Assembly: GCA_951406725.2 (NCBI GenBank)
Contig: OX597843.1
Coordinates: 15,500,001 to 15,564,000, forward strand
From: Octopus vulgaris
Lineage: Eukaryota
Direction of reading: 5' to 3'
DNA length: 64,000 bases
Shown: piece after piece, positions 1 to 64,000 of the stretch
How the letters are laid out: every line of letters starts with the position of its first letter
Position numbering within the stretch: the first letter of the stretch is position 1
Program-made: the position numbers and the translations under genes
The notes under the pieces: generated by a model
Seen by the model: the letters and a program-made list of their open reading frames with translations, nothing else
Database searches by the model: none
Told to the model about the DNA's origin: nothing

Positions 1-330
1 TACATCATAAGCGGAAAGTGTAAACTATCGAAAGAGCTGTTCTTCACCCCTGCTCCAGAGCGTCGGCTGCAGGGTCACTCCGAAAAGCTCTATCTACGAC
101 GATTTCATCTCAATCGAAGGTGAGGGGCTTTCTCCGTCCGGGTTGCGGATCCGTGGAATAAGCTGCCGGACGAGATAGTGAAGATGCCGACGACCGCTCG
201 GTTCAAAGTCTCTCTTGACCAGAAATAGCCTGAACTCTTTGTATGACCACCCTCCCTGTACATAACGCCCTGTCCCCCTACATGGTCTTGCTTTTGCTTT
301 TTGAGACAAAAAATTAAACTAAACTAAACT
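1..330 (+). mobile_element. 3' end of a decayed CR1/L2-type LINE (ORF2 C-terminus, 3' UTR, short-repeat tail)
   Basis: Frame 1 reads ...RLQGHSEKLYLRRFHLNRR*GAFSVRVADPWNKLPDEIVKMPTTARFKVSLDQK*. This matches the CR1 ORF2 terminal pattern RGHxxKL...FSxRVxxxWNxLPxxxV...FKxxLD. In-frame stops are present, and an (AAACT)n tail lies at ~311-330. Confidence 0.8.
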
Positions 331-539
331 AGTTATACTTTTGTCTGTGGTTCTTCAAGGTGGTTCTTACGCTAGCTCTTACTGCCTGTGCAATCATTCC
401 TTTCTCCTAATTGTTGTTCTCAGGGAGTTGGGTGGGTAGGATCAAGCCACACCAGCGCTCAGTGGTGTATTTATTTACTGCTGAAGTGATGGTGGGTGGT
501 CTAAGAATCTGTGATCTGGCGGGGTAGAATATAAAGTCT

Positions 540-735
540 AAGAATGAGACACGGATCACGCGTGTTGACCTCACTTCACATTTCACAGACAATCTCATTA
601 CATTATACTCCAGCAATATCGATGTCAATAGATGGGTAGAGGGAATCAAGTCCTTAGTGTCCACTACACAACATGTGAAGAACTTGGAGTGACCGAAAAT
701 ACTCATTTTATTGAGGATGTCCTCAGTGCTAACAT
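540..735 (-). mobile_element. Possible decayed Penelope-like RT fragment
   Basis: Frameshifted minus-strand reading ...VVDTKDL / LYPSIDIDIA resembles the DVxxLYPSI RT motif; short and degenerate. Confidence 0.3.
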
Positions 736-736
736 A

Positions 737-3059
737 GAGGAAGAAGAAGAATCAGAAGGAGAATAAGGAGGAGAATAAGAAGGAGAAGAAAAAGAAGAAG
801 AAGAAGAAGAAGAAGAAGAAGAAAGAGAAGAAGAATAAGAAGAAATAGAAGAAGAAAAGAAGAAGAAGAAGAAGAAGAAGAAGAAGAAGACGAAAAGAAG
901 AAGAAGATGAAGAAGAAGAACAAGAAGAGGAAGTAGAGGAGGAGAAAAAGAAGAAGAAGTAGAAGAAGAAGAAGTAGAAGAAGAAGAAGAAGGAGACGAG
1001 GAAAAAGAAGTAGAAGAAGAAGAACAAGAAAGAGAAGAAGAAAAGAAGAAGGAGAAGAAGAAAAGAAGAAGTAGAAGAAGAAGATGAAGAAGAAATAGAA
1101 GAAGAAGAACAAGAAGGAAACAAGAAGAGGAAGTAGAGGAGGAGAAAAAGAAGGAGAAGAAGAAGAAGTAGAAGAAGAAGAAGAAGAAGAAGAAGAAGAA
1201 GGAGACGAAGAAGAAGAAGAAGAAGAAGAAAGGAGAAGAAGAAAATGAAGAAGAAGATGAAGAAAAAGAAGAAGAAGAAGAAGAAGAGGAAGAAAAAGAA
1301 GAAGAAGAAGGAGGAGTAGAAGAGAAACAAGAAGAAGAAGAAGTAGAGAAGAAGAAGCATGAAAAAGAAGAAAGAAATGAAGAAGGAGGTGGAAAAGGAG
1401 AAGAAGGAAGAGAATAAAAAGAAAGAAGACAAGAAGAAGAAGAAGAAGGAGGAGGAGGAGGAGGAGAAGTAGATGAATAAGTAGAAAGTAGAATTAAGTA
1501 AAGAAAAAGCAGAAGAAAAAGGATGAGGATGAGGGGGGAGTGGGAGAGTAAGAATTACAAGAAGAATAAAGAGGAAAAGAAGGAGAAGAAGAAGAAAGTA
1601 GAGAAGAAGAAGAAGAAAGAAGAGAAGAAGAAGTAGGAGTAGTAGAAGAAGAAGAAGAAGAAGAATAGGAAGAAAAAGACGTCGAAGAAAAAGAAGAAAA
1701 GAAGAAGGAGAAGGAGGAAGAGGAGACAAAAGGAGGAAGAGGAGACAAAAGGAGGAAGAGGAGACAAAAGGATGAAGAGGAGAGAAAAGGAGGAGGTGTA
1801 TGAAGGGGAAGTAGAAGTAAAAGAAGTTGAAGAAGGAGGATGTGGAGGAGGAGAAGGAGAATAACAAAAAGAAGATAAGAAGAAGAAAGAGGAGGGAGAG
1901 AGAAGTAGATGAAGAAGTACAAAGTAGAAGAAGAAGAAGAAGAAGAAGAAGAAAAATAAAGATGAAAGAGAAGAATAAGATAAAGAAGGAGGAAGATGGG
2001 GAGGAGAAGTAGAAGGAGAAGAAGAAGAGGAAGAAAAAGAAGGAGAAGAGAAATGAGAAGTACAAGAAGAAGAGGAAGAAGAATAGGTAGAGGAAGAGAA
2101 AGAAGAAGAAGGAAAAAAGATGAATAAGAAGAAGAAAGAAGAGGAGGAAAAAGGAGGAGGAGGGAGAGGAGGAGGTTGAAGGAGCAGAAGAAGTAGGAGA
2201 AGAAGAAAAAGAAAGATGATGATGAGGAGGAGGTGGAAAAGAAGAAGAAGAAGAAGAAGAAGAAGAAGAAGAAGAAGAAGGAGTAGAAGTAGAAAAATAA
2301 AAAGAAGGAGGTAGACAAGGAGAAGTAGAAGAAGAAGGAGGAGGAGCAGAAGAAGAGGGAGAAAAAGTAGATGAAGAAGAAGAAGGAGAAAAAAGGAGGG
2401 AGATGGGGAGGGGTAGGGCGAGAATTACAAGAAGAAAAAGGAGGAGGAGGGGAAGAGAATTACAATAAGAAAATGAAGAATAGACGGAGAAGGAGAAGAG
2501 AAAAGATTAGAAGTAGAAAAGAAGGAGGGGTAGGGGGAGGAGGGAACAAGAAAGATAGAAGAAAAGAAGAAGCAGAAGAAGAAGATGAAGAAGAAGAAGA
2601 AGAAGAAGGAGAGGGTGAAGATAAAGAAGAAGAAGAAGAAGGAGAGGAAGAAGATAAAGAAGAAGAGGAAAAAGAAGGACGAGGAGGAGGAGCATGAGGA
2701 ATGGTGGAGGAAGAAGAAGAAGAAGAAGAAGGACGAGGAGGAGGAGCAGGAGGAATGGTGGAGGAAGAAGAAGAAGAAGAAGAGAAGAAGAAGAAGAAGA
2801 AGAGGAAGAAGATAAAGAAGAAGAGGAAAAAGAAGGACGAGGAGGAGGAGCATGAGGAATGGCGGAGGAAGAAGAAGAAGAAGAAGAAGAAGAAGGACGA
2901 GGAGGAGGAGCAGGAGGAATGGTGGAGGAAGAAGAAAAAGGAGAAGGAGAGGAAGAAGAAGAAAAAGGAGAAGTAGAGGAAGAAGAAGAAAAAGAAGGAC
3001 GAGGAGGAGGAGCAGGAGGAATGGCGGAAGAAGAAGAAGAAGAAGAAGAAGAAGAAGAA

Positions 3060-3091
<32 letters not shown>

Positions 3092-3245
3092 AAAAGAATG
3101 ACGAGGAGGAGGAGCAGGAGGAATGGTGGAGGAAGAAGAAGAAGAAGAAGAAGAAGAAGAAGAAGAAGAAGAAGAAGAAGAAGAAGAAGAAGAAGAAGAA
3201 GAAGAAATGAAGTGGAAATGAAGAGGAGAAGAATATGAAGAGATA
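737..3245. repeat. ~2.5 kb polypurine (GAA/GGA/GTA) cryptically simple tract; intronic to the LRR gene
   Basis: Plus strand is almost entirely A/G. An internal sub-repeat gacgaggaggaggagcaggaggaatggtggagg(aag)n recurs about 7 times at ~2675-3205. Confidence 0.95.
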
Positions 3246-4164
3246 GATCGATAAATCTTGGGCGAGAAACATGGCTGAAAAATCAGGGAATATACGGAAT
3301 CAGAAATCAACAAATTCAAATGCACTCATTCGCATTCTTATATTCATAGTATCAACGACGGAATGCGCTATGCACACTCACATCACACATATTCCCACTC
3401 ACCCTTGTGGAAATATGGTGAGAGAGATTATTTATTTCATATCGCTTCATTGTCACAAGAATATTAGAAAACACACGCTGACAAGAAATATATCAGCTGT
3501 TTCATTGTATCAGGCCAAATATTGCAGCTTACAAGTACAGTAAGTATTTCAGGTTTACAGATAGAATGTATGTGACCATATTATTCGAATATATATTTTC
3601 CGCTTCCACTTCAGTTGCTCTCTTACATAAATAACGTGAAGTGAATGACAAAATTCGAAGTTGAATGATAATATCGAAACACGAAGGAGAATATTGAAAT
3701 AAGAAATGGAGGAGGATGCAAAATATAAAATAAAGGAATAATATAGTCACATTTCACACAGAACTACACTTATATATGAACATACACATATACTTCAGCT
3801 AAAAATATTTGATGCAAACATGTAAACTCACAAACGTTACCATTTCTAATACAAATTCATATCAAAATCATTGAAATTTGGGGAACAAAAATGAGTTATT
3901 GAGATGCGAATTGAAACAAAGCAACTACAATAAAGGAACATTATATTTTTCCTATTATTTCACTTTCTCCCTCAAATTCTCTCTCTTTCTTTCACATTGT
4001 CTCGCTCTCTCATATTCTCTTTGTATCTTCCTAAATCGTGTTCGATCCTCAAATTTGAATTAATTTTGTTTAGTTCAGTCTGAAATTTTATACATTTGTG
4101 AGCTTATATATCAGCATCAATTATTACTTTCGGAAAATAGTATCAAGAAACTGAACGAACTTAC

Positions 4165-4236
4165 AATCCCTTTAAATTTGAAAGCCCCGTGAATGTACCT
4201 TCATTGATGGTTGGAATGCTATTGCTCCAAAGAGCT
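4165..4236 (-). CDS. LRR exon 8 of 8 in transcript order: (L)ALWSNSIPTINEGTFTGLSNLKG(L)
   Basis: 72 nt, cag| acceptor, |gtaagt donor, phase 2-2; fits the extracellular LRR consensus LxLxxNxIxxIxxxxFxGLxxLxxL. Confidence 0.92.
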
Positions 4237-6323
4237 CTGTGGTAGTAAAGAAAGAGTAAAATAGATTATATTGAAAATATTTGTGATACGACATCAAACG
4301 CTGTGACTTCAGAATGAAAGGAAGAAAAGGCAGAAAGATAACGAAGAAGAAAAGGAAGAAGAAGAAGGAGGAGGAGGAGGAGGCGAAGAAGAAGAAAAAG
4401 AAGAAGAAGAATTAGTAGAAGAAGAAAGGAGAAGAAGGAGAAGAAAAAGAAGAGGAAGAAGGAATAGGAGGAAAAAGTAGGAGGAGGATGGTAAAAGGGA
4501 AGAAGTAGTAGCGGAAAAAGTAAAAGAAGAAGAAGGAGGAGGAGGAGGATGACAAGTAGATGAAAAAGTAGAAAGAAGAAGAAGAAGGTAGAGGAGGAAA
4601 AAGGAGGAGGAGGAGAATGATGGGGAAGAATAAGTAGGAGAAGATGAAAAAGAAGAAGAAGATGAAGGAGGAGGGGGATGAGAATAACAAAAAGAAGAAG
4701 AAAGAGGAGTAGGAGGAAAAGGAGAAGAAGAAGAATTAGAAGAAGACGCAGAAGAAGAAGAAGAAAAAGAAGCGGGAGAGGAGGGGGAGGAGGAGAATTA
4801 CAAGAAAAAAAGGAGGAGGAGGGGCGGAGAGGATTGGGAAGAAAGAAAGGAGAGGAAAAAAGAAGTAGAAGAAGGAAGAGGAAAAAGGAGGAGGAAGCAA
4901 TGAAGGGGAAAAGTAGGAGTAGAAGAAAAAAAAGAAGAATAAAAAGAAGGAGGAGGAGGAGTAGTTGAAATAATTGAAAGTAGAAGAGGATGTAGGAGAA
5001 GAAGAAGAAGAAATATGTAGAAGCGAGAGAAGAATAAAAGAATAAGGAGAAGGAGAAGAAAAAGAAGAAGAAGAAGAAGAAGACGAAGAAGGAGAAGAAG
5101 AAGAAGAAAAACGAGCAGGAGAGGAGGGGAGGAGGAGAATTACAAGAAGAAAAATGAGGAGGAGGGGCGGAGTGGAGGGGAGAGAATTTAAAGAAGAAAA
5201 TGAAGAATAAGAAGAAGAAAGAAATTAGAAGAGGAAGAAGGAGTAAGGGGAGTAGAAGTAGAAGAAAAGGAAAAGAAGAGAAGAAGAAGAAGAAGAAGAA
5301 GAAGAAGAAGAAGAAGAAGAAGAAGAAGAAGAAGAAGAAGAAGAAGAAGAAGAAGAAGAAGAAGAAGAAGAAGAAGAAGAAGAAGAAGAAGAAGAAGAGT
5401 GAGGAGAAGAAGAAGAAGACGAAGAAGATACATTGAAAATTATGGCGTTCAAGATGAAACTGAAAATGTTCTTAAAATATCAGGAAATAATTCAAGGAGA
5501 GAACGAAAAATTTTGGGCGAGGAGACATGGCTGAAAAATCAGGGAATATACGGAATCAGAAATCAACATATTCAAATGCACTCATACACATTCTTATATT
5601 CATAGTATCAACGACGGAATGCGGTATGCACACTCACATCACACATATTCCCACTCACCCTTGTGGAAATATGGTGAGAGAGATTATTTATTTCATATCG
5701 CTTCATTGTCACAAGAATATTAGAAAACACACGCTTACAAGAAATATATCAGCAGTTTAATTGTATCAGGCCAAATATTGCAGCTTACAAGTACAGTAAG
5801 TATTTCAGGTTTACAGATAGAATGTATGTGACTATATTTTTTGAATTTATATTTTCCGCTTCCACTTCAGTTGCTCTATTACATAAATAACGGGAAGTGA
5901 ATGACACATTTCACACACAGAACTACACTTATATATGAACATACACATATACTTCAGCTAAAAATATTTGATGCAAACATGTAAACTCACAAACGTTACC
6001 ATTTCTAATACAAATTCATATCAAAATCATTGAAATTTGGGGAACAAAAATGAGTTATTGAGATGCGAATTGAAACAAAGCAACTACAATAAAGGAACAT
6101 TATATTTTTCCTATTATTTCACTTTCACTCTCAAATTCTCTCTCTTTCTTTCACATTGTCTCGCATTCTCATATTCTCTTTGTATATTCCTAAATCGTGT
6201 TCATTCTACACATTTGAATTGATTTTGTTTGGTTCAGTCTGAAATTTTATACAATTGTGAGCTTATATATCAGCATCAATTATTACTTTCGGAAAATAGT
6301 ATCAAGAAACTGAAGGAACTTAC

Positions 6324-6395
6324 AATTGTTTTAAATTTGAAAGCCCCGTAAATGCACCTTCTTTGATGGTTGAAATGTTGTTCCCTCGCAGATCT
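6324..6395 (-). CDS. LRR exon 7: (L)DLRGNNISTIKEGAFTGLSNLKQ(L)
   Basis: 72 nt, tag| acceptor, |gtaagt donor, open frame, LRR consensus. Confidence 0.92.
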
Positions 6396-7584
6396 CTATA
6401 GCAGTAAAGAAAGAGTAAAATAGATTATATGGAAAATATTTGTGATACAACATCAAACACTGTGACTTGAGAATGAAAGGAAGAAAGAGAAGAAAGATAA
6501 CGAAGAAGAAAAGGAAGAAGAAGAAGGAAGAGGAGGAGGCGAAGAAGAATTAGAAGAAGAAAGGAGAAGAGGTAGAAGAAAAGGAAGAGCAAGAAGGAAT
6601 AGGAGGAAAAAGGAGGAGGAGGCTGATAAAAGGGAAGAAGATGTAGGAGAAAAAGTAAAAGAAGAAGAAGGAGGGAGAGGAAGAGGAGGAGGAGGAGGGG
6701 GAGGAGGAGGAGGAAGAAAATAACAAGAAGAAGAAGATAAGAATAAGAAAGACGAGGAAGAAGAGGAGGAGAAGTAGATGAAGAAGTAGAAAGAAGAAAG
6801 GAGAAGAAGAAGAAGAAGAAGAAGAAGAAGAAGAAGAAGAAGAAGAAGAAGACGAAAAAGAAGGAGGATGAGGAGGGGGAGGGGAAGAAGAAGAATTGCA
6901 AGAAGAAGGAAGGGAAGAACAAGAAGAAGAAGACGTAGAAGAAGTTGAAGCAGGAAAAAGAAGATGAAGAAGAAGAAGGAGGAGGAGGAGGAGGAGGAGA
7001 AGGAGAAAGAGAATAACAAAAACAGAAGTTAAGAAGGAGAAGGAGGAGGAGGAGAAGATGTAGAAGAAGAAGAAGAAGAAGGAAGAGGAGGAAAAAGGAG
7101 GAGGAGTAGGAGTAAGAAGGGGAGAATAAGTAGGAGAAGATGAAAAAGAAGAAGATGAAGGAGGAGGAGGATGAGAATAACAAAAAGAAGAATATAAGAA
7201 GAAAGAGGGGTAGGAGGAGAAGTAGATGTAGAAGTAGAAAGAAGAAGAATATAAGAAGAAAAAAAAGAAATAGAAGAATGAGAAGAAGAAAAGAAAAAGA
7301 AGGAGGAGGAGGAAAAGAAGAAGAAGAATTAGAAGAAGAAGCAGAAGAAGAAGAAAAGGAGCAGGGGTGGAAGGGAGGAGGAGAATTACAAGAAGAAAAA
7401 GGAGGAGGAGGGGCGGAGAGGATTGGGTAGAAAAAAGAAGATGAAAAAAGAAGTAGAAGAAGGAAGAGGAAAAAGGAGGAGGAAGAGGATGATAGGGAAA
7501 AAGTAGGTGTAGAAGAAAAAGAATAAGAATAAGAATAAGAAGAAGGAGGAGGAAGGGTAGATGAAGAAGTTGAAAGTAGAAGAA

Positions 7585-7619
<35 letters not shown>

Positions 7620-9096
7620 CGAAGAAGAAGAAGAAGAAGACGGAGAAGAAAAAGAAGAAAAAAGAAAAGGAGCAGGAGAGGCGGGGGAGGAAGAGAATTA
7701 CAAGAAGAAATAGGAGGAGGAGGGGCGGAGTGGAGGGGGAAGAGAATTTAAAGAAGAAAATGAAGAATAATAATAAGAAAAAAATTAGAAGAGGAAGGAG
7801 AAGGAGGACCAGGAGGATGAGGTGAAATAGAAGAAAAAGAAAAGAAGAGAAGAAGAAGAAGAAGATGAAGTAAAAGTGGAAGAAGAAGAAGAAGAAGAAG
7901 AAGAAGAAGAAGAAGAAGAAGAAGAAGAAGAAGAAGAAGGAGGAGGAGGCAGAAGACGAAATGACAAAAAGATGATGAAAAAGGCAGAGAAGGAGAAGTA
8001 GAATAAGAAAAAGAACAAAAAGAAGAAGAAGGAGAAGAAGAAGAAGAAGAAGAAGAAGAAGAAGAAGAAGAAGAAGAAGAAGAAGAAGAAGACGAAGAAG
8101 AAGACACATTGAAAATCATGGTGTTTAAGATGAAACTGAAAATATTTACGAAATATCAGGAAATAATTCAAGGATAGAATGAAAAATTTTGGGCGAAAAG
8201 ACATGGCTGAAAAATCAGGGAATATACGGAATCAGAAATCTACATATTCAAATGCACTCATACACATTCTTATATTCATAGTATCAACGACGGAATGCGC
8301 TATGCACACTCACATCACACATATTCCCACTCACCCTTGTGGAAATATGGTGAGAGAGATTATTTATTTCATATCGCTTCATTGTCACAAGAATATTAGA
8401 AAACACACGCTTACAAGAAATATATCAGCAGTTTAATTGTATCAGGCGAAATATTCCAGCTTACAAGTACAGTAAGTATTTCAGGTTTACAGATAGAATG
8501 TATGTGACTATATTATTCGAATATATATTTTCCGCTTCCACTTCAGTTGCTCTCTTACATAAATAACGTGAAGTGAATGATAAAATTCGAAATTGTGTGA
8601 TAATATCGAAACACGAAGGAGAATATTGAAATAATAAATGGAGGAGGATGTGAAATATAAAATAAAAGAATAATATATTCACGTTTCACACAGAACTACA
8701 CATATATATGAACATACACATATACTTCAGCTAAAAATATTTGATGCAAACATGTAAACTCACAAACGTTACCATTTCTAATACAAATTCATATCAAAAT
8801 CATTGAAATTTGTGGAACAAAACTGAGTTATTGAGATGCGAATTGAAACAAAGCAACTACAATAAAGGAACATTATATTTTTCCTATTATTTCACTTTCT
8901 ACCTCAATTTCTCTCTCTTTCTCTCTTTGTGTCTCGCTTACTTACTCCCTCTTTGTATCTTCCTAAATCGTGTTCATTCTACAAATTCGAATTCATTTTG
9001 TTTGATGGAGTCTGAAATTTTATACAATTGTGAGCTTATATATCAGCATCAATTATTACTTTCGGAAAATAGTATCAAGAAACTGAACGAACTTAC

Positions 9097-9168
9097 AATT
9101 CTTTTAAATTTGAAAGCCCCGTAAATGCACCTTCTTTGATGGTTGCAATGTTGTTCGCTCGCAGATAT
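9097..9168 (-). CDS. LRR exon 6: (L)YLRANNIATIKEGAFTGLSNLKE(L)
   Basis: 72 nt, tag| acceptor, |gtaagt donor, open frame, LRR consensus. Confidence 0.92.
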
Positions 9169-10361
9169 CTATAGCAGTAAAGAAAGAGTAAAATAGATTA
9201 CATGGAAAATATTTGTGATGCGACATCAAACACTGTGACTTGAGAATGAAAGGAAGAAAGAAGAAGAAAGATAACGAAGAAGAAAAGGAAGAAGAAGAAG
9301 GAAGAGGAGGAGGCGAAGAAGAATTAGAAGAAGAAAGGAGAAGAGGTAGAAGAAAAAGAAGAGCAAGAAGGAATAGGAGGAAAAAGGAGGAGGAGGCTGA
9401 TAAAAGGGAAGAAGATGTAGGAGAAAAAGTAAAAGAAGAAGAAGAAGGAAGGGGAGGAGGAGGAAAGAGAATAACAAGAAGAAGAAGATAAGAATAAGAA
9501 AGACGAGGAAGAGGAGGAGGAGAAGTAGATGAAGAAGTAGAAAGAAGAAAGAAGAAGAAGAAGAAGAAGGAGAAGAAGAAGGAGAAGAAGAAGAAGAAGA
9601 AGAAGACGAAAAAGAAGGAGGATGAGGAGGGGGAGGAGGAAGAAGAAGAATTGCAAGAAGAAGGAAGGGAAGAACAAGAAGAAGAAGACGTAGAAGAATT
9701 TGAAGCAGGAAAAAGAAGAAGAAGATGAAGAAGAAGAAGGAGGAGGAGGAGGAGGAGGAGAAGGAGAAAGAGAATAACAAAAACAGAAGTTAAGAAGAAG
9801 GAGGAGGAGGAGAAGATGTAGAAGAAGAAGAAGAAGAAGGAAGAGGAGGAAAAAGGAGGAGGAGTAGGAGTAAGAAGGGGAGAATAAGTAGGAGAAGATG
9901 AAAAAGAAGAAGAAGATGAAGGAGGAGGAGGAGGAGGAGGATGAGAATAACAAAAAGAAGAATATAAGAAGAAAGAGGGGTAGGAGGAGAAGTAGATGTA
10001 GAAGTAGAAAGAAGAAGAAGAATATAAGAAGAAAAAAAAGAAATAGAAGAATGAGAAGAAGAAAAGAAAAAGAAGGAGGAGGAGGAAAAGAAGAAGAAGA
10101 AGAAGAAGAAGAAGAGAAGAAGAAGAAAAAGGAGCAGGAGTGGAAGGGAGGAGGAGAATTACAAGAAGAAAAAGGAGGAGGAGGGGCGGAGAGGATTGGG
10201 TAGAAAAAAGAAGATGAAAAAAAGAAGTAGAAGAAGGAAGAGGAAAAAGGAGGAGGAAGAGGATGATAGGGAAAAAGTAGGTGTAGAAGAAAAAGAATAA
10301 GAATAAGAATAAGAAGAAGGAGGAGGAGGAAGGGTAGATGAAGAAGTTGAAAGTAGAAGAA

Positions 10362-10396
<35 letters not shown>

Positions 10397-11984
10397 CGAA
10401 GAAGAAGAAGAAGAAGACGGAGAAGAAAAAGAAGAAAAAAGAAAAAGGAGCAGGAGAGGAGGGGGAGGAAGAGAATTACAAGAAGAAATAGGAGGAGGAG
10501 GGGCGGAGTGGAGGGGGAAGAGAATTTAAAGAAGAAAATGAAGAATAATAATAAGAAAAAAATTAGAAGAGGAAGGAGGAGGAGGACCAGGAGGAGGAGG
10601 AGGAGGACCAGGAGGAGGACGAGGACCAGGAGGAGGAGGAGGACCAGGAGGAGTAGGAGGACCAGGAGGAGGAGGACCAGGAGGAGGAGGAGGACCAGGA
10701 GGAGGAGGAAGACAAGGAGGAGGAAGACCAGGAGGAGGAGGAGGTGAAATAGAAGAAAAGAAGAAAGAAGAAGAAGAAGAAGAAGAAGAAGAAGAAGAAG
10801 AAGAAGAAGAAGAAGGAGGAGGAGGCAGAAGACGAAATGACAAAAAGATGATGAAAAAGGCAGAGAAGGAGAAGTAGAATAAGAAAAAGAACAAGAAGAA
10901 GAAGGAGAAGAAGAAGAAGAAGAAGAAGAAGAAGAAGAAGAAGAAGAAGAAGAAGAAGAAGAAGAAGAAGAAGAAGAAGACGAAGAAGAAGACACATTGA
11001 AAATCATGGTGTTTAAGATGAAACTGAAAATATTTTCGAAATATCAGGAAATAATTCAAGGATAGAATGAAAAATTTTGGGCGAAAAGACATGGCTGAAA
11101 AATCAGGGAATATACGGAATCAGAAATCAACATATTCAAATGCACTCATACGCATTCTTATATTCATAGTATCAACGACGGAATGCGGTATGCACACTCA
11201 CATCACACATATTCCCACTCACCCTTGTGGAAATATGGTGAGAGAGATTATTTATTTCATATCGCTTCATTGTCACAAGAATATTAGAAAACACACGCTT
11301 ACAAGAAATATATCAGCAGTTTAATTGTATCAGGCCAAATATTCCAGCTTACAAGTACAGTAAGTATTTCAGGTTTACAGATAGAATGTATGTGACTATA
11401 TTATTCGAATATATATTTTCCGCTTCCACTTCAGTTGCTCTATTACATAAATAACGTGAAGTGAATGACAAAATTCGAAGTTGTGTGATAATATCGAAAC
11501 ACGAAGGAGAATATTGAAATAAGAAATGGAGGAGGATGTAAAATATAAAATAAAGGAATAATATAGTCACATTTCACACAGAACTACACTTATATATGAA
11601 CATACACATATACTTCAGCTAAAAATATTTGATGCAAACATGTAAACTCACAAACGTTACCATTTCTAATACAAATTCATATCAAAATCATTGAAATTTG
11701 GGGAACAAAAATGAGTTATTGAGATGCGAATTGAAACAAAGCAACTACAATAAAGGAACATTATATTTTTCCTATTATTTCACTTTCTCTCTCAAATTCT
11801 CTCTCTTTCTTTCACATTGTCTCGCTCTCTCATATTCTCTTTGTATATTCCTAAATCGTGTTCATTCTACAAATTTGAATTGATTTTGTTTGGTTCAGTC
11901 TGAAATTTTATACAATTGTGAGCTTATATATCAGCATCAATTATTACTTTCGGAAAATAGTATCAAGAAACTGAACGAACTTAC

Positions 11985-12056
11985 AATTCTTTTAAATTTG
12001 AAAGCCCCGTAAATGCACCTTCTGGGATGGTTGCAATGCTGTTCGCTCCAAGATAT
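11985..12056 (-). CDS. LRR exon 5: (L)YLGANSIATIPEGAFTGLSNLKE(L)
   Basis: 72 nt, tag| acceptor, |gtaagt donor, open frame, LRR consensus. Confidence 0.92.
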
Positions 12057-14835
12057 CTATAGCAGTAAAGAAAGAGTAAAATAGATTATATGGAAAATAT
12101 TTGTGATACAACATCAAACACTGTGACTTGAGAATGAAAGGAAGAAAAAGAAGAAAGATAACGAAGAAGAAAAGAAGAAGAAGAAGGAAGAGGAGGAGGC
12201 GAAGAAGAATTAGAAGAAGAAAGGAGAAGAGGTAGAAGAAAAAGAAGAGCAAGAAGGAATAGGAGGAAAAAGGAGGAGGAGGCTGATAAAAGGGAAGAAG
12301 ATGTAGGAGAAAAAGTAAAAGAAGAAGAAGGAGGGGGAGGAGGAGGAGGAAGAGAATAACAAGAAGAAGAAGATAAGAATAAGAAAGACGAGGAAGAAGA
12401 GGAGGAGAAGTAGATGAAGAAGTAGAAAGAAGAAAGGAGAAGAAGAAGAAGAAGGAGAAGAAGAAGGAGAAGAAGAAGAAGAAGAAGAAGAAGACGAAAA
12501 AGAAGGAGGATGAGGAGGGGGAGTGGAAGAAGAAGAATTGCAAGAAGAAGGAAGGGAAGAACAAGAAGAAGAAGACGTAGAAGAATTTGAAGCAGGAAAA
12601 AGAAGAAGAAGATGAAGAAGAAGAAGGAGGAGGAGGAGGAGGAGAAGGAGAAAGAGAATAACAAAAACAGAAGTTAAGAAGGAGAAGGAGGAGGAGGAGA
12701 AGATGTAGAAGAAGAAGAAGAAGAAGGAAGAGGAGGAAAAAGGAGGAGGAGTAGGAGTATGAAGGGGGAGAATAAGTAGGAGAAGATGAAAAAGAAGAAG
12801 AAGATGAAGGAGGAGGAGGAGGATGAGAATAACAAAAAGAAGAATATAAGAAGAAGAAAGAGGGGTAGGAGGAGAAGTAGATAAAGAAGTAGAAAGAAGA
12901 AGAAGAATATAAGAAGAAAAAAAAGAAATAGAAGAATGAGAAGAAGAAAATAAAAAGAAGGAGGAGGAGGAAGAAGAAGAAGAATTAGAAGAAGAAGCAG
13001 AAGAAGAAGAAAAGGAGCAGGAGTGGAAGGGAGGAGGAGAATTACAAGAAGAAAAAGGAGGAGGAGGGGCGGAGAGGATTGGGTAGAAAAAAAGAAGATG
13101 AAAAAAAGAAGTAGAAGAAGGAAGAGGAAAAAGGAGGAGGAAGAGGATGATAGGGAAAAAGTAGGTGTAGAAGAAAAAGAATAAGAATAAGAATAAGAAG
13201 AAGGAGGAGGAGGAAGGGTAGATGAAGAAGTTGAAAGTAGAAGAAGAAGAAGAAGAAGAGAGAAGAAGAAGAAGAAGACGAAGAAGAAGAAGAAGACGGA
13301 GAAGAAAAAGAAGAAAAAGAAAAAGGAGCAGGAGAGGAGGGGGAGGAAGAGAATTACAAGAAGAAATAGGAGGAGGAGGGGCGGAGTGGAGGGGGAAGAG
13401 AATTTAAAGAAGAAAATGAAGAATAATAATAAGAAAAAAATTAGAAGAGGAAGGAGGAGGAGGGACCAGGAGGAGGAGGACCAGGAGGAGGAGGACCAGG
13501 AGAGGAGGAGGACCAGGAGGAGGAGGAGGACAGGAGGAGGAGGAGAAAAGAAGAAAAGAAAGAAGAAGAAGAAGAAGAAGAAGATGAAGTAGAAGTAGAA
13601 GAAAGAAAGAAGAAGAAGAAGAAGAAGAAGAAGAAGAAAGAGGAGGAGGAGGAGGCAGAAGACGAAATGACAAAAAGATGATGAAAAAGGCAGAGAAGGA
13701 GAAGTAGAATAAGAAAAAGAACAAGAAGAAGAAGAAGAAGAAGAAGAAGAAGAAGAAGAAGAAGAAGAAGAAGAAGAAGAAGAAGAAGAAGAAGAAGAAG
13801 AAGAAGAAGAAGAAGAAGAAGAAGAAGAAGAAGAAGAAGAAGACACATTGAAAATCATAGTGTTTAAGATGAAACTGAAAATATTTTCGAAATATCAGGA
13901 AATAATTCAAGGATAGAATGAAAAATTTTGGGCGAGAAGATATGGCTGAAAAATCAGGGAATATACGGAATCAGAAATCAACATATTCAAATGCACTCAT
14001 ACGCATTCTTATATTCATAGTATCAACGACGGAATGCGGTATGCACACTCACATCACACATATTCCCACTCACCCTTGTGGAAATATGGTGAGAGAGATT
14101 ATTTATTTCATATCGCTTCATTGTCACAAGAATATTAGAAAACACACGCTTACAAGAAATATATCAGCAGTTTAATTGTATCAGGCCAAATATTCCAGCT
14201 TACAAGTACAGTAAGTATTTCAGGTTTACAGATAGAATGTATGTGACTATATTATTCGAATATATATTTTCCGCTTCCACTTCAGTTGCTCTATTACATA
14301 AATAACGTGAAGTGAATGACAAAATTCGAAGTTGAATGATAATATCGAAACACGAAGGAGAATATTGAAATAAGAAATGGAGGAGGATGTAAAATATAAA
14401 ATAAAGGAATAATATAGTCACATTTCACACAGAACTACACTTATATATGAACATACACATATACTTCAGCTAAAAATATTTGATGCAAACATGTAAACTC
14501 ACAAACGTTACCATTTCTAATACAAATTCATATCAAAATCATTGAAATTTGGGGAACAAAAATGAGTTATTGAGATGCGAATTGAAACAAAGCAACTACA
14601 ATAAAGGAACATTATATTTTTCCTATTATTTCACTTTCTCTCTCAAATTCTCTCTCTTTCTTTCACATTGTCTCGCTCTCTCATATTCTCTTTGTATCTT
14701 CCTAAATCGTGTTCATTCTACAAATTTGAATTGATTTTGTTTGGTTCAGTCTGAAATTTTATACATTTGTGAGCTTATATATCAGCATCAATTATCACTT
14801 TCAAAAAATAGTATCAAGAAACTGAACGAACTTAC

Positions 14836-14907
14836 AAGGAGTTTAAATTTGAAAGCCCCGTAAATGCACCTTCTGTGATGGTTGCAATGTTGTTCCGTTG
14901 CAGAGCT
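14836..14907 (-). CDS. LRR exon 4: (L)ALQRNNIATITEGAFTGLSNLNS(L)
   Basis: 72 nt, tag| acceptor, |gtaagt donor, open frame, LRR consensus. Confidence 0.92.
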
Positions 14908-17589
14908 CTATAGCAGTAAAGAAAGAGTAAAATAGATTATATGGAAAATATTTGTGATACAACATCAAACACTGTGACTTGAGAATGAAAGGAAGAAAAA
15001 GAAGAAAGATAACGAAGAAGAAAAGGAAGAAGAAGAAGGAAGAGGAGGAGGCGAAGAAGAATTAGAAGAAGAAAGGAGAAGAGGTAGAAGAAAAAGAAGA
15101 GCAAGAAGGAATAGGAGGAAAAAGGAGGAGGAGGCTGATAAAAGGGAAGAAGATGTAGGGAAAAAGTAAAAGAAGAAGGAGGAGAGGAAGAGGAGGAAGA
15201 GGAGGAAGAGGAGGAGGAGGAGGAAGAGAATAACAAGAAGAAGAAGATAAGAATAAGAAAGACGAGGAAGAGGAGGAGGAGAAGTAGATGAAGAAGTAGA
15301 AAGAAGAAAGGAGAAGAAGAAGAAGGAGAAGAAGAAGGAGAAGAAGAAGAAGAAGAAGAAGAAGACGAAAAAAAAGGAGGATGAGGAGGGGGAGTGGAAG
15401 AAGAAGAATTGCAAGAAGAAGGAAGGGAAGAACAAGAAGAAGAAGCCGTAGAAGAAGTTGAAGCAGGAAAAAAGAAGATGAAGAAGAAGAAGAAGAAGAA
15501 GAAGAAGAAGAAAAGAAGAAGAAGAAGAAGAAGAAGGAAGAGGAGGAAAAAGGAGGAGGAGTAGGAGTAAGAAGGGGAAGAATAAGTAGGAGAAGATGAA
15601 AAAGAAGAAGAAGATGAAGGATGAGGAGGATGAGAATAACAAAAAGAAGAATATAAGAAGAAAGAGGGGTAGGAGGAGAAGTAGATGTAGAAGTAGAAAG
15701 AAGAAGAAGAATATAAAAAGAAAAAAAAGAAACAGAAGAATGAGAAGAAGAAAAGAAAAAGAAGGAGGAGGAGGAAAAGAAGAAGAATTAGAAGAAGAAG
15801 CAGAAGAAGAAGAAAAGGAGCAGGAGTGGAAGGGAGGAGGAGAATTACAAGAAGAAAAAGGAGGAGGAGGGGCGGAGAGGATTGGGTAGAAAAAAAGAAG
15901 ATGAAAAAAAGAAGTAGAAGAAGGAAGAGGAAAAAGGAGGAGGAAGAGGATGATAGGAAAAAGTAGGTGTAGAAGAAAAAGAATAAGAAGAAGAATAAGA
16001 AGAAGGAGGAGGAGGAGGAGGAAGGGTAGATGAAGAAGTTGAAAGCAGAAGAAGAAGAAGAAGAAGAAGAGGAAGGGTAGATGAAGAAGAAGAAGACGAA
16101 GAAGAAGAAGAAGACGGAGAAGAAAAAGAAGAAAAAAGAAAAAGGAGCAGGAGTGGAAGGGAGGAAGAGAATTACAAGAAGAAATAGGAGGAGGAGGGGC
16201 GGAGTGGAGGGGGAAGAGAATTTAAAGAAGAAAATGAAGAATAATAAGAAGAAAAAAATTAGAAGAGGAAGGAGGAGGATGATCTGGAGTAGGACCAGGA
16301 GGAGGACCAGGAGGAGGAGGAGAAATAGAAGAAAAAGAAAAGAAGAGAAGAAGAAGAAGAAGAAGATGAAGTAGAAGTGGAAGAAGAAAAGAAGAAGAAG
16401 AAGAAGAAGAAGGAAAAGAAGGAGGAGGCAGAAGACGAAATGACAAAAAGATGATGAAAAAGGCAGAGAAAGAGAAGTAGAATAAGATAAAGAACAAAAA
16501 GAAGAAGGAGAAGAAGAAGAAGAAGAAGAAGAAGAAGAAGAAGAAGAAGAAGAAGAAGAAGAAGAAGAAGAAGAAGAAGAAGACGAAGAAGAAGACACAT
16601 TGAAAATCATGGTGTTTAAAGATGAAACTGAAAATAATATCGAAATATCAGGAAATAATTCAAGGATAGAATGAAAAATTTTGGGCGAAAAGACATGGCA
16701 GAAAAATCAGGGAATATACGGAATCAGAAATCTACATATTCAAATGCACTCATACACATTCTTATATTCATAGAATCAACGACGGAATGCGGTATGCACA
16801 CTTCACATCACACATATTCCCACTCACCCTTGTGGAAATATGGTGAGAGAGATTATTTATTTCATATCGCTTCATTGTCACAAGAATATTAGAAAACACA
16901 CGCTTACAAGAAATATATCAGCAGTTTAATTGTATCAGGCCAAATATTCCAGCTTACAAGTACAGTAAGTATTTCAGGTTTACAGATAGAATGTATGTGA
17001 CTATATTATTCGAATATATATTTTCCGCTTCCACTTCAGTTGCTCTATTACATAAATAACGTGAAGTGAATGACAAAATTCGAAGTTGAATGATAATATC
17101 GAAACACGAAGGAGAATATTGAAATAAGAAATGGAGGAGGATGTAAAATATAAAATAAAGGAATAATATAGTCACATTTCACACAGAACTACACTTATAT
17201 ATGAACATACACATATACTTCAGCTAAAAATATTTGATGCAAACATGTAAACTCACAAACGTTACCATTTCTAATACAAATTCATATCAAAATCATTGAA
17301 ATTTGGGGAACAAAAATGAGTTATTGAGATGCGAATTGAAACAAAGCAACTACAATAAAGGAACATTATATTTTTCCTATTATTTCACTTTCTCTCTCAA
17401 ATTCTCTCTCTTTCTTTCACATTGTCTCGCTCTCTCATATTCTCTTTGTATATTCCTAAATCGTGTTCATTCTACAAATTTGAATTGATTTTGTTTGGTT
17501 CAGTCTGAAATATTATACATTTGTGAGCTTATATATCAGCATCAATTATTACTTTCGGAAAATAGTATCAAGAAACTGAACGAACTTAC

Positions 17590-17661
17590 AATACGTTTAA
17601 ATTTGAAAGCCCCGTGAATGCTCCTTCTTTGATGGTTGCAATGTTGTTCCCTTCAAGATCT
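17590..17661 (-). CDS. LRR exon 3: (L)DLEGNNIATIKEGAFTGLSNLNV(L)
   Basis: 72 nt, tag| acceptor, |gtaagt donor, open frame, LRR consensus. Confidence 0.92.
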
Positions 17662-20171
17662 CTATAGCAGTAAAAAAAGAGTAAAATAGATTATATGGAA
17701 AATATTTGTGATACAACATCAAACACTGTAACTTGAGAATGAAAGGAAGAAAAAGAAGAAAGATAACGAAAAAGAAAAGGAAGAAGAAGAAGGAAGAGGA
17801 GGAGGCGAAGAAGAATTAGAAGAAGAAAGGAGAAGAGGTAGAAGAAAAGAAGAGCAAGAAGGAATAGGAGGAAAAAGGAGGAGGAGGCTGATAAAAGGGA
17901 AGAAGATGTAGGAGAAGGAGGGGAGGAGGAGGAGGAAGAGAATAACAAGAAGAAGAAGATAAGAATAAGAAAGACGAGGAAGAGGAGGAGGAGAAGTAGA
18001 TGAAGAAGTAGAAAGAAGAAAGGAGAAGAAGAAGAAGAAGGAGAAGAAGAAGGAGAAGAAGAAGAAGAAGAAGACGAAAAAGAAGGAGGATGAGGAGGGG
18101 GAGGGGAAGAAGAAGAATTGCAAGAAGAAGGAGAAGAAGAAGAAGAAGAAGAAGAAGAAGTTGAAGCAGGAAAAAGAAGAAGAAGATGAAGGAGGAGGAG
18201 GAGGAGGAGGAGAATAACAAAAAGAAGAATATAAGAAGAAGAAAGAGGGATAGGAGGAGAAGTAGATAAAGAAGTAGAAAGAAGAAGAAGAATATAAGAA
18301 GAAAAAAAAGAAATAGAAGAATGAGAAGAAGAAAAGAAAAAGAAGGAGGAGGAGGAAAAGAAGAAGAAGAATTAGAAGAAGAAGCAGAAGAAGAAGAAAA
18401 GGAGCAGGAGTGGAAGGGAGGAAGAGAATTAGAAGAAGAAAGAGGAGGAGGAGGGGCGGAGAGGATTGGGTAGAAAAAAGAAGATGAAAAAAAGAAGGAA
18501 GAAGGAAGAGGAAAAAGGAGGAGGAAGATGATGATGGGGAAAAAGTAGGTGTAGAAGAAAAAGAATAAGAATAAGAATAAGAAGAAGGAGGAGGAGGAGG
18601 AAGGGAAGATGAAGAAGTTGAAAGTAGAAGAAGAAGAAGAAGAAGAGGAAGAAGAAGAAGACGAAGAATAAGAAGACGAAGAAGAAGAATAATAAGAAGA
18701 AGACGGAGAAGAAAAAGAAGAAAAAAAAAGGAGCAGGAGAGGAGGGGGAGGAAGAGAATTACAAGAAGAAATAGGGGGAGGAGGGGCAGAGTAGAGGGGG
18801 AAGAGAATTTAAAGAAGAAAATGAAGAATAATAATAAGAAAAATATTAGAAGAGGAAGGAGGAGGAGGACCAGGAGGAGGAGGAGGACCAGGAGGAGGAG
18901 GAGGAGGAGGTGAAATAGAAGAAAAAGAAAAGAAGAAGAAGAAGAAGAAGAAGTAGATAAAGTAGAAGTGGAAGAAAGAAAAGAAGAAGAAGAAGAAGAA
19001 GAAGAAGAAGAAGGAGGAGGAGGAGGCAGAAGACGAAATGACAAAAAGATGATGAAAAAGGCAGAGAAGGAGAAGTAGGATAAGAAAAAGAACAAAGAAG
19101 AAGAAGAAGAAGAAGAAGAAGAAGAAGAAGAAGAAGAAGAAGAAGAAGAAGAAGAAGAAGAAGAAGAAGAAGAAGAAGACCCATTGAAAATCATGGTGTT
19201 TAAGATGAAACTGAAAATATTTTCGAAATATCAGGAAATAATTCAAGGATAGAATGAAAAATTTTGGGCGAGAAGACATGGCAGAAAAATCAGGGAATAT
19301 ACGGAATCAGAAATCAACATATTCAAATGCACTCATACGCATTCTTATATTCATAGTATCAACGACGGAATGCGGTATGCACACTCACATCACACATATT
19401 CCCACTCACCCTTGTGGAAATATGGTGAGAGAGATTATTTATTTCATATCGCTTCATTGTCACAAGAATATTAGAAAACACACGCTTACAAGAAATATAT
19501 CAGCAGTTTAATTGTATCAGGCCAAATATTCCAGCTTACAAGTACAGTAAGTATTTCAGGTTTACAGATAGAATGTATGTGACTATATTATTCGAATATA
19601 TATTTTCCGCTTCCACTTCAGTTGCTCTATTACATAAATAACGTGAAGTGAATGACAAAATTCGAAGTTGAATGATAATATCGAAACACGAAGGAGAATA
19701 TTGAAATAAGAAATGGAGGAGGATGCAAAATATAAAATAAAGGAATAATATAGTCACATTTCACACAGAACTACACTTATATATGAACATACACATATAC
19801 TTCAGCTAAAAATATTTGATGCAAACATGTAAACTCACAAACGTTACCATTTCTAATACAAATTCATATCAAAATCATTGAAATTTGGGGAACGAAAATG
19901 AGTTATTGAGATGCGAATTGAAACAAAGCAACTACAATAAAGGAACATTATATTTTTCCCATTATTTCACTTTCTCTCTCAAATTCTCTCTCTTTCTTTC
20001 ACATTGTCTCGCTCTCTCATATTCTCTTTGTATATTCCTAAATCGTGTTCATTCTACAAATTTGAATTAATTTTGTTTAGTTCAGTCTGAAATATTATAC
20101 ATTTGTGAGCTTATATATCAGCATCAATTATTACTTTCGGAAAATAGTATCAAGAAACTGAACGAACTTAC

Positions 20172-20243
20172 AATACGTTTAAATTTGAAAGCCCCGTGAA
20201 TGCTCCTTCTTTGATGGTTGCAATGTTGTTCCCTTCAAGATCT
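20172..20243 (-). CDS. LRR exon 2: (L)DLEGNNIATIKEGAFTGLSNLNV(L)
   Basis: 72 nt with canonical splice sites; nucleotide-identical to the exon at 17590-17661. Confidence 0.92.
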
Positions 20244-23000
20244 CTATAGCAGTAAAGAAAGAGTAAAATAGATTATATTGAAAATATTTGTGATACAACA
20301 TCAAACACTGTGACTTGAGAATGAAAGGAAGAAAAAGAAGAAAGATAACGAAAAAAGAAAAGGAAGAAGAAGAAGGAAGAGGAGGAGGCGAAGAAGAATT
20401 AGAAGAAGAAAGGAGAAGAGGTAGAAGAAAAAGAAGAGCAAGAAGGAATAGGAGGAAAAAGGAGGAGGAGGCTGATAAAAGGGAAGAAGATGTAGGAGAA
20501 AAAGAAAAAGAGAAGGAGAAGGAGGAGGAAGAGAATAACAAGAAGAAGATAAGAATAAGAAAGACGAGGAAGAGGAGGAGGAGAAGTAGATGAAGAAGTA
20601 GAAAGAAGAAGAAGAAGAAGAAGAAGAAGAAGAAGAAGAAGAAGAAGAAGACGAAAAAGAAGGAGGATGAGGAGGGGGAGGGGAAGAAGAAGAATTGCAA
20701 GAAGAAGGAAGGGAAGAAGAAGAAGAAGACGTAGTAGAAGTTGAAGCAGGAAAAAGAAGAAGAAGATGAAGAAGAAGGAGGAGGAGGAGGAGGAGGAGAA
20801 GGAGAAAGAGAATAACAAAAACAGAAGTTAAGAAGGAGAAGGAGGAGGAGGAGAAGATGTAGGAGAAGAAGAAGAAGAAGAAGGAAGAGGAGGAAAAAGG
20901 AGGAGGAGTAGGAGTAAGAAGGGGAGAATAAGTAGGAGAAGATGAAAAAGAAGAAGAAGATGAAGGAGGAGGAGGAGGAGGAGGAGAATAACAAAAAAGA
21001 AGAAGAAGAAGAAGAAGAAGAAGAAGAGGTAGGAGGAGAAGTAGATAAAGAAGTAGAAAGAAGAAGAAGAATATAAGAAGAAAAAAAAGAAATAGAAGAA
21101 TGAGAAGAAGAAAACAAAAAAGAAGGAGGAGGAGGAAAAGAAGAAGAAGAATTAGAAGAAGAAGCAGAAGAAGAAGAAAAGGAGCAGGAGTGGAAGGAGG
21201 AAGAGAATTAGAAGAAGAAAGAGGAGGAGGAGGGGCGGAGAGGATTGGGTAGAAAAAAGAAGATGAAAAAAAAGAAGTAGAAGAAGGAAGAGGAAAAGGA
21301 GGAGGAAGAGGATGATAGGGAAAAAGTAGGTGTAGAAGAAAAAGAATAAGAATAAGAATAAGAAGAAGGAGGAGGAGGAGGAAGGGTAGATGAAGAAGTT
21401 GAAAGTAGAAGAAGAAGAAGAGGAAGAAGAAGAAGACGAAGAAGAAGAAGAAGAAGAAGACGAAGAAGAAAAAGAAGAAAAAAGAAAAAGGAGCAGCAGA
21501 GGAGGGGAGGAGGAGAATTACAAGAAGAAATAGGAGGAGGAGGGGCGGAGTGGAGGGGGAAGAGAATTTAAAGAAGAAAATGAAGAATAATAATAAGAAA
21601 AAAATTAGAAGTGGAAGGAGGAGGAGGTCCAGGAGGAGGAGGAGGACCAGGAGGAGGAGGAGGACCAGGAGGAGGAGGAGGTGAAATAGAAGAAAAAGAA
21701 AAGAAAAGAAGAAGAAGAAGATGAAGTAGATGAATTAGAAGTGGAAGAAAGAAAAGAAGAAGAAGAAGAAGAAGAAGAAGAAGAAGAAGAAGAAGAAGGA
21801 GAAGGAGGCAGAAGACGAAATGACAAAAAGATGATGAAAAAGGCAGAGAAGGTGAAGTAGCATAAGAAAAAGTACAAAAAGAAGAAGAAGGAGAAGAAGA
21901 AGAAGAAGAAGAAGAAGAAGAAGAAGAAGAAGAAGAAGAAGAAGAAGAAGAAGAAGAAGAAGAAGAAGAAGAAGAAGAAGAAGAAGAAGAAGAAGAAGAA
22001 GAAGAAGACACATTGAAAATCATGGTGTTTAAGATGAAACTGAAAATATTTTCGAAATATCAGGAAATAATTCAAGGATAGAATGAAAAATTTTGGGCGA
22101 AAAGACATGGCTGAAAAATCAGGGAATATACGGAATCAGAAATCAACATATTCAAATGCACTCATACGCATTCTTATATTCATAGTATCAACGACGGAAT
22201 GCGGTATGCACACTCACATCACACATATTCCCACTCACCCTTGTGGAAATATGGTGAGAGAGATTATTTATTTCATATCGCTTCATTGTCACAAGAATAT
22301 TAGAAAACACACGCTTACAAGAAATATATCAGCAGTTTAATTGTATCAGGCCAAATATTCCAGCTTACAAGTACAGTAAGTATTTCAGGTTTACAGATAG
22401 AATGTATGTGACTATATTATTCGAATATATATTTTCCGCTTCCACTTCAGTTGCTCTATTACATAAATAACGTGAAGTGAATGACAAAATTCGAAGTTGA
22501 ATGATAATATCGAAACACGAAGGAGAATATTGAAATAAGAAATGGAGGAGGATGTAAAATATAAAATAAAGGAATAATATAGTCACATTTCACACAGAAC
22601 TACACTTATATATGAACATACACATATACTTCAGCTAAAAATATTTGATGCAAACATGTAAACTCACAAACGTTACCATTTCTAATACAAATTCATATCA
22701 AAATCATTGAAATTTGGGGAACAAAAATGAGTTATTGAGATGCGAATTGAAACAAAGCAACTACAATAAAGGAACATTATATTTTTCCTATTATTTCACT
22801 TTCTCTCTCAAATTCTCTCTCTTTCTTTCACATTGTCTCGCTCTCTCATATTCTCTTTGTATCTTCCTAAATCGTGTTCATTCTACAAATTTGAATTGAT
22901 TTTGTTTAGTTCAGTCTGAAATATTATACATTTGTGAGCTTATATATCAGCATCAATTATTACTTTCGGAAAATAGTATCAAGAAACTGAACGAACTTAC

Positions 23001-23072
23001 AATACGTTTAAATTTGAAAGCCCCGTAAATGCTCCTTCTTTGATGGTTGAAATGTTGTTCCCTTCAAGATCT
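23001..23072 (-). CDS. LRR exon 1: (L)DLEGNNISTIKEGAFTGLSNLNV(L)
   Basis: 72 nt, tag| acceptor, |gtaagt donor; phase-compatible with the signal-peptide/LRRNT exon (TT|A = Leu). Confidence 0.92.
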
Positions 23073-23929
23073 CTATAGCAGTAAAAAAAGAGTAAAATAG
23101 ATTATATGGAAAATATTTGTGATACAACATCAAACACTGTGACATGAGAATGAAAGGAAGAAAGAGAAGAAAGATAACGAAGAATAAAAGGAAGAAGAAG
23201 AAGAATAAGGGGAAGAAGGAGGAGGAGGAGGTTGAGTAGGAGAAGAAGAAGAAGAAGAACAAGAACAAGAAAAAGAAGACATGGAAAATGAAGGAGTTCA
23301 AGATGAAAACCGAAAAAGGATTGAAAGACAGAAGAAGAAGTAGAAGAAGAAGAAAGAAGAAGAAGAAGTAGAAGAAGAAGAAGAAGATAAAGAACAAGAA
23401 GAGGAAGAAGCAGAAGAATAAGAAGAGGAGGAAGAAGAAACAGAAGAAGATAAAGAACAAGAGGAGAAGAAGAAGAAGAAGAAGAAGAAGAAGAAGAGGA
23501 GGAAGAAGAAACAGAAGAAGAAATAAAAGGCGTAGAAGATGAAGATTACAAGAAGAAGAAGAAGAAAAAGAAGAAGAAGACGAAGAAGAAGGAGAAGAAG
23601 AAGACGAAGAATAATAATAAGAAGAAGAATAATAATAAGAAGACCAAGAGGAGGAAGAAGAAGAAGAAGAAGAAGAAGAAGAAGAAGAAGAAGAAGAAGA
23701 AGAAGAAGCAGGAGGAGAAGAATATCTTAACGTGGCAGCCGTTTCATGTTTATTTCCCAATTGACTTGCACAACCTCGAGTATCCGCTTCGCCTCTCTAT
23801 GTACCAACACACACATCCACACACATACACGCACATGTATGCACATATAAGCACATACACACATATACACTCAGAAATATACACACATATGTATATCTAC
23901 CTCTGGGTGCGAGTATGTGTGTGAACCTC

Positions 23930-24640
23930 GTCCCCGTAGTGGTGTCCTTTTATCTGTCGATATAGTTTATTATCGAATCTAAAGGTGTTGTCTTCTAGTT
24001 CCCGGCGTGTGTCTTTGGAAATGCGTTTTGAAGCGTTCGTCCATCCGTCCGCTATGCTTTTCTACCCAGTGATTGATTGCTTCCAGGCCCAAAGTGTGAT
24101 GTATTAGTGCAAAGATTAGTCAAATATTTTAAGTATAGTACGTTCTGGGACAGTGGGTGGAATGTGTTTGAGGAAATCCTTATCGTCTCGGGTATAGCTG
24201 GCCATTAATGGGCATAACGGTTTGAGGAGTATATCCAAAAGATGGCTCAGTTGTTGTGTTGGGGCTCAAGGTCAGCAACTGTTGGTCTCAATTTGATGTC
24301 AGTAGGTCTTAGTATTTTTATATGCTGATCCTTGCATTTTGGAGCATTCGCAGATCTTGGGTGATCCATAGAAATTACTCTCTTTCATTAGAGAGATGCA
24401 TAAATAATCTTTCTCTTTATCTGTGAACGAACGTTGGTATTCATTTATCAGACTTTTGAGTGTATTCACTATTACTTTCTCCGGGTGTCTTGGTTCTTCC
24501 TTGTAGCAGGATTAGTCTGTTTCCAATATTTTATCTTTATAGTAGTCTTGGTCCGTGACTGCTATCACCCTTCCCCAATCGGTTTCGTTTAGGATGATTG
24601 AATTGTCATTCTTCAGTTTGTAAGCTTCCTTTTCTTCTTC
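23930..24640 (-). mobile_element. Decayed Penelope-like element reverse transcriptase fragment (intronic)
   Basis: Frameshifted minus-strand pieces IILNETDWGRVIAVTDQDYYKDKI, SNFYGSPKI, IKLRPTVA, LSHLLDILLKPL, SYTRDDKDFL and DNTFRFDNKLYRQIKG match PLE RT motifs (KADKG, FYGLPKIHK, LRPIV, NxFxFxxxxYxQxxG). Confidence 0.8.
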
Positions 24641-25376
24641 ACGAAGGTTCTGTTTGCATTTACGTATATTTTATTATATAAGATATAAAACAGATTTAAG
24701 TCACTACGTAAAGTATGAATGAAAAACACACATGCATGTAAAATATGAGAAAAGAATGGATGTTCAAAATATTTGTGATTTGAATTAGATTTACAAAGCA
24801 TTCGTTGCAACATCAGTTTTCAGTGGAAGATATTTTTATCATCTCAGAAGTCAGCTTTATTTATAAATATCTTGTTTCTGTCCAATGAGCATTCTATTTG
24901 TTATTACACTTTGCTGTCAAAAGTAATTTATCTTTGCAAAAGTAAACTCCTCTCCTTTGCATAATTGATGCATAAAAGTTCTTCACAAAAATAAATAAAC
25001 CCCCAAAACTTCAAGACTGAAATAATAGACTAGGAAGGAAAACATAACAGAAATAGAAAGGGATTTATTAATAGAATTGGTGATGGTAGAGTGGGGAAAC
25101 CCTGATATAATTTTGAGTTATGTGCTACAAAGGAGAACAACCTTACATGGTGATTTAACTGGTTAAGGGTGTTATTTAAAAAAGGGATGTGGCAACATAC
25201 ATTGCCTTAGTTTTTTCGTCTTTTTTTAGCCCTTTGCTCCTTACTCTTGCTGTATTAAACCTCAGTTTGTTCCCATTATTAGCCATCTATGCTAAATCCT
25301 TCATCCCCTAAATAGCATCCCTGTTAATCATTCCTGTAAAGGTTAACCTGCAACAGCTCAAACGGAATATTAATGA

Positions 25377-25761
25377 TTAGCAGTGTCGCCCGGCGTTGCT
25401 CAGGTTTGTAAGGGAAATAACTATAAAGCATTTTTAGAGAGTTATAGCCAAAAAATAGCAAAAAAATGGAAAAAAAATTATGGTAAATTTTTTTTGAGAG
25501 TTAAAAAAGCTGGAGTTGCGTCCCCTAGACGGTCTGTGGTTTGGGTTTCTGATTCTCGACCCCATGTCGAATTTATCGATTTTTTTCAGAACTGGGGGAA
25601 CTTTTCAAAATTTTCGCTGCGTTACTTTTGAATTATGACATTGGGCTATGTGTGTGTCAAGTTTCATCAGAATCGGTTGAAAGCCGTGGTCAGGGTGAGG
25701 GTACAACCTAACAGACACACAGAAACACACACAGACAAACTGCCGTTTATATAGAGAGAGA
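25377..25761 (-). mobile_element. Non-autonomous Helitron-like element (copy 1)
   Basis: On the minus strand it starts TCTCTCTCTATATAAACGGCAG and ends with the GC hairpin cctgagcaacgccggg plus CTAA (degenerate CTAG). It is the reverse complement of 29226-29597. Confidence 0.75.
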
Positions 25762-25944
25762 TATCTGTCTCACAAGTATTGGAGATCTTGCAGGAGTTAT
25801 AAAACTTGTCTGATCCTTTCTCCAAAATCGCTAAAATAAAAAGTGTGGAATTTTAACTCAGGTCACAGACAACTGGACAATATACTGCAAGGTGTCTTAT
25901 TCGAGGTCCTCATAGTTGCATTTGTTCATTGAACTGTTATGGTT

Positions 25945-26060
25945 CTTTATTGATCTCGGAAATGAATGACCCAAGGTTGACCTTGGCGGGATTTGAAGTC
26001 AGATTGCCGTGTGTCAGAACGCAATGTATTCTGCTAGACGGTCAAATGATTTGTGCCAAA
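25945..26060 (-). mobile_element. Highly diverged tRNA-SINE fragment
   Basis: aaggttgaccttggcgggatttgaagtcaga is similar to the reverse complement of the SINE core gagttcaattt.cccgaggtcgacttt at 50199-50226. Confidence 0.5.
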
Positions 26061-26256
26061 CCTCGCTCAAGTTATGAACGATGAAATATCTTAACTTATT
26101 AAACAGAACTTCAACTTTACTATTCAACATCTTGAGTTATACGAGATTTAGGGATTCCATTATTGAAACTTTTCTCTTTATTTTACATTAGGATTTCTCA
26201 TTTTGTCAAAACCTTCCAAATGTTTTGAGAAATAGATCTGATCGAATGAATTGATC

Positions 26257-26348
26257 CATTGCATTAATCACCTTAAACTTTCAGTTTTAATCAAATATTC
26301 TAATGAATATTTGATTAAAACTGAAAGTTTAAGGTGATTAATGCAATG
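26257..26348. repeat. Perfect 44-bp inverted repeat with 4-nt loop
   Basis: cattgcattaatcaccttaaactttcagttttaatcaaatattc-taat-gaatatttgattaaaactgaaagtttaaggtgattaatgcaatg; the arms are exact reverse complements. Confidence 0.95.
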
Positions 26349-26779
26349 ATGCAAGCCAATTAACTGGAAATAATCACCTGGAAGAGCAATGTGTTGCAAC
26401 AGAGTATTTGTTATGATTGCATGTATCAAATAATTTCTCTTTTTTATTCTATTCCATTTCTTGAGACATTAAATTTTAATAATTTACTTAAAAATTGCGT
26501 AAGATTTCAGGTGAACGGGGATACATCAATCAGCCGAAACTTCAATTAACCTTCCATAATTTTGTAATAAGGTTTATTGTGTTTGTGATAGGGTAAATTT
26601 TACTGATGACATTCTATCAAAAATAAATTCCTCATAATTTGTTAAAATAACACTATTTTGATTTCTTCACTTAGGTATTTTAAGAATTTGGCAATTTAAG
26701 CGGATCTCGTCATTATCTGCTGTTTAATTCATCTGTTTCATTTTTAATTATAAAAATAATCATTTCTTCTATAGGAACA

Positions 26780-26970
26780 AACCTGAAATTTTGGGAAAGG
26801 GACAAGTCCTTTACATTGATCTCAGAGATAAATTGCTATTTATTTTACCGACTCCAAAAGAATGAAAAACAAAGTCAACCTCGACAGAATTTAAAATCGA
26901 AACGTAAAGACGAACGAAATACCGCTCAACATTTTGTCTGGCGTGCACAACGATTCTGATAGCTCGCTGC
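26780..26970 (-). mobile_element. Diverged tRNA-derived SINE
   Basis: The reverse complement aligns with the head and core of the SINE at 50119-50360 (aaagtcaacctcgacagaattt ... gaaataccgct ... gattctg). Confidence 0.7.
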
Positions 26971-27428
26971 ATATTCTATTATAAAATTAACACAAACAAT
27001 AATTAACAATTATTCTGTGACACGATCAACTGATATTATATCATATTACTGTGATAATAAGCAACAATTCATCTAATTAATGATATAATATAACTATGTG
27101 GAATACACGTTTTCTTAGCACTAAAGTTTTTATACTGTCCGTTCATTGAATATACCGTAAGATTTGATAAGTTCAGACAAATGAAATCAAAGTCAGATAC
27201 TAGTCATATCCAATCTCTGTGTATGCGATGTTATATATTATAAATTCAATATGGTAAGTAACAGTTTATTTGACTTCACAGCAGGTAACATATCGATTTG
27301 TTTTACTCTAACATAAGATTGTGCTTAAAGCTGTGAGATAAACAGCATAAGCGATTAGCTGAGAACATAATCAATGAGAATTTAAAATATTGGATGTGGA
27401 AAATACGTAGAAAGTGTCAAATACTTAC

Positions 27429-27619
27429 AAATATTCAACATTCGTCGGAATTGGTTGTGGAATTGATAGTAAATTGCGACGTGCACAATTTATTTCCGTT
27501 GTAAGTGAATTGCAATTACATGTGTTGCATATATCTGAATCAGCTTGAGTCTCCAAAAACAATATCGTACACAGTATCAACGCAAGAGACCGTCTATATG
27601 ATACTACGTGGTGAAACAT
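27429..27619 (-). CDS. First coding exon of a secreted or cell-surface LRR protein: signal peptide + LRRNT cap
   Basis: Encodes MFHHVVSYRRSLALILCTILFLETQA-DSDICNTCNCNSLTTEINCARRNLLSIPQPIPTNVEY(L): a hydrophobic leader, then CxxCxC...INC...LxxIPxxIP (LRRNT). Acceptor (t)11acag| lies just upstream of 27639, leaving 20 nt before the ATG; donor TT|gtaagt is phase 2. Confidence 0.92.
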
Positions 27620-28165
27620 ATTGCCAGGCGTAGATTTATCTGTAAAAAAAAAAGGAAATGTCAGAGATTTCAATGTTATTAACTTCAAATTGCAGATTCT
27701 CCGAAGCAACTAAAATTCACCCCTGGTCCACATGACAAATATATTTTTGTTTTCGTGATTGGATATTTAAAGCTAAAAAATTAAATTTCGATAAATTAGT
27801 GTGAAGAAATTTATAAAAATATTATAGCTTTAACGCGTAATAATATCAAAGAAAACACCAAACACACACACACAAACACAAACGCACTCCTACACACATC
27901 TGTAACCATCTTCGGGGGTGGGGTCTAATATATTTACAAAACTAGTGAACCATGAGTTTCGTAGACCCTAAATACGCAGTGGTTGTAAACCCGGTTGGGT
28001 CGTTAAATCCGATGGGACCCCACAAGCAACTGTATGGTAACAAAGGATTTTTCCTGTACCCCAGTTTTAGAAGCGTTCATACAAAGTTTTCCTTAAATGA
28101 ACTATCATGATTTCATTTTACTTATTTTTTTTTTACTGAAAACAAGAATAAAGCATGAACGTAAA

Positions 28166-28969
28166 TCTATATATATAAAACTCAACTTGTGTGTCTGTCT
28201 GTGTATCTGTGTGTGTGTCTGTGTCTTTTACTTCCCGGCACATCTCCTCCTAGCCAACAAATCGTAGAACCACCAAACATGGGTCACTTAAAGTTTAGGC
28301 GAATGAAAATTGAACTGCGCTATTTCTGTTCCGAAATTCATCTCGCAAGTGCAAAAATCAATAATGTGTTTGTTTAGGCCTTCTCCCATGCATTGAATAG
28401 TGAACTTTACTCAGTCAGCTGTTTGACGTGAACTGTGTTCACCACGCGTGCAAGCATGCGTAAATTGCATGAAAAATAAACAAATCAAGATATAAAAACG
28501 AATCGCCGTAAACATTGTAGAAATTCGGCAACGAAATGAATTTTCGGGGTGTAGCCTGGAGGGTTTTTTCATACTAATCGTTTGGACTTTGTGAACTTAT
28601 ACCAATTGTTTTCATAACATTTTTAACGCTTTGAATTAAATATGACCATTTTGCGTTGAGTCTGCAGTTTGAATCACTAACCAAATTTTAGCAGGCCGGA
28701 TTTTTGATCATCACGATACATCGCCAGCGACTCCCTGAAACTCTCCTCTGAAATCCCCGTTGAGAAATACTGATCTAAAAGAATAATTCAACAATGCAAT
28801 TATTTGATCAAAAAAAAATTATGAAACACTTATACGTACTTCCTACTGAGGAAATGGTACACTTAAGTGCAAAAATAGAGGGTATTAAATGCTTGATTTT
28901 AAAACCAAGTTTGGATTAATTCGCGCGTGCATAGAACGCACGAGCGCACGAGGTGAATAATACTGCTAG
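28166..28969 (+). mobile_element. Non-autonomous Helitron-like element (different family)
   Basis: Starts A|TCTATATATATAAAA; subterminal hairpin gcgcgtgc-atagaac-gcacgagc; ends CTAG|T. Confidence 0.75.
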
Positions 28970-29199
28970 TGAACAAATAAAAATGGCCCTAAATCAAACG
29001 AAGCAAATTATAATCAATCGCTTTTTCATCGTCCTCTCAGGCTCCCAAATCTCACCAACACACATCACAAATTTCTTCAAATTCTTTGCAATTCAACCGC
29101 CTCTACTGTCATTTGACACTTCTCGGCCTCAAACAATACTTAACAAAACTCAACTACTAAGAAAAATACCGACCCGATTTTTTGTACTACTAACATTCT

Positions 29200-29225
<26 letters not shown>

Positions 29226-29230
<5 letters not shown>

Positions 29231-29596
29231 ATATATAAACGGCAGTTTGTCTGTGCGTGTTTCTGTGTGTCTGTTTTCTCGTACCCTCACTCTGACCACG
29301 GCTTTCAACCGATTCTGATGAAACTTGACACACACATAGCCCAATGTCATAATTCAAAACTAACGCAGCGAAAATTTTGAAAAGTTCCCCCAGTTCTGAA
29401 AAAAATCGATAAATTTGACATGGGGTCGAAAATGAGAAACCCAAACCACAGACCGTCTAGGGGACGCAACTCCACCTGTTTTAACTCTCAAAAAAAATTT
29501 ACCATCATTTTTTTTCTATTTTTTGGCTATAACTCTCTAAAAATGCTTTATAGTTATTTCCCTTACAAACCTGAGCAACGCCGGGCGATACTGCTA

Positions 29597-29597
<1 letters not shown>
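29226..29597 (+). mobile_element. Non-autonomous Helitron-like element (copy 2) inside an (AT)n tract
   Basis: A|TCTCTATATATAAACGGCAG ... cctgagcaacgccgggcgatactgCTAG|T; flanked by (AT)n; inverted relative to 25377-25761. Confidence 0.8.
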
Positions 29598-29653
<56 letters not shown>

Positions 29654-29665
29654 AATGTTATATAT

Positions 29666-29697
<32 letters not shown>

Positions 29698-29779
29698 TAT
29701 ACATTCATGCACATTTAGGTGTGTGTGTGTGTGTGCCGAATCACTGAAATCTGAAATATTATAACAAATTTACCAAAAA

Positions 29780-30212
29780 CTTTCAACCATGAGAAAACAT
29801 GAATGCCTTGCTGATGCCTTCCATGAAATGGCACAAAAGACGCAAATCTACATAGAAACACTTTATTCCCTTCTTACATACCAACACCAAAATGAGAACC
29901 AAAGCAGAACTCCAGAAACGGATATCCACAACCAAAATTCAACCACACAAGACGTACTAAAAGAATTGAATGAACTCAGCTTGGAAAAAGGAGACATACA
30001 AAAAGAGAAATCAAATGAAAAACATCCGGGTTAAGATATTAAATAAAAGAAACCAAGCATATTGCAGAGCCCTAAACAATGAAAACCTAGCCAACACTTA
30101 TGAACAGTGGAGGGGCAGAGAAGAAGTAATACTCTCAAGAAACTTTCGTATCAAAGAAATAACGTCAGAAGCAAAGGAAGAAACAAAAAATATTGGGGAA
30201 AAAATCGTTTAA
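29780..30212 (+). mobile_element. Degenerate ORF fragment, probably retroelement-derived
   Basis: A-rich overlapping frameshifted ORFs (LNKRNQAYCRALNNENLANTYEQWR...); family not confidently recognised. Confidence 0.3.
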
Positions 30213-30989
30213 AAGCGACATTAACCGGAAATGATCAAAATATTGTTATTCGATCAGACGACAGATTTTTCATGTTTTACAATCATCTCACTTTTGCTCG
30301 ATAACTATTGATCATCGATCTCTAACGAAATACACCGTCTAAAGTCAAAATTAAAATGAAGTACATTTCTAAATTCATTGTTAGACCCTCCAGTGTTCAC
30401 ATTGTCATCCACTATTCTCTTTGTGAAGAATCTCTGAAGTTTAAGCTGGATGTGCTAGAAATAGCAGCCAAATATTTCCTGTGAGCAGACGATAGATTCA
30501 TTTAACGATAGTGTCACTTCAGAAAATCACGTTATCAATAACGATAATAATTTACATGGAAGCAAACGATACAAATTCATTTAACAATAGTTCGTTTCAG
30601 AAAATTACGATTGTGAAATAAAGTATATGATAGAGAAATTATAACAATTCTGAAGAGGAATTAAAGGTTTTAGCAGCTTTAAAGTAATGGGAAAAGAATT
30701 TTCGTTATCAAAGTAGCAATATTTTATACGAAAGAAGGATGACAGGCGAGGATTTTGTGGTGTGAAGGGTCTTCAAGTGTATATGTCCTGGTGTGTGTGT
30801 GTATGTGTGTGTGTGTGCGCGTTTGTTTGTGTGTGTGTATCTGTGTCTGAGTGAGTGGGTGTGTGTGTGTTTGTGTGTGATGCAATGAGATACATAACCA
30901 TGCCTAATTATTTCTTTAATATAAAACTGAAGTGAATATTAATGATAATATTTAATGATAATTTTAAATGACATAATTTTCCTGTAAAG

Positions 30990-32025
30990 AAGGTTTAGAC
31001 TTCAATGATTTCAGTCTCGTCCACCACTCTACTTCTTTAGCCACCGGGCAGGAGAAACTGCTTTTCCTTCCCGGCCAGAAAAAAGGTGGCGGGGCGATCT
31101 TTACAATGAACTCGGCTCGTAAACTGGACGGATGAGTGCATGCAGGACTATTTGATCGCCCTGCGCACATCCCTGACATATCCGTCCGTCAACACTTTCG
31201 TATCTGTAGAGCTTGTCTTGAATCGGCAGAGCTCCCCGGTAGCACTTCCAAACCAGGGATTTCTGGAAGTTAAAGACCAGTTAGTTGATTCCCTCCACCT
31301 ACGCCCAGAATTTACCCCGATTTCGTCCTTGTTCTTTCCCCTCTACTAATCCCCTATAGAAATCCATGGTGGAACTTTCAACGCCGGCATTGCCCGACTG
31401 GCAGAAAGCTGTGAGAGCTTGCCGACACTCCAGGTGCCAAGCGCCCTTTCTTGGCCAACGCTTCACTCAGTACTGTAGCTTCTTCAGTGAGACGAGCTGC
31501 GGAAAGTCCCGTTTGACAAACAGTCAATCCCCAATGCTCACCCATAAAGAAACGCAGGAGATGTCTCAGCGCATGTCTGCGAATCATTAGCAACGGCATG
31601 TACAGTACTCCACTGAGAGGTTGTTGACAGCAGATAGAACGTCTGATGAGCGGAACACGTCCCTTCTTTAGAAAGCGGAATAACAAACGCTCTAACTTTA
31701 TCGGGCATGGGACTAAATTCAGGCAGTCATAGATGACGGAAGCGATGTACGCATTAGGCATCTCGACTCGACCCTTCACGAACAGCTTCCTCTCTGCCAA
31801 TTTCTGGGTGAGATCGACTATCCTGTTCGTCACCTCCCACCCGTTGTTGTCCACCTCGAGGTCTACAGCAGACCAGACCCCAAGCAGTTTAACCTGTCTT
31901 TCCATTTAGGACCCTAAAACCTGTCGGTAGGTATGGGTCTGCCTCTCCATCTGCCGATTTGCAGGCCCACCGACTTCTATTGGATAAGCTTTGCTCCTAT
32001 CACCGCTTCGTGGACAGTATTATGA
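30990..32025 (-). mobile_element. Tx1/L1-clade LINE ORF2 fragment, subfamily B (decayed); ~310-nt pieces recur at 36155-36465, 48676-48985, 55999-56308, 63245-63554
   Basis: VKLLGVW...WEVTNRIVDLTQKLAERKLFVKGRV...AYIASVIYDCL...LERLLFRFLKKG is the RT thumb / post-RT region of L1/Tx1 ORF2 (K.LG, W..R.LS..GR, F.W). Confidence 0.85.
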
Positions 32026-32068
32026 TGACACAGTCCGTGTTAGCTGTTACGAACATTCCTCATCCTAA

Positions 32069-32123
<55 letters not shown>

Positions 32124-32453
32124 CATCTGTATTTCTAGTTATATAATTTCGATTTGAAAAGTTTCAGTCAGCAGTTTATGATGATTGGCGGTGGAAGTGG
32201 AAGAGTTAAAATGAAAGAGTGGGGAGAGGGAGTGATAGAAGAGAGAGAGGGAAAAGAAGAGGAGGAGAGATGATGTGCACGATTGTGAGTGTGTGTGTGT
32301 GTGTGTCTGTGTGTATGATGCAATTAGATACACAACCCTGCCTAATCTTTTCTTTAATATGAAACTGAAGGGAATATCACATTAACGATTGCATTAAATG
32401 AAATAATTTTATTGTAACGAAGTGAGTGAAAAGTTTAGCCGGTTAAAAATTCC

Positions 32454-32526
<73 letters not shown>

Positions 32527-32570
32527 TTAATAATAATAATAATGATAATGATAATAATACTAATAATAAT

Positions 32571-32627
<57 letters not shown>

Positions 32628-33149
32628 TATGTTTTGTTTTAACTTCATGTTTTGATAATGTTTTTTTTTATCCAATAAAGAATTTAATATTGACGGAATG
32701 TGTTTGTTGCTGATTATAGTAAGATAAATTCAAAAAATCAACAATACATCTCATAGTTGAAGAATAAAACATTTTGAAACTACATAAACATCAACAACAA
32801 CAAAGCTAGCTGCGGACCCGTGGTTCCATAAGTCTTTATAAAACACCGGTAGGCTTTATGTGTGGATAAAACAAAATTTTTCCGAAAATCCCAGGCTAGC
32901 TTTGACAATACAATAATTCAAACCTTAATAAACCACCTCAATTGTATAATACTACACTTAAGCCAACATTCTACAACCCTATCTACTAGACGATAGATAT
33001 TAGTTCCATTACAACCTCCCAATCCGAAACTAATATAAATCCTAATTTAGATTCTCCCCACTAACAACAAACCAACCAACATCAACATTACTAATAGTAA
33101 ACCACAACCACTTGAAAATGTCGCGCTTCTGAAATATACGGTATGCAGA

Positions 33150-33480
33150 CACCTGTCTCCTCAAAAGCGTAATCTATAAGTGCTACGTGATGACCCCATG
33201 CACCCACCAGGCAAGGGTGTATATTTGGGGCACTGAGGATTTTGAATGCCGTTGTCGTGCTCATATGTATTCTTTCACTAATCCCGAATCTAAACTATTT
33301 CAATCTTTAGCGACACACATTTACAACCTCAATTCAAAACAATGTCCAACACGCTCTATCGTGGTCCATAGTATGTGAAGCTCCCCTCTACAACACAAAT
33401 ATAGGTAAATGTATGTTATGTATAAAAGGGTCATTAACTATTCTTCGCCTCCACAACTCCTCGCTGTTAAATTCTCTGAC
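33150..33480 (+). mobile_element. Penelope-like GIY-YIG endonuclease remnant (copies at ~43300-43630 and ~53050-53375)
   Basis: CLLKSVIYKCYV...VYIWGTEDFECRCRAHMYSF...SLATHIYNL / [22 protein letters not shown]...LLNS matches the PLE EN pattern (VIY..YIG.T..F..R...H..SF...L..HI...C.LC..E...LLN). Confidence 0.8.
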
Positions 33481-34162
33481 GTTATTTTTTATCGTAAGCC
33501 TAAATACCGCCCGACATTCATGCACTTCACTAATTCTAAATAATCCTAGAGCAAGCCCCGAAGCCAATCAAATCTCTAATGTAAAACAAGAGTCAACCTG
33601 ACAATCGACAAGAGAACACATTCCAAATAGCTTATATGTGTGTGTGTGTGTGTGAGTGTGCCTATGTACGCATATATCTATATATGTATATATATAGAAA
33701 TTCAGGGTGAGTACTTGATAATTGTAAGCACCTGTATATACCGTTTGGTGGTGTAGGTGGTGGAGTAAATTAATCAAAATAAAAACATGATGCCAAGGAT
33801 TCAGCGGTACATAAGTTTCGGGCCTTTATTAGACGGATTTATAACAATGCATAATGTGTGTATGTGGCCTTCTTCAGCCGCGCACAATTACTACCTCAAG
33901 GACATGTATTACATCAAAAATTCTACGTTGAGGATGCAAATCCTCTCATTCGCGTACGACATAATGCGGCAACAGCATAAAAATGAAGCGTCCATCTCGT
34001 CCTTCTCTCAATGTAGAATGAGGAAGTTTGGATGTTGAGGTCATATAAATAAATGAATAAATAAATATATACATATATAAATACAGACAAACGTGAACGA
34101 ACCTGGTAATAAGAGCAAATAGAGATAAGGATGGAGGGGCGAGAATTCAGGACGAAGGATAA

Positions 34163-34960
34163 ATAAGCCCACAGGTCGGAAATTGCTGGACACTGCACGA
34201 TTGCGTGCAGAGCGGTTTCGTCGCTCTGCCCGCATCTCGGGCAGGTCGGCCCCGTGTTTCTCGAGCCATGCCTATAGAGCTTATCCCGAACGGGTAGCGC
34301 TTCTCTGTAGCACCGCCAGGCCAGGGAGCTCTGGAAGTTGTCCATAGGTCCCGGGCCGAAAGTCGTTTGAAACAGGTGGGTCAGGTATTCCTCGTCGACG
34401 CCCAGGTTTGCCACGAGATCGTCGTCGTACCTCCCCTCCACTAATCCCCTATAGAATTCTTTGGTTGTGTTGAAGTCACTCAAGGTCGACCCGAGAAGGC
34501 AGAGTTGCTTGAGAGCAACGCGACACTCGCGGTGCCATTCGCCCGTACTCGGCTTCTTTTTGATCCACGACTGTTGTTCGGTCATGGAGACGAGTTGCGG
34601 GAATGCGTGCCTCACAAACGGTGACCACACCTGTTCACCGTCGTCTACATAGAGCCGGAGATGTCGCAGTCTCAGCGCGTGTCTGCGCATCATCAACCAC
34701 GGCATGCCCAGCCCTTCTTTTAACGGGTGTTGACAGCAAATGGATCGCCTGACCAACAGGACGCATCCTTTCCACAAGAAGCGGAAGAGGATGCGTTCTA
34801 GTTTGGTGATGGTAGGGTCGGGACAAGGTATGACGGTCAGGCGGTAGTAGATGATGGACGCGATGTAGGCGTTCGCCACCTCCGCCCGACCTTTTAGGGA
34901 CACTTTCCTCTCGGCCCATTGCTGGGCGAGAGTGACCACCCTACTCGTTATCTCGTTCCA
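34163..34960 (-). mobile_element. Tx1/L1-clade LINE ORF2, subfamily A, truncated at both ends
   Basis: WAERKVSLKGRAEVANAYIAS...LFRFLWKG...EGLG...CPRCGQSDETALHAIVQC (CCHC knuckle). Confidence 0.9.
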
Positions 34961-34987
34961 GATAGATAGATAGATATGTAGATATAT

Positions 34988-35065
<78 letters not shown>

Positions 35066-35419
35066 GGATAGATAGATAGAAGATCGATTGATTGATCGAT
35101 AGATAGATCATTTTCTATTGTTGCATCCTTTAAAATTTCAGGAACACAAACCATAGAGCTTCAATTCCCGTTCGCTGTCTTCGATGAGATCCGACAATTC
35201 TAATTTATGGCGTAGAATTTAAACCACAGCTGTAAACAATTCCTTACGTTTGTCATCCATTGGGCTGCGACTATGCTGGGGCACTGCCTTAAAGTGTTTT
35301 AGTCGCACAAATCGACCCCAGTATTTGTTGTTAAGCCTGCTGCGTATTCTCGCGATCCCTTCCGCTGATTTGCCTAGAGTTACGCAAATTTATACTTTTG
35401 ATTTTTTATTATTATTTAC

Positions 35420-35615
35420 CAGAAAAAAGAAAAACATGAAGGCAATTATCGTCAGCGGCAGGCAATTCTGAATCAGACGTAAATGCTTTGAAAATGATGT
35501 GGTAAAAATGTGAAAAGTTTCAAGTGGTTGTAAGGAATTTAACAAGATACCGATCGGCCAAATTACTGGGACGTAAAAAACCGGAACCTGTTCCCAAGCG
35601 GTCATAGTGGATAAA
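35420..35615 (-). CDS. Candidate 196-nt host exon encoding a hydrophobic peptide (copies 47945-48140, 62500-62695)
   Basis: tttcag| acceptor, CTG|gtaa(a/g)t donor. Open in all three copies: LSTMTAWE(Q/E)VPVFYVPVIWPIGILLNSLQPLETFHIFTTSFSKHLRLIQNCLPLTIIAFMFFFFL. Substitutions between copies are mostly at third codon positions. Product not recognised. Confidence 0.4.
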
Positions 35616-35697
35616 CTGAAACACATACACATATACATACACGCGCTCACATATACATAGATATATACATATATGTAAAATATATATATATATACGT

Positions 35698-35734
<37 letters not shown>

Positions 35735-36923
35735 ACAAAGTAAGTTTGGGGCTACTAATAAATATATATAATTGAAATATAGGATAGAATTTTTACGAGG
35801 ATTTATCAAGTAGTTATCGTGAAAACCTCAGAAAGGATAACTTATTAATTATTCACTATGAATATATTTATATATATTAAGGGCATTACTTATACATAAA
35901 TGCCTCACGCTAGGAGGGTCTCTTGAAGTCAAAACTACTATAATGCCCACATTGTACAAAACGCGAGGGAATGCAACTCTCAAAGCGAGCCTCCAGAAAC
36001 AGACGTAGCTGAACATCATATGATTCCGTAATTAGTGCACAAAATGCACTTTTCACTCATCAGCGCAGCCTTTGTCAAGACATAAAAATTAACAAAAATC
36101 AACGTACCAGACAAACACTTCTATCCTGGCGTTTGATACAATGTGGTTATTATATTCAGGCAGTCATAGATGACGGAAGCGATGTACGCATTCGCCACCT
36201 CGACTCGACCCTTCACGAACAGCTTCCTCTCTGCCAATTTCTGGGTGAGATCGACTATCCTGTTCGTCACCTCCCACCCGTTGTTGTCCCACCTCGGGGT
36301 CTACAGCAGACCAGACCCCAAACAGTTTAACCTGTCTTTCACTTTAGCGCCCTACAAACTGTCGGTTGGTATGGGTCTGCCACTCCATCTGCCGATTTGC
36401 AGGCCCACCGACTTCTCCTGGATAAGCTTTGCTCCTATCAACACTTCGTGGACAGTATTATGATGACGTAGTCCGTGTTAGCTGATACGAACATTCCACG
36501 TCCTAAGACATATATATATATTTATATATATATATATATATATATATGTTATCTGTATTTCTAATTATATAATTTCGATTTGAAAATTTCAGTCAGCAGT
36601 TTATGATGATTGGCGGTGGAAGTGGAAGAGTTAAAATGAGAGAGGGGTAGAGGGAGTGATAGAAGAGAGAGAGGGGAAAGAAGAGGAGGAGAGTTGATGT
36701 GTACGATTGTTCGTGTGTGTGTGTGTGTTTGTGTCTCTGTGTGTGATGTAATATATACATAACCCTGCCTAAGCTTTTCTTTAATATGAAACTGGAGGGA
36801 ATATCACATTAATGATTGCATTAAATGATATAATTTTACTGTGAAGAAGTGAGTGAAATGTTTAGCCGGAAGAAATTTCCAATAACAATAATAATTATAA
36901 TAATAATAATAAAAATAATAATA

Positions 36924-37010
<87 letters not shown>

Positions 37011-37012
<2 letters not shown>

Positions 37013-40000
37013 CATTGTCATTTACTTTTAATCTGCATGTTTGATGCAATCACCTGCCGGGGCACACCCAGCGCCCTAGGGCAAGTGAAGGTTAAGAGTT
37101 GTTGAAATATAGCTGAAAGCTTGGGGAGGGGAAGTAGAGAAATATCTCCATGTAATACAAACACAAACATTTACATTGATAGGGTTTTTCTAAGGATGTG
37201 GGCAGTACTTGTTAGCACAATCTTTTGGATTTCCTTGAGACATGGTTTTCCAGGGATATTGTCTAGGTGTTTCTGACATCCCTTTTTTATCATACCTAGG
37301 GCACCTACAATAACAGGAACAGTTTTTGTTTTAAGATTCCACATCCTCTGTATTTCGATTTCCAGGTCCTTATATTTACTAAGTTTGTCAAATTCCTTGA
37401 CAGATACATTTTTATCAGTGGGGACGCTTACTTCTATTAGTCTGCAGGTATTTTCTTCCCTGTCTTTAACAATTATGTCTGGTCGATTAGCCTTGATCGT
37501 TCTGTCAGTGTTGACTGGAAAATCCCAGAGGATGGTGACATCTTTACCTTCAACAACTGGCTGAGGATGGTGTTCATACCAGTTAGCAGGAGTGTCGGAT
37601 TTGTAGTGTTTACATATCTTCCAATGTATATACTGTCCTACCCTATCGTGGCGATTTTTGTATTCGTTTGGTGTCAGCACAGGACATCCCGAAACGAGAT
37701 GGTCTATTGTTTCGTCAAATGTGTCACAGAATCTGCATTTAGGGTCAGTACCGTTTCGGAGAACGTTAGCCTGGTAATTTCTGGTAAACAAGCTTTGATC
37801 TTGTGCTGCCATTATGAAGCCTTCAGTCTCTGCTTTCAATCCAGAACTCTTCAGCCACTGATGGGTTGTTGCTTGGTCTACATCAGCATTTTGGCTTCGG
37901 AGAATGTATTGTCCATGCAGGGGCTTCTGGCTCCACCGCCTCTCAATTTGATTCTGCCCATTCTTTTTTGCAGTCTGCCTGATTCGCTTTGCTTGCTTGG
38001 TAGCAGTGGTTTCTGGCTCTTCACCTGATTCAAGGTTAATACCTAGTTCCCTTTCGAACTTATAAGCTTCCTTGACAATAGAATGCAGCTTTTTGCTGCT
38101 TTCGTGTTCACACACAAGTCGCAGCATCCAGTCGTTTGTACTAGATAGGTACCTGTTCATTCCTACAGTAGAGGTCTTATAGCACAGCTCCAATTGCATC
38201 ATTCCTCTCCCCCGCTGCTTCTAGGTAGGTACAAGCGGTCTACATCTGCCTTAGGGTGGTGCATGCTCTTGGATGTCAGTAACTTTCTTGTCTTCCTGTC
38301 CAAGCGTTGGAGTTCCGTAAGGTTCCAGTTAATGATGTTAAAACTGTACTGGACTACTGGAAGTGCCAGGGTGTTAATGGCCTCAATGCAATTTTTGGAG
38401 TTGAGTTCAGTCTTCAGTACAAGCCTTATTCTCCTATAGTACTCCTTTCTTATTTTTTCCTTCATAGTAGCATGATGTATACCATCTCCTTCGTTGATTC
38501 CTAGGTATTTGTAGCTTTCTTGTGGGTCAAGTTCCTTGATGGTAGTGTCAATATCTAATTTAACAGAAGCTGTTTGCCTGAGCTTGCCTCTTACAAAAGT
38601 TGCTTTAGCACACTTATCAAGGCCAAAATCCATTCCGATATCATTGCTAAACTCTTTAACAGTTGTTAGCAGCCCTTCTAGCTCTTGGTCATTCTTGGCA
38701 AACAGCTTTAGATCGTCCATATAAAAAAGGTGGTTTATTAACTTGCTAAAAACTTTGTACCCATATCTGGCACTATCCAATTCGTTTGAGAGTGGGATCA
38801 GTGCCATGCAAAAAAGTAATGGAGAGAGGGAGTCACCTTGAAAGATGCCTCGTTTGATGTTGATGCTGTTGGACTGGCTCATCCCATTACTATGGCTTAG
38901 AAAGAGACGTGTGTTCCACATGGTCATGCTATTCTCTAAGAATTTTGAGACGACAGGGGAGATCTTGTATATCTCAAGGGCCTTGAGTATCCATTTATGT
39001 GGGACACTGTCATACGCTTTCCTGTAGTCTATCCATGCCATACTCAGGTTTTTGTTTTTGCTCCGGCAATTCTCTACAATCATTCTGTTTATGAGCAATT
39101 GGTCTTTGCACCCATAAGAGTTTCTTTTACAACCTTTTTGAGCTTGTGGAAGGATAGAATTTTGTTCAAGGAAAGCGTACATTCTCTCCGTTATTATGGA
39201 TGTGAGGATTTTGTAGGTGGTGTTGAGACATGTTATTGGCCGGTAATTCTTTGGGTTTTTTGTGTCTTCGGTTTTAGGTAATAGGTAAGTGGTTCCTTCA
39301 GTCAGCCAAGCAGGTATTTGCTCTGGGTTCTGAATGACATCAGACAGAGATGCAGCGAGATGTTCGTGTACCTCTGTCAAACAATTCAGCCAGAAGTTAG
39401 GGATCCGATCCAGTCCTGGGGTTTTCCATTTATGAGCCTTCCTAAGGACACACCTTAGCTCCTCTATTCCTATTGCTTCCCATTTCTGTTCTTCAAGTTC
39501 ATCCAGTCTCTCTTTCTCACGTTCTATCCAGTCAGCCTCAGCATTAAACTCTTTTTCGTTGCTCCATACCTTCTTCCAGAACTCCTCCACTTCCTCAATC
39601 TTAGGTGGATCTTCTATGTGTATTTTATTTTTGCCAATTTCCCTATAAAATTTCTTTGCATCTGTCTTAAAAAATTTATTTTGTCGATAAAATTTGTTTC
39701 TTTTGTCATACCTTCTAAGCCGTTGAGCTTTCAACTGTATCCGTTGTTTCAACAGTTCCTTAGTTGCAGGGAGGTTTATGAGATCTTTGATTTTATATTT
39801 TTGCTTGATTTTTCTAGCTTTTCTCGGCTTAATATTCACTCCTCTAGCAAGCTCATCGAGAACTGAAACATCCGCCCGCAGAGATTCAATCTCTTTTTGT
39901 ATCGCTACTTTCCACTTAGGAGGTTCATTGACATGCCTGGCCTTTTTCTTTGTCATCTTAATACCTAGTTGGGTAGTTACTACTTTAGCAGTGGAATAAA

Positions 40001-40149
40001 TGAGATTATTTAAGGTTGTCAAATCATTCCCCTTATTTCTTAAGATCTGTCCTAGGGCAACGTTATATGTCATGATTGTGTTGTTATTTCTTGTGCCATT
40101 TGAAAACTTTGGTAGTGGTTCTCTATTAACCATGTCAGTGAGCTCAATC
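37011..40149 (-). mobile_element. R4/Dong-like non-LTR retrotransposon (RT + CCHC + restriction-like endonuclease), 5'-truncated, one frameshift
   Basis: RT motifs TPGLDRI, NYRPITCL, DYRKAYDSV, GIFQGDSLSPLLF, FYMDDLKL, YKYLG. Then CRFC...ETIDHLVSGC, RHDRV and RPDIIV...IEVSVP...K.SKY (RLE). ORFs 38199-40149 and 37171-38202 join if one G is added to the G5 run (RSSGGRGMMQLE). Flanked by (TAA)n on both sides. Confidence 0.95.
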
Positions 40150-40205
<56 letters not shown>

Positions 40206-40610
40206 TGAGAGAGCAGTGCATGCCATCAAAGTGACACTAGGGTAAAATATACGAAGCCCAGTATACCCATCATGACTACCCGTCTGATAAGGGTACACCA
40301 GGCACATGCATCACAACCATAAATGCGAAACATGATGATCTCATATCAAGATAAAAAGCACATGACCATGTATGTGGGGCCCAGTTAGAATTTTCTTCTG
40401 ATCGAGTAACAGATCCTGCTCAAAAGGTCCCTGAGTAAGGGTTGTTTAAGGATTTCAATTTCCCCCGACGTCGACTTTGCCTTTCATCCTTTCGGGGTCG
40501 ATTAAAGAAGTACCAGTTACGCACTGTGATCGATATAATCGGCTTAATCCGTTTGTCTGTCCTTGTTTGTCTTTTCTGTGTTTAGCCCCTTGTGGGTAGT
40601 AAAGAAACAG

Positions 40611-41700
40611 GATACAGTAGACATGGACAGTGGAGATTTAACGCTGAGACAACGAGTACACAGTTAGAAGAATAACAATGAAATCCGACAAAAGAATATA
40701 ACAATGAAAGTTCGTAATAGGTGCAGGTAATCTCCTGGAGTTGGCACAGGTACCCCCACCCCAATCCTGAACCACTCGACGCTTCGAGAGCATCTGGGAA
40801 GAACACTCTCCTTTCTTTCAAATTCACTAGCCCAAAGGCGAGTTATTAGAGTAGGTCCACTCACACGTACCCTTTTCGCTATTCATCCACCTTTTGGCAA
40901 ATGTACTGGAAGGCAGCACTTCACTCTGCACCCTCATCTTCCTTTCCAAAGAAAATTTGAAAAAGTTGACGAGTGATTGGCCGTAGAGAAAAGTCTCTGC
41001 CTTTAGTCCTTTTAACCTGGTCCACAACACAGCCTCTTTCGCTACTTGCTATTAGACATAAGTAAATTGCCTGACCTTCCGGACTGATTGAAAGTGGATG
41101 ATCGATCTTCACTACGGACTCGGCCGATAGATAGAACCACCGTACACGTGATAACAGCTGTTCAACATAACTCCACATGTCAGTAATGCAAGGACACTGG
41201 ACGAGTGCGTGCAGAATGATTTCATAGCTCTGCGCACATGTCGGGTAGGTCGGTCAGACAGAACATCCGTGCTTGTAGAGTTTATCTCGAACCGTCAGTG
41301 CCCCCCGACAGCACTGCATAACAAGGGACTTCTAGAAGTTATCCAACGTCCCCGTCTTGAAAGTCCTCCTCAACAGACTGGTTAGTTCAATTTTGTCAAC
41401 GCCTAGCGTCTCTCCAAGTGCTTCATCGCACTTTCCCTCCACTAACCCTCCATAGAACTTCAGAGTGGATTTTCTACTGATCGCATTGCCCACCTGGTAG
41501 AGGACAGTGAGTGCCTAGCAACATTCCAGATGCCAGTAACCATTCCTCGGTCTCTTCTTGACCCACGACTGCAGCTTACTCAAGGAGATGAGATGTGGAA
41601 AAGCCTGTTTGACAAACGATGACCACACCTGTTCACCATTTAGGCAGAATGTTTGGAGGTGCCGCAGCCCCAGTGCATGTCTTCCACAGCATGCCCAGTG
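40611..41700 (-). mobile_element. Tx1/L1-clade LINE 3' fragment, subfamily C (copies ~50360-51448 and ~57680-58768)
   Basis: Frameshifted homolog of the subfamily A C-terminus (WSYVEQLLSRV...SAESVV; LWTRLKGLKAETFLYGQSLVNFFKF...KRW). Confidence 0.85.
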
Positions 41701-42553
41701 TTCCGGAAATCGGAAAGCGAAAGCACAAAAACGAAAATTTGAAAAGGGAAAAGTAAAAACAGCATTTAATAGTTCTCCTTGTTAGACCTTGAATTATAAG
41801 GCTAATAAAATATCAAAAATCTAATCAAGAATAGACGGAATTTTTCAGTTCTTCAAAATATATTTATACTTGACAACGACTGAAAATTCCCGACCTAGAG
41901 TCCAATAGAGAATTAAGCATCTTAGATCTGAACAGGATATGCACTCTTTCAGCTAAACAATGTTTATATTTATTCGATCCATTCACATAAGTTATGGATT
42001 CTCAATTACTTCCCATCCAGTCACATGTGGTGTTTCGTTTTCTTCCAAACTTAGCCACTTTCGTAGCTTTACTTTTGGCCTATGTCGGAAGGGGATTATG
42101 TGATTGGCATAACGACTTTAAAATTCACCTTTAAATAAGCAAAAGAATAAAAGAATAAAAGATTATGTGTGTGTGTGTGTACATGCATACAAAAATACAC
42201 CCACATACGCACGGATATGTACATAAGCGCGCACACACACACACATATAGGCGTATGGATTATTGTTTCGGTAAGTTGTGTCCACGAGAAAGACACTTCC
42301 AGTGCTCTCATCTGAAAAGCACCAGCATTAACCAGGGGTTAACATTGCGACAGACTGGTATCCGGTGTGTTGTATCCTTGTGTGTTGAAATACGTTCGAT
42401 ACCGAGATATACTGGGGGCCTAATGAGCCTGTAGATCAGGCAGAGAATTTAGCTTAGAAAATGCTTTAATATAGACATTTAGGCATGCGCAGTCAAGTGT
42501 TTGTGTAACGTTTATGGAGGAAAAGTCGATATGAATATGACAAAAAAAGAAAC

Positions 42554-42640
42554 ACCGTATTTTCCGGTGTATAAGCCGCTATTTTTTACCTGGGAAATTT
42601 AGTGTGCCGCTTAGAGAAATGTGCGCCTAATGTGTGTAAC
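42554..42640 (+). mobile_element. pogo/Tigger-like DNA transposon terminus (copy at ~52300)
   Basis: CCGTATTTTCCGGTGTATAAGCCGC resembles pogo-type terminal sequences; no opposite TIR found. Confidence 0.45.
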
Positions 42641-43777
42641 TTTTTTCATAGTTCCAGGAGGAAAATAATTTGTGTATGGAGATCGAATGATTCCACTGAT
42701 TTTTTTGGAGGAAAGGTCGGTCGATGAAAGACTATTGCTACAGGACATTTGTGCCTGGAAGAAAACAAAGCACATTTGTTTTGTTTTAACTTCATGTTTT
42801 GAAAATTTTTTTTTTTATCCAATAAAGAATTTAATATTCGACGGAAGGTGTTTGTTGCTGATTATAGTAAGATAAAATAAAAAAAATCAACAATACATCT
42901 CAAAGTTGAAGAATAAAACATTTTGAAAATACATACACATCAACAACAACAAAGCTAGCAGCGGTCACGTGGTTCCATAAGTCTTTATAAAACACCGGTA
43001 GGCTTTATGTGTGGATAAAAACCAAAATTTTCCCCAAAATCCCAAGCTAAACTTCACAATACAATAATACAAACATTAATAAGCCACCTCAATTGTATAA
43101 TACTAATCTTAAGCCAACATTCTACAACCCTGTCTACGAGACGACAAATATTAGTTCCATTACAACCTCTCAATCCGATACTAATATAAATCCTAATTTA
43201 GATTCTCCCCACTAACAACAAACCAACCAACATCAACATTACTACTAGTAAACCCCAACCACTTGCAACTGTCGCGCTTCTGAAATATATGGTATGCAGA
43301 CACCTGTCTCCTCAAAAGCATAATCTATAAGTTCCACGTGATGACCCCATGCACCCACCAGGCAAGGGTGTATATTAATGGCACTGAGGATTTTCAATGT
43401 CGTTGTCGTGCTCATATGTATTCTTTCACTTATCCCGAATCTAAACTATTTCAATCTTTAGCAACACACATATACAACCTCAATTCAAAACAATGTCCAA
43501 CACGCTCTATCGTGGTCCATAGTATGTGAAGCTCCCCTCTACAACACAAATATAGGTAAATGTATGTTATGTATAAAAGGGTCATTAACTATTCTTCGCC
43601 TCCACAACTCCTCACTGTTAAATTCTCTGACGTTATTTTTTATCGTAAGCATAAATACTGCCCGACATTCATGCACTTCCCTAATTCCAAATAAATAAAG
43701 CTGTAATGTAAAACAAGTGTCAACCTGACAATCGACAAGTGAACACATTCCAAATAGCAAATATGTGTGTGTGTGTC

Positions 43778-43891
<114 letters not shown>

Positions 43892-45629
43892 CATATGCAA
43901 TACATATGAAATATCCAAAATTGCATTTACAAATACATAATATATACATACAAGCTCTTACATACATACATGCAAACACACACACATATACGCACAATAT
44001 ATATACATATAAACTCCTACATTAATACACAGTATTAAAAACATTAAGTAGTCAGCATATATATATAGATACCTACAGAAATATAAATATATATAACACG
44101 CATCCCAAATTTATTCCAAGTATTATGATCAATCGATTTTTCATCCTCCTCTCAGCCTCCTAAATCTCTCCAACACACATCACAAATTTCTTCAAATTTT
44201 TGCTTTCAACCGTCTCTACTCTCATTTGACCCTTCTCGGCTTCCAACAATAATTAACAAAAGTCAAATACTAAGAAAAATACCGATCCGATTTTTTGTAC
44301 TACTAACATTCTTAACCACTCCCTCGTACCTGAAAAGTGTCCTTAAAAAATACCCCACGTAATTTGAGATGGAATTGCTGTTTCATTATTGTACCAGCTA
44401 GAAGGGGATACTCCTTCAACATTCAGATGAATTACTTATTTATTCACATCGTTTAAAATTAAACATACGTTATCTTCTAGCTTTGAGATTTTGATTATGT
44501 GATTGCTTACTTTTAGAATAACTTTGCATGGTGGTTGTGAAAGGGCTAATGTGTTCAGTTTCAACAGAAAACAGGAAGAATATTTGGGCCCGACGTGGCC
44601 AGTGCCAATGCTAATGGGTTAACTGAAAATTACTGAAGTAAAAATAAAAGCATAAAAAAACATTTTAGGTAATTTGGGGACCCAAATTAATGAGGTCTTA
44701 AGGGTGGAGAACCTTTTTATCCCATCCTTAATGCTGTTGAGGAGACTGGACAATGGCCAATAGAAGGCCGATAGAATATAATGAAAATCGTAACTTACCA
44801 ATAAAGTGCTGTTAGTCTCTGTTCGTAAGAGGTAGTGAATGTTTATATATATATTTGCGCATATATATATATATATTGCGTCATTTGTTTATTTACCAAA
44901 CATTTTTTCATTGAAGTAGCAGAACACAACGCAGACAAGTATGCGTATATATATATATGAATGTGTGTGTGTGTATGTGTGAGTATGTGTGTGTTTGCGG
45001 GTGTGTATATATGTGTATCATAGCAGATTATTGTGCCCGGTGTAAGGTTGCATCCTGTTTATTCAAATTTGAAGCAATGATATGCAGCGTATTTTACATT
45101 CCACCGGTATCAGTATCTGAGTCTAAAGTTATAATTACTGCATACTGGTGGTACAGTTTTCAACCAGCAGGATTTAACCTGATGCTAATGCTTATGATAT
45201 ACATGCAACAGAAAGGCGTGTCGTTCACAGGTTTAAAATAACTAAATTGTATTGTATATAAAATATGCTAAAAAGTAAGTTACTTCATGTGTAACATTTA
45301 ATTCTTATTTTAATGTCTTTTACACAGGATAAAACCCGAAATAGTGAACTCGGAATTTTGGAACTAAGTGAAAGACAATGATTGTTTACCATAAAGATGT
45401 TCCCGTTTTGCCGGACCAATCGATGTGGTTTACCAGAGCCTGGATTGTAGTACAATGCTTGTAAGTTGCGTCCCATGATTTGATTTTCCTCTCCCTTTAT
45501 ATTATGTATATGTGTGTGTGAAAGTGTGTGTCTGCGTGCGTGTTTGTGTGTGTGAAAATAAGTAAATGTAAATGAATGTATATATGTGTGTATATATATA
45601 TATATGTATATCGATATATGGAGAGACGT

Positions 45630-45990
<361 letters not shown>

Positions 45991-47485
45991 TGTTTCTTTA
46001 TTAGCCACACAGGGCTGCACACAGACAGAACAAATTACAAGGTAGAGCTTTTCTTTTGGTGGTAAAAAAAGGGGGTTGGGTTTCGATCAAAAGGGATCGT
46101 AAAAGGAAAGAAAGAGGACAAAAACGGGAGGATTTTTTTTAAAAAGGGGGAGAAGGAAAGAAATAAAAGGAAAGGGGAGAGGAAAAAAGTTGATCAATAG
46201 GGATCGTAATCACAGAAATGTCAATATGAAGTGTAAAGAAAAGCCTACGGAAAATACCACGGTAACCTCGGTCAATGAAGTCACATGTTATATTTCTTTC
46301 TTTTATTTTTTTTTGCAAATAAGCAACTCTCTGTATTAATTTTTACGGTTCATAGAATCATAGTCAAGGTGGCTTCGTCATTCATACGTGCCATCCTTGC
46401 TACATTCACCCATCTTTTTTAAAACATTCGCTAGACAAAATTTGCCTCTCTACTCTCACTTTCCTCTTCATGTGATACTTGAAGAAGTTGATGAGAGATT
46501 GACCAGAGAAGAAAGTGTTTGTCTCCATTCCTTTCGGACGCGTCCACCAGATACATTCTTTCGCCATAGCCACAAGTATGATAAAAATAGCTCTTCCTTC
46601 CCGTTTGAAGGAAGGAGGCGTGACGATATTAACGATAGACTCGGCTGATAAACCGACACGTCCCACACGTGACAGCAGTCGTTCGACATAAGCCCACAGG
46701 TCGGAAATTGCTGGACACTGCACGATTGCGTGCAGAGCGGTTTCGTCGCTCAGCCCGCATCTCGGGCAGGTCGGCCCCGTGTTTCTCGAGCCATGCCTAT
46801 AGAGCTTATCCCGAACGGGTAGCGCTTCTCGGTAGCACCGCCAGGCCAGGGATCTCTGGAAGTTGTCTATAGGTCCCGGGCCGAAAGTCGTTTGAAACAG
46901 GCGGGTCAGGTATTCCTCGACGACGTCCAGGTTTGCCAAGAAATCGTCATCGTACCTCCCCTCCACTAATCCCCTATAGAATTCTTTGGTTGTGTTGAAG
47001 TCACTCAAGGTCGACCTGGGACGGCAGAGTTGCTTGAGAGCAACGCGACACTCGCGGTGCCATTCGCCCGTCCTCGGCCTCTTTTTGATCCACGACTGTT
47101 GTTCGGTCATGGAGACGAGTTGCGGGAATGCATGCCTCACAAACAGCGACCACACCTGTTCACCGTCATGAACATAGAGCCGGAGCTGTCGCAGTCTCAG
47201 CGCGTGTCTGCGCATCATCAACCACGGCATGCCCAGCCCTTCTTTTAACGGGTGTTGGCAGCAAATGGATCGCCTGACCATCGGGACGCATCCTTTCCAC
47301 AAGAAGCGGAAGAGGATGCGTTCTAGTTTGGTGATGGTAGGGTCGGGACAAGGTACGACGGTCAGGCGGTAGTAGATGGTGGACGCGATGTAGGCTTTCG
47401 CCACCTCCGCCCGACCTTTTAGGGACACTTTCCTCTCGGCCCATTGCTGGGCGAGAGTGACCACCCTACTCGTTATCTCGTTCCA
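45991..47485 (-). mobile_element. Tx1-A LINE, 5'-truncated with complete 3' end
   Basis: ORF2 C-terminus with a 1-nt deletion in a T run near 46415, then a 3' UTR ending ...ggctaataaagaaaca and (TATC)n. Confidence 0.9.
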
Positions 47486-47510
47486 GATAGATAGATAGAT
47501 ATGTAGATAT

Positions 47511-47591
<81 letters not shown>

Positions 47592-49404
47592 GATATAGAT
47601 AGAAGATCGATTGATTGATCGATAGATAGATCATTTTCTATTGTTGCATCCTTTAAAATTTCAGGAACACAAACCATAGAGCTTCAATTCCCGTTCGCTG
47701 TCTTCGATGAGATCCGACAATTCTAATTTATGGCGTAGAATTTAAACCATAGCTGTAGACAATTCCTTACGTTTGTCATCCATTGGGCTGCGCCTATGCT
47801 GGGGCACTGCCTTAAAGTGTTTTAGTGGCACAAATCGACCCCAGTATTTGTTGTTAAGCCTGCTGCGTATTCTCGCGATCCCTTCCGCTGATTTGCCTAC
47901 AGTTACGCAACTTTATACTTTTGATTTTTTTTATTATTACTTACCAGAAAAAAGAAAAACATTAAGGCAATTATGGTCAGCGGGAGGCAATTCTGAATCA
48001 GACGTAAATGCTTTGAAAATGACGTGGTAAAAATGTGAAAAGTTTCAAGTGGTTGTAAGGAATTTAACAAGATACCGATCGGCCAAATTACTGGGACGTA
48101 AAAAACCGGAACCTCTTCCCAAGCGGTCATAGTGGATAAACTGAAACACATACACATATACATACACGCGCTCACATATACATAGATGTATACATATATG
48201 TAAAATATATATATATATATATACATAAGTGTGTGTGTGTGTGTGTATATATATAACAAAGTAAGTTTGGGGCTACTAATAAATATATATAATTGAAATA
48301 TAGGATAGAATTTTTACGAGGATTTATCAAGTAGTTATCGTGAAAAACCTCAGAAAGGATAACTTATTAATTATTCCCTATGAATATATTTATATATATT
48401 AAGGGCATTACTTATACATAAATGCCTCACGCTAGGAGTGTCTCTTGAAGTCAAAACTACTATAATGCCAGCATTGTACAAAACGCGAGAGAATGCAACT
48501 CTCAAAGCGAGCCTCCAGAAACAGACGTAGCTGAACATCATATGATTCCGTAATTAGTGCACAAAATGCACTTTTCACTCATCAGCGCAGCCTTTGTCAA
48601 GACATAAAAATTAACAAAAATCAACGTACCAGACGAACACTTGTATCCTGGCGTTTGATACAATGTGGTTATTATATTCAGGCAGTCATAGATGACGGAA
48701 GCGATGTACGCATTCGCCACCTCGACTCGACCCTTCACGAACAGCTTCCTCTCTGCCAATTTCTGGGTGAGATCGACTATCCTGTTCGTCACCTCCCACC
48801 CGTTGTTGTCCCACCTCGGGGTCTACAGCAGACCAGACCCCAAACAGTTTAACCTGTCTTTCACTTTAGCGCCCTACAAACTGTCGTTTGGTATGGGTCT
48901 TCCTCTCCATCTGCCGATTTGCAGGCCCACCGACTTCTCCTGGATAAGCTTTGCTCCTATCAACACTTCGTGGACAGTATTATGATGACGTAGTCCGTGT
49001 TAGCTGATACGAACATTCCACATCCTAAGATATAATATATATATATATATATATATGGTATCTGTATTTCTAATTATATAATTTCGATTTGAAAATTTCA
49101 GTCAGCAGTTTATGATGATTGGCGGTGGAAGTGGAAGAGTTAAAATGAGAGAGGGGTAGAGGGAGTGATAGAAGAGAGAGAGAGGGGAAAGAAGAGGAGG
49201 AGAGTTGATGTGTACGATTGTTCGTGTCTGTGTGTGTGTGTGTCTCTGTGTGTGATGTAATATATACATAACCCTGCCTAAGCTTTTCTTTAATATGAAA
49301 CTGGAGGGAATATCGCATTAACGATTGCATTAAATGATATAATTTTACTGTGAAGAAGTGAGTGAAATGTTTAGCCGGAAGAAATTTCCAATAACAATAA
49401 TAAT

Positions 49405-50115
<711 letters not shown>

Positions 50116-50118
50116 TGC

Positions 50119-50360
50119 CGGCATAGCGGTGAGATCTGGCAGAATCTTTAGTACGTCGGGCGAAATGCTAAGCGGTATTTCTTCTGCCGTTATCTTCGGA
50201 GTTCAATTTTCCCCGAGGTCGACTTTGCCTTTCATCCTTTCGGGGTCGATTAAAGAAGTACCAGTTACGCACTGTGATCGATATAATCGGCTTAATCCGT
50301 TTGTCTGTCCTTGTTTGTCTTTTCTGTGTTTAGCCCCTTGTGGGTAGTAAAGAAACAGGA
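50119..50360 (+). mobile_element. tRNA-derived SINE (copies 57438-57680 and partial 40454-40612)
   Basis: A-box-like tggcagaatctttag, B-box-like gagttcaatt, core gaggtcgactttgcctttcatcctttcggggtcgat, 3' tail gccccttgtgggtagtaaagaaa. Confidence 0.85.
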
Positions 50361-53300
50361 TACATTAGACATGGACAGTGGAGATTTAACGCTGAGACAA
50401 CGAGTACACAGTTAAAAGAATAACAATGATATCCGACAAAAGACTATAACAATGAAAGTTCGTAATAGGTGCAGGTAATCCCCTGGAGTTGGCTCAGGTG
50501 CCCCCACCCCAATCCTGAACCACTCGACGCTTCGCGAGCATCTGGGAAGAACACTCTCCTTTCTTTCAAATTCACTAGCTCAAAGGCGTGTTATTAGAGT
50601 AAGTCCACTCACACGTACCCTTTTCGCTATTCATCCACCTTTTGGCAAATGTACTGGGAGGCAGCACTTCACTCTGCACCCTCATCTTCCTTTCCAAAGA
50701 AAATTTGAAAAAGTTGACGAGTGATTGGCCGTAGAGAAAAGTCTCTGCCTTTAGTCCTTTTAACCTGGTCCACAACACAGCCTCTTTCGCTACATGCTAT
50801 TAGACATAAGTAAATTGCCTGACCTTCCGGACTGATTGAAAGTGGATGATCGATCTTCTCTACGGACTCGGCCGATAGATAGAACCACCGTACACGTGAT
50901 AACAGCTGTTCAACATAACTCCACATGTCAGTAATGCAAGGACACTGGACGAGTGCGTGCAGAATGATTTCATAGCTCTGCGCACATGTCGGGTAGGTCG
51001 GTCAGACAGAACTTCCGTGCTTGTAGAGTTTATCTCGAACCGTCAGTGCCCCCCGACAGCACTGCATAACAAGGGACTTCTAGAAGTTATCCATCGTCCA
51101 CGTCTTGAAAGTCCTCCTCAACAGACTGGTTAGTTCAATTTTGTCAACGCCTAGCGTCTCTCCAAGTGCTTCATCGCACTTTCCCTCCACTAACCCTCCA
51201 TAGAACTTCAGAGTGGATTTTCTACTGAGCGCATTGCCCACCTGGTAGAGGACAGTGAGTGCCTAGCAACATTCCAGTTTCCAGTAACCCTTCCTCGGTC
51301 TCTTCTTGAACCACGACTGCAGCTTACTCAAGGAGATGAGATGTGGAAAAGCCTGTTTGACAAACGATGACCACACCTGTTCTCCATTTACGCAGAATGT
51401 TTGGAGGTGCCGCAGCCCCAGTGCATGTCTTCCACAGCATGCCCAGTGTTCCGGAAATCGGAAAGCGAAAGCACAAAAACGAAAATTTGAAAAGGGAAAA
51501 GTAAAAACAGCATTTAAGAGTTCTCCTTGTTAGACATTGAATTATGAGGCTAATAAAATATCAAAAATCTAATCAAGAATAGACGGAATTTTTCAGTTCT
51601 TCAAAATATATTTATACTTGACAACGACTGAAAATTCCAGACCTAGAGTCCAATAGAGGATTAAGCATCTTAGATCTGAACAGGATATGCACTCTTTCAG
51701 CTAAACAATGTTTATATTTATTCGATCCATTCACATAAGTTATGGATTCTCAGTTACTTCCCATCCAGTCACATGTGGTGTTTCGTTTTCTTCCAAACTT
51801 AGCCAGTTTCGTAGCTTTACTTTTGGCCTATGTCGGAAGGGGATTATGTGATTGGCATAACGACTTTAAAATTCACCTTTAAATAAGCAAAAGAATAAAA
51901 GAATAAAAGATTGTGTGTGTGTGTGTGTACATGCATACAAAAATACACCCACATACGCACGGATATGTACATAAGCGCGCACACACACACTCATAGGCGT
52001 ATGGATTATTGTTTCGGTAAGTTGTGTCCACGAGAAAGACACTTCCAGTGCTCTCATCTGAAAAGCACCAGCATTAACCAGGGGTTAACATTGCGACAGA
52101 CTGGTATCCGGTGTGTTGTATCCTTGTGTGTTGAAATACGTTCGATACCGAGATATACTGGGGGCCTAATGAGCCTGTAGATCAGGCAGAGAATTTAGCT
52201 TAGAAAATGCTTTAATATAGACATTTAGGCATGCGCAGTCAAGTGTTTGTGTAACGTTTATGGAGGAAAAGTCGATATGAATATGACAAAAAAAGAAACA
52301 CCGTATTTTCCGGTGTATAAGCCGCTATTTTTTACCTGGGAAATTTAGTGTGCCGCTTAGAGAAAGGTGCGCCTAATGTTTGTAACTTTTTTTATAGTTC
52401 CAGGAGGAAAATAATTTGTGTATGGAGATCGAATGATTCCACTGATTTTTTTGGAGGAAAGGTCGGTCGATGAAAGACTATTGCTACAGGACATTTGTGC
52501 CTGGAAGAAAACAAAGCACATTTGTTTTGTTTTAACTTCAAGTTTTGATAATGTTTTTTTTTTTATCCAATAAAGAATTTAATATTGACAGAAGGTGTTT
52601 GTTGCTGATTATAGTAAGATAAAATAAAAAAAATCAACAATACATCTCAAAGTTGAAGAATAAAACATTTTGAAAATACATACACATCAACAACAACAAA
52701 GCTAGCAGCGGTCACGTGGTTCCATAAGTCTTTATAAAACACCGGTAGGCTTTATGTGGGGATAAAAACCAAAATTTTCCCCAAAATCCCAAGCTATCCT
52801 TCACAATACAATAATACAAACATTAATAAGCCACCTCAATTGTATAATACTAATCTTAAGCCAACATTCTACAACCCTGTCTACGAGACGACAAATATTA
52901 GTTCCATTACAACCTCTCAATCCGATACTAATATAAATCCTAATTTAGATTCTCCCCACTAACAACAAACCAACCAACATCAACATTACTACTAGTAAAC
53001 CCCAACCACTTGCAACTGTCGCGCTTCTGAAATATATGGTATGCAGACACCTGTCTCCTCAAAAGCGTAATCTATAAGTTTCACGTGATGACCGCATGCA
53101 CCCACCAGGCAAGGGTGTATATTTGGGGCACTGAAGATTTGGAATGGCGTTGTCGTGCTCATATGAATTCTTTCACTAATCCCAAATCTAAACTATTTCA
53201 ATCTTTAGCGACACACATATACAACCTCAATTCAAAACAATGTCCAATACGCTCTATCGTGGTCCAAAGTATGTGAAGCTCCCCTCTACAACACAAATAT

Positions 53301-53548
53301 AGGTAAATGTATGTTATGTATAAAAGGGTCATTAACTATTCTTCGCCTCCACAACTCCTCACTGTTAAATTCTCTGACGTTATTTTTTATCGTAAGCATA
53401 AATACTGCCCGACATTCATGCACTTCCCTAATTCCAAATAAATAAAGCTGTAATGTAAAACAAGTGTCAACCTGACAATCGACAAGTGAACACATTCCAA
53501 ATAGCAAATATGTGTGTGTGTCTATGTATACATATATGTATGTATATA

Positions 53549-53616
<68 letters not shown>

Positions 53617-55083
53617 TATATATATATATATATATATATGAGCATATGCAATACATATGAAATATCCAAAATTGCATTTACAAATACATAATATATACAT
53701 ACAAGCTCTTACATACATACATGCAAACACACACACATATACGCACAATATATATATACATATAAACTCCTACATTAATACACAGTATTAAAAACATTAA
53801 GTAGTCAGCATATATATATAGATACCTACAGAAATATAAATATATATAACACGCATCCCAAATTTATTCCAAGTATTATGATCAACCGATTTTTCATCCT
53901 CCTCTCAGCCTCCTAAATCTCTCCAACACACATCACAAATTTCCTTAAATTTTTGCTTTTCAACCGTCTCTACTCTCATTTGACCCTTCTCGGCTTGTAC
54001 CAGCTAGAAGGGGATACTCCTTCAACATTCAGGTGAATTACTTATTTATTCACATCGTTTAAAATTAAACATACGTTATCTTCTAGCTTTGAGATTTTGA
54101 TTATGTGATTGCTTACTTTTAGAATAACTTTGCATGGTGGTTTTGAAAGGGCTAATGTGTTCAGTTTCAACAGAAAACAGGAAGAATATTTGGGCCCGAC
54201 GTGGCCAGTGCCAATGCTAATGGGTTAACTGAAAGTTACTGAAGTAAAAATAAAAGCATAAAAAAAAAATTTAGGTAATTTGGGGACCCAAATTAATGAG
54301 GTCTTAAGGGTGGAGACCCTTTTTATCCCTTCCTTAATGCCGTTGAGGAGACTGGACAATGGCCAATAGAATGCCGATATAATATAATGAAAATAGTAAC
54401 TTATCAATAAAGTGCTGTTAGTCTCTGTTCGTAAGAGGTAGTGAATGTATATATATATCTATATATATATATATGTGCGCATATATATATATTGCGTCAT
54501 TTGTTTATACTGGTGGTACAGTTTTCAACCAGCAGGATGTAACCTGATGCTAATGCTTATGATATACATGCAGCAGAAAGGCGTGTCGTTCACAGGTTTA
54601 AAATAACTAAATTGCATTGTATATAAAATATGCTAAAAAGTAAGTTACTTCATGTGTAACATTTAATTCTTATTTTAATGTCTTTTACACAGGATAAAAC
54701 CCGAAATAGTGAAATCGGAATTTTGGAACTAAGTGAAAGACAATGATTGTTTACCATAAAGATTTTCCCGTTTTGCCGGACCATTCGATGTGGTTTACTA
54801 GAACCTGGATTGTAGTACAATGCTTGTAAGTTGCGTCCCATGATTTGATTTTCCTCTCCCTTTATATTATGTATATGTGTGTGTGAAAGTGTTTGTCTGC
54901 GTGTGTGTTTGTGTGTGTGAAAATAAATAAATGTAAATGAATGTATATATGTGTGTATATATATATATATGTATATCGATATATGGAGAGACGTAATAGA
55001 TAGAGAGATAGAAAGATAAAGATACAGACAATGATTGATAGAGAGATAGCTAGACAGACACATGATAGTTTGATAGATAGATT

Positions 55084-55129
<46 letters not shown>

Positions 55130-55134
55130 AATAT

Positions 55135-55203
<69 letters not shown>

Positions 55204-55326
55204 CAGACAGATGGAAAGATAGAGATAGATAGTCATAGATAGATAGATAGATTGATTGATAGATAGATAGATAAATAGATACATAGATAGATAGATAGAT
55301 AGATGAATAGATAGAGATAGATGGAC

Positions 55327-55357
<31 letters not shown>

Positions 55358-55950
55358 TGTTTCTTTATTAGCCAAACAGGGCTGCACACAGATAGAACAA
55401 ATTACAAGGTAGAGCTTTTCTTTTGGGGGTAAAAAAAAGTGGGTTGGGTTTCGATCAAAAGGGATCGTAAAAGGAAAGAAAGAGTACAAAAAAAGGGGAG
55501 GATTTTTTTTTAAAAGTGGGGAGAGGGAAAAAAATAAAAGGAAAGGGGAGAGGAAAAAAAGTTGATCAATAGGGATCGCAATCACAGAAATGTCAATATG
55601 AAATGTAAAGAAAAGCCTACGGAAAAGACCACGGTAACCTCGGTCAATGAAGTCACATGTTATATTTCTTTCTCTTATTTTTTTTTGCAAATAAGCAACT
55701 CACTGTATTAATTTTTACGGTTCATAGAATCATAGTCAAGGTGTCTTCGTCATTCATACGTGCCATCCTTGCTACATTCACCCATCTTTTTTTAAAACAT
55801 TCGCTAGACAAAATTTGCCTCTCTACTCTCACTTTCCTCTTCATGTGATACTTGAAGAAGTTGATGAGAGATTGACCAGAGAGGAAAGTGTTTGTCTCCA
55901 ATCCTTTCGGGCGCGTCCACCAGATACATTCTTTCGATATAGCCACAAGT
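55358..55950 (-). mobile_element. Tx1-A 3' remnant cut by a ~2 kb deletion
   Basis: Sequence switches at agccacaa-gta-ccagacgaac from Tx1-A to the spacer (3-nt microhomology). Confidence 0.85.
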
Positions 55951-56760
55951 ACCAGACGAACACTTGTATCCTGGCGTTTGATACAATGTGGTTATTATAT
56001 TCAGGCAGTCATAGATGACGGAAGCGATGTACGCATTCGCCACCACGACTCGACCCTTCACGAACAGCTTCCTCTCTGCCAATTTCTGGGTGAGATCGAC
56101 TATTCTGTTCGTCACCTCCCACCCGTTGGTGTCCCACCTCGGGGTCTACAGCAGACCAGACCCCAAACAGTTTAACCTGTCTTTCACTTTAGCGCCCTAC
56201 AAACTGTCGGTTGGTATGGGTCTGCCTCTACATCTGCCGATTTGCAGGCCCACCGACTTCTCCTGGATAAGCTTTGCTCCTATCAACACTTCGTGGACAG
56301 TATTATGATGACGTGGTCCGTGTTAGCGGATACGAACATTCCACATCCTAAGACATATATATATATATATATTTATATATATATGGCATCTGTATTTCTA
56401 ATTATATAATTTCGATTTGAAAATTTCAGTCAGCAGTTTATGATGATTGGCGGTGGAAGTGGAAGAGTTAAAATGAGAGACGGGTAGAGGGAGTGATAGA
56501 AGAGAGAGAGGGGAAAGAAGAGGAGGAGAGTTGATGTGTACGATTGTTCGTGTGTGTGTGTGTGTTTGTGTCTCTGTGTGTGATGTAATATATACATAAC
56601 CCTGCCTAAGCTTTTCTTTAATATGAAACTGGAGGGAATATCACATTAACGATTGCATTAAATGATATAATTTTACTGTGAAGAAGTGAGTGAAATGTTT
56701 AGCCGGAAGAAATTTCCAATAACAATAATAATTATAATAATAATAATAAAAATAATAATA

Positions 56761-56807
<47 letters not shown>

Positions 56808-59800
56808 TATTATTATTATTATTAATTATTATTATTATTATTATTATTATTAATTGAGAGAGCAGTGCATGCCATCAAAGTGACACTAGGGTAAAATATA
56901 CGAAGCCCAGTATACCCATCATGACTACCCGTCTGATAAGGGTACACCAGGCGCATGCATCACAACCATAAATGCGAAACATGATGATCTCATATCAAGA
57001 TAAAAAGCACATGATCTTTAAGGTGGGGACCAGTTAGAATTTTCTTCTTGTCGAGTAACCCATCCTGCTCAAAAGGTCCCTGAGTAAGAGTTGTTTACGG
57101 ATTTTGAACGAAACAGCCATGTTTCCAGAGGTGAATTATTCAAACCCCAAAGAATCCCTCTCAACACATGTCTATGATACTTCCCCACTACTTCTGCTTG
57201 TGATCAGAGATGCACATATCATCAGCCACTAAGGGACATGCTCAACTGGTTAACGTCGAGCAACTGACAAGCAAATCTGTGGTATTGAGCAGAATATTTG
57301 CTGGAGCCCATCCCCTATACAAAGAAGATGGGCTACATCTTCGTTCAACATCCTTCAACAACCCTTACTATTATTATTATTATTATTATTATTATTATCA
57401 TTATTATTATTATTATTAATATTATTTGCCAATAGGGCCGGCATAGCGGTGAGATCTGGCAGAATCTTTAGTACGTCGGGCGAAATGCTAAGCGGTATTT
57501 CTTCTGCCGTTATCTTCGGAGTTCAATTTCCCCCGAGGTCGACTTTGCCTTTCATCCTTTCGGGGTCGATTAAAGAAGTACCAGTTACGCACTGTGATCG
57601 ATATAATCGGCTTAATCCGTTTATCTGTCCTTGTTTGTCTTTTCTGTGTTTAGCCCCTTGTGGGTAGTAAAGAAACAGGATACAGTAGACATGGACAGTG
57701 GAGATTTAACGCTGAGACAACGAGTACACAGTTAAAAGAATAACAATGATATCCGACAAAAGAATATAACAATGAAAGTTCGTAATAGGTGCAGGTAATC
57801 CCCTGGAGTTGGCTCAGGTACCCCCACCCCAATCCTGAACCACTCGACGCTTCGAGAGCATCTGGGAAGAACACTCTCCTTTCTTTCAAATTCACTAGCT
57901 CAAAGGCGTGTTATTAGAGTAAGTCCACTCACACGTACCATTTTCGCTATTCATCCACCTTTTGGCAAATGTACTGGGAGGCAGCACTTCACTCTGCACC
58001 CTCATCTTCCTTTCCAAAGAAAATTTGAAAAAGTTGACGAGTGATTGGCCGTAGAGAAAAGTCTCTGCCTTTAGTCCTTTTAACCTGGTCCACAACACAG
58101 CCTCTTTCGCTACTTGCTATTAGACATAAGTAAATTGCCTGACCTTCCGGACTGATTGAAAGTGGATGATCGATCTTCACTACGGACTCGGCCGATAGAT
58201 AGAGCCACCGTACACGTGATAACAGCTGTTCAACATAACTCCACATGTCAGTAATGCAAGGACACTGGACGAGTGCGTGCAGAATGAATTCATAGCTCTG
58301 CGCACATGTCGGGTAGGTCGGTCAGACAGAACTTCCGTGCTTGTAGAGTTTATCTCGAACCGTCAGTGCCCCCCGACAGCACTGCATAACAAGGGACTTC
58401 TAGAAGTTATCCATCGTCCCCGTCTTGAAGTCCTCCTCAACAGACTGGTAAGTTCAATTTTGTCAACGCCTAGCGTCTCTCCAAGTGCTTCATCGCACTT
58501 TCCCTCCACTAACCCTCCATAGAACTTCAGAGTGGATTTTCTACTGATCGCATTGCCCACCTGGTAGAGGACAGTGAGTGCCTAGCAACATTCCAGATGC
58601 CAGTAACTCTTCCTCGGTCTCTTCTTGACCCACGACTGCAGGTAACTCAAGGAGATGAGATGTGGAAAAGCCTGTTTGACAAACGATGACCACACCTGTT
58701 CACCATTTAGGCAGAATGTTTGGAGATGCCGCAGCCCCAGTGCATGTCCTCCACAGCATGCCCAGTGTTCCGGAAATCGGAAAGCGAAAGCACAAAAACG
58801 AAAATGGGAAAAGGGAAAAGTAAAAACAGCATTTAAGAATTCTCCTTGTTAGACCTTGAATTATAAGGCTAATAAATTATCAAAAATATAATCAAGAATA
58901 GACGGAATTTTTCAGTTCTTCAAAATATATTTATACTTGACAACGACTGAAAATTCCCGACCTAGAGTCCAATAGAGAATTAAGCATCTTAGATCAGAAC
59001 AGGATATGCACTCTTTCAGCTAAACAAAGCTAATATTTATTCGATCCATTCACATAAGTTATGGATTCTCAATTACTTCCCATCCAGTCACATGTGGTGT
59101 TTCGTTTTCTTCCAAACTTAGCCACTTTCGTAGCTTTACTTTTGGCCTATGTCGGAAGGGGATTATGTGATTGGCATAACGACTTTAAAATTCACCTTAA
59201 ATAAGCAAAAGATTAAAAGAATAAAAGATGATGTGTGTGTGTGTACATGCATACAAAAATACACCCACATACGCACGGATATGTACATAAGCGCGCACAC
59301 ACACACATATAGGCGTATGGACTATTGTTTCAGTAAGTTGTGTCCACGAGAAAGACACTTCCAGTGCTCTCATCTGAAAAGCACCAGCATTAACCAGGGG
59401 TTAACATTGCGACAAACTGGTATCCGGTGTGTTGTATCCTTGTGTGTTGAAATATGTTCGATACCGAGATATACTTGGGGCCTAATGAGCCTGTAGATCA
59501 GGCAGAGAATTTAGCTTAGAAAATACTTTAATGTAGACATTTAGGCATGCGCAGTCAAGTGTTTCTGTAACGTTTACGGAGTGAAAGTCGACATGAATAT
59601 GACAAAAAGAGAAGTGAATTTTAATGATGATATTAAATGATAATATTAATATTTTACATTCCACCGGTATCAGTAGCTGAGGCTAAAGTTATAATTACTG
59701 CATACTGGTGGTACAGTTTTCAACCAGCAGGATGTAACCTGATGCTAATACTTATAATATACATGCAGGAGAAAGGCGTGTCGTTCACAGGTTTAAAATA

Positions 59801-60323
59801 ACTAAATTGCATTGTATATAAAATATGCTAAAAATTAAGTTACTTCATGTGTAACATTTAATTCTTATTTTAATGTCTTTTACACAGGATAAAACCCGAA
59901 ATAGTGAACTCGGAATTTTGGAACTAAGTGAAAGACAATGATTGTTTACCATAAAGATTTTCCCGTTTTGCCGGACCATTCGATGTGGTTTACCAGAGCC
60001 TGGATTGTAGTACAATGCTTGTAAGTTGCGTCCCATGATTTGAATTTCCTCTCCCTTTATATTATGTATATGTGTGTGTGAAAAAGTGTGTCTGCGTGTG
60101 TGTTTGTGTGTGTGAAAATAAGTAAATGTAAATGAATGTATATATGTGTGTATATATATATATATGTATATCGATATATGGAGAGACGTAATAGATAGAG
60201 AGATAGAAAGATAAAGATACAGACAATGATTGATAGAGAGATAGCTAGACAGACACATGATAGTTTGATAGATAGATTGATAGATAGATAGATAGATAGA
60301 TAGATAGAAAGATAGATAAATAA

Positions 60324-60354
<31 letters not shown>

Positions 60355-60550
60355 TATAGATAGATAGATGGAAAGATAGAGATAGATAGTCATAGATAGA
60401 AAATGATAGATAGATAGATAGATAGATAGAGATATATAGACATAGATAGAAACATAGATAGATTGATAGATAGATAGATAAATAGATACATAGATAGATA
60501 GATGGATAGATAGAGATAGATGGATAGATAGATAGATAGATAGATAGATA

Positions 60551-62051
60551 TGTTTCTTTATTAGCCACACAGGGCTGCACACAGACAGAACAAATTACAA
60601 GGTAGAGCTTTTCTTTTGGGGGTAAAAAAAGGCGGTTCGGTTTCGATCAAAAGGGATCGTAAAAGGAAAGAAAGAGGACAAAAAACGGGAGGATTTTTTT
60701 AAAAAAGGGGGGAGAAGGAAAGAAATAAAAGGAAAGGGAGAGGAAAAAAAGTTGATCAATAGGGATCGTAATCACAGAAATGTCAATATGAAGTGTAAAG
60801 AAAAGCCTACGGAAAAGACCACGGTAACCTCGGTCAATGAAGTCACATATTATATTTCTTTCTTTTATTTTTTTTGTTTGCTAATAAGCAACTCTCTGTA
60901 TTAATTTTTACGGTTCATAGAATCATTGTCAAGGTGGCTTCGTCATTCATACGTGCCATCCTTGCTACATTCACCCATCTTTTTTTAAAACATTCGCTAG
61001 ACAAAATATGCCTCTCTACTCTCACTTTCCTCTTCATGTGATACTTGAAGAAGTTGATGAGAGATTGACCAGAGAGGAAAGTGTTTGTCTCCAATCCTTT
61101 CGGGCGCGTCCACCAGATACATTCTTTCGCCATAGCCACAAGTATGATAAAAATAGCTCTTCCTTCCCGTTTGAAGGAAGGAGGCGTGAAGATATTAACG
61201 ATAGACTCGGCTGATAAACCGACACGTCCCACACGTGACAGCAGTCGTTCGACATAAGCCCACATGTCGGAAATTACTGGACACTGCACGATTGCGTGCA
61301 GAGCGGTTTCGTCGCTCTGCCCGCATCTCGGGCAGGTCGGCCCCGTGTTTCTCGAGCCATGCCTATAGAGCTTATCCCGAACGGGTAGCGCTTCTCGGTA
61401 GCACCGCCAGGCCAGGGATCTCTGGAAGTTGTCTATAGGTCCCAGGCCGAAAGTCGTTTGAAACAGGCGGGTCAGGTATTCCTCGACGACGCCCAGGTTT
61501 GCCAAGAGATCGTCGTCGTACCTCCCCTCCACTAATCCCCTATAGAATTCTTTGGTTGTGTTGAAGTCACTCAAGGTCGACCTGGGACGGCAGAGTTGCT
61601 TGAGAGCAACGCGACACTCGCGGTGCCATTCGCCCTTCCTCGGCCTCTTTTTGATCCACGACTGTTGTTCGGTCATGGAGACGAGTTGCGGGAATGCATG
61701 CCTCACAAACGACGACCACACCTGTTCACCGTCTTGAACATAGAGCCGGAGATGTCGCAGTCTCAGCGCGTGTCTGCGCATCATCAACCACGGCATGCCC
61801 AGCCCTTCTTTTAACGGGTGTTGGCAGCAAATGGATCGCCTGACCATCGGGACGCATCCTTTCCACAAGAAGCGGAAGAGGATGCGTTCTAGTTTGGTGA
61901 TGGTAGGGTCGGGACAAGGTATGACGGTCAGGCGGTAGTAGATGATGGACGCGACGTAGGGGTTCGCCACCTCCGCCCGACCTTTTAGGGACACTTTCCT
62001 CTCGGCCCATTGCTGGGCGAGAGTGACCACCCTACTCGTTATCTCGTTCCA
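60551..62051 (-). mobile_element. Tx1-A LINE, 5'-truncated, ORF2 C-terminal 371 aa uninterrupted
   Basis: ORF 60915-62030 carries the CCHC knuckle CPRCGQSDETALHAIVQC and ends MIL*; same junctions as the other copies. Confidence 0.92.
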
Positions 62052-62078
62052 GATAGATAGATAGATATGTAGATATAT

Positions 62079-62147
<69 letters not shown>

Positions 62148-62756
62148 GATATAGATAGAAGATCGATTGATTGATCGATAGATAGATCATTTTCTATTGT
62201 TGCATCCTTTAAAATTTCAGGAACACAAACCATAGAGCTTCAATTCCCGTTCGCTGTCTTCGATGAGATCCGACAATTCTAATTTATGGCGTAGAATTTA
62301 AACCATAGCTGTAAACAATTCCTTACGTTTGTCATCCATTGGGCTGCGCCTATGCTGGGGCACTGCCTTAAAGTGTTTTAGTCGCACAAATCGACCCCAG
62401 TATTTGTTGTTAAGCCTGCTGCGTATCCTCGCGATCCCTTCCGCTGATTTGCCTAGAGTTACGCAAATTTATACTTTTGATTTTTTTATTATTATTTACC
62501 AGAAAAAAGAAAAACATGAAGGCAATTATGGTCAGCGGCAGGCAATTCTGCATCAGACGTAAATGCTTTGAAAATGACGTGGTAAAAATGTGAAAAGTTT
62601 CAAGTGGTTGTAAGGAATTTAACAAGATACCGATCGGCCAAATTACTGGGACGTAAAAAACCGGAACCTCTTCCCAAGCGGTCATAGTGGATAAACTGAA
62701 ACACATACACATATACATACACACGCTCACATATACATAGATATATACATATATGT

Positions 62757-62792
<36 letters not shown>

Positions 62793-62793
62793 A

Positions 62794-62824
<31 letters not shown>

Positions 62825-64000
62825 ACAAAGTAAGTTTGGGGCTACTAATAAATATATATAATGGAAATATAGGATAGAATTTTTACGAGGATTTATCAAG
62901 TAGTTATCGTGAAAAACCTCAGAAAGGATAACTTATTAATTATTCCCTATGAATATATTTATATATATTAAGGGCATTACTTATACATAAATGTCTCACG
63001 CTAGGAGGGTCTCTTGAAGTCAAAACTACTATAATGCCCACATTGTACAAAACGCGAGGGAATGCAACTCTCAAAGCGAGCCTCCAGAAACAGACGTAGC
63101 TGAACATCATATGATTCCGTAATTAGTGCACAAAATGCACTTTTCACTCATCAGCGCAGCCTTTGTCAAGACATAAAAATTAACAAAAATCAACGTACCA
63201 GACGAACACTTGTATCCTGGCGTTTGATACAATGTGGTTATTATATTCAGGCAGTCATAGATGACGGAAGCGATGTACGCATTCGCCACCTCGACTCGAC
63301 CCTTCACGAACAGCTTCCTCTCTGCCAATTTCTGGGTGAGATCGACTATCCTGTTCGTCACCTCCCACCCGTTGTTGTCCCACCTCGGGGTCTACAGCAG
63401 ACCAGACCCCAAACAGTTTAACCTGTCTTTCACTTTAGCGCCCTACAAACTGTCGGTTGGTATGGGTCTTCCTCTCCATCTGCCGATTTGCAGGCCCACC
63501 GACTTCTCCTGGATAAGCTTTGCTCCTATCAACACTTCGTGGACAGTATTATGATGACGTAGTCCGTGTTAGCTGATACGAACATTCCACATCCTAAGAC
63601 ATATATATATATATATATTATATATATCTATCTGTATTTTAATTATATAATTTCGATTTGAAAATTTCAGTCAGCAGTTTATGATGATTGGCGGTGGAAG
63701 TGGAAGAGTTAAAATGAGAGAGGGGTAGAGGGAGTGATAGAAGAGAGAGAGGGGAAGAAGAGGAGGAGAGTTGATGTGTACGATTGTTCGTGTCTGTGTG
63801 TGTGTGTGTCTCTGTGTGTGATGTAATATATACATAACCCTGCCTAAGCTTTTCTTTAATATGAAACTGGAGTGAATATCGCATTAACGATTGCATTAAA
63901 TGATATAATTTTACTGTGAAGAAGTGAGTGAAATGTTTAGCCGGAAGAAATTTCCAATAACAATAATAATTATAATAATAATAATAATAATAATAATAAT

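Follow-up and report, generated by a model that had tools for sequence, protein, structure and literature searches.

The locus raises the question of what kind of gene, if any, is carried by a tandem repeat array in the Octopus vulgaris genome that was at first sight taken for a satellite. The array lies in a 64,000-nucleotide stretch of DNA (the window), for which the original prediction described a hidden gene with one head exon and a row of exons encoding single leucine-rich repeats (LRR cassettes).

Architecture of the cassette array

The signal peptide/LRRNT exon and the eight 72-nt minus-strand LRR exons were all recovered where they had been placed, the latter flanked by AG and GT and in phase 2 (Table 1). 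All splice sites are intact, and the joined exons are open, with exactly the translation given before. Since eight of the eight units hold an exon that matches the LRR consensus at 7/7 positions and shares a common donor, chance is excluded. The head exon, in which the signal peptide was read by eye, is 100% identical to the public model P0001. An upstream 5' UTR exon, present in paralog contigs, was not found within the window, and the final array unit (736-4164) has no exon inside it. Two of the cassettes have close counterparts elsewhere: the paralog at G000:C31:5035065 has a cassette whose DNA is identical to exon 5, and the acceptor-side intron of exon 8 is identical to that of cassettes in three other paralogs. 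A candidate cassette at window position 26975 proved false and was dropped, as was one at C31:2889585; no Rfam family was found in the 64-kb window.

Two parts of the first description need correction. The array is no simple satellite, but a segmental repeat of units with degenerate GAA tracts, and the gene is not hidden, as public models already span parts of the locus: P0001 consists of the head, LRR7, LRR8 and downstream exons, while P0023 holds seven of the eight cassettes and has a wrong start. The units differ from each other by 0.8-7.0% over about 1 kb of non-GAA sequence (28 pairs), those of LRR1-3 by only 0.8-1.1%, and are thus distinct, which excludes an assembly expansion of one or two units.

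Table 1. Features of the gene inside the window (window positions) and to its left (positions on G000:C30)
Feature	Position	Strand	Remarks
First coding exon	27429..27639	-	Short 5' UTR, ATG at 27619, predicted signal peptide, Cys-capped LRRNT; AG/GT ends
LRR cassette exon 1	23001..23072	-	72 nt, phase 2; AG-GT
LRR cassette exon 2	20172..20243	-	72 nt, phase 2; same sequence as exon 3
LRR cassette exon 3	17590..17661	-	72 nt, phase 2
LRR cassette exon 4	14836..14907	-	72 nt, phase 2
LRR cassette exon 5	11985..12056	-	72 nt, phase 2
LRR cassette exon 6	9097..9168	-	72 nt, phase 2
LRR cassette exon 7	6324..6395	-	72 nt, phase 2
LRR cassette exon 8	4165..4236	-	72 nt, phase 2
Tandem segmental array	736..23722		2.2-2.9 kb units: degenerate GAA tract, exon, ~1 kb unique intron
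Intron leaving the window	1..4164	-	Runs toward rest of gene
Terminal LRR	G000:C30 15498109
LRRCT	G000:C30 15494354
Cys-rich exons	G000:C30 15489309 and 15487289
SEA-like	G000:C30 15486141-15475139
GAIN	G000:C30 15473132-15462232		Four exons
GPS	G000:C30 15461835
TM1	G000:C30 15460896
TM2	G000:C30 15455529-15455421
Assembly gap	G000:C30 15455279-15455378		Starts 41 bases past TM2 donor

Receptor class

The gene continues to the left of the window, where the LRRCT and transmembrane exons were to be sought and where LRRCT and TM1-2 were indeed found. There the terminal LRR is followed by LRRCT, Cys-rich, SEA-like, GAIN, GPS and TM1-2 exons and then by an assembly gap. Up to TM2 the chain comprises 23 coding exons, including the signal peptide/LRRNT exon and nine LRR exons. 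As these downstream parts are those of an adhesion GPCR, the receptor class, previously given as unknown, can be assigned: judged by its sequence, the gene encodes an adhesion GPCR of octopus with an LRR head. The VLR, TLR and LGR architectures that had been invoked for it are not supported, and its LRR head is joined to GAIN, GPS and TM1-2 instead. The order of elements is that of an adhesion GPCR, with four GAIN exons, then GPS, then TM1. The paralog P0003, which shares its GPS exon with the window's gene at 100% identity, matches the Pfam families GPS (E 1e-10) and 7tm_2 (E 7e-34); the Pfam GAIN match of P0001 is weak (E 0.0016, under the cut-off). Of the putative secretin-class 7TM, TM1-2 are present before the gap, and TM3-7 are present in paralogs, as the 7tm_2 match indicates. 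For the window's gene itself, TM3-7 were not found in the 55 kb past the gap, and no unassigned TM3-7 block turned up in G000 among the 150 of 227 candidates that were scored.

Structure prediction points the same way for the SEA/GAIN part, of which the best PDB match is ADGRG6 (6v55; Foldseek E 7e-4, Z 9.9). The label 'SEA-like' refers to this match and to a predicted beta-alpha-beta-beta-alpha-beta fold; SEA-only structures were not prominent in the structure comparison of this part. The ESM Atlas gave no usable match for the Cys-rich or SEA-like parts. The Cys-rich domain, predicted with a pLDDT below 50, ends in CCxGxxCN, which we take to mark a 'Ly6/three-finger-like' candidate. A TLR, with its single TM and subsequent TIR, was rejected because Cys-rich, SEA-like and GAIN parts come after LRRCT and because TIR does not figure among the 25 top families found in 31 members. 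An LGR or glycoprotein-hormone receptor, in which a rhodopsin-class 7TM comes directly after the LRR/hinge part, was rejected because the family carries GPS in 16 and 7tm_2 in 15 of its 31 members.

Cassette turnover and variation of the predicted binding face

The gene belongs to a family that may be confined to octopus: in word-limited searches 22 of 22 matches name Octopus, as do 27 of the 28 names in a second set, in which one name was cut off. Family members carry GPS and/or the adhesion 7TM, some of them together with LRRs. The head exon has 35 matches, 15 of them at 90% identity or more, and 152 cassettes lie in 18 arrays, 146 of them intact. The number of LRR exons ranges from 3 to 22 across 13 fully spanned copies. 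LRR number is therefore variable between gene copies, and the view of a modular, recently expanding gene is supported. Among type-A cassettes 81 of 85 are distinct, only 9 of 39 intron-matched cassette pairs lie within one gene, and all four gametes occur in 155 of 190 site pairs. The window's cassettes have no identical counterpart among 46 units taken from O. sinensis models.

Most of the variation falls on the six positions marked x in LxxLxLxxNxL, the predicted concave face, and entropy is 2.6-3.1 bits at positions 1, 3, 4 and 23 of type-A cassettes. Selection was counted on intact type-A cassettes after removal of g12, g14 and g16, which left 85, or of g11 and g13 in addition, which left 78, and divergence was compared in 39 disjoint cassette pairs matched on intron distance. 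In these pairs pN is 0.33 at concave and 0.028 at framework positions, with an intron distance of 0.033, one tenth of the concave value. Concave nonsynonymous divergence also exceeds exon-wide synonymous divergence (p=2e-9), and framework pN/pS is about 0.2-0.3. Synonymous divergence, however, is high as well, at 0.30 in concave and 0.13 in framework codons versus 0.033 in the intron, and concave nonsynonymous and concave synonymous change do not differ significantly (p=0.33). Diversifying selection at concave positions is thus suggested, not proven, and part of the concave signal could stem from exon alleles retained since long ago or from conversion of short patches.

We consider it probable that the array supplies an octopus adhesion GPCR with a variable LRR head, built from one-repeat exons that gene copies acquire, lose and pass to one another, likely diversifying a surface for the recognition of changing targets. 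Because the cassettes are symmetric, with 72 nt and phase 2, their gain or loss would leave the frame intact. The 92-99% identity of the 2-3 kb units may drive misaligned recombination, and cassettes would likely turn over by unequal crossing-over together with gene conversion. Diversifying selection may then retain new variants of the binding face, while the introns would be homogenised; the target might be non-self or a polymorphic cell surface.

Alternative readings of the locus

The signalling end of this copy looks damaged or unassembled, and a decaying duplicate has to be considered, in which the GPCR tail is becoming a pseudogene and the LRR array is intact only through youth and conversion. 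Missing TM3-7 past the gap would agree with such decay. The HRM domain is absent, and the GPS reads RLK, a non-canonical motif, in place of the H-x-S/T that is canonical for adhesion-GPCR autoproteolysis (PMC13062082); lacking both, the copy would, to judge from these residues, not self-cleave. Among 16 proteins read, the GPS motif is RLK in 4, HLT in 11 and YLT in 1, and P0054 gave no GPS motif match. As assembled, a T run of one GAIN exon has lost a single base, which leads to a stop at codon 707, and GAIN frameshifts occur in four of six young GPS-bearing copies. All five GAIN deletions, however, are located within homopolymer runs, where long-read consensus errors typically fall. The deletion in the window's gene may therefore be an assembly error, and we see about an even chance that it is real, in which case the gene would yield either an ectodomain of 706 residues free of the membrane or a transcript that is degraded, and no signalling receptor. 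Further points weigh against decay: in O. sinensis the HRM-less model P0024 is open across the deletion position, and P0065 shares RLK and the 4-residue loop deletion with the window's gene and has an open 7TM. The nine LRR exons are all intact, framework pN/pS is only about 0.2-0.3, and we regard decay as rather unlikely.

It is possible, if on the unlikely side, that cells skip cassettes to produce many isoforms by combinatorial splicing, in the manner of Dscam or of brown-algal ROCO genes, for which LRR-exon splicing has been reported (PMC11378527). Symmetric exons permit in-frame skipping, and the concave beta-strand crosses the exon junction, with two variable residues in the upstream and four in the downstream exon, so that any novel junction would yield another binding strand. 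P0001 and P0023 use different cassette sets at this locus, and RefSeq models of O. sinensis list 13 isoforms for one locus and 7 for another, with 24-residue units as the difference between isoforms. Several of these isoforms, however, hold hybrid units, with the 5' part from one cassette and the 3' part from another, which is the pattern expected from mis-mapped reads of near-identical paralogs, and neither a cassette-to-cassette junction nor the junction 27429>23072 was seen in reads. RNA-like contigs, from sequencing runs that are only presumed to be RNA, span the head exon edge to edge in spliced form and derive from a paralog (8 of 8 differences), not from the window's copy. Run X1 left the head exon uncovered, which speaks neither for nor against expression. 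A neural or sensory wiring code, in which variable heads label cell identity in the arm nerve cord, suckers and skin as clustered protocadherins would, is a further possible but doubtful reading. The closest folds include the Nogo receptor, LRRTM2 and NGL1. Group 3 adhesion GPCRs are reported as enriched in axial nerve cord, suckers and skin of O. bimaculoides, and gill expression is also described (PMC6408891), a pattern to which a neural or adhesive role fits as well. Yet the fast turnover between sister species, the broken cassettes (7/153) and the fact that most heads lack a young GPS exon (4 of 17 have one) would fit an arms race better. Somatic assembly of cassettes in single cells, as in VLRs, is extremely improbable. 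Cassettes of 24 residues, variation of the concave face and a fold resembling that of hagfish VLR (Z 26.3, rmsd 2.6, 249 aligned) recall that system, but the germline gene is a complete spliced chain with AG/GT sites on every cassette, whereas VLR germline genes are described as incomplete, with non-exonic cassettes that are assembled by conversion.

The variable, exon-exchanging receptor head therefore remains our preferred reading. A bolder version of it, which we hold to be improbable, would be a germline-encoded variable adhesion GPCR system in which dozens of genes swap one-LRR exons and combinatorial skipping makes a new binding strand at each junction. A young clade would have diverged into two forms, signalling receptors deficient in cleavage and soluble binders free of the membrane, with a division of labour like that of cell-surface receptors and antibodies and with the window's gene between both forms. 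The available portions of the review literature name no diversified recognition receptor in cephalopods, and a shuffled LRR head with a variable binding face on a GPCR family is a testable candidate for immunity, allorecognition or sensory-cell identity. Since public models break these loci up or cut them short, such variation is missed in expression studies.

Comparison with known systems

ADGRG6/GPR126, the source of the public gene name, shares with the window's gene the succession of SEA, GAIN and GPS, and with its family the secretin-type 7TM as well. ADGRG6 carries CUB/pentraxin and HormR domains; in the window's copy, LRRs and a Cys-rich domain are present and both HRM and H-x-S/T are absent. 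LGRs and glycoprotein-hormone receptors likewise bear an LRR ectodomain on a GPCR, and there are sequence matches to LGR4/5. In LGRs the 7TM is of the rhodopsin type and the number of LRRs is fixed, unlike in the window's family with its GAIN, 7tm_2 and variable LRR number. Phase-2 one-LRR exons are known from gonadotropin receptors, as cited in PMC11378527.

The expansion of octopus LRR adhesion GPCRs itself is already in print (Ritschard et al. 2019, PMC6408891), and one-LRR exons are known as well. Group 3 of that study, of which the window's family is a candidate member, contains octopus class-B receptors with GPS/7tm_2, with LRRs in 5 of its 22 sequences; tandem clusters and branch-level positive selection were reported, with no positively selected site in the expanded groups. 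The available part of that paper makes no mention of one-LRR exons, the range of 3-22, concave hypervariability, the RLK GPS or 7TM-less heads, and in that of a preprint (PMC13193013) octopus serves as outgroup only. Searches of open-access main texts aimed at this combination of features did not find it.

Agnathan VLRs share with the window's gene the order SP-LRRNT-(24-aa LRR)n-LRRCT and a variable concave face. They are assembled somatically, out of incomplete cassettes, by deaminase-driven conversion, whereas the window's gene is germline-complete, spliced and joined to GAIN. The proposed likeness to the one-LRR-per-exon shuffling of brown-algal ROCO genes holds: both have one LRR per 72-bp phase-2 exon in variable number, and exon shuffling, gene birth and death and diversifying selection are reported for ROCO (PMC3341825, PMC11378527). 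ROCO proteins are cytoplasmic ROC-COR GTPases, whereas the window's gene encodes the extracellular head of an adhesion GPCR in an animal, and splice variants are reported for the former (PMC11378527), while exon symmetry makes skipping a candidate in the latter. Together with the ROCO genes of brown algae and the VLRs, the window's family is a case of convergence on cassettes of 24 residues.

Structure and class of the receptor gene

The gene in the window is real and in part already annotated; it belongs to a known expansion, and its variable-cassette head is apparently undescribed. The original prediction of a head exon (signal peptide and LRRNT) followed by tandem single-LRR exons with intact splice sites was borne out by a six-frame scan and direct reading: eight LRR exons, each 72 nt long and in phase 2, lie on the minus strand where predicted, all of them and the head exon have AG/GT ends, and the joined frame is open. 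The array units are 2.2-2.9 kb long, each with a degenerate GAA tract. In about 1 kb outside this tract they diverge by 0.8-7.0%, and because of this divergence they are real distinct copies and not an assembly expansion of one or two units. Units LRR1-3, counted from the head exon, are 0.8-1.1% apart and, judged by this closeness, the youngest of the array. Upstream of the gene (window 31700-64000), a block of 13-14.5 kb with retroelement ORF pieces occurs about three times, in copies that are 95-98% identical, and holds three copies of the stretch that the public model P0013 uses as first exon.

Positions of the head exon and of retroelement ORF pieces within the window
Feature	Position	Strand	Basis
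Head exon	27639-27429	minus	six-frame scan, direct reading
Retroelement ORF piece in repeat block	40310-37174
Retroelement ORF piece in repeat block	62186-60918
Retroelement ORF piece in repeat block	47683-46409
Retroelement ORF piece in repeat block	35107-33926

The receptor class, previously given as unknown, is adhesion GPCR. We traced the rest of the gene by fetching 100 kb to the left of the window (G000:C30:15500001-15564000) and aligning relatives, which revealed exons for a terminal LRR, an LRRCT, two Cys-rich, three SEA-like and four GAIN exons, a GPS, TM1 and TM2. With the window exons this makes 23 coding exons, and a 100-N assembly gap begins 41 bases past the last. TM3-7 were found neither in the 55 kb beyond this gap nor as an unassigned block among the 150 of 227 candidates scored in the assembly, and the signalling tail is uncertain. 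The public O. vulgaris model P0001, named adhesion GPCR G6-like, matches the head exon at 100% identity, and a second model, P0023, contains 7 of the 8 window cassettes, with a start that differs from P0001. The paralog P0003 carries Pfam GPS and 7tm_2 domains; its aligned 3' blocks show 92-99% identity, apart from two short ones at 88-89%. In AlphaFold models the LRRs form a solenoid, and a further part folds as a ferredoxin-like domain with helices after it; ADGRG6, the best PDB match to the latter part (E 7e-4; Z 9.9, rmsd 21.6, 155 aligned), lends modest support to the class.

State of the signalling end

The window gene has no HRM exons, which older paralogs and the membrane-free models do carry. 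Its GPS motif reads RLK, as opposed to the canonical H-x-S/T (PMC13062082), so that self-cleavage is predicted to be lost; 11 of 16 proteins have HLT. The motif RLK recurs in the O. sinensis model P0065, which has an open 7TM, as does the loss of 4 residues behind TM2; this marks both as real variants. One GAIN exon is 1 base short in a T run, which leads to a stop at codon 707. Five such deletions occur among four of the six young GPS-bearing copies, every one in a homopolymer, and the O. sinensis model P0024 has an open frame at the position of the T run; assembly error and real deletion appear about equally probable.

The GPS exon of the young clade (G000:C30:15461686-15461835, stretch L004, and paralogs) is 97-100% identical across six copies and reads RLK, not HLT, likewise in O. 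sinensis. Locus G000:C31:2543501-2593500 (L081-L083, L091-L092) is an apparent chimera: its older, HRM-bearing ectodomain includes a first GAIN exon 76% identical to that of the window gene, and identity rises to 95-100% from the second GAIN exon through TM2, with a 12-nt TM2 deletion common to both.

Gene family and cassette exchange

A search of the genome yielded 35 head-exon matches (15 at >=90%), 17 LRRCT exons at >=92% and six GPS exons at >=97%, four of them behind a young head. The 18 fetched regions hold 152 cassettes in 18 arrays, 146 of them intact, plus one broken cassette missed by the scan. The predicted copy-number variability holds between gene copies: the 13 copies whose sequence is complete between the head and the terminal LRR have 3, 3, 4, 5, 6, 6, 6, 7, 9, 10, 13, 13 and 22 LRR exons. 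Several public models for other heads stop after HRM and SEA-like domains, without a membrane part.

The paralog at G000:C31:4193001-4233000 (L053-L056) has 13 cassettes and an assembly gap, with no LRRCT match nearby. Model P0015 shares several of these cassettes and joins LRRs to ankyrin repeats; it is either chimeric or wrongly joined. In some family members (O. sinensis models P0017 and P0019) the Cys-rich domain is repeated two or three times. At G000:C9:28.28-28.89 Mb, about 20 weak 7TM matches cluster, most within open frames of 400-700 codons, which suggests that single-exon class-B GPCR genes lie there in tandem.

Cassettes evidently move between genes, since window LRR5 is identical to one cassette on contig C31 and the intron upstream of LRR8 to introns in three further genes. 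Cassette pairs matched on intron distance also mostly link different genes, only 9 of 39 falling within a single one. All four gametes were seen in 155 of 190 variable-site pairs, a count to which recurrent mutation adds. Among 46 O. sinensis units compared, none is identical to a window cassette and seven are identical to other O. vulgaris cassettes.

Variation at the predicted binding face

Among intact cassettes of the type-A class, 81 of 85 are distinct. Entropy reaches 2.6-3.1 bits at positions 1, 3, 4 and 23 and is near zero in the framework. Positions 1, 3, 4, 6, 22 and 23 correspond to the six x sites in LxxLxLxxNxL, which form the concave beta-strand of an LRR; this strand straddles the exon junction. 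In the window gene alone, pN is 0.37 at these positions and 0.046 elsewhere (introns 0.04-0.05). Across 39 disjoint pairs, pN is 0.33 at concave and 0.028 at framework positions, with introns at 0.033 (concave N against all exon S, p=2e-9). In the same pairs, pS (concave codons 0.30, framework 0.13) also exceeds the intron level, and N against S within concave codons gives p=0.33; both count against explaining the pattern by selection alone. One reason may be that exon alleles predate their introns, which were homogenised; another, that codons hit more than once inflate pS. Diversifying selection on the concave positions is likely, though not formally shown. Within the head exon, the LRRNT segment (window 27429-27530) also varies between paralogs, at a few clustered codons, and the signal peptide is nearly fixed.

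Expression and proposed mechanism

The family is transcribed and spliced. None of the sequencing runs is recorded as RNA. In three of four runs, contigs over the head exon end at or near its splice sites and carry foreign letters past the acceptor. These letters map to several places on contigs C31 and C6, and from two of the places a family member lies 29-36 kb downstream. Because all 8 differences in the contig from run X5 match paralog C31:3785 exactly, we credit transcription to the family rather than to the window copy. Cassette skipping may occur; in the RefSeq sets of O. sinensis, isoforms are told apart by whole cassettes, yet hybrid units among them suggest mis-mapping.

The cassettes are symmetric and lie in near-identical units, their number varies, genes share them, and the binding face is variable. 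In the germline, unequal crossing-over and conversion among units probably reshape the LRR arm, and selection probably favours new concave surfaces. The product would bind variable targets, and might signal without GPS cleavage or, if truncated, act as a soluble binder.

Comparison with known systems

Our literature search found no paper on this cassette architecture in octopus; supplements, including the tables of Ritschard et al., could hold exon structures. That article (Ritschard et al. 2019, PMC6408891) describes an octopus-specific aGPCR expansion in which 5 of 22 members have LRRs; it reports expression from nerve cord, suckers, skin and gill, and no selection at the level of sites. In brown-algal ROCO genes, likewise, each 72-bp phase-2 exon encodes one LRR, and shuffling, selection and splicing are reported for them (PMC3341825; PMC11378527); phase-2 LRR exons are noted for gonadotropin receptors (PMC11378527). 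VLRs, unlike the octopus cassette genes, are assembled somatically (PMC13428168).

Follow-up and report, generated by a model that had tools for sequence, protein, structure and literature searches.

The window analysed here, 64,000 nucleotides of the Octopus vulgaris genome, holds eight short exons that encode the leucine-rich repeat (LRR) arc of an octopus adhesion-GPCR-family protein. The gene begins with an exon at 27429–27639 (minus strand), 100% identical to residues 1–64 of P0001, which carries the ATG (27619), a signal peptide and the LRR N-terminal cap. The cassette exons follow, in transcription order, at 23001–23072 (exon 1, DLEG...NV, the ends of which are joints in runs X2 and X17), 20172–20243 (exon 2, DLEG...NV), 17590–17661 (exon 3, with the same sequence as exon 2), 14836–14907 (exon 4, ALQR...NS), 11985–12056 (exon 5, YLGA...KE), 9097–9168 (exon 6, YLRA...KE), 6324–6395 (exon 7, DLRG...KQ) and 4165–4236 (exon 8, ALWS...KG, the farthest from the rest). 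All eight lie on the minus strand, measure 72 nt, encode one LRR in an open frame, are bounded by AG/GT and have phase 2. The preliminary description of this DNA had listed an invariant scaffold for the eight repeats and the residues occurring at each variable position; both lists are correct throughout, and T9 is invariant as well. The DNA of exon 5 is an exact copy of an exon at G000:C31:5035065, and gene model P0014 lacks this exon. Gene models include either 2 or 7 of the eight cassettes, and the present annotation conceals the family by dropping exons and by using names such as 'ADGRG6-like' or 'slit-like'.

Exon 1 is followed by a unique intron block of ~980 nt (22020–23000), a 96–99% copy of which stands behind each of the other seven exons, and then by a GAA/GGA-rich spacer (20319–22010; 92% purine on the plus strand). 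Further copies of the GAA-rich spacer lie at 17737–19181, 14983–16597, 12132–13845, 9244–10994, 6471–8106 and 4312–5430, each 1.1–1.75 kb long and making up more than half of its repeat unit. Spacers 2–7 are 1.7–3.4% apart in substitutions, spacer 1 is 6–8% apart, and spacers 2–7 are also separated by 100–770 gap columns, so that spacer length is not uniform. R-loop- or triplex-driven recombination has reportedly been proposed for the sea-urchin SpTransformer repeats, and by analogy was considered as a process that might act at the GAA spacers of the octopus array.

That the exons diverge more than their introns, as had been judged by eye, was confirmed by alignment. Across all 28 pairs, diversity was 0.135 in the exon, 0.046 in the upstream 72 nt and 0.024 in the downstream intron, and 22/72 exon sites segregated compared with 81/942 in the intron (Fisher p 4.5e-7). 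The pair singled out earlier, at 14836 and 17590, differs at 10/72 exon positions and at 8/870 positions of the intron block (0.9%), and no 72-nt window of the intron, out of 798, was as diverse as the exon (maximum 0.085). Exceptions were the identical exons at 17590 and 20172, each only 2 nt from 23001, and the pair 6324 and 9097, which differ by 5.6% in the exon and 5.2% in the intron. Synonymous exon sites were ~5 times as diverse as the intron (pS 0.16–0.18), and because these sites are inflated too, whole-exon pN/pS remained below 1 (0.77–0.88). A split of pN/pS between concave and other codons is descriptive only, as the sites were chosen as already known to vary.

The cassette gene is an LRR adhesion-GPCR gene and falls in 'group 3', an expansion specific to octopuses (Ritschard et al. 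2019, PMC6408891). Its anatomy comprises a signal peptide, LRRNT, 8+1 LRR exons, LRRCT, Cys-rich and SEA-like regions, GAIN, GPS and TM1–2, with the GAIN and GPS exons lying downstream of the window and the GPS exon 98% identical to that of the paralogue P0002. P0002 matches PF01825 (GPS) at E 1e-10 and 7tm_2 at E 7e-34, with a complete seven-helix domain. In a GPS-7TM tree this nearest paralogue falls in a 100/100 octopus clade of 16 rows that also holds the published group-3 proteins A0A0L8HDZ7 and A0A0L8GYR2, and 10 other rows stand outside (midpoint root only). The closest vertebrate 7TM matches were to ADGRG2 (~40%), and no ROC-COR GTPase family of Pfam was present in any of the five proteins scanned. 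Self-cleavage of adhesion GPCRs follows the consensus H-L|T/S at the GPS. H-L|T occurs in 23/26 tree rows, and in 23/24 rows outside the young subfamily, whereas the window gene reads R-L|K, as do P0002 and P0135 of O. sinensis; this form is predicted from the motif not to be cleaved.

The GPCR half of the window gene itself is doubtful: one GAIN exon has lost 1 nt in the assembly, 12 nt are deleted after TM2, and there is a 100-N gap. TM3–7 were not found in the next 75 kb, a stretch that includes this assembly gap after TM2. A 318-nt match past the gap was ruled out as the TM4–TM5 intron of the paralogue, which it resembled; it is a dispersed repeat and thus uninformative on loss of TM3–7. 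Among the 12 young paralogues, 10 have no GPS exon nearby, and the two of these that were checked directly encode anchor-free proteins, predicted to be secreted.

At least 12 young paralogues together contain ~70 cassettes of this type. This multigene pool, which like the gene was missing from the preliminary description, is the source of the statistical power here; all sequences compared are paralogues within one assembly rather than population alleles. A 27-nt donor flank recurs in 69 exact copies, 108/120 exon matches are intact, and the 63 intact young cassettes encode 59 different peptides, with a diversity of 0.147 in the exon versus 0.031 in the intron.

Two independent methods agreed on codons 1, 3, 4 and 23, and no others, as having dN/dS above 1. 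Estimated without a tree, omega at these codons was 8, 20, 12 and 8, respectively (still 3–8 with theta tripled), and all four had a posterior of 1.0 under M2a and M8 (class omega ~4). The model comparisons gave 2dL of 84.6 for M2a vs M1a and 55.7 for M8 vs M8a, in our own implementation rather than codeml, and recombination inflates such tree-based tests. Codon 1 was occupied by 10 amino acids, without a single synonymous variant. Codon 8 (S/A) was rejected as a selected site, since its M8 posterior of 0.83–0.97 was unsupported by M2a and by the tree-free test. In the AlphaFold model (mean pLDDT 51 overall, trustworthy over the LRRs only, at ~70–89 for residues 50–210), beta-strands lie at 23-L-1(-L-3), which places the four selected codons on or beside the concave strand. 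The proposal that the concave face is under diversifying selection is thus upheld for codons 1, 3, 4 and 23, though not for codons 22 (N/K) and 6 (N/S). For octopus group 3, the available part of PMC6408891 reports LRRs in 5/22 members, positive selection at branch level and, as a point against the present reading, a site test on 7TM-anchored alignments with zero selected sites.

Taken together, we lean towards the explanation that a single pool of ~70 cassettes, shared by at least 12 young paralogues, is homogenised by conversion and diversified by selection at four codons, probably for microbe recognition. It is reasonably probable that these proteins bind a foreign ligand, the 7TM members sensing it and the anchor-free paralogues being secreted to bind it, and microbes would be the best guess for that ligand. 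Expression of group 3 as given in the available text of PMC6408891 is mainly in gills and skin in C. minor, but is highest in the axial nerve cord, with suckers and skin next, in O. bimaculoides. The latter fits a neural role and speaks against the microbe reading, and the authors of that paper proposed a role in wiring.

The same conversion and selection could instead serve recognition of self, coding for cell identity, wiring or allorecognition in the arm nerve cord, the suckers or the skin, which we consider possible though clearly the less likely reading. Protocadherins, Dscam and the cnidarian Alr proteins provide parallels, and the best fold-search matches were the neural LRR proteins Nogo receptor, NGL and LRIG1, though these are generic arcs that any typical LRR solenoid would match. 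Against a self ligand, the very young genes (introns ~2% apart), their fast turnover and omega of 4–20 are better suited to an arms race, and most young paralogues apparently have no membrane anchor.

Ongoing conversion would be unnecessary if recent duplication were combined with relaxed selection, a mutation hotspot in the exon or purifying selection on the intron. Consistent with this, exon synonymous sites are elevated too, 168/314 variable intron sites are singletons, and single-copy introns between paralogous genes are as similar as cassette introns (median 2.0%); the earlier proposal of intron homogenisation is supported, but on this last count homogenisation is not particular to the cassette introns. 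Duplication, however, would couple exon and intron distance, and the two are unrelated (Mantel r 0.07, p 0.18): mean exon distance stays at 0.14–0.16 while intron distance spans 0.5% to 10%, and cassettes from different contigs can show 2/870 intron differences yet 8/72 exon differences. Four gametes were present at 53/66 pairs of exon sites. Also against this explanation, 8/23 codons show no amino-acid change in 63 copies whereas four others are saturated, and the intron block has drifted to 11–12% in older paralogues. Duplication without conversion is thus largely refuted, and we regard this explanation as very improbable.

An exon-targeted diversifier (RNA-templated conversion, or deaminase-driven or somatic shuffling) that rewrites exons and spares introns would account for the steep drop in diversity at both exon edges and for the weaker linkage within 20 nt in the exon (r2 0.06) than in the intron (0.16). 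Spliced exon–exon joints are present in two probable RNA runs (RNA type being a tool's prediction, not on record), and 7/11 of the junctions shown have no match, by eye, to assembly neighbours; other animals' alleles or unfetched paralogues would also give unmatched junctions, and junction sequences from other animals fit exon skipping and allelic rearrangement alike. Common exon variants have no skew to A>G or C>T. Moreover, a toy simulation of ordinary, uniform gene conversion (300-nt tracts) with selection against homogenising four codons yielded most of the overall pattern without special machinery, including the short-range intron linkage and a synonymous diversity of 0.11–0.19 (observed 0.17; neutral control 0.019). 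A special diversifier is accordingly hardly likely. Simulated diversity was too high at the selected sites (0.76, observed 0.59) and in the 50 nt beside the exon (0.06–0.13, observed 0.025). Splice-signal constraint may lie behind the low observed diversity next to the exon, since older paralogues diverge by 0.04–0.08 in these 50 nt and by 0.18 just beyond.

Merging of introns or scrambling of exons by polishing is most improbable of all: although 1–2-nt exon indels in 7/70 young cassettes, against ~4 expected from the intron rate, indicate that consensus errors occur in arrays, an artefact is already contradicted by the same exon variants segregating in X6 and X13, runs that come from other studies (with only ~30 variable places at ≥10% share along 1136 nt), errors would not land on four in-frame codons, and O. 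sinensis proteins vary at the same positions (a protein-level comparison). An O. sinensis protein contains one exon peptide of the young type without any change, and a 5' motif is common to 7/13 O. sinensis units.

At the level of process, germline conversion and crossing-over with selection sparing four codons is highly probable. Non-allelic conversion in the germline (with tracts on the order of a few hundred bases), together with unequal crossing-over, would homogenise the cassette DNA; conversions erasing differences at codons 1, 3, 4 or 23 would be selected against, and old synonymous variants trapped between the two variable exon ends would persist. Because the intron splits each beta-strand, codon 23 coming from one exon and codons 1, 3 and 4 from the next, a new strand would be built whenever an exon is exchanged, gained, lost or skipped.

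A close design parallel is found in the brown-algal ROCO proteins, proposed pathogen receptors, which in the available text of PMC3341825 and PMC11378527 likewise have a 72-nt phase-2 exon per LRR (as in 8/8 window exons) and, on the concave face, four sites under positive selection. The ROCO lineage is unrelated and its proteins are LRR-ROC-COR GTPases, whereas the octopus LRRs lie outside the cell on a GPCR body, and that same text does not mention gene conversion or intron homogenisation. The variable lymphocyte receptors (VLRs) of lamprey and hagfish (PMC3900441) share an extracellular LRRNT-LRR-LRRCT solenoid, variation of the concave beta-sheet, conversion-like module exchange and secreted forms, but are built somatically with cytidine deaminases. 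The octopus germline gene, by contrast, is complete, its modules being in-frame, spliceable exons separated by introns, with no incomplete gene filled from its flanks. Exon 5 of the human red/green opsins (PMC3924837) resembles the octopus cassettes in its homogenised introns and in a divergence peak at the selected exon. That system has two copies and two fixed states, as opposed to ~70 cassettes whose 72-nt exon takes dozens of states at each end. The vertebrate receptors ADGRA2/ADGRA3 and ADGRG-type receptors offer a likeness in body plan, the ADGRA architecture being an LRR ectodomain on a GAIN-7TM body; they are single-copy and conserved, and are not known to have hypervariable exon arrays. 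A bolder reading, which we think unlikely, is of an independently evolved, VLR-like anticipatory recognition system built on an adhesion GPCR, in which a few uncleaved membrane sensors and ~10 secreted, antibody-like LRR proteins would share the hypervariable cassette pool, reshuffled in the germline, with skipping of exons or somatic conversion recombining it further within the animal.

Both ingredients are known elsewhere, in brown-algal ROCO exons and in opsin conversion. Neither the cassettes nor their conversion are described for octopus or for any adhesion GPCR in the literature searched, which covered the available text of sources other than subscription journals. The available part of PMC6408891 does not report selected sites, one-LRR exon cassettes, conversion or anchor-free members. 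For molluscs, the part available of a review from 2026 on diversification in immunity (PMC13428168) gives FREPs and names no cephalopod variable-receptor family. The octopus cassette family provides a concrete candidate, with named codons and both membrane and predicted secreted forms. This young family of about a dozen genes likely serves variable recognition, with microbes as the probable target. If so, it would represent an adhesion GPCR that evolves as resistance proteins of plants or algae do, and one more independent origin of the design in which each 72-nt exon encodes one LRR with a variable concave face.

The eight cassettes of the window, each with a 72-nt exon on the minus strand that is flanked by AG and GT and open in one frame, are spaced 2159–2888 nt apart (16-nt anchor), and their introns are in phase 2 and cut a leucine codon. 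Mean pairwise difference was 0.135 among the eight exons, 0.046 in the 72 nt upstream of the exon and 0.024 in the downstream intron block (870 nt). Segregating sites made up 22 of 72 exon positions versus 81 of 942 intron positions (p = 4.5e-7), and in a diversity scan of the aligned blocks none of 798 intron windows of exon size reached the exon value. The contrast first described by eye, with exons more divergent than their introns, is thus real, and the residue lists given for the eight exons were correct, as was the pair at 14836 and 17590 (10/72 differences in the exon, 8/870 in the intron). Exceptions were seen within the window: three exons are identical or near-identical, and the pair 6324/9097 lacks the contrast. 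More than half of each unit is a purine-rich spacer with few substitutions, its length differing by hundreds of bases.

The window (G000:C30:15500001-15564000 in the 2.8 Gb genome; G000:C handles denote contigs) includes the signal peptide and LRRNT exon at 27429-27639, which is flanked by inverted copies (93%) of a 387-nt element at 25378-25764 and 29221-29596. Upstream of the gene and outside it, 31700-64000 holds 1–4.4 kb blocks repeated several times at 88–98% identity, with ORFs that by eye resemble LINE reverse-transcriptase fragments. Across the genome, 69 exact copies of a 27-nt donor flank were located on four contigs, and an exon search over stretches taking in all of them gave 120 matches, 108 of them intact. 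Statistics were computed on 63 intact cassettes whose intron could be followed over at least 600 nt at ≥93% identity. Left aside were 12 broken or partial matches, of which 7 were young-type, and 45 intact cassettes whose introns were older or shorter. The 63 cassettes analysed encode 59 different peptides, and their exon diversity was 0.147, against 0.031 for the intron. In the LRRNT, terminal LRR and LRRCT exons of the young paralogues, divergence was mostly 4–10% versus mostly 1–4% in flanking introns, so the effect reaches past the cassettes.

Across the 63 cassettes, codons 1, 3, 4 and 23 (of 23 in the exon) take 10, 11, 10 and 12 amino acids, respectively, with the third base of codon 1 invariant, while eight codons have a fixed amino acid. 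Extra alleles averaged 2.9 at the first and second positions of these four codons, compared with 0.9 for fourfold sites and 0.4 for the intron. Tree-free per-codon omega was estimated with our own implementation of a Dirichlet-multinomial method that reportedly comes from genomegaMap. Values at codons 1, 3, 4 and 23 were 8, 20, 12 and 8, remaining at 3–8 when the mutation parameter was tripled, and none of the other 19 codons was flagged. Our implementations of M2a and M8 returned the same four codons (posterior 1.0, omega 3.6–4.1; 2dL 84.6 and 55.7, respectively). In the AlphaFold model of P0014, the gene model of the window gene, LRR strands cover codons 23-L-1, reaching L-3 in two repeats; the outward x positions of an LRR strand point to the concave, ligand-binding side, as an excerpt of PMC3900441 describes. 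The preliminary description had placed diversifying selection at the binding face, and this is supported for the four codons, where omega exceeds 1, and not supported for codons 22 and 6.

Even the 18 other codons of the exon have a synonymous diversity of 0.16, roughly fivefold that of the intron, and nine random intron sites match fourfold-site diversity with a probability of 5e-5. Single-copy introns and upstream DNA of the young paralogues differ by 0.6–7.0% (median 2.0%, 29 alignments); some 2–3% is the background divergence across whole young genes, and hence the exon variants predate their surroundings. Exon distance did not correlate with intron distance (Mantel 0.07, p = 0.18), the same exon was found in different genes, four gametes occur at 53 of 66 exon site pairs, and intron linkage fades over tens of bases. 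In a toy model (63 copies, 18 runs) the neutral control gave a synonymous diversity of 0.019, and with tracts of 30 nt alone the synonymous excess was too small. With 300-nt mean tracts and selection against erasing differences at eight variable bases, synonymous diversity was 0.11–0.19 (four runs), with a shoulder of 0.04–0.06 at 50–200 nt versus 0.056 observed; two linkage-scored runs matched observation (r2 0.16; four-gamete pairs 42% at ≤20 nt in the intron). This model overshoots diversity in the nearest 50 nt and at the selected sites. Since it reproduces most of the diversity and linkage, ordinary conversion plus selection would suffice for the pattern, which is sufficiency and not proof. 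The proposed homogenisation of introns is supported but not peculiar to the cassettes, their closeness being common to the whole genes.

Reads from other studies bear on the variants themselves. Most of a 1136-nt block is present in 20 of the 24 runs listed, from nine studies. Assembly error as the source of the exon variants at codons 2, 8, 13 and 15 can be dismissed, since these recur in runs X6 and X13. Among four runs aligned, back joints from exon end to exon end were seen in X2 and X17 (putative RNA) and not in X6 or X13, and have the form expected of spliced cassette-to-cassette junctions at predicted boundaries. When 11 of 17 junction rows were compared by eye with assembly exons, three were assembly neighbours, four joined a known exon start to another neighbour, three had a start absent from the 108 exons and one was ambiguous; this mix fits either high allelic variation or exon skipping. 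Separately, 7/70 young cassette exons carry 1–2-nt indels, often two per exon (G000:C31:4985966, 4997081, 5032141, 5043996, 5347442 and 6292287; C5:141894659), which are probably consensus errors and garble the gene model P0028.

Some paralogues, and O. sinensis proteins as well, contain another class of LRR cassette (…NKISRIEKEMFQGLHNLEK type; G000:C31:4220895 and C5:141899298), which is interleaved with the first; the window gene lacks it. At G000:C5:141880930-141891849, two cassettes lie opposite two others that encode the same peptides from the other strand, an inverted duplication within an array. An O. vulgaris 'MIB2-like' model, P0122, combines these LRRs with ankyrin repeats, which reflects either a fusion or the merging of models.

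Downstream in the gene and outside the window lie, in order, a terminal LRR exon, LRRCT, a Cys-rich region, a region that we read as SEA-like from the strand-helix pattern of its predicted structure, GAIN exons, a GPS exon, TM1 and TM2. CAI9744462 and CAI9744463 ('adhesion GPCR G6-like', Octopus vulgaris) match the window gene exons, using 2/8 and 7/8 cassettes, respectively. The LRRCT exon (G000:C30:15494195-15494404) has ~17 extra residues in O. vulgaris models that are absent from O. sinensis models, probably a miscalled acceptor. Through either decay or assembly error, the GPCR part of this copy is in doubt: compared with its paralogue, one GAIN exon is missing 1 nt, the TM2 exon lacks 12 nt and is followed by 100 N, and TM3-7 were not found in 75 kb downstream. 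P0002, the nearest paralogue, has a full 7TM and joins two LRR-bearing members of the octopus-specific group 3 (support 100/100), a clade already published (PMC6408891). In place of H-L|T, the GPS of the window gene carries R-L|K, as do those of P0002 and one O. sinensis protein, which predicts a loss of self-cleavage. The GPS exon with this motif at G000:C30:15461686-15461838 has 100% identical DNA at three other loci.

Among 30 matches to the LRRNT exon, 12 share ≥92% identity with that of the window, and at least two of these 12 young paralogues have a GPS exon ≤100 kb downstream (a lower bound, among 33 GPS matches). Two of the other ten, read directly and gap-free (G000:C31:3738854-3785801 and 5295442-5362902), pass through HormR-like exons and then a second SEA-like block before ending in a short exon; GAIN, GPS and TM exons are absent from both. 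One O. sinensis model ends likewise, and their sequences predict secreted proteins. The terminal exon pair is duplicated again near G000:C31:5278360-5279894.

Excess exon over intron divergence is a known signature of selection under conversion, according to an excerpt of PMC3924837. Being a complete germline gene, the octopus gene is not a VLR. Brown-algal ROCO genes (PMC3341825 and PMC11378527) resemble it in exon design and selected face, but it has no ROC-COR and so is not a ROCO gene. The literature searched held no published account of the cassettes, selected sites, conversion or anchor-free paralogues, and the available text of a 2026 review (PMC13428168) mentions no comparable cephalopod system. 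Very probably, germline conversion and unequal exchange, between cassettes and between genes, act together with diversifying selection on the four concave-face codons. Because the intron cuts the beta-strand, any new exon neighbour would make a new surface. The ligand may be self, with a role in self-recognition, and group 3 is expressed in nerve cord and sucker of O. bimaculoides (PMC6408891). Microbes are the somewhat favoured candidate ligand of the family: it is young and turns over, selection on it is strong, secreted forms are predicted, and group 3 is expressed in gill and skin of C. minor (PMC6408891).
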